Positions 1 through 64,000 of a stretch of 64,000 nucleotides of DNA are shown in pieces. Source of the stretch: an uncultured bacterium (GTDB taxonomy: Bacteria > Acidobacteriota > Thermoanaerobaculia > Multivoradales > JAHZIX01); NCBI GenBank assembly GCA_965368975.1, contig CBDUPA010000013.1, positions 64,001 through 128,000 on the forward strand, written 5' to 3'. A program made the translations under genes and the position numbers. Under the pieces are notes generated by a model that saw only the letters and a list, made by a program, of their open reading frames with translations, was not told the DNA's origin and made no database searches. Each line of letters begins with the position of its first letter. Positions within the stretch are counted from its first letter, which is position 1.

Positions 1-522
1 GGCATTCCAGCCACCCGTCGGCTCCGGGGGAATGAGGGTCAGCACCGACTTGCCGCCCGAACGTTCGAGCGTGAACCGCAGCTTCTCGTCGTCCGCACGG
101 CCCGCCTCGTCGCCGCCCCCGCTGCCCGGCGGGCCTGGCGTGGCCGAGGTCTGGACTTGGGTGATGTCGGTGAAGGCGTAGGTGGCCCGGGCACCTTCGA
201 AGTCTTCACCGTCCAGACGCTCGGTCTCGACCAGCGTCACGCCCGGTCCCATCGACTCGCCCATCTCGCGCAGTGAATCTTCCGAGAACAGGTCGGGCGA
301 CTCTGGCGTCTCGCCGTCTTCGGCAAAGGTCGCAGCCATGGCTTGCATTTGCTGCAGGAAAGCGTTCTTGACGGTGAACTCGTTCTTCACCGTGCCCGTG
401 CCATCGGGCTTGACGGTCATCAAGACATCGACGGTGAAACAAGCCGTGTTGGCCAGCAGCAGGACAGTCAGCAGCGCCAGCAGCAGACCACGGCAACGAA
501 AGCGGGAGATCAAGCTCGACAT
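1..522 (-). CDS. Lipoprotein, partial (runs off window edge)
   Basis: Hand translation from ATG 522: MSSLISRFRCRGLLLALLTVLLLANTAC-FTVDVLMTVKPDGTG...; hydrophobic signal ending in Cys; AAGGAG RBS; not in the ORF track because there is no stop in the window. Confidence 0.7.
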   Translation of the reverse strand, partial: MSSLISRFRCRGLLLALLTVLLLANTACFTVDVLMTVKPDGTGTVKNEFTVKNAFLQQMQAMAATFAEDGETPESPDLFSEDSLREMGESMGPGVTLVETERLDGEDFEGARATYAFTDITQVQTSATPGPPGSGGGDEAGRADDEKLRFTLERSGGKSVLTLIPPEPTGGWNA

Positions 523-658
523 TTCAGGCTCCTTGGGATCACAGAATCAACGGGATGTTCAGCGGCTGGTCGCCAACCCCGGCCTGTAGCAGGCGCACTT
601 CGACCGTTTGGGGCTGCTCGGCGCTCGTACTCTGGTCGGCCTCCTTCCTCGGTCGGGA

Positions 659-1462
659 TCATTCGGAGTCGTCGACGTCGTCCGACAACGCCATGATGCT
701 AAACCCGGCGTCTACGTACAGGGTCTGCCCGGTGATGCCGGATGCGTCGGCACCGAGCAGGAAACCGCTGGCTCCGGCAACCTCTTCGAGCGTGATGTTG
801 CGCTTCATCGGGGTCATCTGGTCGTAGAACTTCATCACCCGACTGAAACCACCAACACCGCGCGCCGATACCGTCTGCAAAGGTCCGGCGGATACCGCGT
901 TGACGCGGATGCCGAGCGGGCCCAACTCATAGGCCAGCTGGCGCACGATGTGCTCCAGCGCCGCCTTGGCGGTCCCCATGACATTGTAGTTGGCAACCAC
1001 GCGCTGCGAGGCGATGTAGGTCATGGCGATGATCGAGCCACCGCCCGGCTGATCGCCCTCGTGCATGTAGCGTTTGGCGTGCTTGGCCATCGGGATCAAG
1101 CTGTAGGCACTGATGTCGAGCGCCATCTTGAAGCCGTCGCGGCTGGTCTCGGTGAAGGCGCCGCTGAGGTCGTCGTGCTGGGCGAAGGCAATGCTGTGGA
1201 CCACATGGTCGAGCCTTCCCCGGGCTTCGTGGTGCTTTGCGAATACCTGCTCGATCGAGCCTTCCTCGGTGACATCGCAGGGTACCAGTACGGCATCGTT
1301 GATGCCTTCGTCTTCCAGCAGTTTCTCCAGACCGCGCAGGAAGCGATCCTGGTAGGCCAGGGTCAGCTTGACCCCCTCGGTATGCAACTTGCGGGTGATG
1401 CCCCAGGCGATACTGCGCTTGTTGGCCACGCCGAAGACGATGGCCGCTCTATCCTCGCTCAT
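659..1462 (-). CDS. fabI: Enoyl-ACP reductase (NADH), FabI
   Basis: GVANKRSIAWGI, HSIAFA, YNVMGTAKAALE, RVNAVSAGP motifs; AAGGAG RBS. Confidence 0.95.
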   Translation of the reverse strand: MSEDRAAIVFGVANKRSIAWGITRKLHTEGVKLTLAYQDRFLRGLEKLLEDEGINDAVLVPCDVTEEGSIEQVFAKHHEARGRLDHVVHSIAFAQHDDLSGAFTETSRDGFKMALDISAYSLIPMAKHAKRYMHEGDQPGGGSIIAMTYIASQRVVANYNVMGTAKAALEHIVRQLAYELGPLGIRVNAVSAGPLQTVSARGVGGFSRVMKFYDQMTPMKRNITLEEVAGASGFLLGADASGITGQTLYVDAGFSIMALSDDVDDSE

Positions 1463-1501
1463 ATATCGAATCTCCTTGAATGTAGTTTCGGTGCGCCGAA
1501 C

Positions 1502-3421
1502 TCAGGCCCCGGCACCGTCCCACGGCCAGCCCAGGATCGCGTCGACGGTATCGCGCGAGACGGCGTGGTAGAGCGGGCGGGCCTGCTCGTAGATCGCGCG
1601 GGCCCGCAGCTTGCTTTCTTCGGACTCGGCCAGATTCTCGTACAGGGGCTTGAGGAACTTGCGCCGCCCCATACCGGTCAGGAAGGTCTCGAGCGCCGGA
1701 TAGCCGGGTGCGTAGTCGTTGTCGATCACATGGTGCAGCCAGGCGTGCAGGATCTCGGAGTTACCGCTCTGGGTGAAACCGTTGGCGGCGTCCAGGTCAG
1801 CCATCTGCGGCTCGCTCAGCTCGCTGGGCAGCTGACGCAGGAAGTGCAGCCACTCATGACTACTCCAGCCCTCGGTTTCCAGGTCGGCGGCAGGGGTGCC
1901 GGCCTGCCAGGTAGCGATCTGGGCTTCGACCTTGGTGAAGGCCTCGGACTGTACCGCCGGGACGTTGGCTGGGATGCCGGGACCGTAGATCCAAGCGTCG
2001 AGCTGCAGCTTGGCGGCCAGCTCGTCGTTGCCGGCGATCAAGTTCTGGTTCAGGTAGTCGAGAAACTGCGCCGTGGTCACCGACTCGAAAGCACGAGTCT
2101 CGAAGTAGGCGCGCAGGAAGTCGTCGAAGGCCTCGCGCCCGACACTCTCCTCCAGCAGACGCAGCAGGAAGTAGCCTTTCTCGTAAGCGATATCGGTCAT
2201 GCCGTCGTCGGGATTGCGGCCAGCGAGGTCGAGGTAGAGATGGGTGTCGGGACTCTCGGCGCCCAGCTCCTCCACCGTCGCTTGCAAGTCCTGCCAGCCG
2301 AGCTGTGCCAGCATCTCGGAGTAGTCACGGCCGTAGAGGGCCTCCATGATTCGACGCTCGAAGTAGACGGTGAAGCCTTCGTTGAGCCAGAAGTCGTTCC
2401 AGGTGGCATTGGTCACCAGGTTGCCGGACCAGCTGTGCGCCAGCTCGTGCGCCACCAGAGCGGTGAGCGAGCGATCACCGGCAAGGATGGTGGGCGTGAG
2501 GAAGGTCAGGCGTGGGTTCTCCATACCACCGAAGGGAAAGCTGGGTGGCAGTACGAGCATGTCGTAGCGCTCCCAACGATAGGGGCCGTACAGCTCCTCG
2601 GAAGCCTCGATCATCTTCTCTGTATCGGCGAATTCATAGGCCGCGGCTTCGACCACTGACGGCAGTGCATAGACGCCCGTGCGCTCTCCGATGGCACGGA
2701 ACTCGAGGTCACCGACGCCGAGAGCCAGCAGGTAGGACGGGACCGGCTGCTGCATCTGGAAGCTGTAGACGCCGTCGTCGCTCTTCTCCTGCGGGTTGGC
2801 GGCGCTCATTACCGCCATCAGGCCAGCCGGTACGCGGATCGTCGCCTCGTAGGTCATGCGCACTTCCGGCGTATCCTGGCACGGCACCCAGGTGCGGGCG
2901 AGAATGGCCTGCGACTGGCTGAGCAGGAACGGGTGGTCACCGCCGGTCTGTGACGGTTCGAGCCACTGCAGGGCGGCGGCGTCTGGGCTACTGAAGTAGT
3001 CGATGTGCACGACCTTCGTATCCGGCTGGATGTCGATGATCAGCGGGCTGCCGAAGTGCTCTTTGGCTTCCCCTACCGTGTAGGTTGCCTGTGCCTCACT
3101 GTCGTCGAGGGTGACGCCTCGGATCGTGAGGTCGCGCGTGTCGAGATGCAGCTCGCTGGCGCCAGTGGGGTTGTCCAGGTGCACGCTGGCGATGCCGCTC
3201 AGCTGCCGAGTCTGGAAGTCGACACCCAGGTCGAGCGCCAAGTGCCGCACGCGCACTTCGTCGGGACGAGAATAGGAGTGTGGGTCGACGGCATCGCTGG
3301 GGCTCGCGGAATCCACGCTCGCGCTTCCCTCAGGAGTTGGGCCGCCACAGGCGGCTGGCAACAGCAGGATGGAAAACAGCATGGAAACGGCCAGCAGGAG
3401 TCGGAAGCTTCGAATGTGCAT
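1502..3421 (-). CDS. M1 family aminopeptidase (leukotriene A4 hydrolase-like), probable lipoprotein
   Basis: GGMEN and HELAH-x18-E (NEGF) motifs; start re-set to ATG 3421 (MHIRSF..., GAAAGG RBS, signal ending LPAAC). Confidence 0.9.
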   Translation of the reverse strand: MHIRSFRLLLAVSMLFSILLLPAACGGPTPEGSASVDSASPSDAVDPHSYSRPDEVRVRHLALDLGVDFQTRQLSGIASVHLDNPTGASELHLDTRDLTIRGVTLDDSEAQATYTVGEAKEHFGSPLIIDIQPDTKVVHIDYFSSPDAAALQWLEPSQTGGDHPFLLSQSQAILARTWVPCQDTPEVRMTYEATIRVPAGLMAVMSAANPQEKSDDGVYSFQMQQPVPSYLLALGVGDLEFRAIGERTGVYALPSVVEAAAYEFADTEKMIEASEELYGPYRWERYDMLVLPPSFPFGGMENPRLTFLTPTILAGDRSLTALVAHELAHSWSGNLVTNATWNDFWLNEGFTVYFERRIMEALYGRDYSEMLAQLGWQDLQATVEELGAESPDTHLYLDLAGRNPDDGMTDIAYEKGYFLLRLLEESVGREAFDDFLRAYFETRAFESVTTAQFLDYLNQNLIAGNDELAAKLQLDAWIYGPGIPANVPAVQSEAFTKVEAQIATWQAGTPAADLETEGWSSHEWLHFLRQLPSELSEPQMADLDAANGFTQSGNSEILHAWLHHVIDNDYAPGYPALETFLTGMGRRKFLKPLYENLAESEESKLRARAIYEQARPLYHAVSRDTVDAILGWPWDGAGA

Positions 3422-3558
3422 GTCGTACCTTTCGAGAGGATGCTCGTTGGCAAGCAGATCTGGCAGTGGGGATGGAGGTCGGACCGCGGTCAGGGAGTAG
3501 CATGTGGGTTGAACCGGGGGTATTGGAAGGTCGCCTGAGAGTATCACAGCGCCTGGCC

Positions 3559-4410
3559 TCACCCAGGACTGGAAGCAGGCAGAACCGTGGTACCACCATG
3601 CGGCGCTGACGCATCGACCAGCACCTGCCGCAGTAACCCGGGCCGCCGACCATCGAGCAGGCAAGACTCGATGCCACGGGCCGCCAGGTTGCGCACGGTC
3701 TGCAGGCGCAGCTCCATACCGCCCGTGACGTCGGTACCACGGGGAGCACGAATCACCTGGCTGCCTCCATCTCGTAGCCATCCGTCCAACTGCGTCGCCG
3801 GCAGAGACGCCACGGTGGCTCCGTCCGCATCGAGCAACCCGGCGGTCTCCCCCAGCCAGAGGGCGCGACGGACTGTGTGCCCCGCCGCCTGCAAGGGGCT
3901 GCACAGCGCTGCCAAGACATGTTCGGTGGAGCGAATGCACGCCCCCCAGGTGAGATCGAGCACGACATCGCCGCAGACCACCGGCAAGAGTCCTTGCTCG
4001 AGCGCGCACAGGAGCGGCTCCGTCTGCAGGCTGGCGATGCGCCCGGCGTCGGTGGTCAGGAAGGCCGACGGTGACAAGGAAAAGGGACGGGCTCCGGCCT
4101 GCACCAGGCTGTCGAGTACCAGCCGGTGCAAGGCCGCGGCGGCAGCTTGGGTCGCGGCGATCCCGTCGGCCAGCGGGACGTGAGCCTCCGTGGCGACTGG
4201 GGCTCCGCTGCTCAGACCCGCGCGGCGTGCCTCGACATGACCAAAGGAGCCGCTGCCGTGCCCCAAGACAAGCCCTGTCTGCTCGCTCAGGTCTCGGCGT
4301 GCGGCGGCCAGCTCGGCGGCCAGACGTTCGATCACGTCGCGGCGTGCGTGGCCGGGCCGCGTCTTGTCGGTGAGCAGCGAACCGCCCAGCTTGACCAGCA
4401 CGACGTCCAC
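3559..4410 (-). CDS. Isopentenyl phosphate kinase (amino-acid kinase family)
   Basis: KLGGSLLTDK, HGSGSFGH (IPK His), DVTGGM motifs. Confidence 0.85.
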   Translation of the reverse strand: MDVVLVKLGGSLLTDKTRPGHARRDVIERLAAELAAARRDLSEQTGLVLGHGSGSFGHVEARRAGLSSGAPVATEAHVPLADGIAATQAAAAALHRLVLDSLVQAGARPFSLSPSAFLTTDAGRIASLQTEPLLCALEQGLLPVVCGDVVLDLTWGACIRSTEHVLAALCSPLQAAGHTVRRALWLGETAGLLDADGATVASLPATQLDGWLRDGGSQVIRAPRGTDVTGGMELRLQTVRNLAARGIESCLLDGRRPGLLRQVLVDASAPHGGTTVLPASSPG

Positions 4411-4458
4411 TAGAGGATTCCCTTCATCGGTAGTAGCCCTCCATCGTACCGTCGTCCG

Positions 4459-5538
4459 TCAAAAGAACGGCTCAACCTCAACGCGCGGCCCGTCGCCGAC
4501 GCGGTCGCGGAGGACCTGGTGCACGCCATCGACCCGTGCCAGCGTGGTGGTGACGCGCTCGCTTTCGGCCTGGGCGCAGATCACGTGGACGTTGGCGCCG
4601 GCATCCATCGTGCTCCAGGCCGAGCAGCCATCCTCGCGCAGCTGACGCACGGCCGCCAGGACGGCAAGCGTGGCCGGCTGCCAGTAGAAGATCGGCGGCT
4701 GGCTGGACATGGCGATCAAGTGCAGCTCGATCGCGTCTTGCTCCAGGAGCGGCCCGAGACGGTCCAGGTCGCGCGCCAACACCGCCGAGCGCACCGCTTC
4801 CAGCCGCGCCGGCAGCAAGGCCTGGCGCGCCGCGAAGTGCGGACTGCTGGCAGCGCGGCGGTGGCCGTCGAGCGAGGCGACAGCCTTGGGACCGGTCTCG
4901 ACCAGGGCAATGACGTCAGCCAAGTCCCAGTGTTGCGCTGGCGCCATCTGGCGCGCCACGCAAGTCGTCTCGGCATCTGCGGCATCGGCGGACCAGTCAG
5001 GCGGCGGCCACTCGACGAAGCCGCCGAGTACCGAGCGCGACGCCGACCCGGAACCACTGCGGCGAGCCAGCAGCGAGCGCGTGTCGGCGTCGGGATCGAG
5101 GCCGAGTGCGCCGCACGCGGCGAGTGTCAGAGCGGCGAAGCCGGAAGCCGAGGAGGCCAGGCCCGCGGCGGCCGGAAAGCTGTTGCGCGTCACGACCCGC
5201 CAGTGTCCTTCGCTGGGGTGCCCCTGGGTACGTGCCCAGGCCCGCAGACGTTCCAGATGGTCGAGGGCTCGCTGGCGAAAGCGCGGGGGTGGCTCGAGCA
5301 CTTGACTGCCGCGAGCTTCCTCGACAGCCAAGTGGATCGTCGACTTCCCCGGGCCGGGCACGAGCTCTACCGTGCAGCGACTGCGGCACACACTCAGCGT
5401 CATCGAGATCGAGCCGTTGCAGGGCAAGGCTCGTTCGAGATCGGTGGTTCCCCAATACTTGATGAAGGCGATGTTGGCCGGAGCCGAGACCGTGCACTTG
5501 CCAGGGCTGAAGCTTTCCGTGGAATCGAGAGACTGCAT
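4459..5538 (-). CDS. mvaD: Mevalonate (di)phosphate decarboxylase, GHMP family
   Basis: ANIAFIKYWG, FPAAAGLASSASG, GSGSASRS, TMDAGANVH motifs. Confidence 0.88.
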   Translation of the reverse strand: MQSLDSTESFSPGKCTVSAPANIAFIKYWGTTDLERALPCNGSISMTLSVCRSRCTVELVPGPGKSTIHLAVEEARGSQVLEPPPRFRQRALDHLERLRAWARTQGHPSEGHWRVVTRNSFPAAAGLASSASGFAALTLAACGALGLDPDADTRSLLARRSGSGSASRSVLGGFVEWPPPDWSADAADAETTCVARQMAPAQHWDLADVIALVETGPKAVASLDGHRRAASSPHFAARQALLPARLEAVRSAVLARDLDRLGPLLEQDAIELHLIAMSSQPPIFYWQPATLAVLAAVRQLREDGCSAWSTMDAGANVHVICAQAESERVTTTLARVDGVHQVLRDRVGDGPRVEVEPFF

Positions 5539-5584
5539 AGCTGATGCGCAGTCTACACCAGCAGCGAAAGCTGGGTACCCGACC

Positions 5585-6028
5585 TCAAGCCCCCGGATCC
5601 TCCTCCAGCCGATCCGCGATCGATGCCGGGATCGGCACCGTCTTCAAGCCCTCTGGCAGCCCCATCAGGCAGCATGCAGCGGCTGTGTGGCCGCGCGCCA
5701 GCAGGCGGCCGTCGCAGTGGATCTCCCAGGCGTAGGTCATTGACGTCCGGCCCTTGCGACGGATGCGCAAGTGCACGTCGAGAACATCCTCGAAGCGCGC
5801 CGGTGCCTTGAAGTCAGCCGACGACGCGAGCCGCGGCCAGCCGGCACGCTGGCCATCGACCTCAAACTCGACGCTGGTGCCGAGCGAGCGCAAGAAGGCG
5901 TGCTCGGCCTCCTCGGCGAAAACGAAGTAGCGAGAGAAATGCAGGATGCCACCCATGTCTGTGTCCGCGAACTCGACCCGACGCTGGTAGTGGAAGTCGC
6001 GGACCTTCGGTGCGGGTAATGGGCTCAC
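5585..6028 (-). CDS. Hot-dog fold acyl-CoA thioesterase (4HBT/YbgC family)
   Basis: RRVEFADTDMGGILHF motif; start overlaps the GT4 stop. Confidence 0.88.
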   Translation of the reverse strand: MSPLPAPKVRDFHYQRRVEFADTDMGGILHFSRYFVFAEEAEHAFLRSLGTSVEFEVDGQRAGWPRLASSADFKAPARFEDVLDVHLRIRRKGRTSMTYAWEIHCDGRLLARGHTAAACCLMGLPEGLKTVPIPASIADRLEEDPGA

Positions 6029-7362
6029 GCGGCCCTCCCTGCGGCTTGGGTCACCAGCTTCTCGTAGATGTCCAGCGTCCGTCGCGCCATCGCCTCGTCA
6101 CTGTGTTCCGTGTGCACGACCTTGCGTGCCCGCTCCCCCATGCTGTGACGGTGCTCGCGGCTGCGCATCAGCAACATCAACGCGGCAGCGACGGCGTCCG
6201 CGGATTCAGGTTCGACGAGCAGGCCGCCGCCGGTGCGTTCCAGCATCTCGGGGAAGACCCCGTGGTGAGGCACGACGACCGGGACGCCAGCGGCCTGTGC
6301 CTCGAGCAGACTCAATCCCTTGGATTCGCGGTAGACAGTGGGCACCGCCACCGCATCGACGCTGCGCAGGAGCGCCAACTTGCCCGCCCGGTCGACCTCA
6401 CCGAGCATCTCGACCTGCTCCGCCAACCCCCACTCCTGCAGTCGTGCCATCTGCTCGGCAGCGTAGGCCTGGTCCTTGGGCCCCAGGTACCCGGCGATGC
6501 GCAGGCGTACTCTCGACTTGCCAGCCTGTTCTGCCAGCTGACGGAAAGCCTCGACCAGGATGTGCAGGCCTTTCTCAGGACAGATGCGCGCCAGGAAGCC
6601 AATGGCGAATGGGGGCTCCTCCGCTGCCGCCTCGACAGTGGCGCGCGGCAAGGGCGTGCCGGGCGGGTCGAAGTCCTGCAACAAGAGACCGAAGGGAACG
6701 ATGTGAATGCGCTCGCGCTCGACGTGGAGGTAGTCGGCCATGAAATCGGCGTACTCGCTGCTGCCACAGAGGAAGGCGTCGGCATCGTGCACGCGCTCGT
6801 ACAGCACCTGGCGAGCGCGCGTCCGGTAGGGCTCGATGAGGTCGTCGAGGAAGATCTCCTCCCCCAACAGGGAGCACACGACCGGCACGCCGAGTTCCTG
6901 CTTGACGCGCCGTGCGACCCCGAGCAGCATCGAATTCTGCAGCTGCACGACGTCGGGCCGCAGATCGGAGCGCAGCCAGTCGACCAGGGCCTCTAGCTCA
7001 CTGGCGCTGTTGCCGTCTTCGCCTTCGAGCATGGTGACGGTCAGGCGACCGAGGTCGCGCGCGTCACTGCTGGCGCTGAAACGCGATACGTACTCGAGCA
7101 CCGAGCGGCGATCGAGCCAGCGGTGCAAGAAGCCGGGCAGACGCGCAAACCAGCGCGAGCGGCTCTGCAGATAGACGTTGACCGCCCCGAAAAACACGCG
7201 ATCCATGCTGACATTGGTCTCGTCGGTGCGCATCGGCGTGTAGAGCGGGATCAGCGCCGCATCGTGGCCGAGGCGTTGCAGCGCCGCCGCCAGGGTGTTG
7301 TCGTGGATACAGGCGCCGCACAGCATGCCGGCGGCACCCGCGGAGATCATGCCGACCTTCAT
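6025..7362 (-). CDS. Glycosyltransferase family 4 with N-terminal CGAC motif
   Basis: ARICPEKG and ESKGLSLLEAQAAGVPVV GT-B motifs. Confidence 0.88.
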   Translation of the reverse strand: MKVGMISAGAAGMLCGACIHDNTLAAALQRLGHDAALIPLYTPMRTDETNVSMDRVFFGAVNVYLQSRSRWFARLPGFLHRWLDRRSVLEYVSRFSASSDARDLGRLTVTMLEGEDGNSASELEALVDWLRSDLRPDVVQLQNSMLLGVARRVKQELGVPVVCSLLGEEIFLDDLIEPYRTRARQVLYERVHDADAFLCGSSEYADFMADYLHVERERIHIVPFGLLLQDFDPPGTPLPRATVEAAAEEPPFAIGFLARICPEKGLHILVEAFRQLAEQAGKSRVRLRIAGYLGPKDQAYAAEQMARLQEWGLAEQVEMLGEVDRAGKLALLRSVDAVAVPTVYRESKGLSLLEAQAAGVPVVVPHHGVFPEMLERTGGGLLVEPESADAVAAALMLLMRSREHRHSMGERARKVVHTEHSDEAMARRTLDIYEKLVTQAAGRAA

Positions 7363-8846
7363 GTCGTGCTCCCGGCTCCCCGGGGAGCGAAGAAGCGCGC
7401 CACGTGTTCGCTCGACGGCGGGCGACTGGCCAACGAGACGACGATCAACACCAGAGCCGCGCTGAGCAGGATAATGGCCACGGGCATCACGCCGCTACCG
7501 GCCACCGTGTAGCCCGGCACCTGCCAACCGTGGACGAAGAAGAAGATCCACAGCACAATCACCGTCAACACCGCAGCGATGGCGCCGGCGCGCGTGCTGC
7601 GCCGCCAGTAGAGGGCGGCCACGACCAACGGCACCAGCGCCGCGAAGCCGGTGAAGGACCACACACCGAGCTTGAAGATCGACGCCGGCGACACCAGCGA
7701 CAGCAGGAAGGTCAGCGCCAGCAGGCCACCGACAAACCAGCGGCCGGTCCGCACCTGCGCGGCCTCACTCATTGTCTTGCCGCGAGCGTGCTGTACCGGA
7801 CGCACGACGTCCTGTGTGAACATCGTCGACAACGCCAACACCTGCGAGTCGAGCGACGACATGATGGCCGCGAAGACGCCCGCGGTGAGCAGACCGGCGA
7901 GCAGTTCCGGGGTGTGCAGACCGATCATGCGCACCAGCACCGAGCTGGCCTCCGGGCCCTGCAGCGCCGGAAAGTCGAGCTTGCCGAGCATGCCGATCAG
8001 GACACTGGGCACCCACACGATCACCAAACACAGCGGGTAGGCGATCATCGGCAGGCGAAAGCTGCGCGCGTCGCGGGCCGAGAGCCAGTGCAAGAAGATG
8101 TGCGGGAACATACCGACCGACAGCGGAATCAGCGTGTAGCTGAGGAGCTTTTGCCAGGGCATGCCGTCACCGCGCCGCAGCAACTCGGGTTCGACCGCCG
8201 CCAGGCGTCCCAGCGCCGCTTCCAGGCCACCAACTTGGCGCAGGATGAGGAAGAAAGTGACAGCGCCCAGCGTCATGAAGACCAGTGTCTGGAAGGTGTT
8301 GGCCCAGGCAGTGCCGCGCAGACCGCCATAGCTGACGTAGGTCAGGACAACGGCCGTGATGACCAGACTTCCCAACCACTGCGGCACCTCACCACCGGTG
8401 ATCTGCGCCACCGCGACGCCACCGCCGAGGACACCGATCAACAAGTATGGGATGACCAGGAGCACCAACACGGCGAACAGCAGCACGCCGAGGCCGCGGC
8501 TCTGGTAGCGCGCCTGGAAGAATTGCACTTGCGTCAGGTAGCCGTGCCGCTTCCCCACCGCCCACAGCCGGATGCCGACGAAGAAGAAGACCAGCGGCAC
8601 GACGATCGCCGATGCTGAGGCCATCAGCGCAAAGACGCCGACCCCCTGGCGGTAGGCCTCACCCGAGGCGCCGAGCAGTGAGAACGACGTCATGTGCGTA
8701 CCGAACAGGCTCATCAGCAGCACGAAGGGGCCAATCGTCCGCGTGGCGAGGAAGAAGTCCTCACCGGTACCTCGAAACAAACGATGGCTGAGCAAGCCGA
8801 TGCTCAAGACCAGCATGAGGTAGAGCACCAAGACTGCGATGATCAT
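7359..8846 (-). CDS. Sodium:solute symporter family transporter
   Basis: Many TM segments; YGGLRGTAW, AAIMSSLDS motifs. Confidence 0.92.
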   Translation of the reverse strand: MIIAVLVLYLMLVLSIGLLSHRLFRGTGEDFFLATRTIGPFVLLMSLFGTHMTSFSLLGASGEAYRQGVGVFALMASASAIVVPLVFFFVGIRLWAVGKRHGYLTQVQFFQARYQSRGLGVLLFAVLVLLVIPYLLIGVLGGGVAVAQITGGEVPQWLGSLVITAVVLTYVSYGGLRGTAWANTFQTLVFMTLGAVTFFLILRQVGGLEAALGRLAAVEPELLRRGDGMPWQKLLSYTLIPLSVGMFPHIFLHWLSARDARSFRLPMIAYPLCLVIVWVPSVLIGMLGKLDFPALQGPEASSVLVRMIGLHTPELLAGLLTAGVFAAIMSSLDSQVLALSTMFTQDVVRPVQHARGKTMSEAAQVRTGRWFVGGLLALTFLLSLVSPASIFKLGVWSFTGFAALVPLVVAALYWRRSTRAGAIAAVLTVIVLWIFFFVHGWQVPGYTVAGSGVMPVAIILLSAALVLIVVSLASRPPSSEHVARFFAPRGAGSTT

Positions 8847-9070
8847 GCCGCGGACTCCTCCTCGGAGACATTTTGCGGCCAGCCGACTCGCACTAGAAGA
8901 GCCATGACGCCGGCGACCAGGAAGCAGTAGCCAACGTGGTAGAGAAAGACCGCCGGTAGCCCGAGCCAGAGGCGGTCAGCGCCATCGACGGGCACCAGTC
9001 GCCACAACCAGGCGTCTTCGTGCAGCAGGTAGACGCTTGCCAACAGGAGTAGCAGAGGGAGCCGGCGCAT
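8843..9070 (-). CDS. Small 2-TM membrane protein accompanying SSS transporters (DUF3311-like)
   Basis: 75 aa, two hydrophobic segments, LGLP motif, 4-bp overlap with the SSS start. Confidence 0.7.
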   Translation of the reverse strand: MRRLPLLLLLASVYLLHEDAWLWRLVPVDGADRLWLGLPAVFLYHVGYCFLVAGVMALLVRVGWPQNVSEEESAA

Positions 9071-9087
9071 GGTTTCCAGCTGTTCTC

Positions 9088-10425
9088 TCAGACGCCGGCA
9101 CGCAGGTGTGCAGCGCCTTCCGTTACGTCCGCGGGGGCGCTGAGCGTGAAGGGTTCCAGGGCCCAGGCCCCTGGGATCTGCGTCATCTCGGCCATGTCCT
9201 CGAACATCCCGTCGAAATCATGATCGAAGACGCCGCCGAGCAGAATCTTGACGACATCGTCACGACGCTCGGGGAAGCGGCGCAGGAAGTCGGCAAAGCT
9301 GAAGTCCTTGTCGTAGAAGGCGTAGACTAGCTTGCGAAAAGCCTCCATGCCGCCCAGGAACTCCGCCTCGAAGGCGCCCAGCCGAGCGCCCGAGACATCG
9401 CCATCGGCGAGACCGGCGCAGATCGCGTCCGCCGCCATCTCACCGCTCTTGAGCGCCAGCAACACGCCGCTCGAGTAGAGCGGATCGATAAAGCCGTAGG
9501 CATCACCGACCAGTACCCAACCGTCGCCGGCCCGCTCACGGCTACGGTAGGTGAAGTCCCGCAGGACTTGCGCCGGGAACGCCTGGAAGGCCCCTTCAAG
9601 CCGCTCGGCCAGAGCTGGACACAACGCCACCTGCTCGTCGAAGACGTCCTGCGGCGGTCGCTTGTCGTCTGGCCGCACGAGGTATTCTAGCGGCGCGACC
9701 ACTCCAACACTGACCTGGTCCCCGGGCAGCGGGATGTACCAGAACCAGGAATCCTTGTCGCGCGTCTCCATCACCAGCGTGGCTCCCTCGTCGATACCAG
9801 GATCGCGCCGCGCAGCCTTGAAGTGGCTGAAGATGGCGGCGTTGCGCAGCTCCGGATCTTCCTGCCGCAGCCCGAAACGGCGTGCCAGCATGCCGCTCTG
9901 CCCGCTGGCGTCGACCACCACCGAGGCCATCAGATGCCGCGTCGATGTCGTGTCTCCATCCTGGGCAGCACCGCGGGCCGCCTTGACTTCGACGCCGACC
10001 GCGCGGTCGCCATCGAACAGCACATCGACAACCTTGACGCCGCGGTGGACCTCGGCACCCAGGCGGGCGGCGTTGTCGAGCAGCATCTGGTCGAACTCGG
10101 AACGCACCACCTGCCAGGTCTGCGGGTGCTCGAAGCCCTCGGCTTCTTCGAAGTAGAAGGGCGCCGAAGCCTTCTCCCCGCGGCTGAAGAACTGCACGCT
10201 GTACTTCTTGGTGAAGTGACTGGCTTGCAGCTGCTCGACCATGCCCAGCCGCTCCAACGTGTCATAGGTCGCCGGGATCAGCGACTCGCCGATCTTGAAG
10301 CGCGGCGAAGGGTCGCGCTCCAAGAGCAGCACACGCAGGCCTCGGTCGGCGATCAGAGCCGCTGCTGTGGCCCCCGCCGGGCCACCACCAACGACGATAA
10401 CGTCATAGCTGTCGGACTGGAACAT
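9088..10425 (-). CDS. FAD-dependent halogenase-like oxidoreductase
   Basis: GGGPAG, IGESL, FTKK (catalytic-Lys region), WFWYIP (WxWxIP), GDAYGFIDPLYSSG. Confidence 0.85.
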   Translation of the reverse strand: MFQSDSYDVIVVGGGPAGATAAALIADRGLRVLLLERDPSPRFKIGESLIPATYDTLERLGMVEQLQASHFTKKYSVQFFSRGEKASAPFYFEEAEGFEHPQTWQVVRSEFDQMLLDNAARLGAEVHRGVKVVDVLFDGDRAVGVEVKAARGAAQDGDTTSTRHLMASVVVDASGQSGMLARRFGLRQEDPELRNAAIFSHFKAARRDPGIDEGATLVMETRDKDSWFWYIPLPGDQVSVGVVAPLEYLVRPDDKRPPQDVFDEQVALCPALAERLEGAFQAFPAQVLRDFTYRSRERAGDGWVLVGDAYGFIDPLYSSGVLLALKSGEMAADAICAGLADGDVSGARLGAFEAEFLGGMEAFRKLVYAFYDKDFSFADFLRRFPERRDDVVKILLGGVFDHDFDGMFEDMAEMTQIPGAWALEPFTLSAPADVTEGAAHLRAGV

Positions 10426-10458
10426 GGTCTCTCCTCGGGTTGCATCCGTGGACGGCGC

Positions 10459-11802
10459 TCAGCCGATCTGCAGGCTGACCAGGACTTCTTCGTCGCGCAC
10501 GAACAGGCGGTCACCGACCAGGGTCGGCATGGTCCAGGTCTTGCTGTCGAAGAGCTGCAGGCGATCCTGCTCCTTGTAGCCTTCGGGCGTTGCCTCGACT
10601 AGTACCAGCTGCCCCCGCTCGCCGAGCACGTAGAGGTAGCCGTCGGCATAGACCAAAGAGCCGTGACCCAGGCCACGTTCGGCCCACACTTGCTCCCCGT
10701 CAGAGACGCGGATGCACTTGAGCGTCTTGTTGTCGAAGCCGTAGAGGTGGTCACCGAGCAAGATCGAAGAGCTGAACTGATTGCGCATGCGCGGGTTGTT
10801 CCACACCTCACGAACGCTGAAGCCGTCCCCCTCGCCGCGCTGCAACTCGAGCAAGGCGGCACCGGTGCTGTAGCCGGAAGCCACGAACAGGCGGTTGGGA
10901 GCGATGAAGATCGGCGTCGCGGCATTGACGTCGTAGTCGGTACGCCAGTCGTGCTGCCACAGCACCCGACCATCGGCGGGCGCCACACCCACCACCTTGG
11001 CGGCCAAGAAGAAGACGATCTGCCGCACGCCATCGACCTCGATCGGCAGTGGTGCCGAGTAGCCGGCGCCATCGTCGCGACCGGCGGAGGTCGTCCACAC
11101 GGTCTCGCCCGTCTTCTTGTTCAGCGCCACGATCGAATTGCTGCCGGCGCCACCGACGTCGACCAGGAGCAGGTCGCCCTCGACCAGCGGCGCCATCGAG
11201 ATGCCCCAGGTCGGAATGCGCGCGCCGAAGGTCTTGATCAGGTCGACGTGCCAGCGCTCCTCCCCATCTTGGACGCCCAGGGCATAGAGTTGCCCCTGGG
11301 CACCCAATGCGTAGACCGTGTCACCGTCGATCGTCGGGGTCGAGCGCGGCCCGTCGCCGAATTGGTTGCGGAACACGGCATCCAAGCGCTGCTCCCACAC
11401 GCGCTCGCCCGAAGCGGTGTCGAAGGCGCCCGCGAACTCACCATCACCGCGACTGTAGAGCGTGAAGAGCCGTCCCTGGGCGATCGACAGCCCCGAGTAG
11501 CCGCCACCGACCTCGGTGCGCCACAGCATCTTCGGACCGGCGTCCGGCCAATCATGCAGCAAACCCGTGGCTGGCGACTTGCCGTCTCGCTGCGGCCCGC
11601 GGTACTCCGGCCAACTGCCCTCGACGGGCGTCGGTGCGGTGCTGGTGCCGGTATCGGCTGTCGGTAGGGCATCGGCCTGCGAGGCCGTGCCATTGCAGGC
11701 GACCAGCAGGGCGGCGGACGCAAGCACGAGCAGCATCACGGCGACCAGAGGCTGGGTGCGAAGGCGAGAGCGAAGGGATGAAGAGCGGCGGTCGGGCATC
11801 AT
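10459..11802 (-). CDS. PQQ-type beta-propeller lipoprotein
   Basis: LVAC lipobox; WPEYRGPQRDG N-terminal motif; repeated AxDxxxGxxxW blades. Confidence 0.85.
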   Translation of the reverse strand: MMPDRRSSSLRSRLRTQPLVAVMLLVLASAALLVACNGTASQADALPTADTGTSTAPTPVEGSWPEYRGPQRDGKSPATGLLHDWPDAGPKMLWRTEVGGGYSGLSIAQGRLFTLYSRGDGEFAGAFDTASGERVWEQRLDAVFRNQFGDGPRSTPTIDGDTVYALGAQGQLYALGVQDGEERWHVDLIKTFGARIPTWGISMAPLVEGDLLLVDVGGAGSNSIVALNKKTGETVWTTSAGRDDGAGYSAPLPIEVDGVRQIVFFLAAKVVGVAPADGRVLWQHDWRTDYDVNAATPIFIAPNRLFVASGYSTGAALLELQRGEGDGFSVREVWNNPRMRNQFSSSILLGDHLYGFDNKTLKCIRVSDGEQVWAERGLGHGSLVYADGYLYVLGERGQLVLVEATPEGYKEQDRLQLFDSKTWTMPTLVGDRLFVRDEEVLVSLQIG

Positions 11803-11808
11803 GTTCTC

Positions 11809-13278
11809 CTAAAGTCCGTCCGGTGCATCGGGGGGGAGGGTCCCGGCGGCTCCGGGATGGGCTTCTCCGCTACCCTTCGACGCGCGACCGGTTTCGGGTT
11901 CAACTTCGGCGTCACAGAGACAATCTTGCGCTGCCTCGGTGGCACCCGGCGGGGCGGTTCCAGTGACCGCCGCCAGCTTGCGCAGTGCCGACGAGCGCAG
12001 GTCCAAGCGTACCAGTTCCCCGTGAGTGCTCGACGCTCCACGGCTCGCTGCGCTCGCGGCAGTACCGCGCAGGTAGAGGAATCCATCGGCGAGCGCTGGC
12101 AAGGCCCAGGTCTTCCCCTCGAAGACTTGCAGACGCCCGAGTTCACGGTATGCCTCCGGCGTCGCTTCGGCCAGCACGAGCGTGCCTTTCTCGCCGTAGA
12201 GCAGCAGCCTGCCGTCGGCGAGGAGCACCGAGCCCTTGCCGAGGGCGGGCCTCGCGTCGCGGCCGCGGCCCCGATCCGCCCAGCGCGTCGCACCGCTAAC
12301 GGCGTCCAGGCACTTGAGGGTGCCATCGTCGAAGCCATACAGGTGGCCGTCGTGATAGATGGCCGAATGGAAGTGCGTCTTGATGTCGCGGCTCCGCCAC
12401 AGAGCCTGCGCACTCGGCTGACCGTCCGTGGCCGTCACTTGCAGCAGCGCCCCGCCGACGTCGTAACTGGCCGCAACAAAGACACGGTCGTTCGGCAGCA
12501 CCAAGGGGGTAGCGATGTTGGTGCCGTAGAAGGTATCCCACGGATCGTGCCAGTAGCGCGTGCCGCTTTCCGGGTCGATGCTCGTCAGACCGGCGGCGTG
12601 GAAGAAGAGCACCTGCCGAACCCCAGCCAATTCAGCGATCACCGGAGCCGCATAGCCGGCGCCACCGGTGCCATCGCGCCACAGCAAGCTGCCGGTTGTA
12701 CGCTCGAAAGCGGCAAAGGTGCCCGTGTCTCCACCGACCTCGACGATCACCTTGCCTCCCGCCGGATCACGGACAACCAGGGGCGAGCCGGAATAGCCGA
12801 AGTGCGGTCCCTTGCCGCCGTACTCGGCGACCAGATCGTGCCGCCAACGCTCCACGCCCTCGACCGCATCGGCCGCCACCAGCACGCCGGTTCCACTGAG
12901 AGCGAAGACCATGCCGTCGTCGACGGTCGGCGTCGCGCGCGGACCGTCGCCCTGGTCGTTGCGCAGGACAGGGCTCATGCGCAGGCGCCAGACGCGGGCC
13001 CCGTCTTCGGCGCGCAGGCAGGTCAGGTACTCGTGTCGATCGTCGGCTTCCTGCGTATAGAGCAGCCCACCGACCACCGCGACGCTCGAATAGCCGGCAC
13101 CGAGCGGTACGCGCCAGAGCTCCGGTGGTCCCTCGGCAGGCCAGGTCGTGAGCAGGCCGTCTTCGGTCGAGATTCCGTCGCGGTTGGGGCCCTGGTATTG
13201 CGGCCAATCGGCGGCCAGGAGGAAAGGGAGCAGGACGCTGAGGAACCCTGCAAGAGCCAACCTTCCTATGCCTCTCAC
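11809..13278 (-). CDS. PQQ-type beta-propeller protein, secreted; paralogue of 10459-11802
   Basis: Signal peptide; DWPQYQGPNRDG; GDGPRATP; Trp-docking repeats. Confidence 0.85.
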   Translation of the reverse strand: MRGIGRLALAGFLSVLLPFLLAADWPQYQGPNRDGISTEDGLLTTWPAEGPPELWRVPLGAGYSSVAVVGGLLYTQEADDRHEYLTCLRAEDGARVWRLRMSPVLRNDQGDGPRATPTVDDGMVFALSGTGVLVAADAVEGVERWRHDLVAEYGGKGPHFGYSGSPLVVRDPAGGKVIVEVGGDTGTFAAFERTTGSLLWRDGTGGAGYAAPVIAELAGVRQVLFFHAAGLTSIDPESGTRYWHDPWDTFYGTNIATPLVLPNDRVFVAASYDVGGALLQVTATDGQPSAQALWRSRDIKTHFHSAIYHDGHLYGFDDGTLKCLDAVSGATRWADRGRGRDARPALGKGSVLLADGRLLLYGEKGTLVLAEATPEAYRELGRLQVFEGKTWALPALADGFLYLRGTAASAASRGASSTHGELVRLDLRSSALRKLAAVTGTAPPGATEAAQDCLCDAEVEPETGRASKGSGEAHPGAAGTLPPDAPDGL

Positions 13279-14636
13279 GTGTACCTCGCTCCCTGGTACT
13301 TCTCTTCATAGAACGACGGCAGCAAGCCATCTACCTGCAACAAGCCCGTGGGCGTCAACTCGACGGTCTCGCCCTCGACCTGGAGCAAGCCCCGTTCCTG
13401 CAACTGGCGCAGCTGCGGCTCGAAGGTCTCGATCGGGTCGATGCCGTACTTCTCGCGCAGCGGGGCCGTCGGAAGCTTGCCCAGCTTGAGCTGCAGGATC
13501 AGCTCACGCGTGAAGCGCTCGCGTTCCGTCGTGGCGAAGGCGCGGCCCACGGGCAGGCCGCCGGACTCGACGGCGTCGAGGTAGGGCTTCCAGCCGCTCA
13601 GGTTCTGGTAGTGGACACCACTCAGATGACCGAAGGCCGAGACGCCGGCTGCCAGCAGGTCAGTGCCGTGCCAGAGCGAGTCGCGGTAGACGAAGGGCTC
13701 GCGGGTGCCCTGCTTGACCAGGGTGTAGGCGCTGGAGACTTCGTAGCCGTGGGCGCACAGCTCGTCGATGGCGTACTGCTGCCACTCGCGCTTGAGTTGC
13801 CAGTCGGCGATGCGCGGCACGCCCTCACCACTATCTGCTTCCCCCTTGCCGAGGAGGCGCTGCGAGTAGACGGTGTTGTAGGGCAACTCCATCTGGTAGA
13901 TCGTGACGCTGTCCGGGTCAGCCTCGATGGTCTTCGCCACCGTGTCTTTCCAGGTCTCCCAGCGCTCCCCCACCATGCCGGAGATGAGATCGATGTTCAG
14001 CTGCCGGAAGCCCAGTTCCTGGATCCAGGGCAGCACGCGGTAAATCTCCTTGGAGACGTGGGCGCGGCCGTTCTCAGCCAGGATGGTGTCGTCGAAGTGC
14101 TCGACGCCCAGGCTCAGGCGGGTGACGCCGACCTCCTTGATCGCTTCCAACTTGGAACGCGTGAGGGTGCCGGGCTCCGCCTCGAAGGCGAATTCGCGCA
14201 GCGTGCCATCCTGCCAGTTCAACTCGTCGCGGATGTGGCCGACCAGGTTCTTCAGGTGCGGCACGCTGATGTAGCTGGGCGTGCCACCACCGAAGTAGAG
14301 AAAGTCGAGCGGCCGCTCGACCACCGCGGGCAGGGCACCATAGATCGCTAGCTCGCGCCCGACCGCGTCGACGTAGCCGCCGATCTGATCGGCGTTCTTG
14401 TCGGTGTAGACCTTGAAGTAGCAGAACTTACAGCGCTTGCGGCAAAAGGGAATATGGACGTAGAGGCCCATGGCCACGCCCGGGCGCGGTGGCAGCTGGC
14501 AGACGCGGTGAAAGTCTGCGAGCGCGTCCTCGTTCCAGAAGGAGTAGGGCGGATAGTTGGAAACGAAGACGCTGCCGACCTGGGTCGTGGCGCTGCTGGC
14601 GGCAGCAGAACTGGTGGCAGGTTCGGGGTTGGCCAT
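13275..14636 (-). CDS. HemN-like (class C) radical SAM enzyme
   Basis: YVHIPFCRKRCKFCYF (CxxxCxxC), YFGGGTPS; start re-set to ATG 14636 after AGGAG. Confidence 0.88.
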   Translation of the reverse strand: MANPEPATSSAAASSATTQVGSVFVSNYPPYSFWNEDALADFHRVCQLPPRPGVAMGLYVHIPFCRKRCKFCYFKVYTDKNADQIGGYVDAVGRELAIYGALPAVVERPLDFLYFGGGTPSYISVPHLKNLVGHIRDELNWQDGTLREFAFEAEPGTLTRSKLEAIKEVGVTRLSLGVEHFDDTILAENGRAHVSKEIYRVLPWIQELGFRQLNIDLISGMVGERWETWKDTVAKTIEADPDSVTIYQMELPYNTVYSQRLLGKGEADSGEGVPRIADWQLKREWQQYAIDELCAHGYEVSSAYTLVKQGTREPFVYRDSLWHGTDLLAAGVSAFGHLSGVHYQNLSGWKPYLDAVESGGLPVGRAFATTERERFTRELILQLKLGKLPTAPLREKYGIDPIETFEPQLRQLQERGLLQVEGETVELTPTGLLQVDGLLPSFYEEKYQGARYT

Positions 14637-14703
14637 ATGGAGAACTCCTAAGTGCGGAGATGAGCGGCTGTGCGCGGAGCTGAGAGCCGAAGAGAGGGCG
14701 ATT

Positions 14704-15852
14704 TCAGCCGAAGCAGTAGAGCGTGCCGTCAACGGTGCCGATCACCAAGCGCCCGTCGGCGATAGCGGGTGAGGCGAGGATGTCGGAGCCGGTGGTGAAC
14801 TGCCATTGCACCTCGCCGCTCTCTACATCGAGCGCTAGCAGGGTGCCGTCGAGCGGCGCCGCGTAGACGCGTGAGCCAGCGATCACCGGCGACGCATCGT
14901 AGCGCGCGCGGCTGCTGTGGCTCCACAACTCTGCGCCGGTCGCGCTGTCGAGGGCACGCAGGATCTTGTCCCGGCCGCCGATCACGACCCGCCCACTCTC
15001 CCCCGCAGTCTTTCCCGCGGCGAGCGCCGCCGAGGCGAAGTACGGGAACTTGCGCACGGGGTGCTCATAACGCCAGACGACTTCAGCCTTGCTCAGGTCG
15101 ATGCCCAGAACCTCGTTCTCGAAAGTGCCGACGTAGGCCCTCCCGTCGAGGATGGCGGCACCGGCGGCGGTATAACCACCGAGCGGAATCTGCGCGAGCT
15201 CCTTGCCGTCACTCAGGCGGACGCGGCGCAGGACTCCATCGCAGCCGGCGGACAGCGCGCTGCCCTGCCACAGTGCCGGCGGTGCGTGCACCGGCCCTCC
15301 CGTCTCGACCTTCCAGCGCAGTTGGCCATCGGCAGGATTCAGGCAGTAGAGGAACTGGTCGTACGAGCCGAAGAGCACGCAGCCCTCGGCGAGCAGGGCC
15401 GACGACGTCACTTCGGCTTCTGCCTCGAACGTCCACAACACCTTGCCGTCCTTGGCCGACAGCGCGTGGAAGGTGCCTCCTTCGTCACCGAAGTAGAGCT
15501 TGCCGTCCACGACCGTCGGCGTCGACTTGATCTCGATGCCGGCGCTGTACTTCCATTTCAGTTCCCCGCTGGCGAGGTCCAGAGCATAGAGGTGACCGTC
15601 CAGCGACCCGACGAAGACCGCGCCATCGACCACGGCAGCCGCCGCTTCGAAGCCTCCTTCGGCATGGAAGGTCCAGCGCGCTTCCAGCTCGGCGGGCAGC
15701 GCAACGGCACGGTGGCCGGTCAGCTGTGGATCCCCGCGAAAGCTCGGCCAGTCGCCGGCATCCGCGCGGGCTACCGGCGCGCCCAGAGCCAGCAGGGTCA
15801 GGAGGAGGCAAGAAGAGGCGTGGAACAGGACCACTGAACAGCGGGGCTTCAC
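14704..15852 (-). CDS. PQQ/BamB-like beta-propeller protein, secreted
   Basis: DWPSFRGD; regular GSxDGxLYALDxxxGxxxW repeats; GTG 15852 overlaps the ADH stop. Confidence 0.85.
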   Translation of the reverse strand: MKPRCSVVLFHASSCLLLTLLALGAPVARADAGDWPSFRGDPQLTGHRAVALPAELEARWTFHAEGGFEAAAAVVDGAVFVGSLDGHLYALDLASGELKWKYSAGIEIKSTPTVVDGKLYFGDEGGTFHALSAKDGKVLWTFEAEAEVTSSALLAEGCVLFGSYDQFLYCLNPADGQLRWKVETGGPVHAPPALWQGSALSAGCDGVLRRVRLSDGKELAQIPLGGYTAAGAAILDGRAYVGTFENEVLGIDLSKAEVVWRYEHPVRKFPYFASAALAAGKTAGESGRVVIGGRDKILRALDSATGAELWSHSSRARYDASPVIAGSRVYAAPLDGTLLALDVESGEVQWQFTTGSDILASPAIADGRLVIGTVDGTLYCFG

Positions 15853-17123
15853 GATGCGCGGGCTCCTTGATGCACGGGGGATGTCGGCTCGCTGCGACGG
15901 CGCGGCTCGAGCGCTTCGAGATACAGATTCTCCAGGTCTTGCTCGCTCACCGGGCGTGGATTGAAGCCAGCGGTCCACTGCTCCATCGCCTCGGCGGCCA
16001 GGCGCGGCAGCGCCTCCGCATCGACTCCAAACGCCTGCAGACGGCCGAGACTGGCGGCACGGTTGAGCTGTTCGAGGCGCAGTGCCAGACGCTCTCCGGC
16101 TTCGTCTTCGCTCACCTCGAGGTCACTCGCCTGCAGCAACTCGACGTAGGCCGCGGCGGCACCGCTGGCCGGATCGGCGGCGTTGAAGCGCACCACCGGT
16201 GGCAACATCAAGCCGACGGCGAAGCCGTGCGGTACGCCGTGGCGGGCTGTCAGCGGGTTGGCGCAAGCGTGTGCGGCGCCGAGCATCGACAGCTCGATAC
16301 CGCTACCGGCGAGAAACGATCCAAGCAGCATGGCGCGCCGCGCCTGCGAATCTTCAGGGGCCACCAGGTAGGACTCGAGCGCGCCTTCCAGCAACCGCCA
16401 ACCCTCGCGCGAGAACAGCCGCGAAATCGGGTTGTGGCGCGTACTGACATAGCTCTCGACGGCGTGGGCCACGGCGTCGACGCCGGTGTGGGCGGCGGTC
16501 TCCCGCGGCACCGACGAGATCAAACACGGGTCGAGCAGGACGCTGCGAAAGCGTGCCTTACGGTCGCCGCATGCCATCTTCGTCTTGCTGGCAGCCTGGG
16601 AGATCAGTGCGTAGCTCTGGGCCTCGCTGCCGGTGCCAGCGGTGGTAGGCACACCGATCGACGGCAGCATCGGCTGGCTTGCCTTGCCGCTGCCCCAGTA
16701 GTCTTCCATGCAGCCACCGTTGCTGAGCAGGAAGTTGATGCCTTTGGCGCAGTCCATGGCCGACCCGCCGCCGAAGCCCAAAATCAGATCCACTCGACCC
16801 CAGGCCTCGGCCACGGCACGGCCGGCCTCGACATGTGCGGTCGTCGGATTCGACTCGATGTCGGCGAACACCCGTACTTCCACACCAGCGTCAGCCAGGA
16901 CGGCCAGGGCTCGATCTGCGTGACCAGCCGCCTGCACTCCGGCATCGGTGACCAGCAGCACGTGCACCGCGTCGGCTGCGTCCCCACCAGTGGCCGCGGA
17001 CTCGCGCGCCAGCACGGTGCGCACTTGTTCGCCCAGCCGATCGAGGATGCCATCGCCGAACAGCACCTCGGCACCGTTCAACTCGGCGGTCCAGGAACCC
17101 GACGGTCGCAGATGAAAGTCCAT
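15849..17123 (-). CDS. Iron-containing alcohol dehydrogenase
   Basis: GGGSAMDCAK, PTTAGTGSE, DAVAHAVES, HACANP, HG motifs; start ATG 17123 after AAGGAG. Confidence 0.9.
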   Translation of the reverse strand: MDFHLRPSGSWTAELNGAEVLFGDGILDRLGEQVRTVLARESAATGGDAADAVHVLLVTDAGVQAAGHADRALAVLADAGVEVRVFADIESNPTTAHVEAGRAVAEAWGRVDLILGFGGGSAMDCAKGINFLLSNGGCMEDYWGSGKASQPMLPSIGVPTTAGTGSEAQSYALISQAASKTKMACGDRKARFRSVLLDPCLISSVPRETAAHTGVDAVAHAVESYVSTRHNPISRLFSREGWRLLEGALESYLVAPEDSQARRAMLLGSFLAGSGIELSMLGAAHACANPLTARHGVPHGFAVGLMLPPVVRFNAADPASGAAAAYVELLQASDLEVSEDEAGERLALRLEQLNRAASLGRLQAFGVDAEALPRLAAEAMEQWTAGFNPRPVSEQDLENLYLEALEPRRRSEPTSPVHQGARAS

Positions 17124-17162
17124 GACGTACTCCTTGCCGTGCGGTCCAATATTCAGCGGGCT

Positions 17163-17216
17163 GGCTGCAGCGATTTTGGCTGCAGCGATTTTGGCTTCAG
17201 CGAGGTTGGCTTCAGC
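17163..17216. repeat. 15-bp-period tandem repeat (about 3.6 copies)
   Basis: GGCTGCAGCGATTTT x2, GGCTTCAGCGAGGTT, GGCTTCAGC in the spacer between the ALDH-like and ADH genes. Confidence 0.75.
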
Positions 17217-18723
17217 CGCCAGCGGCCTGGAAGGCTCGCTGACGGTACAAATGTTCGAACAGGCTGCCCTCGTGCGGCTGATCCCAGGCAATGTGCGCCG
17301 TCGCGATAGCCCCCAGGTTGAGGCGGTCGATGTGCGGACATTCAAGGGCCCGGCGCTGAAAGTCCGGGTCGTCGCTGATCACGCTGCCGACCAAGGTCGA
17401 GCCGATGCGTTGCAGCAAGTCCGCTTCGGGCACCTCGACCACCGTCATGAAGGGGAAGACGAATTCTGCACTGGCCAGCGGATGCTCGGGATCGTCGCAG
17501 CGGATCACCGTCGGCCGCAGGAAGGTGCAACCCGCTATCTCGGCGACACGCGAGGCGTCTCCTCCCTGTTCTCGACGCAGGCGTGCCGTGACATCCTCGG
17601 CGCCGTCCAGCTGTAGTTGTTGCTCGATCATAGCGTCGACGGCGTGCGCCACTGCCGGATTGGCGAAGGCGGCCAGGCTCGCGTCGGGATCGTCGAGCGG
17701 CCGCGGTTCGAGCACTGCCAGACGCTCCGCCAGCGCTTCTGCGAGCGCCCGCGCACGACGGCCCGGCTTGTGCGGGTCGGTCGGCAACCAGACGCCCGAA
17801 GCGTTGATGCACGAGCGGCCTCCGTTGGCTGCCGCGCTCTCCACCAGCATGTCGAGGTGCTGGTCCCAGGCGTCGGCGGCATCGGGAGCGAAAATCACCT
17901 TGCTCCAGCCCGGACCGTGCGGCTGCACGCGCGGATCCTTGGCGAATCTCTCCACCGTCGCGGCGTCGCCAAACATCATCGAGCGACCGCAGCGCTGCAA
18001 CACCATCGGGCCGGCCGAGCGATCGGCTGGGTAGAAGCTGATCGCCTCTCGCGGGCAGCCGGCGGCGTAGAGTGCTTGTGCTACCCGCAACGGTGTCCAC
18101 GGCTCGGTGCTACCGGGTTTGAGTACCAACGCGACCTTGAGCGGAATCGCCGGCAGCCACAGCGTGTGCACGCCGGGTGAATTATTGGGCAGCACAGCGC
18201 CGAGCGTCTCGGAAAGACGCAGGTAACTCAACTTGCGCGCGTCCTGCTCTCCCCAACCGGCGTCGAGAACGCTCAGATCGAGACCGCGGGTCAGGCCACC
18301 GAGCACGGCGTCCATATTCTGCAGCACACCCGCCACCTTGAACATGTTCGCGCGCGCCAGCGCGTGCGGCATGCCGGTGGTGGACGACAGCTGGTGTACG
18401 TAGTCCTGTGTGGACTGGGTCGTCTGCGCCCGGCTTGCCGATGCCGGCGCAGTCTCGTCAAGGGGTAACTCGGCATCGAGGAAAAGGGCGGCAGCGCGGC
18501 CGCAGATTTCGACCAGCTCGGCGACGGTAAACGCGTCGAGCGGCCGGCGCAGCGTCTCGGGTTCGCGCAGATCGCGCGAGATCATGCCCGCCGTCGCTTG
18601 ACTCACCTGCGCGACCGGCTCGCCAGTGCGCACGTCGGTCAGGGTTTCGAGCGCCAGACTCCGGTAGGGCCGTCCGGCGCGTAGCAGCGGAAGGTGCGGT
18701 AGCTGTTCCTGCATGCGATCCAT
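17212..18723 (-). CDS. Aldehyde dehydrogenase-fold reductase (GriD/EhpG/LuxC-like)
   Basis: LPNNSPGVH, LKPGS, HGPGWSK, ANGGRSCINAS (catalytic Cys), QPHEG. Confidence 0.8.
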   Translation of the reverse strand: MDRMQEQLPHLPLLRAGRPYRSLALETLTDVRTGEPVAQVSQATAGMISRDLREPETLRRPLDAFTVAELVEICGRAAALFLDAELPLDETAPASASRAQTTQSTQDYVHQLSSTTGMPHALARANMFKVAGVLQNMDAVLGGLTRGLDLSVLDAGWGEQDARKLSYLRLSETLGAVLPNNSPGVHTLWLPAIPLKVALVLKPGSTEPWTPLRVAQALYAAGCPREAISFYPADRSAGPMVLQRCGRSMMFGDAATVERFAKDPRVQPHGPGWSKVIFAPDAADAWDQHLDMLVESAAANGGRSCINASGVWLPTDPHKPGRRARALAEALAERLAVLEPRPLDDPDASLAAFANPAVAHAVDAMIEQQLQLDGAEDVTARLRREQGGDASRVAEIAGCTFLRPTVIRCDDPEHPLASAEFVFPFMTVVEVPEADLLQRIGSTLVGSVISDDPDFQRRALECPHIDRLNLGAIATAHIAWDQPHEGSLFEHLYRQRAFQAAGG

Positions 18724-18741
18724 CCTTCGGTCGACGCCGAT

Positions 18742-19830
18742 TCAGTAAACGCCGACCGTGACCGAGGTCTTGAGGCTGGAGAGCAGCCGCAGATTGCTCA
18801 CGCCGTCCCAAGGGTAGAGTGCCGTCGGTTCGGTTCGTTCACCTTCGTCGCGTTCCGGAAAGCGCGGCATGAAGAACTCGCGCGTCAGTGTGGTGAGCAA
18901 CACGCGACCGGTCTGTCCGTAGTCTACCGCCTTGTCAAGGTCCTCAGGGTCGACGATCTCGAAAATGGCGCGCGGAGCTGGCGCGTAGTAGGTGATCGTG
19001 TAGTCCTTGAGCTGCGGATCGAACGGCTTGGACTTGGCCAGCCCCATCAGGGTGTTGCCGTAGACCGGCACGAAGTCGATGCCCGGTACCAGCTCCTCGC
19101 GGGCGAAGCGGTGGAATTGCTTGTTCATCTCCGTGCCGCCGCAGAAGATGCCCCGGATACCCAGCTTGGCCAGGTCGACCTTCTCGCACAGCGCTTCGAG
19201 CAGCTTGGGCGTGGTGAAGATGCAGCGAATCTCGTGCGCGCGCAAAATGGTCAAGCCCTGGTGGATGACGTGTTCCTTGTACGCCTCCATCTCCTCGAAG
19301 CGCTGCGCCCTGAGCAGCTTGTTGACCCAGCGCGGATCGAGGTCGACGTGGAACGCAATACCACCGCGATATTGCGCCAGGTGCTCGATCGCCAGCCGCA
19401 GGCGACGAGGCCCCGTGGGCCCCAGCATCAACCAGTCGGCACCGCGCGGGAAGCCCTCAGAGTCGAGCGAGTCGGCCATCTCTTCGTAGTCGACGCGGAA
19501 GTCGTTGATGTTGATGCGGCTCTTGGGAACACCAGTAGAACCTCCTGTCTCGAACACGGAGACCGGCTGATCCGCTAGGGCCCGAGGCACCCAGCGGCGA
19601 ACCGGGCCACCGCGCAGCCACTCGTCTTGGAAGTGACCGAGCAGCTTGAGGTCGTCGTAGTTGCCAATCTCCTTGCGCGGGTCGAAGTCGAGCCCTCGCG
19701 CGTACTCGAGCCAGAAAGGGCAGCCACTGGCGGGATCGAAGTGCCAGGAGACCATCTCGCGGACGTGCTCGTCGAGACGGTCGCGGGCGGCGGCAATGGC
19801 GTCGGAAAGAGGGGTGCTGAGAGTATCCAT
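18742..19830 (-). CDS. GriC/EhpF-like (LuxE/PaaK superfamily) adenylate-forming protein
   Basis: WHFDPASGCPFW, ETGGSTGVPK P-loop, DLDPRWV, YGNTLMG motifs typical of the EhpF/GriC family. Confidence 0.75.
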   Translation of the reverse strand: MDTLSTPLSDAIAAARDRLDEHVREMVSWHFDPASGCPFWLEYARGLDFDPRKEIGNYDDLKLLGHFQDEWLRGGPVRRWVPRALADQPVSVFETGGSTGVPKSRININDFRVDYEEMADSLDSEGFPRGADWLMLGPTGPRRLRLAIEHLAQYRGGIAFHVDLDPRWVNKLLRAQRFEEMEAYKEHVIHQGLTILRAHEIRCIFTTPKLLEALCEKVDLAKLGIRGIFCGGTEMNKQFHRFAREELVPGIDFVPVYGNTLMGLAKSKPFDPQLKDYTITYYAPAPRAIFEIVDPEDLDKAVDYGQTGRVLLTTLTREFFMPRFPERDEGERTEPTALYPWDGVSNLRLLSSLKTSVTVGVY

Positions 19831-20064
19831 GGAGTGCTCGGCCCGAGTGCGAGGTCAGCGGGAAAGCGCGCTGGTCGCGCGCCCGAAGGTGTCAACTACG
19901 ACTCTCCTGGTACGTCCGCGCGGTCGGCAAGGTTGCTTTGCCGTGCACCGCCGAGGTCGTTCGAAGATTCGTCTTCCGAGGGTTCGTAGCCAACCGACCG
20001 CCGGATGTGCCGGCGGTCGGATTCTGTGTCGTTGTGCAGTCTACCGCCCGAAGGCGCGGCGGAC

Positions 20065-21573
20065 TCAGCCGTCCGACGGCTTCAGCATCGCGCCTTCTTT
20101 GAGCGCGAACAACTGCGTGCGGCTCAGTATGTAGAGCACGCCGTCCTGCGCCACCGGTGTGGTGTAGACAGCGCTGCCCAGGTTGATCTCGGCCAGCACC
20201 TTCTTGGTCTTACTGTGCTCGAGCACAACCAGGTCGCCGTCCTCGTCGCCCAGGTAAACCTTGCCATCGGCAACGAAGGGCGAACCCCAGACCGCGGCGA
20301 AGGCGTCGTAGGTCCAGTAGTGCTCACCGGTATCGGCGTTGAGCGCGTAGAGGAAGCCAGACAGGTCTGCGGCGTAGGCGATGTCGTCCTTGATCGCGAC
20401 CGTCGAGATGGTGCGGTGGAAGTCTTCGCCACCGCGGTGCCAGATCACCGCCTTGTCGGTGACGTCCCCACGCTGCTTGCCGTCGACCACCCACAGGTGT
20501 CCCGGTCCCTCACCGTGCTCGGGATCCTGGCCGACCGCGATGTAGACACGGTCCTTGTGAATCACCGGCGTCGAGATGATGTTGTTGCGCGTGCCGGCGC
20601 CACCGAGACGCCACTGCGAGTCCTTGGGGTTGCAGTCGAACTTCCAGATCAGGTCGCCGGTCTTGGGGTCGAGCGAGTAGAGCCAGCCATCGCCCCCCGG
20701 GTAGATCAGCATCGGCGTGCCGCCGATGACGCCATACGACGGGTTCGACCAGCTACCGTGCAGGATGTTCTCGCCCGGCATGGTGTTGTCCCACACCAGC
20801 TTACCGGTGTCCTTGTGCACCGCGACCAGGCTGGGGCCGAAGGGCGACGGCACGTTGACGTGGCCCTCGTCGACACCATTGCCCGTCACCGCGTACACCA
20901 GGTCGCCGACGATCAGCGGCGAGCCGGCAGCCAGGTTGTGCGGGAAGACGTCCAACTCGCCGATCAGGTCGAGCGACCAGATCAGATCCGGGCCGTTCTC
21001 GGACTTGTCGTTCTCGTCCTTGATCGGACCGTCGTTCTCGCCGTCGTGCAAGCCCTCGGTGTCGGCGCACACGAGTTCAGCGCGGTTGGACACGTAGTAG
21101 AGGCGATCCCCTTCGATGTAGGGCGTCGAGCAGATCCCCTGCAGTGGCCAGTCGTGCACGCGGCCATCGGGCAGTTTGGTGTGGGTGGACTGCCAGAGCA
21201 GCGCTCCGTTCTCGAGGTCGAAGGCCATGATCACACCGCGGTCACCGGTGAGCTGGGGGTTCTTCTCGGCCTCGTTGTTGGTGCCGACGTAAACCTTGCC
21301 ACCGGCCACGACCGGTCCAGCGTAGCTTTGCGAGCCGACGCGGGCTGTCCACAGGATGTTCTTGCCACTCGCCGGGTCGAATTCGGTCGGCAGACCGGTC
21401 TCGTCGGACACCATGTTGCGGGACGGCGTGTTGCCGTACATCGCGACTTCCTGGGCCTGCACGGCCGGAGTTCCTACCAAGCCTGACGACAGAAGGGCCG
21501 CCACCAGGATCAGGGCCAGCGCCCACGCTTGCACCATCGGGATCGAGTTTGCGCGTCTCGAGGTCGTGCTCAT
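20065..21573 (-). CDS. PQQ-type beta-propeller protein, secreted
   Basis: Signal peptide; MYGNTPSRNM; Trp-docking repeats. Confidence 0.85.
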   Translation of the reverse strand: MSTTSRRANSIPMVQAWALALILVAALLSSGLVGTPAVQAQEVAMYGNTPSRNMVSDETGLPTEFDPASGKNILWTARVGSQSYAGPVVAGGKVYVGTNNEAEKNPQLTGDRGVIMAFDLENGALLWQSTHTKLPDGRVHDWPLQGICSTPYIEGDRLYYVSNRAELVCADTEGLHDGENDGPIKDENDKSENGPDLIWSLDLIGELDVFPHNLAAGSPLIVGDLVYAVTGNGVDEGHVNVPSPFGPSLVAVHKDTGKLVWDNTMPGENILHGSWSNPSYGVIGGTPMLIYPGGDGWLYSLDPKTGDLIWKFDCNPKDSQWRLGGAGTRNNIISTPVIHKDRVYIAVGQDPEHGEGPGHLWVVDGKQRGDVTDKAVIWHRGGEDFHRTISTVAIKDDIAYAADLSGFLYALNADTGEHYWTYDAFAAVWGSPFVADGKVYLGDEDGDLVVLEHSKTKKVLAEINLGSAVYTTPVAQDGVLYILSRTQLFALKEGAMLKPSDG

Positions 21574-23843
21574 TCGCTTACCATCACTTTCACGTTGTCA
21601 TAGTAAATGTCTACCGGCGCGTAGCCGTAGAGGCCGGGGCTGCCAGTCTCGATTGGCAGCGTGTCTTCCACCACCAGAGTCCAGTCGCCCGGCTCGGCCT
21701 CGTCTCGCGGCCACACTTTACCGCGGATGATCGCCTTGCCTTCCGCCTGGTCGACGCGCAGTTTCATGGTGTACCAGCGGTCCATGTCCCAGGCATAGTC
21801 GATCCGCTGCATCATCCGTAGCTCAGCCGCCCAGGAGCGAACTTCCAGGCGCTGGTGATTGCCCTGCAAGTCGAGGGTGTAGCCGCCATTGATGACACCC
21901 GCGTCAGGCCTGCGGCGGCCTTCCTGGGTGCCTTTGAAGTCGACCTGGACGGTATAGCCGGACATGTCGGTGGGACCGAGGAAAGGGGTCGAGCGCGGTA
22001 CGCCCCGCGGCGCGCGCGGCATGTGCAAGACCTTGCCGGTCACCGCCGGATCCTCGATCTCGGCAACCGCAGCGCGGCCGGCGATACCGATCCAGATCTC
22101 AGGGACCGAGCCAACCTCGAGAGCTTCGAAGTCTTCCTCGATCGGCAGCGGACCGAAGACGCGCAGCCACGACTTGGCCGCCCGCTCCCCGACCTTGGCG
22201 ACGACTTGGCCGGTCTGGCCCGCGGTCGCGGCGTCGGTGCTGAACGTGCCGTCGCCATCGACGGCACCTTGCAGACTCTCCAGCGTCCAGGTGACATCGT
22301 CGACCGGTCCCAAGTAGTTGCCGTGCGCGTCATAGCCACGCACTTCGAAGTCCTGCGACTCCCCGGAGCGCAGCAGCTGTACCGCCGGCACCACCTGCAG
22401 TTGCGCCAGGGTTCCTTCGCCGCCAGTCGGTTTACCAGTCGGGTTGGCAGTAGCCTGCGCGGCGGGCGTGGCGGCCTGCATCAGCTGCGGGAACGGCTGG
22501 CTCTTGTCACCCAGCGCATAGATGCCTTCTTCCGTCGTGAAGTAGATGCGGCCGTAGGCGATCGCCGCCGAACCGTAGATCTCAGCGTAGCGGCCGTCGG
22601 GCATCTCGATATGTACCTCGTGCACCACCGTTCCCTCGGCAGCTTCCCCGCCCTCCGTGGGCGGCTCGACGATCAGCACGTTGCCGTTGACCTCATTGAT
22701 GTAGATGCGGCCGTCGGCCCACACCGGTGAAGCCTTGCCGACATTGCCGTAGTTGACTTCCCACAACGGCTTGCCGCTGGACGCTTCGAGGGCGTGCAGG
22801 TTGGCCGAATTGTCGGCCACGTAGAGGCGGCCCTCGTGCAACAATGGCGTCGGGAAGCCCGAGGAGATATCGCTACGCCAGCGCTCGTGTGTCTTGGTCA
22901 CGTCGCCGCTGCCGGTAGCGTCGATCGCCACCACGCGGCCCATCACCGCCGAGTCGATGTTTTCTTCGCTGTGCGCGGCGTAGACGGTAGCACCGTCCGC
23001 CACGACCGAGGCGTTGATACCGCGCTGGCTGAGGTGGAACTGCCACACCAGCTTACCGGTCCGTGACTGCAGCGCGTAGATCCAGCCATCGGCACCGCCG
23101 CCGACCACCAGCCGCTGACCGTCGACCTCGGTGATCACCGGAATACTCTGGGTGTTGAAGTCGGCGACGCCGGTACCAACGGTGGTGAACCACAGCACCT
23201 CACCGGTGCGCTTGTCGAAGGCGTAAAAGCGGTGCCGCGGGCCAGCTTCTTTGCCCCACATCTTGCCGATCAGACTGATGATCATGCGGTCTTCGTCGAG
23301 GATCGGCGTGTGCGTGCGGCCGCCATAGCCCGAGAAGCGCCCCAGTTCCTCGAAGGTGCGGCGCGTCCAGACGATCTCGCCGTCGCGATCGAAGCACACG
23401 AGCTGGCCATCGACGTTGGTGACGTAGAGGTAGCCGGTCTCGGGATCCCCCGCCACACTCCCCCAGCCAACCCGGTTGAAAGGCACCGTCGTGTTGTACA
23501 CGTTGAACGTGCGCTGCCACAGTAGCTCACCGCTCTCGGCGTTCCAGCACGCCACGATCTCTTGCTTGGTGGCGCCGTCACCCGTACGGCCGTTGGCGCA
23601 CGCGCGACCGTCGAAGACCGCCGGCGTCGAACGGCCGGTGAAGTCATGACGCCAGATTAGATGCTCGCCGTCCAGGGACCACGACGTGATCAGGTCGCTG
23701 GCCGTCGACACACCGGTCTGCTGCGGTCCGCGCCAGCCGGCCCACTCTTCCACCGCGGTCGCGGGTCCGGCCATCGCTACCGCCGCCAGGATGGCGATCG
23801 AGGCGGCGACGAGAGCCACCGCATACTTCAAATTTTTGCGCAT
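21570..23843 (-). CDS. Large PQQ-type beta-propeller with C-terminal Ig-like and ConA/lectin-like domains
   Basis: Signal peptide from ATG 23843 (GGAGG RBS); WAGWRGP; propeller repeats; C-terminal WYTMKLRV...IYYDNVKV beta-sandwich pattern. Confidence 0.8.
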   Translation of the reverse strand: MRKNLKYAVALVAASIAILAAVAMAGPATAVEEWAGWRGPQQTGVSTASDLITSWSLDGEHLIWRHDFTGRSTPAVFDGRACANGRTGDGATKQEIVACWNAESGELLWQRTFNVYNTTVPFNRVGWGSVAGDPETGYLYVTNVDGQLVCFDRDGEIVWTRRTFEELGRFSGYGGRTHTPILDEDRMIISLIGKMWGKEAGPRHRFYAFDKRTGEVLWFTTVGTGVADFNTQSIPVITEVDGQRLVVGGGADGWIYALQSRTGKLVWQFHLSQRGINASVVADGATVYAAHSEENIDSAVMGRVVAIDATGSGDVTKTHERWRSDISSGFPTPLLHEGRLYVADNSANLHALEASSGKPLWEVNYGNVGKASPVWADGRIYINEVNGNVLIVEPPTEGGEAAEGTVVHEVHIEMPDGRYAEIYGSAAIAYGRIYFTTEEGIYALGDKSQPFPQLMQAATPAAQATANPTGKPTGGEGTLAQLQVVPAVQLLRSGESQDFEVRGYDAHGNYLGPVDDVTWTLESLQGAVDGDGTFSTDAATAGQTGQVVAKVGERAAKSWLRVFGPLPIEEDFEALEVGSVPEIWIGIAGRAAVAEIEDPAVTGKVLHMPRAPRGVPRSTPFLGPTDMSGYTVQVDFKGTQEGRRRPDAGVINGGYTLDLQGNHQRLEVRSWAAELRMMQRIDYAWDMDRWYTMKLRVDQAEGKAIIRGKVWPRDEAEPGDWTLVVEDTLPIETGSPGLYGYAPVDIYYDNVKVMVSE

Positions 23844-24019
23844 TGTCGGGATCCTCCGTACGGCCCGGAGCAAACCCACCGGCAGCCGGCTTCAGGCCGG
23901 TGCCGCGAGATTCATCAGCGAGTATCGATAGGGAACGGAAGTGGGAGAGGTGGGAATGTGGGCCGGTCATCCATAGACACGTTGATCCTACTATGGATGT
24001 CGGAGACTGGGCAAGAGGG

Positions 24020-25501
24020 CTACCCTGCCAGCAGCTCACCACCGATCCACGCTTGAACCAAAGGCACTTCTTCGGACGCCAACTCCAGCTGTGCACGCTC
24101 GCACAGGGTGAAGACATTGAGCAGGAAGGTCCGCGCCAACTTCTCTGGTCGCTCCGCTCCGCCACCGTCTTCGGCCGCCCGGCCCAGCGGATGGCCAGCA
24201 AAGTTGATGCCCCGCAGCACAAAGTTCACGTCCGCACGCCCCACCGGAAACCCCCTCTGGTTGCAGGAATCGCGCACGGCCTTGGAGGTATGGGTCAAGT
24301 GGTAGTTCTTGTCGTTGACTTCCCTGGCGATCTCGTCGAACAGGACATCGAACGTCGCGGGCGGCAAGTACGGTACCTCCGTGAGGTCGTGCACCTTACG
24401 AGCGACTGCAGCCAGTTCCGGAGCCTGCTCGGCCCAGTCGAGGATCTCGCGCGCCGGGGTTTCAGCCACAGTGTGGCGCTCAGGGTCATAGACCAGGCCG
24501 GGCATGACGTCCGAGATGCGCAGCGAGCCGAGGTCGAGGCGCTCCAGGAAGGCTTTGAACGAACCCGCCCCCTGCCAGCCGCCAGCGCGCACGGGGTCAC
24601 CGAAGTGTTGACTCAGGCGGTGCGCCAACATGGCCAGATGCACCGGGTCGTCCGCCTCCAGGACCTGCGCGGTCACGAAGCGGGCAACCTCGTCCAGTTG
24701 CGGCACGCTCTTGCCAGCCCCGTTTCGCACAGCCGCATCCAACTCGACCCGCCAAGCCTGTGCATCGGTGCCACTCTCGACCAAGCGGACACCGGTCCCG
24801 GCCGTCAACAGCGCCTCCGTCATTGGCCGCAAGCCACCGAAACCAAGCCAATCCTGGCTGCGCCGGAACTCCTCGAAGCGTTTATAGAAAGAGGGCAACT
24901 CGGCTGCCTGCAGGCCGCCCGTGAGCCCCACCTGCGCCTCCAGTTCTCGCGCGATGCGGGGTAGCACTTCGTTCACCGCTTCGCTGGTTTCCAAGTCCAC
25001 ATCGAGCGACAGGCCACGCTGCAGGAAAGCGTCGTTGTCCAGCACCGTGTCGGCAGCCGCCTTGTAGGCCGTCGAAGCCGGGCCGACAGCCAGCACCGTG
25101 GTACGCCGATCGTGCTTGCGCAGACGCAGCAGCACAGGGGTGAAGTCGGCGTCACCCGAGAATAGAATGAACTCGTCGAAGTGCGTCTGGTGGTGCAGCA
25201 GGGCCATGATGTCCAGGGCCATCAGCATATCTGTGCTGGTCTTGCCCTGGGCCGTCAGGGACGGACAATCCACCACTTCGAAGGCGGAACGGATCAGGTA
25301 GGGCCTGAAACGCTGGAAAGGACGGGGGTTCATGTAGCAACGGCGCACCAAGATGCGCCGCTCGGGCCCGCCGCTGCGCTCCAAGAACTGTAGCCACAGC
25401 TCCGGCTTGGTGGCGAAGCGTTCCGCCGCTTCCGGCTGCTCGCGGTCAAGGCCGATATAGACGTTGTCGAAGTCGATGAAGAGTGCGCTACGTAAAGCCA
25501 A
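24020..25501 (-). CDS. NYN (LabA-like PIN fold) domain protein with probable LOTUS/OST-HTH-like repeats
   Basis: ALFIDFDN, GKTSTD, SGDADF; repeated WxGxG segments; TTG 25501 after GGAGG. Confidence 0.85.
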   Translation of the reverse strand: MALRSALFIDFDNVYIGLDREQPEAAERFATKPELWLQFLERSGGPERRILVRRCYMNPRPFQRFRPYLIRSAFEVVDCPSLTAQGKTSTDMLMALDIMALLHHQTHFDEFILFSGDADFTPVLLRLRKHDRRTTVLAVGPASTAYKAAADTVLDNDAFLQRGLSLDVDLETSEAVNEVLPRIARELEAQVGLTGGLQAAELPSFYKRFEEFRRSQDWLGFGGLRPMTEALLTAGTGVRLVESGTDAQAWRVELDAAVRNGAGKSVPQLDEVARFVTAQVLEADDPVHLAMLAHRLSQHFGDPVRAGGWQGAGSFKAFLERLDLGSLRISDVMPGLVYDPERHTVAETPAREILDWAEQAPELAAVARKVHDLTEVPYLPPATFDVLFDEIAREVNDKNYHLTHTSKAVRDSCNQRGFPVGRADVNFVLRGINFAGHPLGRAAEDGGGAERPEKLARTFLLNVFTLCERAQLELASEEVPLVQAWIGGELLAG

Positions 25502-25910
25502 GGTGCATGCCTCCGGCAAGGTTAAAAGTCTCTGGCCTAGAACGCGGCAAGGGCACGTCGGCGAGACCATGGGCGCATGTCGTCGCCATTTTCTTCGCCT
25601 TCCAGAGGTCGCGGACGCAACCTTGGGCAAGCTAGAAAGTAGCGGTAGCAGGGCGGGAGAAACGCCCCGGCGAGCTAGGCAAACGCACCCGGATGCGCTA
25701 AGATCCAGCTCATTGTTGCCGGTGCTCTGTACCCACGCGGTGCCCGCCGCACTTGCCGGCAGTTACATTTACTTAGCTCAGATCTTTCGAGATCTACATC
25801 TCTCTAGGAAGGGTGGACGCGATTCCTCCCATCCCTGCCAGGTTCATCGATTCGGCCTCGCTTCGTTGCGTGCCCAAGCCGGCCACGCTGCTCTAGCTCT
25901 ATACAGTCTG

Positions 25911-25960
25911 GGAACTTACCTATCCGGAACTTACCGTCCTGGCACTTACCGTGGCGGAAT
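25911..25960. repeat. 15-bp-period direct repeat GG(A/C)ACTTACC x3
   Basis: Copies start at 25911, 25926 and 25941, with a degenerate fourth at 25956; intergenic, upstream of the DUF4132 gene. Confidence 0.75.
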
Positions 25961-26041
25961 CTGCAGCTAGCAATCTGCACTCCAGATCCTCGACGCACAT
26001 CGGGCCGCTATGCTCTCTCTTGACCTCATGGAGTCGAAGCC

Positions 26042-29000
26042 TTGAGAACTACCATCGACAAGACCAAAACTCGCATCGTGCACCAGCTGCGCCGCCTTGC
26101 CGGGCGCTTCCGGCCGCCACTGCGCAATCATGCTCGCCTGTCGGATGAAGAGCTCGACTTGCTCGCGCGCCACCTCTCGGGCCTGCACGAGATCGATCCG
26201 GCGCTACCCTGGCGATTGCTCTGTTACCTGGTCGACGGTAGTCAGACCGAAATGCTGCAATTGCTGCGCGAGAACTCGACGCGTGCCGCACGCCGGCTCG
26301 ACGTGCAAGTTGTGCACCCGGGACGCAACGAGGGCAAGACGCCGCGCGAGCGCTTTTTCCAGCAGCAGCGGATCGACGACCCCGCCTTCTTCCTGCGCAT
26401 GGCCGCGGTCTATCAGGCCGCCGCAGGCGACACACCGCCGCACCGTCGCTTGCAGTGGCTGACGGAATCAACCCCCGCCTGGTACGAGACCTTCGTGTGG
26501 CAAACGGTCGGCTTCGAGCCGGCGCCCGACGAGTTGGTTCCGGGCGTCAGCGCTACGGTGCTGGCGCGCATGCTGGAAACCGATGGCTGCGGTACCGACG
26601 TGATCGCACGCATGGCGTTCGAACTCCCGCCGGAGAACGTCGAGTTCAGCGCTCAGGACCGTGCCGCCGTGCGCACCTTCGGCCGCCTGCCACAGATCGG
26701 GGCGGTGATCAACCGTCACCCCGAGGTCGTGCGCCAGGCCCTCGAAGAAGGTGACGCCGAACACGTTGCCTACATCCTGCGCACGCTCGAAGGCGCGAAT
26801 GCAGATCCGAAGCCGTTCAGCGACCTGCTCGCCCATGTGGCCGTATCGGATGCCGCCGAACGGGTACGGACGACCGCAGAGCTGCTGCTGCGCCGGGCCG
26901 GCACACGCGCGCTCGAGCCGGTACGCGAACTGTGCTCGAGCACCGACTCTGCACGCCGACGCCGGGCCGTCGAGCTGCTCGTCCGCCTCGACGGCAACGC
27001 CAGTAGCTTCCTCCAGGATCGGGTGCAGGACGAGACCGACGGTGACGTGCGCGAGGTGATCGAGGACGTGCTGCACACACCCAACCGCCTCGACGACGGT
27101 GGTCTGCGCGACATGCTCTCGCCACTGCCACCCGTGCAGCTGGAAGGATCTCTGCCCGAATCCGTGCGTGCCGATCTCTTTGCCCTGTGCGACGCCTGGC
27201 GTGAGCGCCAGCAGACTGAACCCGAGCCGCGCTGGGGCCGGGGGCGACCGGCAGCTCCCGCCTTGCCGCAGCCACGCGTCATACAAGCGGCGGACCAGCT
27301 CGACAGCACCGAGATCGGCCGCCGCCCGGGCCCCTTGCTTTCCGACCTTCTGCGCGACGGTGAGTTCGTACCCAAAGTCGAGGCTTTCGTACGCCGGCCC
27401 GAGCTGCAACCGCTGCACTTGGTGCGCCTGCTGTGTCTGTTCGACGACCTGGAAGTAGATCCCGAAGAAGGCATCCTGCGCTCGCGGTTGTTGCCCGACG
27501 TACTGGAACGCATCCACAAGCGCGACCGCGCTTTCGGCTTGCGCCAGGCCGCGGGGCTGCTGGAAGCCGTGGGTCTGGACGCCGATGCGCTCGGGCGGAC
27601 CGAGCTGAGCGACCCGGAGTACTTACCCACATGGCCCGACGACGCCCGCTGGCCCTACTTCGCCGAGCACCTCGAGGTACTGATGGAAGGCCTGCGCCCG
27701 TTGTCGGGCGAAGGCCGGACCGAAACCCTGCAGGCCCGGCGGCTGCATGCGCTCGAGCTCCTGCAGACGCTCCCCCACCTGCCACCCGTCTTCCAGCAAC
27801 TGTGTTGGCAGCTCGCTCTCGAGAGCGATTCCGAAGAGGAGCGGACGGTGGCAGAGCGCTGCCTCACCGCACAGCCGATCCAGCTGATCGTGTCCCTGCA
27901 CGACGCTGACCCGCAGGTGCGCAGCCAGGCGGCGCGCTGGCTGGCCGACTTGCAGGTGCGCGAAGCACGGCCGGCGCTCGAAGAGGCCCTGCGCGGTGAG
28001 CTAGATGTCGAGGTGGCACTGCAGTTGGAACGAGCGCTCGTCTCCCTGGCTCCGGAAGCAGCTGCGGATCTCACCCCTGCTGCCGCCGACCTGCTGGTTG
28101 GCGATCGCTCGCCGCTCAACGACCGACAGCAGCAGCTGGCCGACAGCCTCTACGAGGCCCTGTGCATGCAGACCGAGTGGCCGCTGGAGACCTGGTACCG
28201 CGACTGGGGCCGGAATCCGATCGCAGCGCCTGTCTGCCGGCGCTTGGTATGGGGAGCTCACGACAGCGGCGGCAACCTGCGTGCGACCTTCCGTCCGCTC
28301 GCCGATGGCTCGCTGGTCGATGCCACCGGTGAGGCGGTCTCGATCGAAGGCATGACCAGTATCCGCCTCAGCCACGAATGCACTGTGAACACAGAAGTCA
28401 GCGACGCCTGGCTGGGCCATTTCGAAGAACATGGAGTCGAACCACCGTTCGCGCAGTTCGGCCGGGGTGTCTTCCACCTGCCCGACGATCGGCAGCAAGA
28501 GCAGCTGCTGCACGAGTTCGAGGGCAACATCGTGCAGGCTGGAACGCTCGAACGCCTGACGCGACGCCTCGGCTACCACTTGACCACCAACGGTGCCGGC
28601 TCGGAACAAGGACGAAGCTACGTCAAGCCTCTCACGGACCTGCGCCTCAACCTGCTTCTGGAGGTTGCCGGCGAAGCAGAAGCCGCGGACAGCCCGATGG
28701 CGCTGCGCTACCTGGTCTTCTTCAGCGATGGTGGCACTGGTCGCAGCACACCCTTGCGTCTGCGGCAGGTACCGCCGGTCTTGCTGGCCGAAGCTTGGCA
28801 GCACCTTCGGACGCTGGCCAACGCCGGCGAGGGCTACGATCACTCGTGGCGTATGCGCACGGGCCTCGGCGAGAACGATGACGAAGCGTTTGCGGACGGC
28901 GAGATCGGCGCGAGTGACGGCACCGCTGACGACGAAGCCAGGGCTGCACAAGCGCACCTCGAGGACTCCGACGACGTGACGGAGACGGCAGCCCCCTCCG

Positions 29001-29050
29001 CCGCGCCACAAGCCACGACAGAGGCCTCCGCACCGTCGCCGTCGATCTAG
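26042..29050 (+). CDS. HEAT-repeat protein with C-terminal DUF4132-like domain
   Basis: HEAT-like repeats (VRSQAARWL); RRLVW, QPPFAQF-type and VPPVLLAE segments. Confidence 0.7.
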   Translation: MRTTIDKTKTRIVHQLRRLAGRFRPPLRNHARLSDEELDLLARHLSGLHEIDPALPWRLLCYLVDGSQTEMLQLLRENSTRAARRLDVQVVHPGRNEGKTPRERFFQQQRIDDPAFFLRMAAVYQAAAGDTPPHRRLQWLTESTPAWYETFVWQTVGFEPAPDELVPGVSATVLARMLETDGCGTDVIARMAFELPPENVEFSAQDRAAVRTFGRLPQIGAVINRHPEVVRQALEEGDAEHVAYILRTLEGANADPKPFSDLLAHVAVSDAAERVRTTAELLLRRAGTRALEPVRELCSSTDSARRRRAVELLVRLDGNASSFLQDRVQDETDGDVREVIEDVLHTPNRLDDGGLRDMLSPLPPVQLEGSLPESVRADLFALCDAWRERQQTEPEPRWGRGRPAAPALPQPRVIQAADQLDSTEIGRRPGPLLSDLLRDGEFVPKVEAFVRRPELQPLHLVRLLCLFDDLEVDPEEGILRSRLLPDVLERIHKRDRAFGLRQAAGLLEAVGLDADALGRTELSDPEYLPTWPDDARWPYFAEHLEVLMEGLRPLSGEGRTETLQARRLHALELLQTLPHLPPVFQQLCWQLALESDSEEERTVAERCLTAQPIQLIVSLHDADPQVRSQAARWLADLQVREARPALEEALRGELDVEVALQLERALVSLAPEAAADLTPAAADLLVGDRSPLNDRQQQLADSLYEALCMQTEWPLETWYRDWGRNPIAAPVCRRLVWGAHDSGGNLRATFRPLADGSLVDATGEAVSIEGMTSIRLSHECTVNTEVSDAWLGHFEEHGVEPPFAQFGRGVFHLPDDRQQEQLLHEFEGNIVQAGTLERLTRRLGYHLTTNGAGSEQGRSYVKPLTDLRLNLLLEVAGEAEAADSPMALRYLVFFSDGGTGRSTPLRLRQVPPVLLAEAWQHLRTLANAGEGYDHSWRMRTGLGENDDEAFADGEIGASDGTADDEARAAQAHLEDSDDVTETAAPSAAPQATTEASAPSPSI

Positions 29051-29078
29051 CTGAGCGTCCGCTGGCTGAACCCCAGAC

Positions 29079-30260
29079 TCACGTCGCACCTTCCTCGTGC
29101 GACTTCCGCCATTGAACCCGGCTGCTCACCGCCTGCAGGTGGTGAGCCAGCCGCTCAGCCCCCTCCGGTGCCGCTAGCTCCCGCAGCCCGCAACGACTGA
29201 GCGCGAGCACCATCAGCGAGCGACGGCGCAAGCTCCGCTCGGCACGCCCCCAGACCTGCGCGTCGACCTGCTCCACGGTCCGAGCCGCCACTCGCAGCTC
29301 GCGCTGCAGCTGCACGAACGCGTCGTCCGACAGAGCTGGCTCTCCCCTGTACAGGTGTAGCCGGCCCTGGTCACGCAATCCACCGCACTCTTCGGTTTCA
29401 AGACCAATGCAGCGCAGAAACCAGTCGGCCCGGAAGCGCCCGACGGCAGCGGCGATACCGGCATAGTCGGCCAGCAGCTCGTCGAGCGCGTGATTCTTCA
29501 TCGAGCCGAGCAAGCGCCGCGTCAGGTAGTGAGCGCATTCGTGCTCACGCCGGATCACCAGGGACTTCGCCTTCCAGTCGTCCGGGTCGAGTCCCAAGTC
29601 GCCCGCCGGCACGGCGCCGTACGGCCCGTCACTCAGCAGGATGAAGCGATCCTGGTAGAGATCCCTGTCTGCCTTGATGCGCGCGAACTCCTCGTTCCAA
29701 CTGTCGGTCTCTCGTGCCTCCGGCACTGTCTGCTCCCAGGCTTCACGCAACGCGCGCAGGCGCGCCCAATTGTTGAAGCCAGCCACCATCTGCGCCCCCT
29801 GAGCGTCCGCCACCGGCACAGGCTCGCCGCGACGGCACAGGGCCCGCAACAACGCCACGAATTCCGGGCGTCGACGCACGATGAGCAGCGGGATGTGACC
29901 CGCGGCCGTGCCGTGCAGGCGTAGCTCCAACGCCTCTGGCTGCTCCAGGTGGAGACCCGTCGCGGTCTCCAAATCGGCCGGGTCGCGTCCCGCCAGCGTC
30001 GCGGCCCGGTAGTCCGGTTCACGGCTGATGCCTTCGCGGATCGGGAAACTCAGCTGAGGCAAGGATCGGGCCAGAACGTCGAACGCCAACATCCCCGAGG
30101 CACCGCTGACGAGCTTGGTCCAAGACCTCCAACAAGCAACAAAGGGTTCATCGTCCATCGGCAGCAGAACGCTCGAGCGCAGGGGCTCAGGATCGAAGTC
30201 ACGGCGGTAGTAGGCGGCCAGCTCCGAGGCCGCCGCATCAGGTTGCATGTTCCCGGGCAT
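29079..30260 (-). CDS. Uncharacterised protein with HExxH motif (DUF7005-like)
   Basis: GFNNW, YQDRFILLSDGPY, REHECAHYLT...DELLADY. Confidence 0.7.
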   Translation of the reverse strand: MPGNMQPDAAASELAAYYRRDFDPEPLRSSVLLPMDDEPFVACWRSWTKLVSGASGMLAFDVLARSLPQLSFPIREGISREPDYRAATLAGRDPADLETATGLHLEQPEALELRLHGTAAGHIPLLIVRRRPEFVALLRALCRRGEPVPVADAQGAQMVAGFNNWARLRALREAWEQTVPEARETDSWNEEFARIKADRDLYQDRFILLSDGPYGAVPAGDLGLDPDDWKAKSLVIRREHECAHYLTRRLLGSMKNHALDELLADYAGIAAAVGRFRADWFLRCIGLETEECGGLRDQGRLHLYRGEPALSDDAFVQLQRELRVAARTVEQVDAQVWGRAERSLRRRSLMVLALSRCGLRELAAPEGAERLAHHLQAVSSRVQWRKSHEEGAT

Positions 30261-30284
30261 TCGGCTAGCTTAGCACCCACAGTC

Positions 30285-31916
30285 ATGCTCAGAGTTTGCA
30301 ACATATCGGCTGGCAATTCCTCAGCTTCACGATCGCGGGTGCTCGTCTCCGCGACGCTCCTTCTATGTGCGTGCCAGCTCGTGGGTCTGCACGCGCAGCC
30401 CCGACCGGCCGCAGCGGATCCTGGGCGGCCGACGCATGGCCTGCCCCTGCTCGACGCCATCGAGCTGACGCTGAACCTCGACCCCAACATCGAGTTGGTC
30501 GAGGCACAGCTCGATGCCTCACGCGGTAGCTTGATGAGCGCCAGCAGCCGCTTCGATCCACAACTGACGGCTGACCTGCAGCGCGACGACGTGCGAACCG
30601 CCACGGGCGAGAACAGTTCGTCACGCTCCGAGTCGCTGAGTGCCAGCACTGGTCTGAGGTACGAGTTGCGTTCCGGACTACTGCTGACACCGTCGGTGAG
30701 CCTCGACCGCGACGAGCGCGACGCCGCGAACCAGGCCACCGTGGCTTTCAGCCTACGCCAGCCGCTGCTGCGTGGTCGGGGTCGCGATGTCGTGGCCGCA
30801 GCCGAGAGCGCGGCCGCGGGGGAGGTCGAAGCCAGCTACCACGACCTGCAGCACACCATCGCCCAGCGGCTACGCACCGTGACACAGTTCTATTGGCAGT
30901 TGCTGGCAGCTCAAGAGAACCTGGCGATTCTGCGCCAGGGTGAGGCACGGTCGCGCACGCTGATGGAAACGACGCGCCGCCTGATCGAAGCAGATGTGAC
31001 ACCGGCTGCCGACCTGATCCAGTTGCAAGCCGACCTCACCGCCCGCGAAGCCGCACGCATCGGAGGCGAAGAGAACGTCTTCTCCGCACGCCAGGTGCTG
31101 GGCCGGGAAATCGGTCTCGACGCCGAGGCCATCGCGGCTCTGCCCGCGGCCTCGGAACCGTTTCCCGAGCCCGTGCTGCCGGCGAGTCTGCGGGCGGACG
31201 CCGGACGCTTCATCGCGCGTGCACGCGCACTGCGCTCGGACCTGCAGGCGCAGCGCGTGCGTTCCGCCAACTCCCGCACGCTCGAACGCGCCGCCGCCAA
31301 CGCCGTGCAGCCGAGCCTCGACCTGATCTTCACGCCCAGCTACAGCGGCTTCACCTCGGGCAGCGCCGGCAGTGACTTTCTGGCTCCACTGTGGCGCGAA
31401 GTCCCCGGCCTCTCGGCGTCGATCGGCCTCAGCTTGACGCTGCCCATTGGGCACCGCCTGGCTGAAGGGCAGTTGTTACAAGAGCAGTCGGCACGGCGGC
31501 AGCGGGATCTGCAACGCGACTTGCTAGAGACGGCCATCGGTGCCGACGTACCCGCGGCGCTCGAAGCGGTGATCAGTGGTGCCGCACAGCTGGAGCGGGC
31601 CCGCGAAGCAGTGAGCCTGTTCGAGCAGGCGGTCGAGAACGAAGAGAAGAAGCAGCGCGTCGGTCGCTCGACGCTGCTCGACGTGATCAACCAGCGGGAC
31701 CGGCTGACTTCGGCACAACAACGCCTGGTGAACGCCCGCCTGAACCTGGCCCTGGCCCTGCTCGACTTGCGCTTCCAGACCGGCACCTTGTGGACGCCGG
31801 CACCCGTAGCAGATGGCAACAGCGGTAGCGGGGCGCGAACCGCGAACCGCGTCAGCCTGCAGCAACTCACGACGCTGCCGCCGCTACCGGCGGCGAATGA
31901 GGAGCCCGGACGATGA
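30285..31916 (+). CDS. TolC family outer membrane efflux protein
   Basis: Signal peptide from ATG 30285; SLRQPLLRG, GRSTLLDVI; coiled-coil OEP repeats. Confidence 0.88.
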   Translation: MLRVCNISAGNSSASRSRVLVSATLLLCACQLVGLHAQPRPAAADPGRPTHGLPLLDAIELTLNLDPNIELVEAQLDASRGSLMSASSRFDPQLTADLQRDDVRTATGENSSSRSESLSASTGLRYELRSGLLLTPSVSLDRDERDAANQATVAFSLRQPLLRGRGRDVVAAAESAAAGEVEASYHDLQHTIAQRLRTVTQFYWQLLAAQENLAILRQGEARSRTLMETTRRLIEADVTPAADLIQLQADLTAREAARIGGEENVFSARQVLGREIGLDAEAIAALPAASEPFPEPVLPASLRADAGRFIARARALRSDLQAQRVRSANSRTLERAAANAVQPSLDLIFTPSYSGFTSGSAGSDFLAPLWREVPGLSASIGLSLTLPIGHRLAEGQLLQEQSARRQRDLQRDLLETAIGADVPAALEAVISGAAQLERAREAVSLFEQAVENEEKKQRVGRSTLLDVINQRDRLTSAQQRLVNARLNLALALLDLRFQTGTLWTPAPVADGNSGSGARTANRVSLQQLTTLPPLPAANEEPGR

Positions 31917-31975
31917 TCCCATGCCAGCAGCACAGGCCCTGAGCCCAGCGCATCCATCCTGAAGAAAGACCGACC

Positions 31976-33226
31976 ATGAGCACCAAGATCTTCCGCAAGG
32001 TAGCCCTCGAGCGACTCTCCTCGCCCGAGCAGCTCGACCAGCTGCTGCAGGTGACCCATCCGCGCGGTTGGCTGGCCCTTGGTGCGCTCGGAGCCCTGCT
32101 GCTCGCCGCGCTAGTCTGGGGCTTCTTCGGTTCCATCCCTACCGTCGCCGCGGGCGAGGGAATTCTGCTGCGCCAGGGAGGCGTATCGAACGTCGTTGCC
32201 ACCGGCCAAGGGCAAGTGGAAGAGATCCTGGTGAGCGTCGGGCAAAGCGTGGCCAAAGACCAGGTGGTGGCGCGCGTGCGGCAGGAGGCGCTCTTGCGTC
32301 AGATCCAGGACACCGAAGACCGGGCCGAGGACCAGCGCCAGGAGAACGAGCGCCTACGCCAGCTGGCCGACGAGCGCCAGCGCCTGACGACGCGCAACCT
32401 ACAGCAGCAACGCGTCAACCTGGAACGCAGCATCGAGACCCTGAATACCGAAATCTCGTTGATCCGAGAGCGCCTGGATGCCGAGCAAGAACTCCTGCGT
32501 GACGGCCTGGTCACCAAACAGACCGTGCTGGCCAGCGAGCAAGCGCTGAATGCGGCACGCGACCGCCGAGACCGCCTGCAACAAGAACTGGCAGGCCTCG
32601 ACCTGACGCGCCTAGAGACCCGTCAGAGCCTCGACCAACAGCAAGAAACGGCCGAGAACCTCCTGCGCGACCTACAACTCGAGATCCGCGAGTTGCAGGC
32701 ACGGCTCGAAGAAGAGTCCGCGATCCGCTCACCGTTCGAAGGACGTGTCCTAGAGCTGGCAGTGGATCGCGGCGACGTCGTAGCCCCCGGCACCTCGCTG
32801 CTGAGTCTCGAGCTCACCTCCGAAGAGCTAGTGGCGGTGCTCTTCATCCCCGCCGACACGGGTAAGAAGGTGCAACCCGGCATGAAGGTGCAGATTGCAC
32901 CGACCATGGTCAAGCGCGAAGAATATGGCTTCATCTACGGTGAAGTGACCTGGGTCGCTGAGTTTCCTTCCACCGCCCGCGGCATGCTGCGCCTGCTGGC
33001 CAACCAGGAGCTGGTGACCCGCCTGCTGGCGCAAGGGCCTCCGATCCAGGTCGACGTGCGCTTGCAGACGGCGGCCAACTCCCCCACCGGCTACGCGTGG
33101 TCCTCGGGAGACGGCCCCAACCTGGAGATCACCAGTGGCACGCTGGCCACCGGCAGCGTCATCGCCGAGCAGAAACGCCCGATCAGCCTGGTGATCCCCG
33201 AGGTCAAGTCGAGGCTGGGTCTGTGA
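31976..33226 (+). CDS. NHLP bacteriocin system secretion (HlyD-family) protein
   Basis: IFRKVALERLSSPEQLDQLL N-terminus; KREEYGFI; QKRPISLVIP. Confidence 0.92.
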   Translation: MSTKIFRKVALERLSSPEQLDQLLQVTHPRGWLALGALGALLLAALVWGFFGSIPTVAAGEGILLRQGGVSNVVATGQGQVEEILVSVGQSVAKDQVVARVRQEALLRQIQDTEDRAEDQRQENERLRQLADERQRLTTRNLQQQRVNLERSIETLNTEISLIRERLDAEQELLRDGLVTKQTVLASEQALNAARDRRDRLQQELAGLDLTRLETRQSLDQQQETAENLLRDLQLEIRELQARLEEESAIRSPFEGRVLELAVDRGDVVAPGTSLLSLELTSEELVAVLFIPADTGKKVQPGMKVQIAPTMVKREEYGFIYGEVTWVAEFPSTARGMLRLLANQELVTRLLAQGPPIQVDVRLQTAANSPTGYAWSSGDGPNLEITSGTLATGSVIAEQKRPISLVIPEVKSRLGL

Positions 33227-33269
33227 TGTGGCGTTGGCAGCTCCTTGACGACGCGGAGCGTGCGCACCG

Positions 33270-35537
33270 GTGATCGCCCGAGCGAAAGCCCTGCTGGCCA
33301 AGCTGCGCGCCTGGTGGACCCAGGACCGGCGGCGTGCCAAGACGCCCACCGTGCTGCAAATGGAAGCCGTCGAATGCGGTGCCGCGTCGCTTGGCATCAT
33401 CCTGGCTTACTTCGGTCGCTGGGTACCCCTGGAAGAACTGCGCAGCGCCTGCGGCGTGTCGCGCGACGGCAGCAAGGCCTCCAACATGCTCAAAGCGGCA
33501 CGCCGCTACGGCCTCGAAGCCAAGGGCTTCAAGACAGAGCCCGCGGGGCTGCGCAAGTTCGAGCCACCGCTGATCCTGCACTGGAACTTCAACCACTTCT
33601 TGGTCCTCGAAGGTTTCGATCGCGAGCGCGTCTACCTCAACGACCCCGGCAGTGGTCCGCGCACTGTCACGCACCAGGAGCTGGATGAGAGCTTCACCGG
33701 CGTCGTGCTGCAATGCAAGCGCGGCGAAGCCTTCCAGGCCGAGGGCACGCCGCCGAGCCTGATCCCGGCCTTGGCGCGCCGCTTGCGTGGCAGTACCGCG
33801 GCGCTCGTCTTCGTGCTGCTGGCCGGGCTCGCGCTGGTGATCCCAACCTTGGTGACCCCGGCCTTCTCCCGCGTCTTCATCGATGCCGTGCTGCTCGATG
33901 CGCGCATCGGCTGGGTCAAGCCGCTGCTGCTGGCCATGACGCTGACCGCATTGATGCTGGCTGCGCTCACCTGGCTGCAGCAGAACTACCTGCTGCGCCT
34001 GGAAACCCGCATGGCGGTGACCGGTTCGGGACGTTTTCTGTGGCATGTGCTGCGCCTGCCGATCGAGTTCTTCACCCAGCGCTTTGCTGGCGACATCAGC
34101 TCGCGCGTGATCATCAACGACCGGGTGGCTCAGCTGCTGTCTCGCGACCTGGCGCGCAACTTCCTCGGCTGCCTGATGATCTTTTTCTTCCTGCTGGTGC
34201 TGCTGCGTTACGACGTCCTGCTGACGCTGGTGGGCCTTGCGGTGGTGTCCCTCAACGTCGTGGCGCTGCGTTTCGTCTCGCGCAAGCGTGTCGATGGCAA
34301 CCGGCGCCTGCTGATGGACAAGGGCAAGATGCACGGTACCGCCATCGGTGGCTTGCAGATGATCGAGACGCTGAAAGCGACCGGTGGTGAAGACGACCTG
34401 TACCACCGCTGGTCCGGCTACCAGGCCAAGGTGGTCAACACGCGCCAGGAGCTGGAGCAGTACACGCAGTACCTGGATGCCGTGCCTCCCCTGCTCGGTG
34501 CGCTCAATACAGCGGCGATCCTCGGCCTGGGCAGCCTACGCGTGATGAGCGGCGCCCTGACGCTGGGCGAACTGATCGCCTTCCAGGTGTTGATGGCCAG
34601 CTTCGTGGCACCGGTCAACCAATTGGTCAATCTGGGCGCGCAGCTGCAGATGGTCGAAGGCGACATGAACCGCCTCGATGACGTCCTGCGCTACCGCATC
34701 GACGAGGGCGTCGCCGAAGCTCACGCCGCTCCCCCAGCCGCCGCGGAGGCGGCGGCCAGCACCCCATTTGCTGAAGAGCCAGCCGCCGAGGAGGCGGCCG
34801 GCGATACCGCCGTCAAGCTGCAAGGCCGCCTCGAGCTACGTGGCGTGACCTTTGGCTACAGCCGGCTCTCACCACCTCTGATCCAAGACTTCGACCTCGT
34901 GCTCGAACCCGGCTCGCGCGTCGCCCTGGTCGGGACCTCTGGCAGTGGGAAATCCACCATCGCCAAGCTGGTGACCGGGCTCTACAGTCCGTGGAGCGGC
35001 GAGATTCTCTTCGATGGCCAGACACGCTCCGAAGTCGACCCAAGGGTCTTGACCAACTCCATGGCGACTGTCGACCAGAGCATCTCCATGTTCGAGGGCA
35101 GCGTGCGCGAGAACCTCACCCTGTGGGACGACTCGCTGCCACAACCCGAGGTCGTGGCGGCCGCTAAAGATGCAGCGATCCACGACGATATCGCCGCCCG
35201 CCCCGGGGGCTACGAGAGCAAGATCGACGAAGGAGGTCAGAACTTCAGCGGCGGCCAGAAACAGCGCCTCGAGATCGCCCGTGCTCTGGTCGGCCGCCCA
35301 TCGCTACTGGTGCTCGACGAAGCCACCAGCGCCCTCGATCCGACGACCGAAGAAGAAATCGACCGCAACCTGCGCCGCCGCGGCTGTACCTGCCTGATCA
35401 TCGCCCACCGCCTGAGTACCATTCGCGACGCCGATGAGATTCTCGTCTTGTCGGACGGCAAGGTGGTCCAGCGTGGCAGCCACGACGAGCTGATCGAGCA
35501 GGACGGCCCCTACGTGCACCTGATCGAGGAGGCGTGA
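33270..35537 (+). CDS. NHLP-type ABC exporter, C39 peptidase/permease/ATPase
   Basis: TPTVLQMEAVECGAASL (catalytic Cys), VSRDGS, HWNFNHF, GTSGSGKS, FSGGQ, LDEATSALD. Confidence 0.95.
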   Translation: MIARAKALLAKLRAWWTQDRRRAKTPTVLQMEAVECGAASLGIILAYFGRWVPLEELRSACGVSRDGSKASNMLKAARRYGLEAKGFKTEPAGLRKFEPPLILHWNFNHFLVLEGFDRERVYLNDPGSGPRTVTHQELDESFTGVVLQCKRGEAFQAEGTPPSLIPALARRLRGSTAALVFVLLAGLALVIPTLVTPAFSRVFIDAVLLDARIGWVKPLLLAMTLTALMLAALTWLQQNYLLRLETRMAVTGSGRFLWHVLRLPIEFFTQRFAGDISSRVIINDRVAQLLSRDLARNFLGCLMIFFFLLVLLRYDVLLTLVGLAVVSLNVVALRFVSRKRVDGNRRLLMDKGKMHGTAIGGLQMIETLKATGGEDDLYHRWSGYQAKVVNTRQELEQYTQYLDAVPPLLGALNTAAILGLGSLRVMSGALTLGELIAFQVLMASFVAPVNQLVNLGAQLQMVEGDMNRLDDVLRYRIDEGVAEAHAAPPAAAEAAASTPFAEEPAAEEAAGDTAVKLQGRLELRGVTFGYSRLSPPLIQDFDLVLEPGSRVALVGTSGSGKSTIAKLVTGLYSPWSGEILFDGQTRSEVDPRVLTNSMATVDQSISMFEGSVRENLTLWDDSLPQPEVVAAAKDAAIHDDIAARPGGYESKIDEGGQNFSGGQKQRLEIARALVGRPSLLVLDEATSALDPTTEEEIDRNLRRRGCTCLIIAHRLSTIRDADEILVLSDGKVVQRGSHDELIEQDGPYVHLIEEA

Positions 35538-38500
35538 AGATGAGTTCACGCCCGGATCCACGGCTGATCGCCCGCCTCGAGCCGCTCGCCGAAGTCGTCA
35601 CGCCGACCGCCAATCGTCCCTTTGAATTGCATCCCGAGGAGCAAGCCTGGTTGATCGTCGCCGGCAGCGTCGATGTTTTCTACCGACGCACGATCCCAGG
35701 CGAAGGGGCGAACACCACCGGGCGACGCAGTCACCTGGGCACTGCCGGCGTCGGCGACGTGCTCTTCGGCTTCGCGCCCGCCTCTGGTTCGAGCTCCGGC
35801 TTGCACTTCTTGGCCACCGGTAACGAAGGCGCCCGCTTGCTGCGCGTTCCGCTGGCGTCGCTGGTTGCCCTGGCCCGCGACCCCGAATTGCTGCCGTGGC
35901 TCGCGGCGGCGGTCGAGAGCTGGGTCTGCTGGCTGCTGCAGCGCTGCGAAAAACCGGCACCACCGCAGAAGTTCGATCTCCTCGCGGCGAGTGCCGAACT
36001 GTCCCCGCAACCTGGTGCCGCCGTGCGTCCAGAGGGCGATGTCGTCTGGTTCCGCCTGCTGGCCGGTAGCTGTTCCCTGCTGGGCGAGGACGAATTGAGC
36101 TTGCGACCCACCAGCTACTTGCTCCCCCTGGCAGCTGACTGCTGGCTCCGCTGTGCCGATTCGGCAATCGAGGTCGCCCCCCGAGCCGGTGTCCCCACCG
36201 AGAGCCATGCCGTGGACAGAGCAGCGACAGAAGAAGCGCCACACGAGGGCCAGGACGAGACGCCGGCGATCGGCGCCGTACTGTCCGGCGTTGGCACTCA
36301 GATCCTGCTGCGCAGCGGCGCCTTGTGGGAAGCCCTGCTGCAGTACCACCACCTGTGCCTACGCTACCTGGCACTGGAACTCGCACGCGCCGAGCAACGA
36401 GAACGCCAACGACTGGATGTGCAGCGGCGACGCGACCAGCAGACCTTTGAGCAGGCGCACCAGCGTCTGGCCTCGGTACTCGGAAGCTCGGCTCCCAGCC
36501 CTGACGCCATCCCTGGCGGCGATGCCGCGCCCAGGCACATGGCTGAGGACCACGATCCTCGCTCCGACGACCTGTTGGCCGCGGCTTGCCGGCTGGTCTT
36601 CGACGAGCAGGGCCTGGAGTTCCAGGCACCAGCACCACACGCCAGTCGCTCGCGCGACCCGGTGGCGCGCTTCGCCGCCGCCGCGCACTTGCGTCATCGT
36701 CGCGTCCTGCTGCGCGACGACTGGTGGCAGCGTGACAACGGCCCACTGCTCGCATTTCGCCTGCCTGCAGGCTCGGGCCCAGGGAGTTCCCCGCAGATGG
36801 GCACTCCCGTCGCTCTGCTGCCGCTATCCCCCACACGCTATGAGATGGTCGACCCGCGCACCGGCAGCCGGCAGATCGTCGACGCTGAGGTGGCAGAAAC
36901 CCTGCAGGGTACAGCGGTGATGTTCTACCCGCCGCTGCCCGACCGGGCAGTGACGCCACTCGATCTGCTCCGCCTGGCGCTGCGTGGACGCCAACAGGAT
37001 CTAAGGATGCTCATCTTGATGGGCATCGGTGGCGGCGTCCTCGCCATGCTGACACCCGTGCTCACCGGCCAGATCGTCGGTCGTGTCATCCCTGAGGCCA
37101 ACCGCTCCCTGCTGCTGCAGATGGGGCTGGCCCTGACCTTCGCCGCGCTGGCCGCCGCCGCCTTCCAGATCACCCGTGGTATCGCCGTGCTGCGCCTGGG
37201 CGGCAAGATCGACGGCACCGTCCAGGCCGCGGTCTGGGATCGCTTGCTCGCCTTGCCTCTGACCTTCTTCCGCCGGTTCTCCGTCGGCGACCTGGCGGCG
37301 CGCTCACTCGGTATCGACACCATGCGCGAAATGCTCACCGGCAACGTGACGACCTCTCTGCTCGCCGCGGTCTTCTCCGGCTTCAGCTTCGCGCTACTCT
37401 TCTACTACAACTGGCGCCTGGCTCTGTTCGCCAGTGGCCTGGTCTTGACGCTGATGCTGGTCACCATCACCCTCACCTGGCTGCAGTTGCGTCACCAGCG
37501 GGCCCTGCTGCGCCTGCAAGGACGCCTGGAAAGCCTCCTGTTCGCGCTCATCTCCGGCATTTCCAAGCTACGCGTCGCGGGCGCCGAACCCCGTGCCTTC
37601 GCCCTCTGGGCCGAGTACTTCACCCAGCAGCGCCAACGGGCGATCCAGGCCCGCTCGATCGCCAACATCCAGGCCGCTTTCAACGCTGCCTACGGCGTCC
37701 TGACGTCGCTCGGTATCTTCGCCATGGTTGCCCTGTCGACCTACGTCGAGCTGTCGATCTCGGACTTCATCGCCTTCAACGCCGCCTACGGTCAATTCCA
37801 GGCCGCCGCTCTGTCGGTCACCGGCCTGCTGTCGTCCCTGATCGCGCTGGTGCCGATCTATGAGCGCGCCAGACCGATCCTCGACACCGTGCCCGAAGTC
37901 GATGCCACCAAGGCGGACGCGGGCGAGCTGCGCGGAGAGCTAGAGTTCAGCCACGTCTCTTTTCGCTACCGTCCGGACGGACCGCTGATCCTGGACGACG
38001 TCTCGTTGCGTGCCAGCCCCGGCGAGTTCATCGCCCTGGTCGGCCCCTCGGGCTCGGGCAAGTCGACCTGCCTGCGCTTGGTGCTCGGCTTCGAAGAACC
38101 CGCCGCCGGCTCGATCTACTTCGACGGCCAAGATCTACCGTCTCTCGACATCCAGAGCGTCCGGCGCCAGATCGGCGTCGTGCTGCAATCCAGCCAACCG
38201 ATGCCGGGCAGCATCTTCAGCAACATCGTCGGCGGCTCCAACCTGACCTTCGACGATGCCTGGGCGGCCGCCGAGATGGCCGGGCTGGCCAAGGACATCA
38301 AGCAGATGCCGATGGGCATGCACACGATCGTCAGCGAGGGCGGATCGACCTTCTCTGGTGGTCAGAAACAGCGCCTGCTGATTGCCCGTGCCCTCGTCCA
38401 CCGGCCGCGCATCCTGCTGTTCGACGAGGCAACCTCGGCACTCGACAACCGAACACAAGAGGTGGTCAGCCGCAGCCTCGAACGGCTCAAAGCGACGCGC

Positions 38501-38650
38501 GTGGTCGTCGCGCACCGCCTCAGCACCATCCGCAACGCGGACCGCATCTACGTGCTCGAACGCGGCCACATCACCGAGCACGGTAACTACGACGAGCTGA
38601 TGCAGATGGATGGCGCCTTCGCGCGCCTGGCGCGCCGGCAGCTGACCTGA
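35534..38650 (+). CDS. NHLP-type ABC exporter, permease/ATPase subunit lacking the peptidase Cys
   Basis: WWQRDNGPLLAF, QAAVWDRLL, GPSGSGKS, FSGGQ; coupled to the previous gene. Confidence 0.93.
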   Translation: MKMSSRPDPRLIARLEPLAEVVTPTANRPFELHPEEQAWLIVAGSVDVFYRRTIPGEGANTTGRRSHLGTAGVGDVLFGFAPASGSSSGLHFLATGNEGARLLRVPLASLVALARDPELLPWLAAAVESWVCWLLQRCEKPAPPQKFDLLAASAELSPQPGAAVRPEGDVVWFRLLAGSCSLLGEDELSLRPTSYLLPLAADCWLRCADSAIEVAPRAGVPTESHAVDRAATEEAPHEGQDETPAIGAVLSGVGTQILLRSGALWEALLQYHHLCLRYLALELARAEQRERQRLDVQRRRDQQTFEQAHQRLASVLGSSAPSPDAIPGGDAAPRHMAEDHDPRSDDLLAAACRLVFDEQGLEFQAPAPHASRSRDPVARFAAAAHLRHRRVLLRDDWWQRDNGPLLAFRLPAGSGPGSSPQMGTPVALLPLSPTRYEMVDPRTGSRQIVDAEVAETLQGTAVMFYPPLPDRAVTPLDLLRLALRGRQQDLRMLILMGIGGGVLAMLTPVLTGQIVGRVIPEANRSLLLQMGLALTFAALAAAAFQITRGIAVLRLGGKIDGTVQAAVWDRLLALPLTFFRRFSVGDLAARSLGIDTMREMLTGNVTTSLLAAVFSGFSFALLFYYNWRLALFASGLVLTLMLVTITLTWLQLRHQRALLRLQGRLESLLFALISGISKLRVAGAEPRAFALWAEYFTQQRQRAIQARSIANIQAAFNAAYGVLTSLGIFAMVALSTYVELSISDFIAFNAAYGQFQAAALSVTGLLSSLIALVPIYERARPILDTVPEVDATKADAGELRGELEFSHVSFRYRPDGPLILDDVSLRASPGEFIALVGPSGSGKSTCLRLVLGFEEPAAGSIYFDGQDLPSLDIQSVRRQIGVVLQSSQPMPGSIFSNIVGGSNLTFDDAWAAAEMAGLAKDIKQMPMGMHTIVSEGGSTFSGGQKQRLLIARALVHRPRILLFDEATSALDNRTQEVVSRSLERLKATRVVVAHRLSTIRNADRIYVLERGHITEHGNYDELMQMDGAFARLARRQLT

Positions 38651-38672
38651 ACCTTCCACGGGGACCCCAACC

Positions 38673-41600
38673 ATGCAATGCACCCAGTGCCAGTTCGACA
38701 ACCCGCCGGGCATGAAGTTCTGCGGCCAGTGCGGTCAGCCGCTGCCCCGAGCCTGTCCGCAGTGCGGAACCCCCGTGGTCGCCGGTTTCAAATTCTGCGG
38801 CGAGTGCGGCACGCCCCTGTCGACGGACACGCCGGCCGTCGCTCCAGGAGCCGCCACGCCAGCCGCCACGCCGGCCGTCGCTGCAGCCACAGTCGCACCA
38901 GCCCGCGCCCCGAATCACAGCGAACGTGCCCCGATGCACAGCGAAGGTGTCCCGACGCACAGTGAACGCAAACCGGCGACCGTCCTGGCCTGCGAGCTGG
39001 TCGCGGACGGTGGCGGCCACGTCGACGCGGAGGACCTGCACAGCCGCCTGAACCGTTTCCTCGACCTGGCACGCGAAGAGATCCGTCGCTATGAGGGCAC
39101 CCTCGGGCACTTCGGGGCACGAGGCTTCCTGGCACTCTTCGGGGCACCGATCGCCCACGAGGACCACGCGCAGCGCGCAGCCCTGACCGCATTGGCACTG
39201 CAACGCCTGATCCTCGACCACCGCGACGAGTTCCGCACCGCTGCTGGCGTCCAGTTGAGTATCCGTATCGGACTCGACACGGGCGAAGTCGTGGTTGGCG
39301 GTAGCGGTGATCTGGCGGTCGGCGACGCCATCGACCATGCCGAAGAACTCCGGCGGTGCGCCGATGGTGGGCAGATCCGCCTCAGCTCCGCTACGGCCCT
39401 GCTGGTCGCGGACGAAGTCGAGGTCATTCCTCTCGACGGCGACAACGGTGACGTCTTCGAGTTGCACCACGGCGATCCCGAGGCCACCGAGACCGACGAG
39501 TTCCGAGGCACCCTGAGCCCCTTCGTCGGTCGCCGGCGCGAACTCGACGTGCTCGAAGAACTGCGTGAACTCGCCGCCGCCAGCCAAGGCCAGATCGTCG
39601 GCGTCAGCGGCGAAGCCGGGGCCGGCAAGTCGCGGCTGATGCACGAGTTCCGCAAGCGCTTGCAGGGGCAGCGCATTAGCTACCTGCTCGGTCAGTGCCG
39701 CTCGTACGGCCCAGGCATCCCGTACCTCCCCCTCCAGGACATGGTACGCCGCGGCTCACACATCGCGCGCGGCGACGATTCCGCGACCCTGACCCAAAAG
39801 CTACGCGGCAGCCTGGAGAACCTGGGTGTCGATCTCGAGCAGGATCTCCCCCCCTTGCTGCAGCTGCTCGGAGTCGAGGCGGGAACCGAGAGCCTGCAAG
39901 GCCTCGAGCCGCAGGCCTTGCGGCAGCGTCAGTTCGCCGCCATGCGCCGCATGCTGCTCCAGGCCAGCCGCGGTTCCCTGGTCGTCATCGTGCTCGAAGA
40001 CCTGCACTGGATCGACAGCACGTCCGAAGAGTTCCTCGCCTCCATCGTCGAGGGTATGGCGGCCAGCCGCATCCTGCTCCTACTCACCTATCGCTCCGGC
40101 TACCAGCCACCGTGGATGGACCGCTCCTATGCCACGCAGATCCCCATGCGCCGACTGTCAGTACAGCACAGTCGCGAGATCCTCGCCGCCATGCTGCGGC
40201 GCAGTGGCCTACCGGATGCTGACGTCGCGGCCCTGGATAACAGCTCCGTCCTCGACAAGGCCGAGGGCAACCCCTTCTTTCTCGAAGAGCTGGCGCGCGC
40301 CCTGGCCGAACGTGCCAGCCAAGCGCCGGGCCAGACCGGTCCGCCCGTGCCAGACACCATCCAGGGCGTCCTGATGGCGCGCATCGACCGCCTGCCCGAA
40401 CGCCACAAGCATCTATTGCAGACAGCCTCTGTCCTCGGTCGCGAGTTCAGCGGCGAGTTGCTGCAAGGCGTCTGGGGCGGCGAGAGCGGTGATGCCAGCA
40501 GCAAGGCCGAAGAGACGCTGCAAGAGTTGCAGCGCTGGGAATTCCTGCACCGCCTACCAACGACGCCCGCCAGCTTCGCCTTCCGGCATGCGCTGACCCA
40601 GGAAGTGGCCTACCAGAGCCTGCTCAACGAACGCCGCCAGGCGCTGCACGCCCGTGCCGCGAGCGTCCTCGAAGGACTCCATGCCGACCACCCCGAAGCC
40701 GCCTACGACCGCCTCGCCTACCACTACCCACGCGCTGGCAATGCGCAGAAGACCGTGCACTACCTATCGCTCTTCGCTCGCCACGCCGCCAGCACTTATG
40801 CCCACGCCGAGGCAGTCACCGCGCTCACCGAGGCTCTCGGCTACGCCGAACGTCTGCCGGCCGAGGAACGCGATCGTCGATCCCTCGAACTGCTGCTCGA
40901 CCTGGTCAGCTCGCTGTTCCCGCTCGCTCGCTTCCCGCAGAGTCTCGAGGTGCTCGAGCAGCACCGTCAACGTCTCGACCAGGTCGACGATGCGGGCCTC
41001 CACGGACGCTTCCACTTCTGGCTCGCCCACACGCACACCTACCTCGGTGATTCCGAGGCCGCCACCGAGCATGCACAGCTGGCCATCAAGGCCGCGCGCC
41101 GAGCTGGCGACGAGGCGACCGAGGGCAAGGCCCACTACGTCCTCGGCCGCGACGGTTTCTGGGCCGGTCACCTCGAAGAAGGCTTGGAGCACAGCCTCCG
41201 TGCCATCGTCTTGCTGGAGCGCAACGACGAGCCCTGGTGGCAAGGCCAAGCGCATTGGGTCGCCGGCTACCACCACTTCCTGCTCGGGCACGCTGACGAG
41301 GCCCTGGCCGAGATGGCGCGCGCAGGTCGCATCGGCGAAGCCCTCGACGACTCCCGCCTCGACACCTCGTGGTCCACCGGTTTCTTCCACGCCGCCCTCG
41401 GCGATGCCGACCGCGGCATCGAGTTGTGCCAGCAAGGCGTCGAACGCTCCCAGGATCCGCTCAACACCGCAGCGTCCCTCGGCTTCCTCGGCTACGCCTA
41501 CCTGCAGCAGGGCGACCTCGGGCGTGCCGTCGATACCCTGCGAGATTCCATCCATCGCCTGGAAGCTGCAGGCATGCTGCAGTTGTGGGGCTGGTTCCAG

Positions 41601-41777
41601 GTTTACCTGGCACAGGCTTACGAGGCGCGAGAGCAGGTCGATCTGGCGCGCGAGACCGCCGAGCAGGCCTTGGACCTGAACCGGAAAGCCAAGTTCGCCT
41701 ACGGCATCGAGATCGCCGAATCGACGCTGGCGTCGCTGTCTTCCTCGGCATCTCCCCCGGTGAACACGCCCGCCTGA
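38673..41777 (+). CDS. Double zinc ribbon + degenerate adenylate/guanylate cyclase + STAND-type ATPase + TPR protein
   Basis: Four CxxC pairs (KFCGQCG, KFCGECG); ALFGAPIAHEDHA; GEAGAGKS; LEDLHW; GNPFFLEE; FRHALTQEVAY; helical C-terminus. Confidence 0.88.
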   Translation: MQCTQCQFDNPPGMKFCGQCGQPLPRACPQCGTPVVAGFKFCGECGTPLSTDTPAVAPGAATPAATPAVAAATVAPARAPNHSERAPMHSEGVPTHSERKPATVLACELVADGGGHVDAEDLHSRLNRFLDLAREEIRRYEGTLGHFGARGFLALFGAPIAHEDHAQRAALTALALQRLILDHRDEFRTAAGVQLSIRIGLDTGEVVVGGSGDLAVGDAIDHAEELRRCADGGQIRLSSATALLVADEVEVIPLDGDNGDVFELHHGDPEATETDEFRGTLSPFVGRRRELDVLEELRELAAASQGQIVGVSGEAGAGKSRLMHEFRKRLQGQRISYLLGQCRSYGPGIPYLPLQDMVRRGSHIARGDDSATLTQKLRGSLENLGVDLEQDLPPLLQLLGVEAGTESLQGLEPQALRQRQFAAMRRMLLQASRGSLVVIVLEDLHWIDSTSEEFLASIVEGMAASRILLLLTYRSGYQPPWMDRSYATQIPMRRLSVQHSREILAAMLRRSGLPDADVAALDNSSVLDKAEGNPFFLEELARALAERASQAPGQTGPPVPDTIQGVLMARIDRLPERHKHLLQTASVLGREFSGELLQGVWGGESGDASSKAEETLQELQRWEFLHRLPTTPASFAFRHALTQEVAYQSLLNERRQALHARAASVLEGLHADHPEAAYDRLAYHYPRAGNAQKTVHYLSLFARHAASTYAHAEAVTALTEALGYAERLPAEERDRRSLELLLDLVSSLFPLARFPQSLEVLEQHRQRLDQVDDAGLHGRFHFWLAHTHTYLGDSEAATEHAQLAIKAARRAGDEATEGKAHYVLGRDGFWAGHLEEGLEHSLRAIVLLERNDEPWWQGQAHWVAGYHHFLLGHADEALAEMARAGRIGEALDDSRLDTSWSTGFFHAALGDADRGIELCQQGVERSQDPLNTAASLGFLGYAYLQQGDLGRAVDTLRDSIHRLEAAGMLQLWGWFQVYLAQAYEAREQVDLARETAEQALDLNRKAKFAYGIEIAESTLASLSSSASPPVNTPA

Positions 41778-42754
41778 GTCGTCGCGCGCCGCACCGCCCT
41801 GGCATGACGTCGCGCCGCTTCTGCCTGCTGGCGCAGGAGGTAAACCTTCGCTGAAGTCGGCTTGCCCGGTTCCAGCACCAACTTGAAGTGGCTGAGCAGG
41901 CGCACCCACGTCAGGTCCTGCCCCGGCCAGGCAAAGATGGTGTCCTTCTGCGTTTCGGTGCACAAGCCCGCCGCCACCAGACGATCTGTCAGCGCCAACC
42001 AGCGCGCTTCGCGGCTGGGCAAGCGCCGGTACGATCCCTCCAGGCCGATGCGCGAGCCGACCGCGTCGCTCACCTCGAACGAGAGGTGGAGTCGATCGAC
42101 ATCGTCGAGAATCTGGACCGCTTCGGTCAACTGTGCCGCCGGAACCGCCTCGTGCGTCCCTTCACCTCGCGCGCGTGCCAGATACGAGTCGACCTCCTGA
42201 AGAGGAACACCGAACAGCTCGAGCCGCAGCGCCCGCAGACCGCGAGCACGGAGGTCATAGGCGTAGAGCGGAAACGCATCGGCGGGCAAAGCGTCCAGGC
42301 AGAGCTCCAAAGTTCCGCGCCAGCTATCCGGTAAGGAACCGCCGACCAGCGCCGGCGCAAGCTGCTGTAGGAACCAAGCCCGGTCCAGGGGTCGTGTCAG
42401 CGTCCAGCACACGACCGGTACCACCGACTGCGCCGCTGACGGTTCGCCTGGCTCGCCTCGACCGAGATCGAACTCCAACCAAAGCGACGGTACGTAGCCA
42501 GCCTGCCACCAGGGCTCCCAAGTGGCACGCAACTCGGCGAAGCGTTCGTCCTCTCCCAGGTCGGACGGCCGCTCAACCTTGACCGAAAGGTCCACCGCTG
42601 AGTCAGCCGCCTTCGAACCGAGGCGGCACTCCAGCGCTTGCAACAATCCAGCAGGCAAGGAATCTGACTGCTGCCGGACACACAAAAGCGCCCGAGCCGT
42701 CGCCAGCTCAGGTGCCAGGTAACTTTCGAGATGCCCTGAACGGGCTGACGTCAA
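41699..42754 (-). CDS. Uncharacterised putative peptide-modifying enzyme (possibly ABBA prenyltransferase-like)
   Basis: TTG start overlaps the precursor stop (TTGA); motifs LWLEFD, RIGLE, LSHFKL, AKVYL; fold is a guess. Confidence 0.55.
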   Translation of the reverse strand: MTSARSGHLESYLAPELATARALLCVRQQSDSLPAGLLQALECRLGSKAADSAVDLSVKVERPSDLGEDERFAELRATWEPWWQAGYVPSLWLEFDLGRGEPGEPSAAQSVVPVVCWTLTRPLDRAWFLQQLAPALVGGSLPDSWRGTLELCLDALPADAFPLYAYDLRARGLRALRLELFGVPLQEVDSYLARARGEGTHEAVPAAQLTEAVQILDDVDRLHLSFEVSDAVGSRIGLEGSYRRLPSREARWLALTDRLVAAGLCTETQKDTIFAWPGQDLTWVRLLSHFKLVLEPGKPTSAKVYLLRQQAEAARRHARAVRRATTQAGVFTGGDAEEDSDASVDSAISMP

Positions 42755-42894
42755 CCGCCGCCGCCGGTGGTCGTGGTGGAGCCATCTCCCGGCTCCGTCC
42801 AGCCACCCGCGACCTCTTCCAAATCGTCCTCGGACAGCTCAGTGACCTCGACGTCCTCGTTCTCGTCCCGTAGATCTTGTTCCTGCTCTTGCAT
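42751..42894 (-). CDS. Double-glycine RiPP precursor, 47 aa: MQEQEQDLRDENEDVEVTELSEDDLEEVAGG|WTEPGDGSTTTTGGGG
   Basis: Hand translation; GGAGAG RBS; ELSxxxLxxVAGG leader. Confidence 0.88.
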   Translation of the reverse strand: MQEQEQDLRDENEDVEVTELSEDDLEEVAGGWTEPGDGSTTTTGGGG

Positions 42895-42926
42895 GTACTC
42901 TCTCCGTTGGATCGGTGGCTATAGAC

Positions 42927-43076
42927 CTAGTTACTGCCGCCACCCTTGCCCGGCTTGGGGTCGGCCCAGCCGCCCGCCAAACCTTCCATGTCCTTCTCGC
43001 TCAACTCGGTGACTTCCTTGCCCTCTGACTCGATCTCAGATTCGGGCTTCTCGTCTCTTGGCTGCGGATCTTCCAT
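42927..43076 (-). CDS. Double-glycine RiPP precursor, 49 aa: MEDPQPRDEKPESEIESEGKEVTELSEKDMEGLAGG|WADPKPGKGGGSN
   Basis: Hand translation; AAGGAG RBS; leader homologous to its neighbour. Confidence 0.88.
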   Translation of the reverse strand: MEDPQPRDEKPESEIESEGKEVTELSEKDMEGLAGGWADPKPGKGGGSN

Positions 43077-43099
43077 GACGGGCTCCTTGAATCATGAGA

Positions 43100-43127
43100 A
43101 ATCTAGCTCCTAGCCTAGTGGCGTCAA
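43100..43127 (-). promoter_or_regulatory. Candidate sigma70 promoter for the Trp-core precursors
   Basis: TTGACG-N16-TAGATT on the minus strand just upstream of the RBS. Confidence 0.4.
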
Positions 43128-43366
43128 GTAGACTCCACCGCCAGCCGATTTGTCAATCTTCGCCAGCTAGCCAGCCACGCAGCTCGTTGCCGCAGGAAAT
43201 CCGGGGGGTGGAGTTGGTCCCCCCCACCCGGAACCCGGCACAGCTGCGTACGAGGTTCCTGTCGGACACCGTGCCATCCACGGCCGCGAAGGAACTCGGG
43301 CACACCATGTGCTTGAAATGCTACAGACTCGCCACTCATTCCGCGCTCAATACAGAGCAGCATTTC

Positions 43367-43396
43367 TTGACACCTCCCATTCTTGCGCTGTAGTAT
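43367..43396 (+). promoter_or_regulatory. Candidate sigma70 promoter for the radical SAM gene
   Basis: TTGACA-N18-TAGTAT. Confidence 0.5.
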
Positions 43397-43464
43397 CCTC
43401 AATTAAGGGCTAGTTGATTCATGAGTCGTTCTTCGCAACTCGTTTACGGTATTGAGGAGGTTTC

Positions 43465-44916
43465 ATGCCTGCCGGAGTGTCCGAAAAACTCAACGTCTTA
43501 CCTCAGTCCCCGCTCGACGCTACTCCAGAGTGCCTAGCTTCTGCCCAACAAAGTAAGCCCAAGGCTACTGCTCATTGGATTCCGTCTCATTACAATATAC
43601 GGGCTCTCACCGAAGATGGCCGCCTCGTGCTCTGGAATACCTATCGCGGCTCCATGAGCGTATTCCCTGCTGACCAAACTAGCTATATCCGAGGCCTCCT
43701 CAAGAAGGGAGGAATTCACGGAAAAGCCGAAGGTCTCTTGGATTATCTTGTGCAAAAAGGTTTCATGATTTCCGCAGATGCAAATGAATATCGCCAGGTT
43801 CAAACGGCAATTCACCGTCAGCAGTTTCGAACGGACAGACAGGAACTGATTCTGCTCGCGTCCGAGGACTGTAATTTTCGCTGCCGGTACTGTTATGAAG
43901 ACTTTGCCAGAGGCACGATGCTTCCAGAAGTGCGCTCCGGCATCAAAAGCTTCATCCACAAATCACTGAAGCGCCTCACGTCCCTCCACATCAGCTGGTT
44001 CGGTGGAGAGCCGTTGTATGGCTTCTCTGCGATCGAAGATCTTGGCCCGTTCTTTGTCGAAGAATGTGAGAAGAACGAAATTTTCCTGTCCTCTCACATG
44101 ACCACGAATGGTTACCTCCTAACACCTGAAGTCGCAGGCAAGCTCTTGTCCTGGAAGATCAATGACTTTCAAGTGACAATGGATGGGCTACAAGAAGAGC
44201 ACGATTGTAATCGACCAACCCGGGACGGAGAAGGCACCTTCCAGACGATCTTCAACAACCTCGTGAGCCTGAGCAAAAGAGATGACTCTTTCTTGGTCAG
44301 CATTCGAGTCAACTATGACCAGGAGAATGCACCTCGGCTCGATGAGTTCGTCCCCTTGATCGAAAAGCACTTTGCGTACGATGAAAGGTTCCGCTTGGAC
44401 CTTCATCCAATCGGCCAATGGGGTGGTGAAAACGACGAATCCCTCCAAGTCTGCGGCAAAGAAGATTCTCGGAAGCTTCAAGCAAGGCTGAGAGCAGAGG
44501 CTCACCGAAGAGGCATTCAGGTAGGTACCCTGCGCGAAGCCAATCGGCTTGGAGGCGAGGTCTGCTATGCAGCTCGGCCCTACAACCTCCTGATCGGAGC
44601 AACCGGCAAGATAATGAAGTGCACCGTCACGCTGGATACTCAAGAGGAAAATGTTGTAGGCGTGCTCCATGAGGATGGGACTGTCGAGATCAATGACGAC
44701 AGGATGGCGCTATGGACGGAACCCGCCTTTGAGACCGACGAACAATGCCAGAAGTGCGTTGTTCTCCCTACCTGTCAGGGGACACACTGCCCACTGATCC
44801 GCATCCGGACCGGCAACTCCCCATGCAGTGGCCTGAGGCTAGGAGCGAAACCCCAGTTACTAGAGGCCCTCCAGTTTCGATCAGATAAACTGAGACAAAA
44901 AACTGTGTCTTCTTGA
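43465..44916 (+). CDS. Radical SAM/SPASM peptide maturase with N-terminal RRE-like region
   Basis: CNFRCRYC; WFGGEP; SPASM CYAA...GKIMKC...CQKCVVLPTCQGTHC; SHYN...LWNT N-terminus; GAGGAGG RBS; lower GC than flanks. Confidence 0.92.
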   Translation: MPAGVSEKLNVLPQSPLDATPECLASAQQSKPKATAHWIPSHYNIRALTEDGRLVLWNTYRGSMSVFPADQTSYIRGLLKKGGIHGKAEGLLDYLVQKGFMISADANEYRQVQTAIHRQQFRTDRQELILLASEDCNFRCRYCYEDFARGTMLPEVRSGIKSFIHKSLKRLTSLHISWFGGEPLYGFSAIEDLGPFFVEECEKNEIFLSSHMTTNGYLLTPEVAGKLLSWKINDFQVTMDGLQEEHDCNRPTRDGEGTFQTIFNNLVSLSKRDDSFLVSIRVNYDQENAPRLDEFVPLIEKHFAYDERFRLDLHPIGQWGGENDESLQVCGKEDSRKLQARLRAEAHRRGIQVGTLREANRLGGEVCYAARPYNLLIGATGKIMKCTVTLDTQEENVVGVLHEDGTVEINDDRMALWTEPAFETDEQCQKCVVLPTCQGTHCPLIRIRTGNSPCSGLRLGAKPQLLEALQFRSDKLRQKTVSS

Positions 44917-44957
44917 CCTTTAGTGGAGAGAAGCACCAAGAGGTAGTTCTGCCGACG

Positions 44958-44973
44958 TGGCGGAACATCTGCA
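44958..44973 (+). promoter_or_regulatory. Candidate sigma54 (-24/-12) promoter for the Cys-containing precursor
   Basis: TGGCGGAACATCTGCA: GG-N10-GC spacing, ending 44 nt before the ATG. Confidence 0.45.
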
Positions 44974-45016
44974 TATCACAAGGGCACTGAAGCCCTAAAA
45001 TGAGGAGAGATTGGCA

Positions 45017-45151
45017 ATGAGCGAATCCGTCAAGATCCAGGGAAAAGAGTTGGAAGTTCAAGAACTAAATGATGAAGCTCTGGAAGATGTCGCAGGCGGC
45101 ACCAAGGACACCAACCAGTGCACCGTCATCAATATCTGCAGCGCTGAATAA
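45017..45151 (+). CDS. Double-glycine RiPP precursor, 44 aa: MSESVKIQGKELEVQELNDEALEDVAGG|TKDTNQCTVINICSAE
   Basis: Hand translation; GAGGAG RBS; directly downstream of the rSAM/SPASM gene. Confidence 0.9.
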   Translation: MSESVKIQGKELEVQELNDEALEDVAGGTKDTNQCTVINICSAE

Positions 45152-45181
45152 GCCCGCTATCCCACGATAGCTCTTTGGTGA

Positions 45182-45234
45182 GAGTCGTAGTCGGGGTTTC
45201 CCGACCGAGAATTGGAAGCCCCGACTACCGACTC
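45182..45234. terminator. Long stem-loop between convergent genes
   Basis: GAGTCGTAGTCGGGGTTTCC ... GGAAGCCCCGACTACCGACTC near-perfect inverted repeat. Confidence 0.7.
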
Positions 45235-45310
45235 ACTAGCTGGCGCGTATCTCGATCAAGACCAACCTCCTAGCAGTTGGGCCTTATCCACCTCTAGATC
45301 AAACCGAAGG

Positions 45311-46090
45311 TCACCGCGCTATTTCAGGATTCCCACTTTGGGCTCTCAGCCCCCACACCACCACCTCGACGCCCGTCGAGAAGTGCAGAAAACTCGGCTC
45401 CCCTCCCACTCCTGACACAGCCCACTCCAGCACCCCGTTCTCCCCAACCTCCGCCTCCGCCCGCTGCAACGGCCACGGTACATGGTGCACTTCCGCCCGG
45501 TACAGCCTCCCCCGCCTCGACGCCGCATACAGGCAGTAGCGCTCCGTCAGAAAGTGTTCAATCGTCCCCGGCTTCGCCAGCTCGACGTCGGTCGTCGGCC
45601 TGTAGCGGATCTCCAGCCGCGACGCATCGCCTTTCTCTCGCCGCCGTGACCTGACCCGGAACTCTTCCCCATCGCCGTGAAAGTCGATCGAAGCATGCTT
45701 GTAGGGTAGATGAAAGAAGCGCCGCGCCGCCCACACAGCGAGTGGATTCGATGCATCCAGGCTGAAGAACCAGACTCCCGGTTTGCCGCCGTGGGTGACG
45801 TAGGTACGCACGTTGATTTCCGGAAACGCGGAAACCCACGGGAGATTGGGCAGTGGTCGTCGCATTACGCCTTCCATGCGAAAGGGAACGACGCCGATCC
45901 AGGCAGTGCCATCGAACTCGTCGAGTTCCAGCGCCTCTGGGATCAGTGGCCGCAGCGTCGACGCCTTGACCGGCCAGTGGGCGAAGAGTAGATCACGCCA
46001 CTCCTGGCGCCAGGTCCACCGCCTTTTCGGCAGGGGCCAGGGACGGTGATCAATCTGGGCGAAGGCAGGGTGACGCATAGAATCCTTCAC
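45311..46090 (-). CDS. YqjF/DUF2071 family protein
   Basis: [40 protein letters not shown]. Confidence 0.9.
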
Positions 46091-48081
46091 CCCGTATAGA
46101 TCTGTACTTCCCGCAAGGCCTTCAGCTTGTCCCGCAACGCCGCCGCCTGCTCGAACTCTAGGTTCTTGGCCGCCACTTTCATCTCTTTCTCCAACCGCTT
46201 GATCTGCTTGGCCAGCGTCTCGCCTTCGCGCGCTTCCCCGATGTCCGACGCCTTGACGACGCCGATATCGTAGTAGTCGAGATTCGCCAGGGCGACGAGG
46301 GGGCTGTGGATGTCCTTGAGGATGGTGGCGGGCTCGATGCCATGCTCGATGTTGTAGGCGTGCTGGGTCTCGCGGCGACGGGTAGTCTCCTCCATCGCAC
46401 GGTGCATGCTCTTGGTAATGCGATCGGCGTAGAAGATGACGTGACTGCCGACATTACGGGCGGCGCGGCCGGCAGTTTGGATGAGGGAGGTTTCGGAGCG
46501 CAGGAAACCCTCCTTGTCGGCGTCGAGAATCGCTACCAAAGAGACTTCCGGAAGGTCGAGACCTTCGCGCAGCAGATTGATGCCGACCAGGATGTCGAAC
46601 TCGCCTCTGCGCAGGCCGGTGATGATCTCGACGCGTTCGAGGGTCTCGATGTCGCTGTGCATGTAGCGTACGCGCATGTCGAGTTCACCCAGGTACTGGC
46701 TCAGCTCCTCGGACATGCGTTTGGTCAGGGTGGTCACCAGGACGCGCTCGCCTTTGTCGATCACCTTGCGCACCTCGGCGACCAGGTCGTCGACCTGACC
46801 CTGCGCTGGACGCACCTCGATCTCGGGGTCGAGCAGGCCCGTGGGGCGGATCAGCTGCTCGACGACGACGCCACCAGTGCGCTCTAGCTCGAACGGAGCC
46901 GGCGTCGCCGAGACGTAGATGCGCTGGCCGACTTTTTCGTCGAACTCTTCGAACTTGAGGGGGCGGTTATCGAGGGCGCTGGGTAGACGGAAACCGAAGT
47001 CGACCAGCGTCTGCTTGCGCGAGCGATCGCCGTGGTACATGGCGCGCACTTGCGGCATCGTTTGGTGACTCTCGTCGACCACCAGCAAGAAGTCGTCGGG
47101 CAGATAGCTGAGCAGCGTCGGGGGGGCTTCGCCGGGCGCGCTGCCGGAGAGATGACGCGAGTAGTTCTCGATACCGTGGCAGAAGCCGATTTCCTGCAGC
47201 ATCTCGAGATCGAAGCGGGTGCGCTGCTCCAGGCGTTGGGCTTCGAGTAGCTTGTTCTCCGCCTCTAGCACGGCCAGGCGTTCTTGCAGCTCTTCGCGGA
47301 TAGTCTCCATGGCGCGCAACATGCGCTCGCGCGGCGTCACGTAGTGGGTCTTGGGGAAGACCGCGACGCGGCTGACTTCGTCCAGCACGTGACCGCGCAA
47401 CGGGTCGAAACGCGTGATGCGCTCGATCTCGTCACCGAAGTACTCGACGCGCACGCCGACGTCCTCATAGGCCGGCTGAATCTCGAGCACGTCGCCACGC
47501 ACGCGGAAGGCTCCGTGGTAGAGGTCCATGTTGGTGCGCTCGTACTGCATCGCCACAAGCTGCTTGAGTGCCTGCTCGAGACCGCTCTCATCGCCCTGCT
47601 CGAAGAAGTGCAGCATGCCGAAGAAAGCATCCGGCGAGCCGAGGCCGTAGATGCACGACACCGACGCGACGATCAACACATCACGACGCTCGAACAGCGC
47701 CTTGGTGGCGCGCAAGCGCAGGCGGTCGATCTCTTCGTTGATGCTGGTTTCTTTTTCGATGTAGGTGTCGCTGGCAGGGACGTAGGCTTCGGGCTGGTAG
47801 TAGTCGTAGTAGGAAACGAAGTACTCGACGGCGTTGTGCGGGAAGAAGCTGCGGAACTCTTGGAACAGCTGTGCCGCCAGCGTCTTGTTGTGCGACAGCA
47901 CCAGCGTCGGACGGTTCAAGGTCTGCACGACCTGGGCGATGGTGAAGGTCTTGCCGGAGCCGGTGACACCGAGCAGGACTTGCTCCTTGTCGCCCGCTTC
48001 GGCGCGTTCGACCAGGGCTTCGATGGCCGCGGGTTGGTCACCCTGGGGGGTGAAGGGGGAAACGATTTGGAAGTCTGGCAT
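46087..48081 (-). CDS. uvrB: Excinuclease ABC subunit B
   Basis: [46 protein letters not shown]-terminal UVR domain. Confidence 0.98.
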
Positions 48082-48093
48082 GGCGCAGGAATC

Positions 48094-48885
48094 CTATACT
48101 CCGGCCTGGGCTACCGGTGTCGAAGTTCTGACCAGACGCCGAATCTCGTCGTAGCCATGGACATGCTGCCCCGGACGCCCCTGCAGAGCCGCTTGTACCA
48201 TCGCTCGAGCCAGTACCTGGGCGCGCAGCGGCCGGTAGGCGCGCAGCGGCCCGACGAGCAATGGCGATAGGACCCAGCTCACCACGCCCCCCAGCTTCTC
48301 CAGCCAGCGGGGGGCTTCGTCCGGACGTTTGCCGAGCAACATGCTGGGCCGGAAGACCTGCAGCGACGGATAGTCCAACACCGCGACGGACGCCTCCGCG
48401 TCCGCCTTGACGCGCAGAAAGAAATTCGGCACGTGCGGCGCGGTGCCTGCCGAGGTGATCAGCAGGAAGCGCTGAGCGCCGGCCTGGCGGGCGTGATAGG
48501 CCAGTTTGGCGACGTAGCCGTGGTCGACGCGGCGGTACTCGGCGCGCGGCGTGCTGCGTGCCAGCGGAGCCCCGAGGCAGCAGAAAATATCGTCGCCGGT
48601 CATCCAAGAAAGGTGTCGGTGCAGGTCGTCGAACTCGAGCTCGTGCTCGACCAGCTTCGGATGCGTGCGACCACTGGCGCGCCGACCCAGCGTCACGACT
48701 CTCGTGTACCGCGGCTCGGCGAGCACTACCTCGAGGAGGTAATGTCCGACCAACCCCGTCGCACCCGCGATCACGGCCGTGCGGCCGGCGCCGGTCTTCC
48801 CTGCTGACGGAACTTCCCCTGCGCGCGGAGCTGCCCTTTCTGTAGGAAGAAGTGAGGCCGAAGGAGCTGTAGCGGAGGCGGTCAC
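48094..48885 (-). CDS. NAD(P)H-binding atypical SDR (YraR/TIP30-like)
   Basis: GATGLVG, FCCLG, RPSMLLG motifs. Confidence 0.85.
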   Translation of the reverse strand: MTASATAPSASLLPTERAAPRAGEVPSAGKTGAGRTAVIAGATGLVGHYLLEVVLAEPRYTRVVTLGRRASGRTHPKLVEHELEFDDLHRHLSWMTGDDIFCCLGAPLARSTPRAEYRRVDHGYVAKLAYHARQAGAQRFLLITSAGTAPHVPNFFLRVKADAEASVAVLDYPSLQVFRPSMLLGKRPDEAPRWLEKLGGVVSWVLSPLLVGPLRAYRPLRAQVLARAMVQAALQGRPGQHVHGYDEIRRLVRTSTPVAQAGV

Positions 48886-48905
48886 GGCGCTATCATACAG
48901 GCTTC

Positions 48906-50420
48906 ATGGTCTTCAGCTCGCCCCTCTTCGTCTTCTACTTCCTGCCGCTGGCGCTGCTGACCTACTATGCCCTGCTGGCCGTCACCCGGCGCTCGAACTC
49001 GCCGGGCCTCCCCCTCCGGCACGTCGCCTTGACCCTGCTCAGCTACCTTTTCTACGGCTGGTCCAATCCCGCCTTCTGCCTGCTGATGCTGCTGTCGACG
49101 GGGATCGACTATCTGTGCGGCCTGGCGTTGGTCGGTCGCCTGGACCGCAGAGCGATCTTGGGCGTCGAGGACCTACCAAGGCTCGATCCTGAATGCGACC
49201 GGACGCGCGCCCAGAAGTGGGCGGTGACCGTGTCGGTGATCAGCAACCTGTCGCTGCTCGGCTTCTTCAAGTACTTCAATTTCGCCGTCGACAGCTACAC
49301 CGCACTCCTGGCTTCACTGGGCCTGGACGGAGCTAGTGCCGACACACTGCTGCGCGTCACGCTGCCGCTGGGCATCAGCTTCTACACCTTCCAGTCGATG
49401 AGCTACACGCTCGACGTCTACCGTGGCCAGACGGCACCGCTCGCCCGCTTCGTCGACTTCGCCTGCTACGTCTCGATGTTCCCGCAGCTGGTCGCCGGAC
49501 CGATCATCCGTTTCTCCGAGGTCGCCGAGCAACTGCGCGAGCGCACGCACACGCTCGAGAAGTTTTCCCGCGGCTGTGCCTTCTTCAGCCTTGGCATGGC
49601 CAAGAAGGTCCTGCTGGCCAATCCGTGCGGGCAGATCGCAGACCTGGTCTTCGACGCCGGCTCTGTGCACACGCTCGACGCCTGGTTCGGTCTCTTCGCC
49701 TACGGCTTCCAGATCTACTTCGACTTCAGCGGCTACTCGGACATGGCGATCGGCCTCGGCTTGATGCTCGGCTTCGTCTTCCCCAAGAACTTCGACTCCC
49801 CCTACAAGGCGCGCAGCGTCACCGATTTCTGGCGTCGCTGGCACATCTCGCTCTCCAGCTGGCTGCGCGACTATCTCTACATTCCCCTCGGCGGTAATCG
49901 CAAAGGCACGGCGCGCACCTACGTCAACTTGATGCTGGTGATGCTGCTCGGCGGCCTGTGGCACGGCGCGTCGTGGAACTTCGTCCTCTGGGGTGGGCTG
50001 CACGGCTTGTTTCTCGCTATTGAACGGATGCTGGGCAAGTCCAGTCCACTGCGTCGCTGGCCGATCGCGGCACAGGTCACCTTGACCTTCCTGCTGGTCA
50101 ACCTGCCGTGGGTCTTCTTCCGCGCCGAGACTCTCGACGGTGCCTTGGCTATGCTGGTCAGCCTGTGCGGTCTCGGTCCCCTCCTGCAAGGCGCAGACCC
50201 ACAGGCAGGCGCCACGCTCCTGGCCGGCTTGCTCTATACGCCGTACCACCTGATCTGCTTCAGCCTCGCCGCGCTCGTCACTTTCGGTGCGCCCCAAACC
50301 TGGGACTGGACGCGCCACCTCACACCCACGCGCGCCTTCGTCGCACTGCTGCTCTTTGCTCTCGCTCTGGTGTCCATGCTGAGCCAGGGCTACAACCCGT
50401 TCATCTATTTCATTTTCTGA
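48906..50420 (+). CDS. algI: MBOAT O-acyltransferase, AlgI-like
   Basis: MVFSS, LPLGISFYTFQ, FPQLVAGPI, FDFSGYSDMAIG, FWRRWHISLS, GLWHGA, NPFIYFIF. Confidence 0.9.
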   Translation: MVFSSPLFVFYFLPLALLTYYALLAVTRRSNSPGLPLRHVALTLLSYLFYGWSNPAFCLLMLLSTGIDYLCGLALVGRLDRRAILGVEDLPRLDPECDRTRAQKWAVTVSVISNLSLLGFFKYFNFAVDSYTALLASLGLDGASADTLLRVTLPLGISFYTFQSMSYTLDVYRGQTAPLARFVDFACYVSMFPQLVAGPIIRFSEVAEQLRERTHTLEKFSRGCAFFSLGMAKKVLLANPCGQIADLVFDAGSVHTLDAWFGLFAYGFQIYFDFSGYSDMAIGLGLMLGFVFPKNFDSPYKARSVTDFWRRWHISLSSWLRDYLYIPLGGNRKGTARTYVNLMLVMLLGGLWHGASWNFVLWGGLHGLFLAIERMLGKSSPLRRWPIAAQVTLTFLLVNLPWVFFRAETLDGALAMLVSLCGLGPLLQGADPQAGATLLAGLLYTPYHLICFSLAALVTFGAPQTWDWTRHLTPTRAFVALLLFALALVSMLSQGYNPFIYFIF

Positions 50421-50450
50421 GCCCGGCGGCACTCACTGAGGCACGAAAAC

Positions 50451-50490
50451 TGAGTAAGTGGCTACCCACTTTCGAGGTCACGAGTACTCA
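50451..50490. promoter_or_regulatory. Candidate tandem enhancer sites for a sigma54 activator
   Basis: TGAGTA-N6-TACCCA (50451-50468) and CGAGGT-N6-TACTCA (50473-50490), offset by 22 bp, upstream of the -24/-12 candidate. Confidence 0.4.
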
Positions 50491-50552
50491 CTTCAGAGAT
50501 ACAGAATTTCTAGTCACTCAGGAATAGCCTGTATCTAGAGGGTTTTCGAAAC

Positions 50553-50568
50553 TGGCACGGTCCTTGAA
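50553..50568 (+). promoter_or_regulatory. Candidate sigma54 promoter of the graspetide precursor operon
   Basis: TGGCACGGTCCTTGAA: exact TGGCAC-N5-TTG, with GA in place of GC at -12. Confidence 0.55.
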
Positions 50569-50683
50569 ATGAACTGGATACAAGGACGGCGATGAAACCC
50601 AGAGCACACTGGAAGTACTCGCCAAGTACCAACAAACAGGAGTCTTCTGACTTGACTCCACTGCACAGTCCAGGAGTAGAAAC

Positions 50684-50839
50684 ATGAAGAAGCTAGAACG
50701 CGTCAACGGTGAACTGTTCGAGAGCCTGACCGTCGAGGAGACCCAGATGGTCGCCGGTGGTGCCGAAGGCACCGCGGAAGCCACCTACAACCAGACCTCC
50801 GGCTGGGATGCCAAGGCCGATATCAAGTTCAAGTTCTGA
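50684..50839 (+). CDS. Graspetide-type precursor 1, 51 aa: MKKLERVNGELFESLTVEETQMVAGG|AEGTAEATYNQTSGWDAKADIKFKF
   Basis: Hand translation; AGGAG RBS; GG leader. Confidence 0.92.
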   Translation: MKKLERVNGELFESLTVEETQMVAGGAEGTAEATYNQTSGWDAKADIKFKF

Positions 50840-50894
50840 TCCTAGGCTCGTCAGCCACCTCTACTTCACCTTCTGATGCATCAGGGGAACCACC

Positions 50895-51059
50895 ATGAAG
50901 AAGACGAAACTGGAGCGTCTGCAGGGCAAACTCTTCGAGTCTCTGAGCACGGAGCAGGTCCAGATGACAGCCGGCGGCGGCACCTACGTGCTCGACTACA
51001 GCTACAACGAGACCGGCATCTATGACGCCCAAGGTCTTCCGGACGCCCTGTTCAAGTAG
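50895..51059 (+). CDS. Graspetide-type precursor 2, 54 aa: MKKTKLERLQGKLFESLSTEQVQMTAGG|GTYVLDYSYNETGIYDAQGLPDALFK
   Basis: Hand translation; AGGGGA RBS; leader shares KLER..LFESL..E..QM.AGG. Confidence 0.9.
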   Translation: MKKTKLERLQGKLFESLSTEQVQMTAGGGTYVLDYSYNETGIYDAQGLPDALFK

Positions 51060-51144
51060 TGCAACTCAAGCGGATCGCACAGTTGCATACCTCCGTCAGA
51101 TACCGCATCGAATCACGCACTGAATCAACCAAGAGGACAGACCC

Positions 51145-51303
51145 ATGAAGAAGAAGCTGGAACGGATGAACGAAGACTTGTTCGAGAGCCTGAGCGTCGA
51201 AGAAACCCAGATGGTCGCCGGTGGTGCCGAGGGCACCGCTGAGGCCACCTACAACCAGACCTCCGGCTGGGACGCCAAGGCCGACATCAAGTTCAAGTTC
51301 TGA
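51145..51303 (+). CDS. Graspetide-type precursor 3, 52 aa: MKKKLERMNEDLFESLSVEETQMVAGG|AEGTAEATYNQTSGWDAKADIKFKF
   Basis: Hand translation; GAGGA RBS; core identical to precursor 1 with only synonymous DNA changes. Confidence 0.92.
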   Translation: MKKKLERMNEDLFESLSVEETQMVAGGAEGTAEATYNQTSGWDAKADIKFKF

Positions 51304-51318
51304 TTCACGTTTCGGTTC

Positions 51319-51367
51319 ACACAGAGACGGCGGAGAGCGGGAGTCTCCCTCTCCGCCGTCTCTGTGT
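51319..51367 (+). terminator. 19-bp perfect inverted repeat after the precursor genes
   Basis: ACACAGAGACGGCGGAGAG / CTCTCCGCCGTCTCTGTGT with an 11-nt loop and a T-rich tail. Confidence 0.85.
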
Positions 51368-51476
51368 TCACGTTTTCCGCTTCGTGTCGAGATCGGCTTG
51401 CCCCTGGGGCTCCACGACCGCCGAACTGATATCATGATGTTGCAGAAGCGGCCTGCGAGTTAGGGAAGGAAGGCCG

Positions 51477-52544
51477 ATGATCCTGATCCTCAGCCAGAGT
51501 GGTTTCGAGACCACCACCGAGCGGGTCATGGACTGGCTGGAAGCAGCTGGCGCCCCGCACCGGCGAGTGAACGGTCGTGATCTCAGTCGCGACGCTCGCC
51601 TCGATCTGCAGCTGGACGGCTGCGGCACGTCGCTGCGGCTGGAGAACGAGGGCGAACCGCTCGATCTCGATGCGGTCGATGCCGTGTGGGCTCGACGCTG
51701 GAGTGCCGATGCGCACCTCGAGACTCTCGGCTACTTCGAGCAGGGTGCCACGCCCGCGCCCCTACCCCACACTGCTTTCCAGATCCAGAAGCAGCTCAGC
51801 TTCGACCTGCACAAGCTCAGCGAGTTCTTCTTCGAACGCCTGCGAGACAGACCCTGGTTGACGCGACCGGGCACCATCAGTCCGAACAAGCTGACGGTCC
51901 TGGAGCGAGCCGTCGCTCACGGCATGGACATCCCGGCCACGCTGGTGACCACCGAGCGCGCGGCGGTGAGCTGTTTTGTCGAACGCTTCGAACGAGTGAT
52001 CACGAAGGTTGTCGGCGAGGTCGACATCTTTCCGTTCGAGGACGCGACGGCCATGCTCTATACCGCCCTCCTCGACGCCGCTGCGGTGGCAGCGCTGCCT
52101 GAGCACTTCTTCCCGTCGCTGTTCCAGGAGGCGGTGAGCAAGAGCTACGAAATCCGCGTCTTCTATCTCGACGGCCGGTGCGACGCCATGGCGATCTTCT
52201 CGCAGGCCGATGCGCAGACCGCTGCCGACTTTCGCAACTACAACTACCAGAAGCCCAACCGAAACGTCCCGTACCGCTTGCCGGCACGGCTCGAAACCAA
52301 GGTGCGCGCCTTGATGGACGAACTCGAGCTCGATACCGGCTCCCTCGACTTCATGAAGGCCCAGGACGGCCGCGACATCTTCCTCGAAGTCAATCCGGTG
52401 GGCCAGTTCGGCATGGTGTCGCTGCCCTGCAACTATCACCTGGAAAAGCAGGTGGCCGAGTACCTGGTGCGCCTGGCTACTGGATACGAGGCGGCGAGGC
52501 GACAGGAAGCAGCGGAGACGGAGGCGACCGGAGCTGAAGCATGA
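51477..52544 (+). CDS. gwsG: Grasp-with-SPASM system ATP-grasp peptide maturase
   Basis: MILILSQ..ETTTERVMDWL, NKL, FFPSLFQE, YEIRVFYL, AMAIFSQ, DFR, FLEVNPVGQFGMVS. Confidence 0.9.
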   Translation: MILILSQSGFETTTERVMDWLEAAGAPHRRVNGRDLSRDARLDLQLDGCGTSLRLENEGEPLDLDAVDAVWARRWSADAHLETLGYFEQGATPAPLPHTAFQIQKQLSFDLHKLSEFFFERLRDRPWLTRPGTISPNKLTVLERAVAHGMDIPATLVTTERAAVSCFVERFERVITKVVGEVDIFPFEDATAMLYTALLDAAAVAALPEHFFPSLFQEAVSKSYEIRVFYLDGRCDAMAIFSQADAQTAADFRNYNYQKPNRNVPYRLPARLETKVRALMDELELDTGSLDFMKAQDGRDIFLEVNPVGQFGMVSLPCNYHLEKQVAEYLVRLATGYEAARRQEAAETEATGAEA

Positions 52545-52762
52545 ACGAGCACGACGATGCACGCGCCTTCTTCCGCAGACTGAGCCCGCAGGCACAGGAA
52601 GAGGCGTCGATCCCCTATCGCTTCGCGGAGTTGCGCCGCCCCGAAGCCGTGGCGGTGCAACGCGTAGCGCAGAGTGACCACTATCGCAGCGACGCCTTCG
52701 AGTGCCGTGCCTTCCACAAGCCGATCTCCCGATGCTTTCCGCCCGTGGAGGAACCAGCATGA
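52541..52762 (+). CDS. Small hypothetical protein (73 aa) coupled between gwsG and gwsS
   Basis: ATGA overlaps at both ends; GGAG RBS. Confidence 0.7.
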   Translation: MNEHDDARAFFRRLSPQAQEEASIPYRFAELRRPEAVAVQRVAQSDHYRSDAFECRAFHKPISRCFPPVEEPA

Positions 52763-53793
52763 ATGGGGACCGCCGCTTCCGTCTCTTCGCGAACTGCATC
52801 CCTGTGCGCGGAGCCCGGCGCAGTGTGATCTGTGACCTGCAGCGAGGCAGCTATCGTTTCATCCCCAATGGCCTGTACGACATCCTCACCGCATACCCCG
52901 ACCGCACGCTGGACGAAATTCGAGCCGATTTCGAGGCCACCGAGCACGAGATCATCGACGAGTATTTCGATTTCCTGCTGCGCCACGAACTCGGCTTCTG
53001 GTGCGAGGAGCCGGAACGTTTTCCCGCTCTCGATCTCAGCTGGGAGGTGCCCCAGCGCATCACCAACGCCATCATCGATCTCGACGCAAGCTCCGAGCAC
53101 CAACACCCCAGCGCCTTCGCACAGCTGATCACGCAGCTCGACGACCTCGGTTGCAGAGCCTTGGAGCTGCGCGTATTCGCCGGCCTGGAACCCTCCCGAC
53201 TGCCAGCACTCCTCGCTACCTGCCAGCGCAGCCGCCTGCGCTCGATCGACCTGTTGACGCCCTACCAGGAAGGCATGCTCGATGATGACTGGCAGCAGCT
53301 GTGCCAGCAACATCCACGACTGAGCCAGATCGTGATCCACTCGGCGCCCGAGACACGCCGCATTCGCGTCGAGGGGACCGGCGTGCCCATCCACTACCGC
53401 CGCGAGCACATCAATGCGCCGAGCTGCTGCGGCCAGGTGCATCCGGGCTACTTCGTGTGCAACCTGAAGATGTTCACCGAGGCACAGACTCACAATACCT
53501 GCCTCAACCGCAAGCTGGCTGTCGATGCCGGCGGTGAGATCAAGAACTGCCCGTCCATGCCCCGCTCCTTCGGCAACGTTCGAGAGACATCTCTGCACAG
53601 CGCACTGGCGCACCGTGACTTCCCCCGCTGGTGGCGCGTGCACAAGGATCAGATCGACGTCTGCAAGGACTGTGAGTTCCGGTACCTGTGCACCGATTGC
53701 CGTGCCTACCTCAGCGATCGCGACAATCTCCTCTCCAAGCCCGCGAAGTGCACGTATGACCCCTACACGGCCAGCTGGGGATCGGCAAGCTGA
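52759..53793 (+). CDS. gwsS: Grasp-with-SPASM system SPASM-domain protein (no radical SAM CxxxCxxC)
   Basis: ANCIPVRGARRSVICDLQR N-terminus; CCG, NTCLNRK, IKNCPSM, CKDCEFRYLCTDCR, KPAKCTYDPY; start ATG 52759. Confidence 0.9.
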   Translation: MNGDRRFRLFANCIPVRGARRSVICDLQRGSYRFIPNGLYDILTAYPDRTLDEIRADFEATEHEIIDEYFDFLLRHELGFWCEEPERFPALDLSWEVPQRITNAIIDLDASSEHQHPSAFAQLITQLDDLGCRALELRVFAGLEPSRLPALLATCQRSRLRSIDLLTPYQEGMLDDDWQQLCQQHPRLSQIVIHSAPETRRIRVEGTGVPIHYRREHINAPSCCGQVHPGYFVCNLKMFTEAQTHNTCLNRKLAVDAGGEIKNCPSMPRSFGNVRETSLHSALAHRDFPRWWRVHKDQIDVCKDCEFRYLCTDCRAYLSDRDNLLSKPAKCTYDPYTASWGSAS

Positions 53794-53830
53794 CTCTCGT
53801 CGCCTCTTGCCCTCAGCAGACGACTTGCCC

Positions 53831-55027
53831 TCAGCAAATGGCGTGCTGCCCTGTCCGTTCCTGCGCCCCTGAGGTGCGGATCCCATCGTCACCGTTCGCT
53901 TCCAGATCGTATTGGCGAATCTTGTTGAACAGCGTCTTGCGGCTGATTCCCAGGCTCTCGGCCGTGGCAGTGCGGTTCCCGTGGTAGATCAAGAGTCGAG
54001 ACAGAATCATCTGCTTCTCCACCTGCTCGGTCGCCTGCCCGACGGCCTCGGCCAGCGTCATCCGGTCCAACCGTTCGACCGATAGCCGGCCTTCGATCTT
54101 GCTGTGCCAGGCTGCCGAGATCGGCTTCTCAGGCTCGAGCAAACGTGCCGGCAAGTCCTCCTCCTGGAGGACGTCGGCGCTCGCCAGGACCATCGAGCGA
54201 CACAGAGTGTTCTCTAGCTCCCGTACGTTCCCCGGCCAGTCGTGGCGCACCAGGACGCGCATCGCCTCCGGGGTGATTCCCCGTATGCTCAAGCCGAGCT
54301 GGCGATTGATCTTGCTGACCAGGTAATTGCACAGCAAGGGAATGTCCTGGCGCCGCTCGCGCAGGGGCGGCAGCTCGACGTGCACCACGTTGAGCCTCCA
54401 GTACAGGTCATCCCGGAATCGCCCCTCGGCGACCTCCTGTTCGAGATTCTTGTTGGTCGCGGCCACCAGACGAACATCGACATCCCGCGGCTCACGCGCG
54501 CCGACCGGCGTATAGCGCCGCTCCTGCAGCACGCGCAAGAGCTTGGCCTGGGCATCAATCGCCAGATCTCCGACCTCGTCGAGGAAGAGAGTCCCGTGAT
54601 CAGCCTGCTCGAAGCGCCCGATGCGACTGTCTCGAGCGTCCGTGAAAGCGCCCTGGATGTGGCCGAAGAACTCACTCTCGACCAGGTTCTGCGGAATCGC
54701 GCTGCAATTGACCGCTACGAACGGACCGGCCACCCGCAAGCTGCCGCAGTGCAACGTCCGAGCCACCAGTTCCTTGCCGGTGCCCGACTCGCCGGTCACC
54801 AAGACCGTAGCGTCGACCCTGGCCACCTTGCTGACCGTGGCCAGCACCTGCTGGATCCCCGGACTGCGCCCGATCATCTGCGTCTCCTGCTGGCCGCAGT
54901 CCTGACGGCTGGGGCGCTGGCGGGGCGCCGGGGAAGCCTCGGACGAGGGCACCACCGAAGCGATGCCGGTTCGGCGGACTGAGGATCGATCCGCAACGGC
55001 TGAGGGAAGCATCGTTCTCACCTCCAT
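53831..55027 (-). CDS. Sigma54-dependent transcriptional activator (AAA+ and Fis HTH, no receiver domain)
   Basis: GESGTGKE, ESEFFGH-GAFTDA, LFLDEVG, FRDDLYWRLNV, WPGNVREL, LGISRKTL. Confidence 0.92.
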   Translation of the reverse strand: MEVRTMLPSAVADRSSVRRTGIASVVPSSEASPAPRQRPSRQDCGQQETQMIGRSPGIQQVLATVSKVARVDATVLVTGESGTGKELVARTLHCGSLRVAGPFVAVNCSAIPQNLVESEFFGHIQGAFTDARDSRIGRFEQADHGTLFLDEVGDLAIDAQAKLLRVLQERRYTPVGAREPRDVDVRLVAATNKNLEQEVAEGRFRDDLYWRLNVVHVELPPLRERRQDIPLLCNYLVSKINRQLGLSIRGITPEAMRVLVRHDWPGNVRELENTLCRSMVLASADVLQEEDLPARLLEPEKPISAAWHSKIEGRLSVERLDRMTLAEAVGQATEQVEKQMILSRLLIYHGNRTATAESLGISRKTLFNKIRQYDLEANGDDGIRTSGAQERTGQHAIC

Positions 55028-55141
55028 CCATTCGTCCAGGTAGACGAGGTGTCCTAGCGCTTCACGTCTTCTAGGAGTTGCGCTGCCCCATGGAGCGCCT
55101 CCTACTCATCTAGTATACGCCTTCCGATTGCCGGCGCCAGT

Positions 55142-56059
55142 TCAAGACCTCGGCTTGCGAATCCGAGCGACCAGACCGTCTTGCAGCTTTACCCCAGAAG
55201 CTGCGGGCTCGAGTTCTGCCTCTACAAACACCAGTTGCGAGGCCGCGTCGACCTGGGGCGCGATCTGCGACACCGTGCCACGCAGCGTCAAATCCATGCC
55301 TTCCAGCGAGGCTTCAACGCGGTCGCCTGCCTGCAGGTGGCTGACGACCTGCGGCGGAACCGCGAAACGCAAGACGAAGTCGTCCGAAGCGATGAGCCGA
55401 AGCACGGGCGTGCCAGGGTGAACCTGGGCCCCGGGATCCAGGAAGCGGGCCGCAATGCGGCCGTCGATCGGGGCGCGCAGCACCGAGCGCTGGAGCCGGT
55501 TCTCCAGTTGCAGCACGTAGGCCGCCTGCTCAGCGACGCGGGCGCGGGCACTCTCGACGTCGGCCACTGCCATATCTCGCTCGCTGTGGCTGCTCTCCAA
55601 TTCTTCCTGCGCGAAGAGATCCGGCATCGTTCGGCGTCGGCGCAGCTGCTCCTCGGCTCGGCGCAACTCGACCTCGGCGCGGCGCACGTCGGCTGCCGCT
55701 GCTTGACGACTGGCCTGAGCTCGGGCCAGATCTTGCGTCAGCTCCTGGGTTTCCAGGCGGGCCAACGGCTGCCCCGTCAGCACCGCATCCCCGACCCGCA
55801 CGGCCACTTCGGCAAGCGTGCCGTCGACCTCGGCGCCCAGGTCGACAGCCTGCCGTGCTACCACCACGCCGATCCAGCGCCCCTGCTCCGGCTCTGCCGC
55901 GGTGCCCACACCTTCGACCTCTTGCCCGGGAAGCGTGGAGCTTGCAAGCGGCGCTGGTCCCCCATCGTCGGGCACCGGCTCGGCAGAGCATCCGGCAAGA
56001 CCGCTCAGAGCGCTGAGCAGACTGAGAACCACAACGAGAAAGCCTTTTCTTGCAGGCAT
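55142..56059 (-). CDS. Efflux periplasmic adaptor (MFP) lipoprotein
   Basis: LAGC lipobox from ATG 56059; VRVGDAV..GQPLARL and LRAPIDG lipoyl motifs. Confidence 0.85.
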   Translation of the reverse strand: MPARKGFLVVVLSLLSALSGLAGCSAEPVPDDGGPAPLASSTLPGQEVEGVGTAAEPEQGRWIGVVVARQAVDLGAEVDGTLAEVAVRVGDAVLTGQPLARLETQELTQDLARAQASRQAAAADVRRAEVELRRAEEQLRRRRTMPDLFAQEELESSHSERDMAVADVESARARVAEQAAYVLQLENRLQRSVLRAPIDGRIAARFLDPGAQVHPGTPVLRLIASDDFVLRFAVPPQVVSHLQAGDRVEASLEGMDLTLRGTVSQIAPQVDAASQLVFVEAELEPAASGVKLQDGLVARIRKPRS

Positions 56060-56170
56060 TTGCGTCCCTCTCTCTCGGCGCGGTAGCGGTTGACGCTCAA
56101 CGCTGGTGGTTGATACCGTGAGTCCAGGTGCCATGTTGCAAGCCGGGTCCATCACCTGGGGAGGTACAAC

Positions 56171-58156
56171 GTGAACGCCGCATCAACAACTGTACCAGTT
56201 CCCACCTTGCTGCTGGGCTTTCCAGCACCGCTGCGGCATCAGCTCGTCGACGCACTCGCAGGCCTCGTCGAAGACCTGCAAGCCAGCCCCCAGGCGGCAG
56301 ACGACCGGGCTCCGGCGTTGGTCTGCCTCGGACCGGAGTTGCCGGGGTCGCAGGCAGCGACCTGGCTGGAGCATTCGTTGCCACCGCCGGCGGTGACGTC
56401 GGCGGTTGGCACGTCGGCGGTTGGCACGTCGGCAGTAGGTCAACCGTTGGTTCTCGTACTCGCCGGCGGCGACGATCTCAGCCTTTTTCAGCCCTGGCTC
56501 GACGCCGATCAGCTCTACTACTTGAGCCCAGGGCCGCCACCGCCAGCGCAGCTCACGGCCCTCCTACGGAGCGCGGCGCAGCATTGCCGTGCCGCCACCC
56601 GGATGGCCGCAGGTATGGCACCTTCCGCTGCCCTCTCCGGCCCCCCGGCCACGGGTCTGACGCAGCCGGCAGTACAGCAAGCGCTTCGCCGCCTGGGTTT
56701 GCAGGATGATCCAGGCGATGGAGCCGAATTGCTGTCCGAAGCCGTCCGAGAGAGCGTTCGCGCCGATGGCGGTGTCTGCTGGCTGCACGACACCCGCGAT
56801 CAGAGCTTGTGGACACGCGACAGCAGCAGCGGTGGCGAACGCCGCCACAGCGCCAGTGTCGGCCTGACCAGCTTCGTCCTGCGCAGTGGTCTGGCCCTGT
56901 CTCTGCGACGCTCGAGCGAGGATCAGCGCTTCGACCCGGAAGCCGATGCTGTGGTGCTGCACTCAGGGCCCGCGGCCGTCAGCGAGGAGGACGCGGCAGA
57001 CCGATGGCTCGCCGTGCCGGTCAGGGCGCCGGCGGCAGACGGCGAGATCCACGGGCCCGTGATCGCCGTGCTGGTTGCCCAGCGCCACGGCAATCGTGCT
57101 GCCTTCAACCCTCACGACCAGCGAGTGCTGGAGCAGCTGGCGACGGCCGCGGCTCCCCACGTACTGGCCCTGGTCGAAGGCGATGCCACGCCCGAGCTCG
57201 AGGTCCCCCAGGCGGCCGCCGACCTGTTCCGCCGCGAGGCCCTGCGCGACTCGCTCCTGGGCCACGAGAGTGCTCGCGATCCGCTAATGCTGTCCCCGAC
57301 CTGGACACGCTGGTCCTACCGCCTGCTGGTGGCGGCGCTCGGTGCGGCGTTGCTGTTCTCGCTCGTCTTCGAGGTCGGCGAGTATGCCCGCGGTATCGCC
57401 GTGATCACCCTCGGCGGCCGTACCGACCTGACCGCCGTCGCCGCCGGAACCGCACAAGCCGTCGAAGTCGAACCCGGAGACGCGGTATCGGCCGGCCAGG
57501 TGCTGGTGCGGTTCTATGAGGCCGGCGAGCTGGCCGAGCTGGAGCGTATCGACCGCGAGATCGAGCTGCACCTGATCAACCGCCTACGCTTTCCCGCGGA
57601 TCCAGCCTCGGAGCAAGCTCTGCTGTCCCTGCGAGCGCAGCGTGAGCTGGCCACGGCACGCCTCGAGGAGCGCTCGCTCCGCGCCCCGGTGAGCGGCAGG
57701 ATCAGCGACCTGCGCGTGCGGGCCGGCCAGTACCTGACGCCCGGGCAACTCCTGCTGTCCGTGCTCCACGAAGATAGCGTGCCGAAGGCGGTCATTCTGC
57801 TACCTGGCGAGTACCGACCGCTGGTGCAAGAGGGGATGCGCGTGCGCCTGGAGATCTCCGGATACAACTATGCCTACCAGCTGCTGGACGTTGAGCAGGT
57901 GAGCGAGAACGTCGTCGGTCCGAACGAAGCTCGGCGCTACCTGAGCGAGGGCGTCGCCGACACGGTTCGTGTGCCGGGGCCCGTCGTCCTGCTCGAGGCC
58001 GCTTTGCCCTCGCTGACCTTCCAGGCTGACGGCGACATCTACCAGTACCACAACGGCATGCTCGGAACCGCCGAGGTTCGCGTACGGTCCGAGAAAATCC
58101 TGTTCACCCTCGTGCCCGGACTGAAAGCCGCGCTCACTTTCGCCAACGGGAGCTGA
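56171..58156 (+). CDS. GAF-domain / HlyD-family secretion protein fusion
   Basis: GAF-like segment (GLTSFVLRSG...RFDPEAD...LAVPV...FNPHD), LFRREAL, TM helix, LRAPVSG, GMLGTAEVRV. Confidence 0.82.
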   Translation: MNAASTTVPVPTLLLGFPAPLRHQLVDALAGLVEDLQASPQAADDRAPALVCLGPELPGSQAATWLEHSLPPPAVTSAVGTSAVGTSAVGQPLVLVLAGGDDLSLFQPWLDADQLYYLSPGPPPPAQLTALLRSAAQHCRAATRMAAGMAPSAALSGPPATGLTQPAVQQALRRLGLQDDPGDGAELLSEAVRESVRADGGVCWLHDTRDQSLWTRDSSSGGERRHSASVGLTSFVLRSGLALSLRRSSEDQRFDPEADAVVLHSGPAAVSEEDAADRWLAVPVRAPAADGEIHGPVIAVLVAQRHGNRAAFNPHDQRVLEQLATAAAPHVLALVEGDATPELEVPQAAADLFRREALRDSLLGHESARDPLMLSPTWTRWSYRLLVAALGAALLFSLVFEVGEYARGIAVITLGGRTDLTAVAAGTAQAVEVEPGDAVSAGQVLVRFYEAGELAELERIDREIELHLINRLRFPADPASEQALLSLRAQRELATARLEERSLRAPVSGRISDLRVRAGQYLTPGQLLLSVLHEDSVPKAVILLPGEYRPLVQEGMRVRLEISGYNYAYQLLDVEQVSENVVGPNEARRYLSEGVADTVRVPGPVVLLEAALPSLTFQADGDIYQYHNGMLGTAEVRVRSEKILFTLVPGLKAALTFANGS

Positions 58157-58158
58157 AC

Positions 58159-60468
58159 ATGCGCGACGCCGACAACCACGACAGCGGCAGGAACCCCGAA
58201 CACAGGGGCGGTACCGAGCCCACTGACGCGAGCGACAGCCTGCCGCTGTGGCAACGCTGGCCCGCCTTCCTCGGCGTCGACCTGTTGCGGCGACGCGCCA
58301 AACTGCGCTTCGTACAGCAAACTGCCGCCACGGACTGTGGCGCGGCCTGCCTGGCCATGGTGCTCAGCTACCACGGCAAGAACCTGCGTCTCAATGAGGT
58401 CCGCGAGGTCATGAGCGTCAGCCGCATGGGTGTCGACGCCTTCACCATCTTGGAAACCGGCCGCCACTTCGGTCTGCGTGGCCGTGCCCTCAAAGTGCGT
58501 GAGGTCGCGCACCTGCGCTATCTCGACCCGGGTGCCGTGCTGCACTGGCGGTTCAATCACTTCGTGGTTCTCGAACGCATCGAGAAGCGCGGCGCCTGGG
58601 TCGTCGATCCCGCCGTCGGCCGGCGCCTGATCCCATGGCCCGAACTGGGTCGTGCCTTCACCGGCGTCGCCCTGGTGTTCGAAACTAGCGAGGACTTCGA
58701 ACCTCTGCCGGCGGACCAGAAAGGCGTCTGGCGGTACCTGCGCCAGTTGCTCAGCCAGAGCGGCCTGCTCACCCGTATCTTGGTGACGTCCCTGCTGATC
58801 CAGCTGCTGGCACTGTCGGTGCCGGTGCTCACGGGCCTACTGGTCGACCGCGTGGTGCCACGTGGTGACCACAACCTGCTGCTGGTCCTGGTGGCCGGAG
58901 CCGCCGGCATCGTCGGCTTCAAGCTGCTCGCCGGCCTGGTGCGCTCCTTCCTCCTGCTCTTCCTGCGCACCCGTCTGGACGCCCGCATGACCGTGCAGTT
59001 CCTGGAGCATCTGGTTGCGCTGCCCTACCTGTTTTTCCAGCAGCGTTCCTCGGGCGATCTGATGATGCGCCTGAACAGCAACGCGGTGGTGCGCGAGATC
59101 CTCACTTCTGGCGCCATCTCGGGCATCTTCGACGGCGCCATGGTCTCTCTCTACCTCTTGCTGCTGCTGGCCGCCAACACCAAGATAGGGCTGGTGGTAG
59201 CCTTGCTCGGCCTGCTCCAAGTAGCTGTCTTCCTGGTGACTCGCAAACGCCAAGCCGAGCTGATGACCGAGACCCTGCAGACGCAGGCCGACGCCCGTGG
59301 CTTCGAGGTCCAGTTGCTGTCCGGCATCGAGACCCTGAAGTCGAGCGGCGCGGAGTTCCGCGCCGTCGAGCGCTGGTCGCACCTCTTCGTGCGCGAGCTC
59401 AACGTCTCGCTCGACCGCGGCCGGCTGGATGCCGGTGTCAACTCCGTGCTCGACGCCCTGGCCACCGGCGCACCGCTAGCCGTGCTGCTCTACGGTAGCC
59501 ACCTGGTGCTCGCCGGCGAACTCACCCTCGGCACCATGCTGGCGCTCAGCGCTCTGGCCCAGGGCTTCCTGGGCCCGCTGGCGACCCTGGTTCACACCTC
59601 CTTCCAACTGCAGCTTCTGGGTAGCTACCTGGAACGCCTCAACGACGTGCTGGAGACGCCGCGCGAACAGGAGAGTACCGAGAAGCGCATCGATGTCGGC
59701 GCCCTGCGTGGCCAGGTACGGGTCGACGAGGTGAGCTTCCGCTATGCTCCGATGGCGGCGCCCGCGGTTGCTGGAGTCAGCCTGGACATCCGTCCGGGAC
59801 AGCTGGTCGCCCTGGTCGGTTCTTCAGGCTCCGGCAAGTCGACCCTCGCCGGCCTGCTCGCCGGTCTCTACCGCCCAGACAGCGGCCGTATCCTGTTCGA
59901 CGGCCTGAGCTTGGCCGAGGCCGACTTGCGCCAGCTGCGCGGCCAGCTCGGTTTCGTGCCGCAGCACAGCTTCCTCTTCGGCATGAGCGTGCGCGCCAAC
60001 ATCGCGCTCAACGACCCGTCCCTGCCCCTCTCCCGGATCATCGAAGCGGCGCGCATGGCACAGATCCACGACGACATCTTGACCATGCCCATGGGCTATG
60101 AATCCCTGCTCGCCGATGGTGGCGCCTCGCTCTCCGGCGGCCAGCGCCAGCGGCTGGCGCTGGCCCGCGCCCTGGTACACCGCCCCAAGGTGTTGATTCT
60201 CGACGAGGCCACTAGCGCCCTGGATGCGGTCACCGAGGCGAGGATCCAGCAGAACCTGGCGCGCCTACGCTGCACCCGCATCGTCGTCGCGCATCGCCTG
60301 AGCACCATCCGTGACGCCAACCGCATCGTGGTCCTCGATCGTGGTCACTTGATCGAACACGGCAGCCACGACGAGCTCATGGCAGCACGAGGCAAGTATC
60401 ATGAGCTGGTCACGGCGCAACTACAGAAGAGCCAGGCCGCCACAATCGCCCCAGAATTGACCCCTTGA
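58159..60468 (+). CDS. Peptidase C39-containing ABC transporter (PCAT)
   Basis: QQTAATDCGAACL, LHWRFNHFVV, GSSGSGKS, LSGGQRQ, LDEATSALD. Confidence 0.95.
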   Translation: MRDADNHDSGRNPEHRGGTEPTDASDSLPLWQRWPAFLGVDLLRRRAKLRFVQQTAATDCGAACLAMVLSYHGKNLRLNEVREVMSVSRMGVDAFTILETGRHFGLRGRALKVREVAHLRYLDPGAVLHWRFNHFVVLERIEKRGAWVVDPAVGRRLIPWPELGRAFTGVALVFETSEDFEPLPADQKGVWRYLRQLLSQSGLLTRILVTSLLIQLLALSVPVLTGLLVDRVVPRGDHNLLLVLVAGAAGIVGFKLLAGLVRSFLLLFLRTRLDARMTVQFLEHLVALPYLFFQQRSSGDLMMRLNSNAVVREILTSGAISGIFDGAMVSLYLLLLLAANTKIGLVVALLGLLQVAVFLVTRKRQAELMTETLQTQADARGFEVQLLSGIETLKSSGAEFRAVERWSHLFVRELNVSLDRGRLDAGVNSVLDALATGAPLAVLLYGSHLVLAGELTLGTMLALSALAQGFLGPLATLVHTSFQLQLLGSYLERLNDVLETPREQESTEKRIDVGALRGQVRVDEVSFRYAPMAAPAVAGVSLDIRPGQLVALVGSSGSGKSTLAGLLAGLYRPDSGRILFDGLSLAEADLRQLRGQLGFVPQHSFLFGMSVRANIALNDPSLPLSRIIEAARMAQIHDDILTMPMGYESLLADGGASLSGGQRQRLALARALVHRPKVLILDEATSALDAVTEARIQQNLARLRCTRIVVAHRLSTIRDANRIVVLDRGHLIEHGSHDELMAARGKYHELVTAQLQKSQAATIAPELTP

Positions 60469-62183
60469 TGGCCCCCCACGACCACGAAGCCCGCCGCATC
60501 GCACAAGCTCACGTCCAGGCCGGTCGTACCGACGTCTCGCGCGGCACGGCCGGAGTTCTCCTGGTCGCTTTCCTCCTGCTGCTCGGGCTACCGCCCCTGC
60601 TGCACCACGACCTCCTCGGGTTCCTGGGCTGGACCCTGCCGGCGGCTTCGCACCCCGACAGCGAGCCTTTCGCCGACTTCGCGCTCAATCTGCCCGGCGC
60701 GCTACTCACCGATGGTCTGCTGGTCAAGAACCGGGCCGTGCAACGGGAACTACGACGCTTTGAGGACGAGTTGGACCGGGAGTTCCATCCTGCCCGTGCC
60801 CTGCGCCCTCACGTGCAATCCCTCTTGCTGCACCTGCGCCAAGGCAATCTCGAGGCCCTTGTCGGTGCCGACACCGGCAGCGGTCCCTGGCTCTACTTCC
60901 GTCCGGACGTGAGCTACCTCACCGGTCCCGGCTTCCTGGAGCCCGCGGTCCTGGCAGCTCGACGCCGGAGTACCGAGAGCTGGCAGGCGCCCCCCGAACC
61001 GGACCCGCGGCCGGCACTGCTACAGTTGCATCGGGAGCTGGCTGAGCGGGGTATCGACTTGGTTCTCTTGCCAACCCCCGTCAAGCCGATGCTGCATCCG
61101 GAAGGCTTTGCGGCTGGCGCCGAGTTGGGCGTGAGGGAGCTGCAGAATCCGTCCTGGAAGCACTTCCTGGCCGACCTGGAAGCGGCCGGCGTCGAGGTCC
61201 TGCTCCCCTGGCGGTTCGACCACGAACAGCAGCAGATCCAACACCCGCCGCTCTCGTCTCTGCGTACGGACACTCACTGGACGCCCGGCAGCGTCGAGAC
61301 GACCGCGACCGCCCTGGCGGAGCGCCTGGCTGGCCGCGTCCCGGCACTGCGTACACCACGGTTGGCGCGTGCCGATGTGCAAACCCAAACCGGTCTCGGC
61401 GACCTTGCCCGCATGTTGCAGCTGCCTGCGTCGCAGCAGCAGATCGGCGCAGAAACCATCACGACCCGCCCTATCGTCAGCGTCGACGGCAAGCCCTGGC
61501 AGTCCGCTCCGGATGCAGCAGTGCTCCTGCTCGGCGACAGCTTCACCAACGTCTACAGCCAGGCTGACCTCGGCTGGGGCGCTGGTGCCGGCCTGGCGGA
61601 GCAGCTGAGCTTCGAGCTGCAGGTGCCGGTGCAACGCCTGGCGGTCAATGACGGCAGTGACCTCGCCGTACGCCAGCGCTTGGCCGCGCTGCCTGCGGAG
61701 CGCTTCGAAACGCTCCGGGTCGTCGTCTACCAGTTCGCTGTGCGCGAGCTGACCACCGGCGACTGGCGTCCCGTGCCTCTGCCCGTGGGAGGGGCAGCAG
61801 CAGCGGCAGAGACAAACAAGACGACTTTCACCGGCCTGGAGCCCCTGCGTCTGGAGGCGAGACTCGCGAGTGCACCCGATCTGCCGAGTCCCGCCGAGCT
61901 TCCCTATCGCGACGGCATCGTCGGCCTGGTGCTGCGCGACCTGTCGACGCCGAACGCCGCTCCGAGTTTGCCGGAGGAAATCCTCCTCTACACCTGGTGG
62001 CTGCGCGACGGCAACCTGACCGCCGCCGCCAGCTGGGCTCCCGGACGCAAGCTCGAACTCGACATCGTCCCCTGGGCATCCGTGGCCCCGGACCTGGACA
62101 GCTACCAACGCGTCGAACCGGACGATCCCGAGGCCTTCCTGCTCGACGCCTACTGGACAGACCTGCCAGAATCGTCACCATGA
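60468..62183 (+). CDS. AlgJ/AlgX-like SGNH O-acetyltransferase
   Basis: N-terminal TM, WLYF, PxK, RTDTHWT, LLGDSF; ATG 60468 overlaps the PCAT stop. Confidence 0.85.
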   Translation: MAPHDHEARRIAQAHVQAGRTDVSRGTAGVLLVAFLLLLGLPPLLHHDLLGFLGWTLPAASHPDSEPFADFALNLPGALLTDGLLVKNRAVQRELRRFEDELDREFHPARALRPHVQSLLLHLRQGNLEALVGADTGSGPWLYFRPDVSYLTGPGFLEPAVLAARRRSTESWQAPPEPDPRPALLQLHRELAERGIDLVLLPTPVKPMLHPEGFAAGAELGVRELQNPSWKHFLADLEAAGVEVLLPWRFDHEQQQIQHPPLSSLRTDTHWTPGSVETTATALAERLAGRVPALRTPRLARADVQTQTGLGDLARMLQLPASQQQIGAETITTRPIVSVDGKPWQSAPDAAVLLLGDSFTNVYSQADLGWGAGAGLAEQLSFELQVPVQRLAVNDGSDLAVRQRLAALPAERFETLRVVVYQFAVRELTTGDWRPVPLPVGGAAAAAETNKTTFTGLEPLRLEARLASAPDLPSPAELPYRDGIVGLVLRDLSTPNAAPSLPEEILLYTWWLRDGNLTAAASWAPGRKLELDIVPWASVAPDLDSYQRVEPDDPEAFLLDAYWTDLPESSP

Positions 62184-63247
62184 AGACCTGCTGCCTCAGC
62201 CTTGCCTTGCTCCTTCTCGCCTGTACACCAGCTACGCCAGCGGCACCCGAAGAAGCTGCACCAACTGAGGAGGTGCCAGCTGAAGCCGAGTCAGCTAAAG
62301 CCAAGCGAGCAGGAGAGGAGCAAGCCCGCTTCGTAGAGTACTTGCGCGGCCTGCTCGCGCCGTCGACCGACAGGCGTACGATCCAGGGCCAGAGCGGCTG
62401 GCTCTACTTCCAGCCCGAACTGAGCTCGCTGACCGTCGAAGAGATCCGCGAGCCACTGGCTGCGATCCTCGACTTCCACCGCCAGTTGCAGGAACGCGGC
62501 GTCGAGTTGTTGTTCGCGCCCATCCCGGCCAAGGCCGCCGTCTACCCCGATCACCTGCCCGGTGCGCCCACCTTTGCACAGCCCCTCCCCAGGTTGGATA
62601 CGGTCCACGGTGAGTTCCTGGAGACCCTGCGGGAGCAAGGAGTCCCCGTTGTCGACCTGCTGCCGCTCTTCCTTGAACACCGCGATGACACCGAAGGTGC
62701 GATGCACTGCCGTCAAGACACGCACTTCTCCGGCCGCGCGACGGTCTTGATCGCACATTCTCTCGCCGAGCTGGTGCGGCAACGGGCTTGGTGGCAGGAG
62801 GTCGAGACCGGCCGTTTTGAGCCTGCCGGCCTTGCACGGGAGACCCGTCAGGTGACGATCGAGGGTGACCTCCGGCGCGAGTTGCCACCGCCCCAGCCCG
62901 CCGCCGAAACCTTGTCGCTGACCTTCGTCGGCCGTCGCGAAGGCGACGCCTTGTTGCCAATACCGCCGGACCGAGACAGCCCTATCCTCCTTCTCGGCGA
63001 CAGCCACACCCTGGTGTTCCACACCGGCGGCGATCTGCACGCCAAGGGTGCCGGCTTGGTCGACCAGCTCGCTTTCGAACTCGGCATGCCACTGGACCTG
63101 ATCGGCGTCCGTGGCTCCGGCGCCACGTCGTCGCGCGTCAACCTGCTGCGTCGCGGCGGCGTCGAGGGCAAGAAGCTGGTGATCTGGGTGCTGACGGCGC
63201 GGGAGTTGACGGAAGGGGATTGGAAACAGGTGCCGGTATCGCGCTAA
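62180..63247 (+). CDS. AlgX/AlgJ-like SGNH O-acetyltransferase, lipoprotein
   Basis: LLAC lipobox from ATG 62180; GWLYF, PAKAAVYPD, QDTHFS, LLGDSH. Confidence 0.85.
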   Translation: MKTCCLSLALLLLACTPATPAAPEEAAPTEEVPAEAESAKAKRAGEEQARFVEYLRGLLAPSTDRRTIQGQSGWLYFQPELSSLTVEEIREPLAAILDFHRQLQERGVELLFAPIPAKAAVYPDHLPGAPTFAQPLPRLDTVHGEFLETLREQGVPVVDLLPLFLEHRDDTEGAMHCRQDTHFSGRATVLIAHSLAELVRQRAWWQEVETGRFEPAGLARETRQVTIEGDLRRELPPPQPAAETLSLTFVGRREGDALLPIPPDRDSPILLLGDSHTLVFHTGGDLHAKGAGLVDQLAFELGMPLDLIGVRGSGATSSRVNLLRRGGVEGKKLVIWVLTARELTEGDWKQVPVSR

Positions 63248-63264
63248 GAGTTGCTTGTGATGTC

Positions 63265-63298
63265 TTGATGCCTGCAGAGTAGATGCTATGATGCCTGC
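63265..63298 (+). promoter_or_regulatory. vapBC promoter/operator, probably a leaderless transcript
   Basis: TTGATG-N16-TATGAT ending 6 nt before the ATG; repeated GATG(C/T) motifs; no SD. Confidence 0.55.
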
Positions 63299-63568
63299 AT
63301 GAGAACGACGCTGACCCTTGACGATGATCTGGCCTCAGCCCTCAAGGAAGCTGCCTTCCGCCAGGGAGAATCCTTCAAGGCCATTGTGAACGAAACGCTA
63401 CGCCGGGGTTTAACGGCTCTACAGTCCCCTCCGACGGCGAAACGCTATCGGCTCGAGCCGGCTCATCTTGGCGGAGTACGGCCGGGAATCAACCTCGACA
63501 AGGCTCTGCAAGTGGCCGACGCACTGGAAGATGAAGCCATCGCCAGCAAGCTGGAATTGCGCAAGTGA
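63299..63568 (+). CDS. vapB: VapB-type RHH antitoxin
   Basis: MRTTLTLDDDL...SFKAIVNETLRRGL. Confidence 0.88.
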   Translation: MRTTLTLDDDLASALKEAAFRQGESFKAIVNETLRRGLTALQSPPTAKRYRLEPAHLGGVRPGINLDKALQVADALEDEAIASKLELRK

Positions 63569-63996
63569 TCCTGGTCGACGCCAACCTACTGATCTACGCG
63601 GTAGACGCAGATTCCCCGCACCACGAGCGAGCGCGTATATGGCTGGAAAACACGCTCTCTGGAACGACTCGCGTCGGGCTCGCCTGGATTGTTCTACTGG
63701 CCTTTACCCGTATCACTACGAGATCAAGTGTCCTGAACAGCCCTTTGTCTCTAGAAGCGGCGTTGACTTACGTCGAATCTTGGTTGGAGCAACCGTTCGT
63801 GACGGTCCTCAGTCCAGGTGATCATCACTGGCCAGTTTTTCGCAACCTACTCGTAGCTACAGGCACAGCCGGCAACCTCGTTTCGGACGTTCATCTGGCA
63901 GCCTTGGCGATCGAACACGGTTGCGAAGTTGTTTCGGCAGACAATGACTTCAAGCGGTTTCCGGGGATTCACCATTCGAATCCCCTGCAGAGTTAG
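63565..63996 (+). CDS. vapC: VapC PIN-domain toxin
   Basis: ILVDANLLIYA, DVHLAALAIEHG, SADNDFKRFPG; overlaps the antitoxin stop. Confidence 0.93.
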   Translation: MILVDANLLIYAVDADSPHHERARIWLENTLSGTTRVGLAWIVLLAFTRITTRSSVLNSPLSLEAALTYVESWLEQPFVTVLSPGDHHWPVFRNLLVATGTAGNLVSDVHLAALAIEHGCEVVSADNDFKRFPGIHHSNPLQS

Positions 63997-64000
63997 GCCT

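Follow-up and report, generated by a model that had tools for sequence, protein, structure and literature searches.

Carboxylic acids can be reduced by pairs of separate proteins, an adenylating enzyme and a reductase partner, among them GriC/GriD and EhpF/EhpG. GriC adenylates 3-amino-4-hydroxybenzoate, and the resulting acyl-AMP is reduced to the aldehyde by GriD (PMC10179220); in phenazine operons ehpF adjoins ehpG (PMC11278526). Our locus likewise holds a stand-alone adenylating enzyme beside an ALDH-fold partner, within an operon that also encodes five beta-propellers (P1–P5). Propellers and cytoplasmic synthesis meet in the heme d1 system, where the periplasmic propellers NirF and NirN complete or insert a cofactor that is synthesized in the cytoplasm. 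A literature search found no description of this 14-gene cluster. We consider the operon rather likely to form the largest part of a system, spread over several loci, for making and handling a modified aromatic small molecule of the hydroxybenzoate type.

The operon and its relatives

The 14 genes all lie on the minus strand between positions 5585 and 23843 of the window, the whole 64,000-nucleotide stretch of DNA that was analysed, and are transcribed from P1 first to the 4HBT thioesterase last (Table 1). Six 4-base stop/start overlaps are present in the open reading frame coordinates (6025/6028, 7359/7362, 8843/8846, 13275/13278, 15849/15852, and 21570/21573), and the one between the Fe-ADH stop and the P3 start, 15849/15852, depends on an internal GTG start of P3. 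The original prediction had listed 14 co-oriented genes, these overlaps, and the domains of the products, all of which agree with the coordinates and with domain assignments checked in Pfam and NCBIfam.

Table 1. Genes of the operon, in order of transcription, with their positions in the window.
Feature	Position	Strand	Remark
P1 propeller	21570-23843	minus	ATG start; longest ORF from GTG 23879
P2 propeller	20065-21573	minus	
Adenylating enzyme	18742-19830	minus	362 aa
ALDH-fold protein	17212-18723	minus	503 aa
Fe-ADH	15849 to ~17123	minus	ATG 17123 taken as start; longest ORF to 17345
P3 propeller	14704-15852	minus	internal GTG start at 15852
HemN-like radical SAM enzyme	13275 to ~14636	minus	
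P4 propeller	11809-13278	minus	
P5 propeller	10459-11802	minus	
Halogenase-like flavoprotein	9088-10425	minus	
DUF3311 small protein	8843-9070	minus	
SSS transporter	7359-8846	minus	
GT4 glycosyltransferase	6025-7362	minus	
4HBT thioesterase	5585-6028	minus	

Gene order is repeated in relatives whose record titles span at least five phyla, a recurrence that chance falls far short of explaining. These titles bear out the mention of similar gene sets in Planctomycetota and Acidobacteriota that came with the original prediction. We fetched 80 related loci with the adenylating enzyme (62-79% identity, several phyla), many of them truncated where a contig or the 10-kb flank ends, and found matches to the ALDH-fold protein in 64, where its gene adjoins the adenylating gene, P2 in 47, Fe-ADH in 46, P1 in 40, P3 in 37, the radical SAM enzyme in 36, P5 in 32, and the halogenase in 16. 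In the planctomycete locus L069, 11 of the 14 gene families occur, arranged in another order. The carriers are many little-studied bacteria of soil and water.

Phylogenetic profiling, proposed with the original prediction, revealed the association of enzymes with propellers. Among 401 Acidobacteriota genomes, the adenylating gene was present in 99 and P2 in 108, with both in 98, the adenylating gene only in 1, P2 only in 10, and neither in 292, counts that overstate independence because the profiled genomes are akin to one another and that take in two unpublished genomes (G152 and G049). P2 thus accompanies the adenylating gene in 98 of 99 genomes, often megabases away, and occurs in 10 of the 302 genomes that do not have that gene. 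The radical SAM enzyme was detected in 85 of the 401 and all three genes in 80; in one genome (G073) a single contig has the adenylating gene at 3.15 Mb, P2 at 0.14 Mb, and the radical SAM gene at 1.48 Mb. Of the 99 genomes that carry the adenylating gene, 19 have no radical SAM enzyme at E<=1e-100; the system therefore also exists in reduced or divergent versions. Cross-phylum synteny, together with joint presence in genomes that extends to unlinked genes, supports the prediction that the 14 genes form one conserved unit.

Enzymes predicted to act on an aromatic acid

The adenylating enzyme matches the EhpF structures 3l2k/3hgu over nearly its full length (E 2.1e-41, residues 17-350). Its neighbor matches Pfam Aldedh (1.5e-12), and its C305 and N181, invariant in 46 orthologues, align to the catalytic Cys and Asn of MMSDH (4e4g), an alignment in which it has no Glu at the 'ELGGK' base position and so lacks the hydrolytic Glu. 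Judged by sequence, the two are a two-protein carboxylic acid reductase of the EhpF/EhpG (GriC/GriD) type. The next gene product downstream is assigned by Pfam Fe-ADH (9.8e-38) and ADH_Fe_C (1e-32).

All of the best PDB matches to the flavoprotein are halogenases (8zop, 8e-65, then Bmp2, PltA, CndH, and CmlS), and GGGPAG, K74, and W227-F-W229-x-I231-P232 (WxWxIP) are invariant in 14 orthologues; bearing these flavin-halogenase signatures, it appears to be a flavin-dependent halogenase of the phenol/pyrrole kind. Its closest solved relatives act mostly on carrier-bound substrates, and no carrier protein is present. The radical SAM enzyme has the Pfam domains Radical_SAM and HemN_C. It scores under the NCBIfam cut-offs for HemN, ChuW, and HemW, and we take it as HemN-like but not HemN. 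C97, C101, and C104 are invariant among orthologues, whereas the fourth Cys of HemN aligns to F106, and a match to NocN (E 5e-22) is consistent with an enzyme that may be of the class C methyltransferase type. GT4 (Pfam Glycos_transf_1, 1.2e-31) has a conserved N-terminal C15-G-x-C18, and its orthologues (50-53% identity) come after the SSS gene in all five relatives checked. The thioesterase has a YbgC/FadM-like 4HBT fold (Pfam 4HBT, 5.8e-12; 4HBT_2, 2.1e-11), with orthologues in the planctomycete loci L058 and L069.

Another contig of this genome encodes a 196-aa chorismate-lyase-fold protein, whose model (pLDDT 88.5) matched DUF98 (2nwi, E 3e-7) and UbiC (1fw9, E 7.5e-4) in Foldseek and whose relatives carry the JGI name chorismate-pyruvate lyase; it reached no Pfam or NCBIfam cut-off. 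Here its gene adjoins one for a PaaK-like ligase; planctomycete clusters include both, with the chorismate-lyase-fold gene placed between those for the radical SAM enzyme and the halogenase. Of 11 Acidobacteriota genomes with the cluster that we examined, the chorismate-lyase-fold gene turned up in only 3 (G000, G136, and G176), so a hydroxybenzoate is a tentative starter for most carriers. The EhpF/GriC-type pair, the phenol/pyrrole-type flavin halogenase, and this chorismate-lyase-fold partner gene support the view that the cytoplasmic enzymes would act on an aromatic carboxylic acid.

Propellers and transport genes

The propellers have PQQ_2/BamB-like repeats, and all five N-termini, read by eye, have a positive start followed by a hydrophobic stretch, a reading on which P1–P5 are predicted to be Sec-type exported proteins. 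A lipobox (LLVAC) occurs in P5 only, and in 2 of 30 members of its family. The five exported propellers of the original prediction stand in number and, on this reading, in export, but they make up only four orthologous families because P4 (Pfam PQQ_2, 2.6e-29) and P5 (1.2e-37) are paralogues with 40% identity; the P4/P5 family is single copy in most relatives. PQQ_2 propellers are frequent in this genome (33 matched stretches, ~18 genes). We rejected PQQ alcohol dehydrogenase as an identity for P1–P5, as their best TIGR03075 score is 89.8 bits against a cut-off of 480. The original prediction noted no pqq genes in the window, and this extends to the whole genome (completeness 99.3%), where neither pqqC (best 40.5 vs 240 bits) nor pqqE (84.6 vs 381 bits) was found over its cut-off.

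P1 combines a PQQ_2 propeller at about residues 45-470 (Pfam 1.7e-30) with a C-terminal extension of ~300 aa that has a faint 3keto-disac_hyd match (E 0.05). P1 adjoins P2 in all four loci where the pair stands apart from the cluster; the neighbors of these lone pairs are unrelated peptidases. P2 is an eight-bladed propeller and the best conserved of the five, and its AlphaFold2 model (pLDDT 85.2) has BamB as the top Foldseek match, with PQQ dehydrogenases and tetrathionate hydrolase lower. H212, H238, H272, H353, D235, D350, E352, and E355, invariant in 32 sequences, were placed in the B-C and D-A loops from DSSP strands with blades assigned by hand, giving a conserved polar top face, rich in His/Asp/Glu, at the site where PQQ enzymes hold their cofactor. 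P2 is therefore probably, as modelled, the catalytic or ligand-binding part. P3 exceeds the Pfam Beta-prop_ACSF4 cut-off (188.6 vs 133 bits) and has no paralogue in this genome at E<=1e-8. Polar invariant residues are few in the P5 family, and those invariant in P3 and P4/P5 are mostly structural, so an enzymatic role for P3 and P4/P5 is unsupported.

The SSS (sodium:solute symporter family) transporter matches Pfam SSF (2.1e-41), and in all five relatives checked the gene that immediately follows the cluster encodes an orthologue with 59-61% identity. Coupled to it is the gene of a small DUF3311-like membrane protein, under the Pfam cut-off here (E 9e-4), which also precedes the SSS gene in L069 (E 2e-5). 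SSS transporters are importers as a rule, and there is no exporter gene among the genes of the window. A TonB receptor is within the cluster in 27 of the 52 loci having at least 9 kb downstream, and P5 adjoins it in 21 of 32 radical-SAM-bearing loci; in this genome it lies outside the operon, on contig C2.

Proposed pathway and competing readings

The original prediction had the cytoplasmic enzymes build or tailor an aromatic molecule to be moved across the membrane and used by the propellers as PQQ is by quinoproteins. Its single unit and its aromatic-acid enzymes are supported, and at least one propeller (P2) has a conserved polar top face, but the propellers are not members of the quinoprotein family. 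Our best reading is that a hydroxybenzoate-type acid is tailored, reduced, glycosylated, and then handled in the periplasm. The hydroxybenzoate would come from the chorismate-lyase-fold enzyme in genomes with that gene; the PaaK-like ligase may carry it as a CoA thioester, from which the 4HBT thioesterase would free the acid. The acid would be halogenated and altered by the radical SAM enzyme, most likely by C-methylation, after which the carboxylate would pass through acyl-AMP and Cys305 of the ALDH-fold partner to the aldehyde, which Fe-ADH would convert to a benzyl alcohol and GT4 would join to a sugar. Because no exporter is encoded in the window, transfer of the product to the periplasm is an assumed step. 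Once in the periplasm, the product may be processed, bound, or used by P3, P4/P5, and the P1-P2 pair, in which P2 would be the enzyme or the subunit that binds the ligand, while the SSS/DUF3311 transporter and the siderophore-class TonB receptor may move substrate or product across the inner and outer membrane, respectively.

It is unlikely that the product is instead a metallophore or shared metabolite that is secreted, binds metal, and re-enters through the TonB receptor and the SSS permease, with the propellers perhaps tailoring or coupling it. The cluster-associated receptor scores 292 and 245 bits against the TIGR01783 siderophore-receptor cut-off of 223.5, among solved structures it comes closest to receptors for enantio-pyochelin, ferrichrome, catecholate, and pseudopaline, and its frequency within clusters also suits this reading, as do MacB-type ABC genes that sit with GT4 and reductase genes in other arrangements and an EntS-family exporter that adjoins the cluster in L070. 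Pyoverdine, which is matured in the periplasm, is a precedent. However, a lone halogenated hydroxybenzyl unit chelates poorly, NRPS, NIS synthetase, and catechol-forming enzymes are missing, no Fur, FecIR, or other metal regulator lies in the sampled flanks, and the receptor of this genome is outside the operon. Somewhat more doubtful is that the enzymes build a new organic cofactor, salvaged by the TonB receptor and loaded in the periplasm on propellers, chiefly P2. The invariant His/Asp/Glu/Asn of P2 in top-face loops (blades assigned by hand), where PQQ enzymes hold their cofactor, would fit, as would the near-constant company of P2 and the adenylating gene even when unlinked, the lack of pqqC, pqqE, and PQQ alcohol dehydrogenase over cut-off in the genome, and the Sec-type signals, with which a ligand would load after export; the heme d1 propellers offer a parallel and PqqU a precedent for TonB-dependent cofactor salvage into the periplasm. 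Yet PQQ enzymes are a scattered family sharing a cofactor, whereas P1, P2, and P3 are single-copy here and confined to their own system, with no dispersed family of user enzymes. A pathway ending in glycosylation and reduction to an alcohol would be unusual for a redox cofactor, vicinal Cys-Cys is absent from all five propeller sequences inspected, and the receptor matches PqqU weakly (52.6 vs 1200 bits). The siderophore-class receptor in most relatives' clusters is no less compatible with uptake of a secreted chelator or a shared metabolite than with that of a cofactor.

We find it quite improbable that the TonB receptor, propellers, and SSS transporter import an environmental aromatic acid, such as one from lignin or humic matter, for the cytoplasmic enzymes to detoxify or convert. 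In its favor are the two kinds of importer that go with the cluster, the failure to find the chorismate-lyase-fold gene in 8 of the 11 carriers examined, and the look of P4/P5, which appear to resemble binding proteins more than enzymes. Against it, halogenation, glycosylation, and ATP-driven reduction of acid to alcohol are biosynthetic rather than catabolic steps, and planctomycete clusters place the chorismate-lyase-fold gene amid the radical SAM and halogenase genes. Small aromatic acids also do not need a TonB receptor, and Pfam found no ring-cleavage or beta-oxidation genes in the window. That the propellers are envelope proteins sharing an operon with an unrelated small-molecule pathway is already disfavoured and hardly credible: the abundance of PQQ_2 propellers in the genome and the peptidases beside lone P1-P2 pairs would agree with it, but the gene order kept across several phyla and the near confinement of P2 to genomes with the adenylating gene, even megabases apart, argue against it.

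If the propellers did carry a new cofactor, bacteria without PQQ would gain a quinoprotein-like periplasmic enzyme. Under the favored reading of a system for a modified hydroxybenzoate-type molecule, the operon, as read from its sequence, couples genes for the halogenation and reduction of an aromatic acid with genes for exported propellers of four families.

Distribution and arrangement of the gene set

The adenylating-enzyme gene of the operon and P2, the second of its five propellers (P1 to P5 in transcription order), were found almost exclusively together among Acidobacteriota. In a sample of 401 genomes spread evenly over the phylum, including the unpublished G152 and G049, the adenylating gene was detected in 99 (E ≤ 1e-30), P2 in 108 (E ≤ 1e-80), and the radical SAM enzyme in 85 (E ≤ 1e-100). 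The first two occurred together in 98 genomes, the adenylating gene only in 1, P2 only in 10, and neither in 292; the sole genome with the adenylating gene and without P2 holds a distant homologue (36% identical). All three genes were present in 80 genomes, while the radical SAM gene was found without the adenylating gene in 5 and the adenylating gene without the radical SAM gene in 19. Because the sampled genomes are related, these counts do not translate into a probability. The original prediction had tied the enzymes to the propellers, and profiling one against the other bears this out for P2.

Across this profile, co-occurrence was independent of linkage. In genome G073, a single contig of 3.95 Mb carries the adenylating gene, P2, and the radical SAM gene at 3.15, 0.14, and 1.48 Mb, and in G088 their positions are 4.40, 0.04, and 1.67 Mb. 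In G176, 3.5 Mb separate the adenylating gene from a block that comprises the P2, Fe-ADH, P3, radical SAM, TonB receptor, halogenase, and SSS transporter genes. P1 adjoined P2 in all four fetched loci where P2 was far from the enzymes, with otherwise unrelated neighbors; the P1-P2 pair is one module of a split system. Since other genomes keep its parts in pieces, the operon in the window is the compact form of this system. An M1 peptidase with a leukotriene-A4-hydrolase C-terminal domain is encoded within a few kb of the operon and also, in another genome, of a P1-P2 pair that stands alone (16172–18049 of fetched locus L089), possibly by chance.

A scan with the adenylating enzyme, at one genome per species, returned 199 relatives, and the best 80 loci (62–79% identical) carried record titles from several classes of Acidobacteriota as well as Latescibacterota, Gemmatimonadota, Planctomycetota, Poribacteria, and Calditrichia. 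Among these 80, many of which end at contig ends or at the 10-kb flank, we detected the ALDH-fold gene in 64, P2 in 47, Fe-ADH in 46, P1 in 40, P3 in 37, the radical SAM gene in 36, P5 in 32, the halogenase in 16, GT4 in 14, and the SSS transporter and thioesterase in 3 each, using a simple ORF picker that is error-prone in lower-GC loci. The usual order was P1, P2, adenylating enzyme, ALDH, Fe-ADH, P3, radical SAM, P5, TonB receptor, halogenase. In all five close relatives searched further, the SSS (59–61% identity) and then the GT4 gene (50–53%) directly follow the cluster, so the arrangement seen in the window is conserved in full. Locus L069, from a planctomycete, keeps GT4, P1, P2, the adenylating and ALDH-fold pair, Fe-ADH, radical SAM, halogenase, DUF3311, SSS, thioesterase, and P3 in another order; this reshuffling argues for shared function over common descent of one block. 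The SSS protein was also considered as a halide (NIS-like) importer, a reading we set aside, as its closest solved relatives are SGLT and SMVT and it has no specific support. A search of the literature, supplements aside, found no paper describing this cluster.

As first described, the window has 14 co-oriented genes on the minus strand, P1 being the first and the thioesterase (stop at 5585) the last, with six 4-base stop/start overlaps (6025/6028, 7359/7362, 8843/8846, 13275/13278, 15849/15852, and 21570/21573), of which 15849/15852 needs an internal GTG as the P3 start. The ATG start of P1 is at 23843, and a longer ORF begins at GTG 23879. Pfam and NCBIfam agree with every domain call of the original prediction, and the cluster ends where it had been drawn, because neither neighboring gene recurs in any of the 80 related loci (see table). 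Between 4000 and 26500 we found no Rfam match at E ≤ 1; a promoter scan saw no promoter-like site, and terminator-like sites were no commoner than chance. P2 and the adenylating gene are separated by 234 bases (4 to about 470 in relatives), and this gap contains a perfect 11-pair G+C-rich hairpin without a T tail on the gene strand. Upstream of P1, the palindrome CCATAG-N14-CTATGG could be an operator; no counterpart was found in 85 fetched loci, nor was a shared regulator among 62 flanking proteins of the sampled loci.

Other features of the window include a possible graspetide (microviridin-type) peptide cluster and an export block that encodes an outer-membrane efflux protein, an HlyD-type adaptor, a C39-peptidase ABC transporter, and a 1038-aa ABC protein and ends with a 1034-aa zinc-ribbon/AAA_16/TPR regulator-like protein. 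G+C content is 0.56–0.60 in two stretches, compared with about 0.66 elsewhere in the window; three ORFs there matched no Pfam family, and the stretches may be foreign DNA. An MBOAT acyltransferase and two AlgX-like SGNH proteins have the make-up of a polysaccharide O-acetylation set.

Features of the window, with positions where they were recorded
Feature	Position	Strand	Basis or context
P1–P5, five PQQ_2-type propellers		minus	Pfam/NCBIfam
Adenylating enzyme, AMP-binding protein		minus	Pfam/NCBIfam
ALDH-fold protein		minus	Pfam/NCBIfam
Fe-ADH		minus	Pfam/NCBIfam
Radical SAM enzyme with HemN_C domain		minus	Pfam/NCBIfam
Halogenase-like flavoprotein, Trp_halogenase/FAD protein		minus	Pfam/NCBIfam
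DUF3311-like small protein		minus	Pfam/NCBIfam
SSS transporter		minus	Pfam/NCBIfam
GT4 glycosyltransferase		minus	Pfam/NCBIfam
4HBT thioesterase		minus	Pfam/NCBIfam
M1 peptidase	1502–4009		near cluster
Mevalonate-diphosphate decarboxylase	4459–5538		cluster neighbor
Hairpin	19994–20020		P2/adenylating gene gap
Palindrome	about 23966–23991		upstream of P1
NYN-domain protein	24020–25630		cluster neighbor
Export block	29949–41777	plus	
Low-G+C stretches	42000–46000, 50000–52000		
ORFs in low-G+C stretches	41699–42754, 43094–43393, 44188–44670		no Pfam match
MBOAT acyltransferase and two AlgX-like SGNH proteins	48906–50420, 60465–63247		
Candidate graspetide cluster	51477–60468		
MvdD-like pre-ATP-grasp protein	51477–52544		candidate graspetide cluster
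363-aa protein without assignment	52702–53793		candidate graspetide cluster
Sigma-54 activator	53831–55027	minus	candidate graspetide cluster
GAF/HlyD protein	56171–58156		candidate graspetide cluster
C39-peptidase ABC exporter	58159–60468		candidate graspetide cluster

Enzymes of a predicted aryl-acid pathway

The adenylating enzyme (362 aa) matched EhpF (PDB 3l2k/3hgu) at E 2.1e-41, with query residues 17–350 on chain residues 18–353 and EhpF chains of 366–369 aa. Pfam found a partial AMP-binding domain only, with AMP-binding_C absent even at E ≤ 10, and by sequence the protein is a short stand-alone ANL enzyme of the EhpF/GriC type, with activation of an aromatic acid as its predicted role. 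The ALDH-fold gene lies directly downstream after an 18-base gap, and the two genes are adjacent in 64 of the best 80 loci. An alignment of the ALDH-fold protein with 4e4g, a CoA-acylating methylmalonate-semialdehyde dehydrogenase, sets C305 against the Cys in "GERCMA" and N181 against the Asn in "PFNFPG," and C305 and N181 are invariant across 46 orthologues; "HGPGWSK" replaces the "ELGGK" of hydrolytic ALDHs, so the Glu is absent. We take C305 to be the catalytic Cys, N181 the oxyanion Asn, and the missing Glu the hydrolytic residue. Gene position and these active-site residues suggest that the protein is EhpG/GriD-like, and by sequence the pair has the make-up of two-protein carboxylic acid reductases. 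A LuxC/LuxE fatty-acid reductase was rejected, as Pfam LuxE and LuxC were unmatched even at E ≤ 10. The Fe-ADH would then convert the aldehyde to an alcohol.

For the reductase, the closest characterized systems are EhpF/EhpG of the D-alanylgriseoluteic acid (phenazine) pathway in Pantoea agglomerans and GriC/GriD of the grixazone pathway in Streptomyces griseus, in which a short stand-alone adenylating enzyme is likewise followed by an ALDH-family partner, the order ehpF-ehpG being that of the genes here. In phenazine operons, ehpF and ehpG stand side by side (PMC11278526), and the pair type reduces an aromatic acid to an aldehyde via acyl-AMP, with GriC forming the acyl-AMP of 3-amino-4-hydroxybenzoate and GriD then reducing it to the aldehyde (PMC10179220). 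Unlike those pathways, phenazine genes and 3,4-AHBA (GriH/GriI) genes are absent here, and the pair stands amid a halogenase, a HemN-like radical SAM enzyme, GT4, transporters, and four exported propeller families.

The best PDB relatives of the flavoprotein are all flavin-dependent halogenases (8zop, 8e-65; Bmp2, 1.8e-53; PltA, 2.6e-53; CndH, 6e-51; CmlS, 9e-48), compared with merely 2.5e-10 for geranylgeranyl reductase. Flavin halogenases carry the motifs GxGxxG, a conserved Lys, and WxWxIP, and across 14 halogenase orthologues we found G13-G-G-P-x-G18, K74, and W227-F-W229-x-I231-P232 to be invariant. The protein is thus of the halogenase type by sequence; at 186 bits against an NCBIfam cut-off of 900, it is no CmlS equivalog. 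Elsewhere in this genome, a second halogenase-type flavoprotein, 40% identical to that of the window, adjoins 2-oxoacid:ferredoxin oxidoreductase genes (8095–9483 of locus L085, contig C5).

The radical SAM enzyme gave a full-length alignment to HemN (E 1.7e-33), in which F106 takes the position of the fourth Cys of the HemN motif CxxxCxxCxC. It scored 169.7 bits against the HemN cut-off of 324.95 (TIGR00538) and 177.8 against the ChuW/HutW cut-off of 400, and the HemW cut-off was also unreached. A HemN or heme-degradation reading was rejected given scores under the cut-offs and the missing fourth Cys, and the enzyme, judged by these features, is other than HemN. Class C radical SAM methyltransferases (ChuW, NocN, MenK type) have a HemN-like core in which CxxxCxxC is followed by an aromatic residue. 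The match to one of these, NocN (9p2u, E 5e-22), covers the core only and full-length alignment favors HemN; a predicted role as a C-methyltransferase is plausible.

Using genes seen repeatedly in related clusters as queries, we found three further pieces in this genome. On contig C15, a gene for a 196-aa protein adjoins genes for a PaaK-like aryl-acid ligase and a further propeller; planctomycete clusters contain both the ligase and the 196-aa type, the latter between the radical SAM and halogenase genes. The model of this protein (pLDDT 88.5) has the chorismate-lyase fold: Foldseek matched it to the DUF98 protein 2nwi, with a TM to target of 0.77 (E 3.4e-7), as well as to UbiC (1fw9, E 7.5e-4). 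The Pfam chorismate lyase families PF04345 and PF01947 had no match genome-wide or for this protein, which also had no NCBIfam match; a profile of 32 relatives matched 2nwi weakly (E 0.004), and JGI labels many of the relatives chorismate-pyruvate lyase. Genes of this fold were found in 3 of 11 cluster-bearing Acidobacteriota genomes checked, and in G136 the gene comes immediately after the radical SAM gene. For the start of the pathway, the closest comparison is the proposed BaaA/BaaB pair of Planctomycetales strain 10988, a chorismate-lyase-like protein and a flavin brominase proposed for 3,5-dibromo-p-anisic acid, for which the preprint describes action on 4-hydroxybenzoate and a locus of two genes only, without genetic verification (bioRxiv 10.1101/723874). 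Likened by that description, planctomycete clusters have a chorismate-lyase-type gene beside a flavin halogenase; unlike the baa locus, the lyase-fold gene is on a separate contig here and the predicted pathway continues to reduction and glycosylation. The Bmp5/Bmp6 bromophenol genes may be grouped with BaaA/BaaB as a comparison for the pathway start, though Bmp5 is a different, single-component flavoenzyme.

The second piece is a TonB-dependent receptor gene on contig C2, 52–53% identical to the receptor encoded between P5 and the halogenase in relatives, where 27 of the 52 loci that extend far enough downstream have it. Pfam found both plug and barrel, and the receptors of this genome (292.3 bits) and of locus L037 (245) score above the TIGR01783 siderophore cut-off of 223.5; among solved structures, the receptors for enantio-pyochelin, ferrichrome, catecholate, and pseudopaline come closest, and the PqqU match was poor. 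The lyase-fold gene and the receptor never occurred together in 32 radical-SAM-bearing loci. A "make or import" rule was nevertheless rejected because genomes G136 and G176 carry both. On contig C3 (locus L084, 258000–276000), the third piece consists of four consecutive genes, which encode a GHMP-kinase-like protein, an ABC ATPase, a double-FtsX (MacB-type) permease of 1196 aa, and a second Fe-ADH; a gene for a CLC chloride channel is nearby on the opposite strand. These four genes may belong to the system or to the GT4/ABC variant in other Acidobacteriota, where the reductase pair sits with GT4 and a MacB-type ABC pair.

Propellers and their cofactor question

The five propellers form four orthologous families, as P4 and P5 are paralogous (40% identical) and their family is single copy in most relatives. 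Of the five exported propellers originally proposed, five PQQ_2 propellers are present, and export rests on inspection of the N-termini, all five of which have a charged segment followed by a hydrophobic stretch, with a lipobox in P5 alone. All five fall below the cut-offs for PQQ dehydrogenases (TIGR03075 and TIGR03074; best 89.8 vs 480 bits) and BamB (TIGR03300; best 152.9 vs 285.2 bits). A vicinal Cys-Cys disulfide holds for methanol/ethanol-type PQQ dehydrogenases, and no "CC" occurs in any of the P1–P5 sequences. The original prediction saw no pqq genes in the window, which we can extend to the whole genome (7.1 Mb, 99.3% complete), where PqqC, PqqE, and PQQ alcohol dehydrogenase all scored under their cut-offs. 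Given scores under the family cut-offs and the lack of both Cys-Cys and PQQ genes, "PQQ-type" names the repeat and not the cofactor; plain PQQ quinoproteins are excluded by the propeller family scores and the sub-threshold genome-wide PqqC and PqqE results.

An AlphaFold2 model of P2 built from 32 sequences is an eight-bladed propeller (pLDDT 85.2). Foldseek ranked BamB first (E 1e-20, TM to target 0.74–0.81), with PQQ dehydrogenases, YxaL, and tetrathionate hydrolase below it, a ranking that speaks to fold alone, and an ESM Atlas search with P2 returned solely its own PQQ_2 clusters. Across 32 orthologues with identity down to 44%, the invariant polar residues of P2 include H212, N213, D235, H238, H272, D350, E352, H353, E355, D370, R387, and E444. 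Nearly all of them appear to lie in B-C/D-A loops on the top face of the model, by topological assignment from its strand list. This face is the cofactor-binding side in PQQ enzymes, and its polar conservation in P2 points to ligand binding or catalysis. Conserved residues of P3 and P4/P5 are mostly Gly, Trp, and Pro, and the C-terminal extension of P1, about 300 aa long, gave only a faint match to 3-keto-disaccharide hydrolase (E 0.05). P1, P2, and P3 have no close paralogue in this genome (≤27% identity); they are dedicated parts of this system and not members of a dispersed enzyme family. Two other readings were dropped: P1 and P2 are not fused, as ~1250-aa open frames had led us to suspect, because their matches lie in different frames, and P5 is not taken for a BtuG-like surface lipoprotein next to the TonB receptor because only 2 of 30 P4/P5 family members have a lipobox.

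Resemblance to BamB consists of the best structural match of the P2 model and the P5 lipobox, against which stand the scores under the TIGR03300 cut-off and the rarity of the lipobox in the family. The P2 model resembles PQQ dehydrogenases as an eight-bladed exported propeller with a putatively functional top face, and the PQQ system (pqqA-E, PqqU), in which an aromatic polycarboxylate is made in the cytoplasm or imported through TonB and loaded in the periplasm, shares its logic only, since here the propellers fall under the cut-offs, Cys-Cys and pqqC/pqqE are missing, and the receptor is not PqqU. The heme d1 system comprises NirS, the propellers NirF and NirN in the periplasm, and NirJ, a radical SAM enzyme; in it, eight-bladed periplasmic propellers bind a molecule made by co-encoded cytoplasmic enzymes. 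The cluster is similar by analogy in that several homologous periplasmic propellers are encoded with putative ligand-making cytoplasmic enzymes, one of them of the radical SAM type. It differs from heme d1 in that Pfam reports no Cytochrom_D1 domain in the propellers, tetrapyrrole genes are absent, the radical SAM enzyme is HemN-like and not NirJ-like, and the other chemistry points to benzoate. Heme d1 (NirF/NirN) and PQQ may serve as the nearest working analogies for cytoplasmic synthesis with periplasmic propellers, with membership in both excluded.

Proposed working and alternatives

We consider it probable that, in overall outline, a hydroxybenzoate-type acid is tailored, reduced, glycosylated, and met by the propellers in the periplasm; the specific substrate and order of steps are put forward tentatively. 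Where the lyase-fold gene exists, chorismate would give a hydroxybenzoate-type acid, which could pass through a CoA thioester stage loaded by the PaaK-like ligase and released by the 4HBT thioesterase. The acid would be halogenated and C-modified, then activated as acyl-AMP, reduced to aldehyde and alcohol, and glycosylated. In the periplasm the product would meet the propellers, with P2 as an enzyme or ligand-binding subunit, and the TonB receptor and SSS transporter may move precursor or product.

Mere co-location of propellers and pathway is disfavored by the genome profile and its linkage-independent co-occurrence. That the product is a cofactor, as the original prediction had it, would be consistent with the conserved face of P2, its strict co-occurrence with the adenylating gene, Sec-type export of the propellers, and the absence of PQQ genes. 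In a version of our own, this would be a previously unknown halogenated, methylated, hydroxybenzyl-derived molecule that is salvaged through the siderophore-class TonB receptor and loaded on P1-P2 after export. We nonetheless think a cofactor unlikely: the propellers belong to the system itself and occur in single copy, and a secreted metabolite would better match both the predicted glycosylation and the receptor class. A metallophore, which would bind metal and re-enter by the siderophore-class receptor, has a slightly better though still low chance; that receptor and the MacB-type and EntS-type exporters of relatives agree with it, whereas recognizable chelator chemistry and a metal regulator are both missing. 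The importers would also suit uptake and conversion of an outside compound, but the halogenase, GT4, and ATP-driven reduction disagree, making this the least credible of the three.

Under the favored outline of a tailored, reduced, and glycosylated aryl acid, the system joins aryl-acid reduction, flavin halogenation, and radical SAM tailoring to dedicated periplasmic propellers, a coupling with natural-product chemistry for which we found no characterized precedent. About a quarter of sampled Acidobacteriota (99 of 401) carry it, as do members of several other phyla that are dominant in soils and sediments and seldom cultured, and genome-level co-occurrence of its unlinked parts yields a defined gene set for experiments. 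If the cofactor reading were true, Acidobacteriota, Planctomycetota, Latescibacterota, and Gemmatimonadota would gain a quinoprotein-like periplasmic enzyme of their own, without PQQ synthesis in this genome. The identity of the product would account for a large block of "PQQ-repeat" genes and could bring to light either a source of organohalogens that is common among bacteria or a new cofactor or chelator of the periplasm.

What the first reader, a model, noticed from the sequence alone, without database searches (positions are those of the whole stretch)
50684..53793. Graspetide precursors with an exact antiparallel cross-link ladder and a compensatory change
Seen: three unannotated GG-leader precursors lie upstream of an ATP-grasp and a SPASM-only protein. 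Numbering the core AEGTAEATYNQTSGWDAKADIKFKF from the GG, the even-position pairs with i+j=24 are all acid plus nucleophile: E2-K22, T4-D20, E6-K18, T8-D16, around an NQTSG turn. The divergent paralogue GTYVLDYSYNETGIYDAQGLPDALFK keeps S8-D16 and swaps E2-K22 for T2-D22; its positions 4/20 and 6/18 are non-reactive (V/L, D/Q). Known: graspetide ATP-grasp ligases join Asp/Glu to Ser/Thr (ester) or Lys (amide). Inference: the product is a beta-hairpin stapled by up to four nested, alternating amide/ester links whose donor switches strand at each rung. I know no graspetide group with this topology.
Basis: partly seen in the sequence, partly recalled or inferred. Interest (0 to 1): 0.93.

Follow-up and report, generated by a model that had tools for sequence, protein, structure and literature searches.

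The report
Hairpin-ladder graspetide precursors, grasp-with-spasm cluster
Three small leader-bearing peptides sit beside a known but chemically uncharacterised peptide-stapling enzyme set, and relatives support a hairpin held by nested ester staples, while the proposed extra amide staples remain doubtful.

Summary
Three GG-leader ORFs (50684-50839, 50895-51059, 51145-51303) precede an ATP-grasp (TIGR04192, 281.9 bits, cut-off 230), a conserved 73-aa protein and a SPASM-only protein (TIGR04193, 336.1 bits, cut-off 175). The pairs E2-K22, T4-D20, E6-K18 and T8-D16 are exact. Such a four-rung run arose in 72 of 200,000 shuffles.

I assembled 20 distinct homologous cores. In the anchored register 54 of 80 cells are acid plus nucleophile. 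Slid registers give 0-24 of 71-80, and the opposite face gives 0 of 80. The hairpin register is therefore well supported.

The T/S-D rungs are widely conserved. The E-K rungs occur only in the window's subfamily. Of 7 cores with an acid at the outer rung's N-side, 4 have Arg, 2 Lys and 1 Thr. One relative has a swapped R-E at the inner charged rung. E-K amides would also break the published rule that the donor lies N-terminal to the acceptor.

Best reading: a grasp-with-spasm graspetide with two nested esters plus cross-strand charge pairs. The four-link alternating ladder has a probability of about 0.12-0.15. Nested ester ladders are already known (amycolimiditide, albusimiditide). Verdict: a new precursor family in a known, uncharacterised system.

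The parts
50553..50567 (+). Sigma-54-type promoter-like site (TGGCAC-N5-TTGA), 117 nt upstream of pre1
   Evidence: It is the only match in the 64-kb window. 0.24 matches are expected by chance, and 22 of 100 shuffles had at least one. It is suggestive only because a sigma-54 activator lies in the cluster. No equivalent site was found upstream of the precursors in L107, L109 or L118.
50684..50839 (+). Precursor 1 (51 aa): GG leader plus a 25-aa core carrying the four-rung ladder
   Evidence: ORF and translation are. Homologues were found, and the rung table is.
50895..51059 (+). Precursor 2 (54 aa): divergent paralogue with S8-D16 and T2-D22 only
   Evidence: Translation, alignments. The same two-ester spacing (rungs 0 and 3) recurs in P0126. 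It also recurs in P0130 if that core is anchored by hand on T10 rather than the aligned T8; this is my own reading and was not computed.
51145..51303 (+). Precursor 3 (52 aa): core identical to precursor 1
   Evidence: Against pre1, the 25 core codons show 5 synonymous and 0 non-synonymous differences. The leader has 4 amino-acid changes and a 1-codon indel. The core is therefore under purifying selection.
51319..51367 (+). Strong stem-loop just after the pre3 stop codon, before the ATP-grasp gene. Probably an attenuator/terminator or an mRNA-stabilising hairpin.
   Evidence: RNA fold of 51300-51400 gives -52.6 kcal/mol, z = -6.45, and 0 of 200 shuffles fold as well. The simple terminator scan did not list it.
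51477..52544 (+). Grasp-with-spasm ATP-grasp peptide maturase (355 aa)
   Evidence: TIGR04192 scores 281.9 bits against a cut-off of 230. The PF21068 pre-ATP-grasp domain scores 38.9 bits. The closest solved chains are 5ig8 (E 2.9e-23), 7m4s, 5ig9, 9bou and 7mgv. The FLEVNP..GQ and MVS.PCNY motifs are invariant across 28 homologues.
52541..52762 (+). Conserved 73-aa accessory protein with a KPIS motif, translationally coupled on both sides
   Evidence: No Pfam or NCBIfam hit. A homologous small ORF sits in the same position in related loci. The 18-sequence alignment has invariant P61-I62-S63 and near-invariant C55, F58 and K60. tblastn finds it in 35 of 169 loci. It is fused to the N-terminus of the SPASM protein in L015, L023 and L031. 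It is probably the 'LPL family' of Makarova et al. 2022 (passages).
52759..53793 (+). SPASM-domain protein without a radical-SAM cluster motif (344 aa)
   Evidence: TIGR04193 scores 336.1 bits against a cut-off of 175, and the SPASM domain model TIGR04085 scores 31.7 bits. There is no Pfam hit and no PDB sequence relative. Eight Cys are invariant in the C-terminal part across 14 homologues.
53831..55027 (-). Sigma-54-dependent transcriptional activator
   Evidence: PF00158 at 231.9 bits and HTH_8. Homologues occur in 3 of 169 related loci (L107, L109, L118). These are exactly the loci that carry the same precursor family and have enough upstream DNA.
55142..56155 (-). HlyD-family membrane-fusion protein
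   Evidence: PF13437 and PF16576.
56171..58156 (+). GAF-domain/HlyD-family protein
   Evidence: PF13437 and PF01590.
58159..60468 (+). C39-peptidase ABC transporter, the expected GG-leader protease and exporter
   Evidence: PF03412 at 100.7 bits, plus PF00664 and PF00005. Homologues occur in 61 of 169 related loci.

Best explanation
This is a grasp-with-spasm RiPP gene cluster. The three precursors are translated, and the ATP-grasp ligase staples the core while the leader is still attached. A C39-peptidase ABC transporter then cleaves after the leader's GG and exports the product.

The core folds as a two-faced beta-hairpin. One face carries every reactive side chain. The other face is small or hydrophobic.

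The most likely covalent links are nested omega-esters between a Thr or Ser on the N-terminal strand and the directly opposed Asp on the C-terminal strand:
- T8-D16 (the loop ring) and T4-D20 in precursors 1 and 3.
- S8-D16 and T2-D22 in precursor 2.

The interleaved E6-K18 and E2-K22 pairs most likely act as cross-strand charge pairs that pre-organise or stabilise the hairpin. One or both could instead be isopeptides.

The 73-aa KPIS protein and the SPASM-only protein probably act together. They are fused in some genomes. They may form an accessory or partner module of unknown chemistry.

Shown here: gene identities, the conserved register, the covariation and the conserved synteny. Inferred: the hairpin fold, which links form, and the role of the accessory pair.
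For: Family membership:
- TIGR04192 scores 281.9 bits (cut-off 230) and TIGR04193 scores 336.1 bits (cut-off 175).
- A C39-ABC transporter and HlyD proteins lie next door.

The ladder in the window:
- A four-rung run arose in 72 of 200,000 shuffles of the pre1 core.
- The pre1 and pre3 cores differ by 5 synonymous and 0 non-synonymous changes, while their leaders differ by 4 residues and an indel.

Homologues found:
- HMMER over 1.84 billion representatives gave 9 hits at E<=0.001. One is pre2 itself and one is a spurious repeat protein.
- A profile search of the 5.8-billion-sequence set added P0131 to P0133.
- Profile searches of fetched loci added 9 precursor ORFs (8 distinct cores; L108 equals L109c) in L107, L108, L109, L114 and L118. 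All lie directly upstream of an ATP-grasp.
- P0132 and a grasp-with-spasm ATP-grasp carry consecutive NCBI accessions on one 6225-bp contig.

Register control on 20 distinct cores:
- 54 of 80 cells are reactive in register.
- 0-24 of 71-80 cells are reactive at shifts of -4 to +4.
- 0 of 80 cells are reactive on the other face.

Reactive pairs per rung:
- Rung 0 (8-16): 19 of 20.
- Rung 2 (4-20): 14 of 20.
- Rung 3 (2-22): 14 of 20, of which 10 are T/S with D/E, donor on the N-strand.
- Rung 1 (6-18): 7 of 20.

Published precedent:
- Equal spacing of donors on the N-terminal stem and acceptors on the C-terminal stem correctly predicted the albusimiditide ladder (passages).
- 'Ring within ring (hairpin)' connectivity is a recognised graspetide type (section read).
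Against: - No chemistry exists for any member of this system in the literature I could search, so every link is inferred.
- The anchoring used the inner T and D, so rung 0 is partly true by construction.
- The 20 cores are related, so the shuffle P-values overstate independence.
- P0124 has T-T and P0133 has C-D at rung 2. P0129 fits the register poorly.
- K18 is invariant in all 7 distinct cores of the window's subfamily and is never Arg there. This is also what a real isopeptide would predict.
- The ATP-grasp scores higher against the model named 'MvdC family' (151.4 bits) than against 'MvdD family' (118.3 bits). Its best PDB match is 5ig8. From memory only, MvdC/MdnB are the amide-forming microviridin ligases. 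This is a weak hint that the enzyme can form amides.
Confidence: 0.6

Rival explanations
1. Precursors 1 and 3 become a tetracyclic hairpin with alternating links: ester T8-D16, isopeptide E6-K18, ester T4-D20, isopeptide E2-K22. The acid sits on alternate strands at successive rungs.
For: - All four rungs are exact acid/nucleophile pairs on one face.
- P0128 keeps all four after a 1-residue shift.
- At the outer rung the family shows T-D, E-K, K-E (P0129) and D-T (P0131). Reactive pairs thus occur in both polarities, 14 of 20 against 8.6 expected.
- K18 is never Arg in the 7 distinct subfamily cores.
- Some graspetide synthetases make both esters and amides (section read).
- The enzyme scores above the MvdD model on the MvdC model.
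Against: - Of the 7 cores with an acid on the N-side of the outer rung, 4 have Arg, which cannot be acylated in this way (P0123, P0132, P0124, P0125). P0133 has T-T there.
- P0125 has R-E at the inner charged rung.
- In the 12 cores outside the window's subfamily and P0125, that rung is unreactive.
- Every mapped graspetide is reported to have the donor N-terminal to the acceptor (passages). Rosaritide and corallotide also do.
- The E/K pattern in the subfamily can be traced to a single ancestral change, so it carries little independent weight.
Confidence: 0.13
2. An intermediate model holds. There are three links in precursors 1 and 3: the two esters plus one reversed-polarity isopeptide, E6-K18. 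The outer E2-K22 pair is only a salt bridge.
For: - The inner charged rung is E/D-K in 7 of 7 distinct subfamily cores.
- The outer rung varies (K, R, T).
- In amycolimiditide and albusimiditide, outer links depend on inner ones (passage). An inner amide is therefore more plausible than an outer one.
Against: - It breaks the same donor-before-acceptor rule.
- P0125 has R-E at this rung.
- The whole DAKAD block is conserved in the subfamily, so conservation of K18 is not specific evidence.
Confidence: 0.12
3. The connectivity is different. It might be interlocked or cage-like as in microviridin or rosaritide, or use the loop residues T12 and S13, or depend on chemistry from the SPASM/KPIS pair. 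In that case the hairpin ladder is not the product topology.
For: - Cage-like connectivities exist in graspetides.
- Rosaritide's three esters interlock, with donors at 8, 9 and 11 and acceptors at 22, 24 and 26.
- The strictly co-occurring SPASM protein and the KPIS protein have no known function.
- Makarova et al. stress extreme core diversity within this branch.
Against: - Loop residues 10-13 are not conserved in the family alignment.
- Reactive residues fall on one face only, in one register.
- Loop length varies between the conserved inner T and D (7 to 9 residues inclusive). This fits a loop macrocycle.
- The window cores contain no Cys, the residue Makarova et al. suggest for SPASM-family thioether chemistry.
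Confidence: 0.1
4. The three peptides are unmodified GG-leader bacteriocin-like peptides. They merely neighbour the maturase genes and are not its substrates.
For: - The only database similarity of the precursors lies in the leader and is below threshold: CTB-family bacteriocin NF038167 at 14-21 bits against a cut-off of 32, and PF14406 at 14-20 bits against 25.
Against: - Homologous precursors sit directly upstream of grasp-with-spasm ATP-grasps in the window and in L107, L108, L109, L114 and L118.
- P0132 shows the same adjacency through consecutive accessions.
- No other precursor candidates were seen between 50.4 and 53.8 kb.
Confidence: 0.03

Closest known systems
Grasp-with-spasm system (NCBIfam TIGR04192 + TIGR04193). 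Probably equals 'branch 5' of Makarova et al. 2022 (PMC8939145) and graspetide 'group 14' in Carter et al. 2026 (PMC13097080).
   Same: Both marker proteins score above their curated cut-offs. The gene order ATP-grasp, small protein, SPASM protein is the same. The precursors have MKK...GG leaders, and a C39-ABC transporter and HlyD proteins are present. This is the family I file the cluster under.
   Different: Makarova et al. describe the branch as specific to Bacteroidetes, with many Cys-bearing cores (passages). The window is GC-rich (about 0.62-0.67). Its nearest ATP-grasps (at most 55% identity) come from Acidobacteriota/Thermoanaerobaculia and Longimicrobiaceae records. The cores have no Cys. 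The precursor family matches no Pfam or NCBIfam model above threshold. I found no product structure published for the system. I infer the equation with 'branch 5' and 'group 14' from their descriptions. I could not see their supplementary data sets.
Amycolimiditide and albusimiditide (graspimiditides)
   Same: Both are stem-loop hairpins with four nested omega-esters and equal spacing on the two stems. Albusimiditide's links are T19-D32, T17-D34, T11-D40 and T9-D42 (passages). The family found here has the same logic: T on the N-strand, D on the C-strand, constant i+j.
   Different: Those clusters carry an aspartyl O-methyltransferase and form an aspartimide. No methyltransferase was seen among the ORFs scanned here. 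They have no SPASM protein, are actinobacterial, and use only esters with the donor always N-terminal. The window cores interleave E-K pairs of opposite polarity.
Plesiocin (group 2 graspetide)
   Same: It is cited as the example of the hairpin or 'ring within ring' pattern (section read). My preferred two-ester product for precursors 1 and 3 would likewise be a hairpin-like bicycle.
   Different: Plesiocin has several repeated motifs in one precursor. Here there is one core per precursor and three precursor genes. The enzyme family and accessory genes also differ.
Microviridin ligases (closest solved structures 5ig8, 5ig9; NCBIfam MvdC/MvdD models)
   Same: The fold family and the pre-ATP-grasp domain PF21068 are shared. 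5ig8 matches at E 2.9e-23 and 5ig9 at 9.5e-19. The MvdC model scores 151.4 bits and the MvdD model 118.3 bits.
   Different: Both scores lie far below those models' cut-offs (425 and 475). Microviridins are cage-like, not hairpins. The leader and core are unrelated.
Partner-protein-dependent graspetide synthetases (rosaritide MirB/MirC; Carter et al. 2026)
   Same: An obligatory, co-occurring accessory protein is needed for ligase activity and stability (abstract). The strictly co-occurring KPIS and SPASM proteins could play such a role.
   Different: The accessory proteins are unrelated.

Membership tests
Grasp-with-spasm system | ATP-grasp matches TIGR04192 above its curated cut-off | tested here: met
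   281.9 bits against a cut-off of 230, covering model positions 1-318.
Grasp-with-spasm system | An adjacent SPASM-domain protein matches TIGR04193 above its cut-off | tested here: met
   336.1 bits against a cut-off of 175. It lies 215 nt downstream of the ATP-grasp stop, separated only by the 73-aa ORF.
Grasp-with-spasm system | The SPASM protein lacks the usual N-terminal radical-SAM domain | tested here: met
   No Pfam family at E<=1. No CxxxCxxC in the N-terminal half by reading the translation. The invariant Cys in the N-terminal part are only C25 and C132. That this feature defines the family is my recollection of the model's description, not a call.
Grasp-with-spasm system / Makarova branch 5 | [quoted passage not shown] | tested here: inconclusive
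   A conserved small protein is present in that position and aligns with 17 counterparts. The window protein reads ...SIPYRF... and one counterpart (L019) reads RLPLNFRF.
Graspetide (RiPP class) | Leader/core precursor encoded beside an MvdC/MvdD-like ATP-grasp with a pre-ATP-grasp domain | tested here: met
   PF21068 scores 38.9 bits against a cut-off of 27. Three GG-leader ORFs lie 170-790 nt upstream.
Graspetide (RiPP class) | Side-chain omega-ester or omega-amide macrocycles in the product | not testable with these tools
   This needs mass spectrometry or NMR of the co-expressed peptide.
Graspetide (RiPP class) | Empirical rule: the donor (S/T/K) lies N-terminal to its acceptor (D/E) | tested here: met
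   Met for T8-D16, T4-D20, S8-D16 and T2-D22. Not met for the proposed E2-K22 and E6-K18 links. The rule is quoted from the passages.
Graspimiditide (amycolimiditide-like) | [quoted passage not shown] | tested here: not met
   No methyltransferase domain was found among the 15 ORFs scanned between 46.0 and 63.2 kb.
Pfam PF14406 (ribosomally synthesized peptide in Bacteroidetes) | Score above the gathering threshold of 25 bits | tested here: not met
   20.2 bits for pre3, 13.8 bits for pre1, and no hit for pre2. The match covers the leader only, residues 1-35.
Microviridin (MvdC/MvdD equivalogs) | Score above the equivalog cut-offs of 425 and 475 bits | tested here: not met
   151.4 and 118.3 bits.

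The most novel reading that the evidence does not exclude
Precursors 1 and 3 mature into a tetracyclic beta-hairpin whose four nested staples alternate ester, isopeptide, ester, isopeptide. In the two isopeptides the acid lies on the N-terminal strand and the lysine on the C-terminal strand. This would be the first graspetide to break the donor-before-acceptor rule. It would mean a single ATP-grasp can activate carboxylates on either strand of a bound hairpin. The SPASM/KPIS pair may act as an obligatory partner.
Probability: 0.13. Interest if true: 0.8.

Novelty: new variant of a known kind. Interest (0 to 1): 0.55.

Why it matters
In the literature I could search, no member of the grasp-with-spasm group has a determined product.

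The family assembled here gives that group its first explicit, register-level prediction of connectivity. The evidence is 20 cores, one face, one register, and covariation at the outer rung. One co-expression and mass-spectrometry experiment can test it: two water losses against four.

If only esters form, the result extends the 'equal spacing' ladder rule from actinobacterial graspimiditides to an unrelated enzyme branch.

If the E-K rungs are covalent, the donor-before-acceptor rule used by genome-mining tools to score graspetide cores would need revision. Alternating-polarity staples would also be a new way to rigidify beta-hairpins.

The fusion of the KPIS protein to the SPASM-only protein in some genomes, and the sigma-54 activator linked to this precursor family, give handles on the unexplained accessory genes and on regulation.

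Tried and rejected
Searches and tools that led nowhere:
- A word-indexed search of the 5.8-billion-protein set with pre3 alone found only pre1.
- A metagenome scan with the precursor alignment A3 matched 487 stretches, and tblastn confirmed none. P0131 and P0132 fit the pattern used, so that collection evidently lacks their contigs.
- Six-frame searches with the precursor profile gave no full-length family member:
  - 401 genomes of the window's phylum: only G000 and one spurious 19-bit hit.
  - 400 genomes of the class of G430: 0 at E<=1e-7.
  - 299 genomes of its order: 8 matches, none reaching beyond position 40 of the 52-position model.
- P0127 (550 aa, 9 matched stretches) is an unrelated tandem-repeat protein.
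- I found no sigma-54 promoter motif upstream of the precursors in L107, L108, L109, L114 or L118.
- The MBOAT and AlgX-like genes flanking the cluster recur in almost none of the related loci: MBOAT in 1 of 169, AlgX-like in 0 of 169. I do not count them as part of the system, although the first AlgX-like gene overlaps the transporter gene's end by 4 nt.
- There is no compositional island.

An alternative I considered: MAFFT aligns pre2 D22 with pre1 D20 through a 2-residue gap. That suggests a symmetric 2+2 insertion rather than a residue swap. Both readings give the same physical T2-D22 pairing.

Papers:
- Ramesh et al. 2021 (PMC8688276) is not held.
- I asked for no supplementary file. Makarova's additional files and the RODEO data sets may already list this precursor family.

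The hairpin fold and the KPIS-SPASM binding were therefore not modelled.

Full report
WHAT IS THERE

Between 50.5 and 60.5 kb the plus strand carries three short ORFs with Shine-Dalgarno-like sites. They are pre1 (50684-50839), pre2 (50895-51059) and pre3 (51145-51303).

A very stable stem-loop follows at 51319-51367. It folds at -52.6 kcal/mol with z = -6.45, and 0 of 200 shuffles fold as well.

Three translationally coupled genes come next (ATGA overlaps):
- A 355-aa ATP-grasp (51477-52544).
- A 73-aa ORF (52541-52762).
- A 344-aa SPASM-domain protein (52759-53793).

NCBIfam places the two large proteins in the grasp-with-spasm system. TIGR04192 scores 281.9 bits against a cut-off of 230. 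TIGR04193 scores 336.1 bits against 175.

The ATP-grasp has the MvdD-type pre-ATP-grasp domain (PF21068). Its closest solved relatives are the microviridin-type ligases 5ig8, 7m4s, 5ig9, 9bou and 7mgv.

The SPASM protein has no Pfam hit and no PDB sequence relative. It keeps eight invariant C-terminal Cys but has no CxxxCxxC motif.

Downstream lie four more genes:
- A sigma-54-dependent activator on the minus strand.
- A HlyD protein on the minus strand.
- A GAF/HlyD protein.
- A C39-peptidase ABC transporter.

These fit GG-leader cleavage and export.

THE OBSERVATION

Counting from the residue after GG, pre1 and pre3 have E2-K22, T4-D20, E6-K18 and T8-D16. pre2 has T2-D22 and S8-D16.

A run of four consecutive same-face acid/nucleophile pairs, in any register, arose in 72 of 200,000 shuffles of the pre1 core.

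pre1 and pre3 differ by 5 synonymous and 0 non-synonymous changes in the 25 core codons. Their leaders differ by four residues and an indel. The core itself is therefore under selection.

RELATIVES

The ATP-grasp has many homologues. 1239 proteins scored E<=1e-20 among 8000 candidates. None exceeds 55% identity, and most come from Acidobacteriota/Thermoanaerobaculia records.

I fetched 80 genome loci and 80 metagenome loci. Cores in this system are very diverse, as Makarova et al. noted for their 'branch 5' (passages).

True homologues of the window's precursors are rare:
- HMMER over 1.84 billion representatives gave nine hits. One is pre2 itself and one is a spurious repeat protein.
- A profile search of the 5.8-billion-sequence set added three.
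- Profile searches of the fetched loci added nine precursor ORFs (eight distinct cores; L108 equals L109c) in L107, L108, L109, L114 and L118. All lie immediately upstream of an ATP-grasp of 40-43% identity.
- P0132 and a grasp-with-spasm ATP-grasp have consecutive NCBI accessions on one 6225-bp contig.
- 1100 further genomes gave no full-length member.

THE REGISTER TEST

I anchored each of the 20 distinct cores on the conserved inner Thr/Ser and inner Asp. I then stepped outward two residues at a time.
- 54 of 80 cells are acid plus nucleophile in this register.
- Sliding the C-strand partner by -4 to +4 gives 0-24 of 71-80 cells.
- The opposite face gives 0 of 80.

Reactive pairs per rung:
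- Rung 0: 19 of 20.
- Rung 1: 7 of 20.
- Rung 2: 14 of 20.
- Rung 3: 14 of 20.

Rung 3 corresponds to pre1 positions 2/22. Its states are T/S-D/E (10 cores), E-K (2 distinct), K-E (1), D-T (1), E/D-R (4), T-T (1) and G-D (1).

Shuffling partners among sequences gives a mean of 8.6 reactive pairs (P about 0.002). Counting Arg salt pairs as well gives 18 of 20 observed against 10.0 expected (P about 1e-4).

These P-values ignore relatedness, and rung 0 is partly true by construction.

WHICH RUNGS ARE COVALENT

The T/S-D rungs are the conserved feature of the whole family. They have the orientation of every mapped graspetide, with the donor N-terminal to the acceptor (passages). The 2026 examples rosaritide and corallotide share that orientation.

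Equal spacing on both stems is the rule that predicted the four-ester ladder of albusimiditide. It also holds in amycolimiditide.

The E-K rungs are different:
- Rung 1 is E/D-K only in the window's subfamily (7 distinct cores). It is R-E in P0125 and unreactive in the other 12.
- At rung 3, the seven cores with an N-side acid carry Arg four times, Lys twice and Thr once.
- Free K/R exchange and a charge swap are what cross-strand salt bridges predict. An obligatory isopeptide does not predict them.
- E-K links would also be the first with the acceptor N-terminal to the donor.

In favour of amides:
- K18 is never Arg in the subfamily.
- Reactive pairs of both polarities occur at rung 3.
- Some synthetases make both esters and amides.
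- The enzyme scores higher on the 'MvdC family' model than on the 'MvdD family' model.

I therefore prefer two nested esters plus charge pairs (confidence about 0.6). I give about 0.12 to one extra isopeptide and about 0.13 to the full ladder.

ACCESSORY GENES

The 73-aa ORF is a real gene. A homologous small ORF occupies the same slot in related loci. The 18-sequence alignment has an invariant P-I-S and near-invariant C55, F58 and K60. tblastn finds it in 35 of 169 loci.

In L015, L023 and L031 it is fused to the N-terminus of the SPASM protein. This fusion argues that the two proteins work together. It is most likely the 'LPL family' that Makarova et al. proposed as a precursor chaperone, but I could not score it against their profile.

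The sigma-54 activator has homologues in only 3 of 169 loci: L107, L109 and L118. These are the loci with the same precursor family and enough upstream sequence.

One sigma-54-like promoter site lies 117 nt upstream of pre1. It is the only match in the window, but 22 of 100 shuffles also gave at least one match.

COMPARISON AND NOVELTY

The cluster is a member of the grasp-with-spasm system. [quoted passage not shown] 2026.

I found no determined product for it. I searched graspetide+SPASM (5 papers), 'grasp-with-spasm' (1 paper), and a four-term search (15 papers). I read listings, abstracts and the passages cited. Journals without open licences are not covered.

Nested hairpin ladders are known. 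A ladder with alternating polarity and alternating ester/amide links would be new. The precursor family matches no curated model above threshold. I rate the finding a new variant of a known kind.

LIMITS

There is no chemistry. The contigs of most protein-database homologues could not be fetched. Supplementary tables of the key papers were not available. The phylum of the window's genome was not determined.

Noticed in passing
window 52541-52762; L015:4998-6305, L023:4989-6272, L031:5010-6260: The small KPIS-motif protein between the ATP-grasp and SPASM genes is fused to the N-terminus of the SPASM protein in three related loci. This gene-fusion evidence suggests the two proteins act as one unit.
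   Followed up: partly
window 53831-55027 (-); L107:2033-3019, L118:1927-2913, L109:3-473: A sigma-54-dependent activator accompanies this precursor family and no other grasp-with-spasm locus fetched (3 of 169 loci). A single sigma-54-like promoter site lies upstream of pre1 (50553-50567). I found no such site in the other three loci.
   Followed up: partly
window 51319-51367: A stem of about 22 bp (-52.6 kcal/mol, z -6.45) lies between the last precursor gene and the ATP-grasp gene. It could set the ratio of precursor to enzyme transcripts.
   Followed up: partly
L008-L017, L075, L100 (downstream of the SPASM gene): The nearest Thermoanaerobaculia loci encode a different precursor family after the SPASM gene. 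Its cores look like T.T..T..ET.NP.PD..RDGD.E, with Thr on the N-side and Asp/Glu on the C-side. By eye these also look like nested ladders.
   Followed up: no
window 48906-50420 and 60465-63247: An MBOAT acyltransferase gene and two AlgX-like SGNH genes flank the RiPP and transporter block. The first AlgX-like gene overlaps the end of the C39-ABC gene by 4 nt. They are almost absent from related loci (1 and 0 of 169), so their link to the peptide is unclear.
   Followed up: partly
G000 contigs C7:133760-135342, C18:56244-56774, C5:70022-70642 (L002-L005): The same genome has four further, weaker ATP-grasp matches to the TIGR04192 model (78-111 bits, below the cut-off). Two of them are adjacent on C7. 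They may be other graspetide-type loci.
   Followed up: no
P0133 and P0130 (protein database homologues): P0133 has Cys opposite Asp at rung 2, where relatives have Thr. P0130 has two Cys in the N-strand. This is of interest because non-native thioester formation by graspetide synthetases is mentioned in Carter et al. 2026, and because of the SPASM partner.
   Followed up: no
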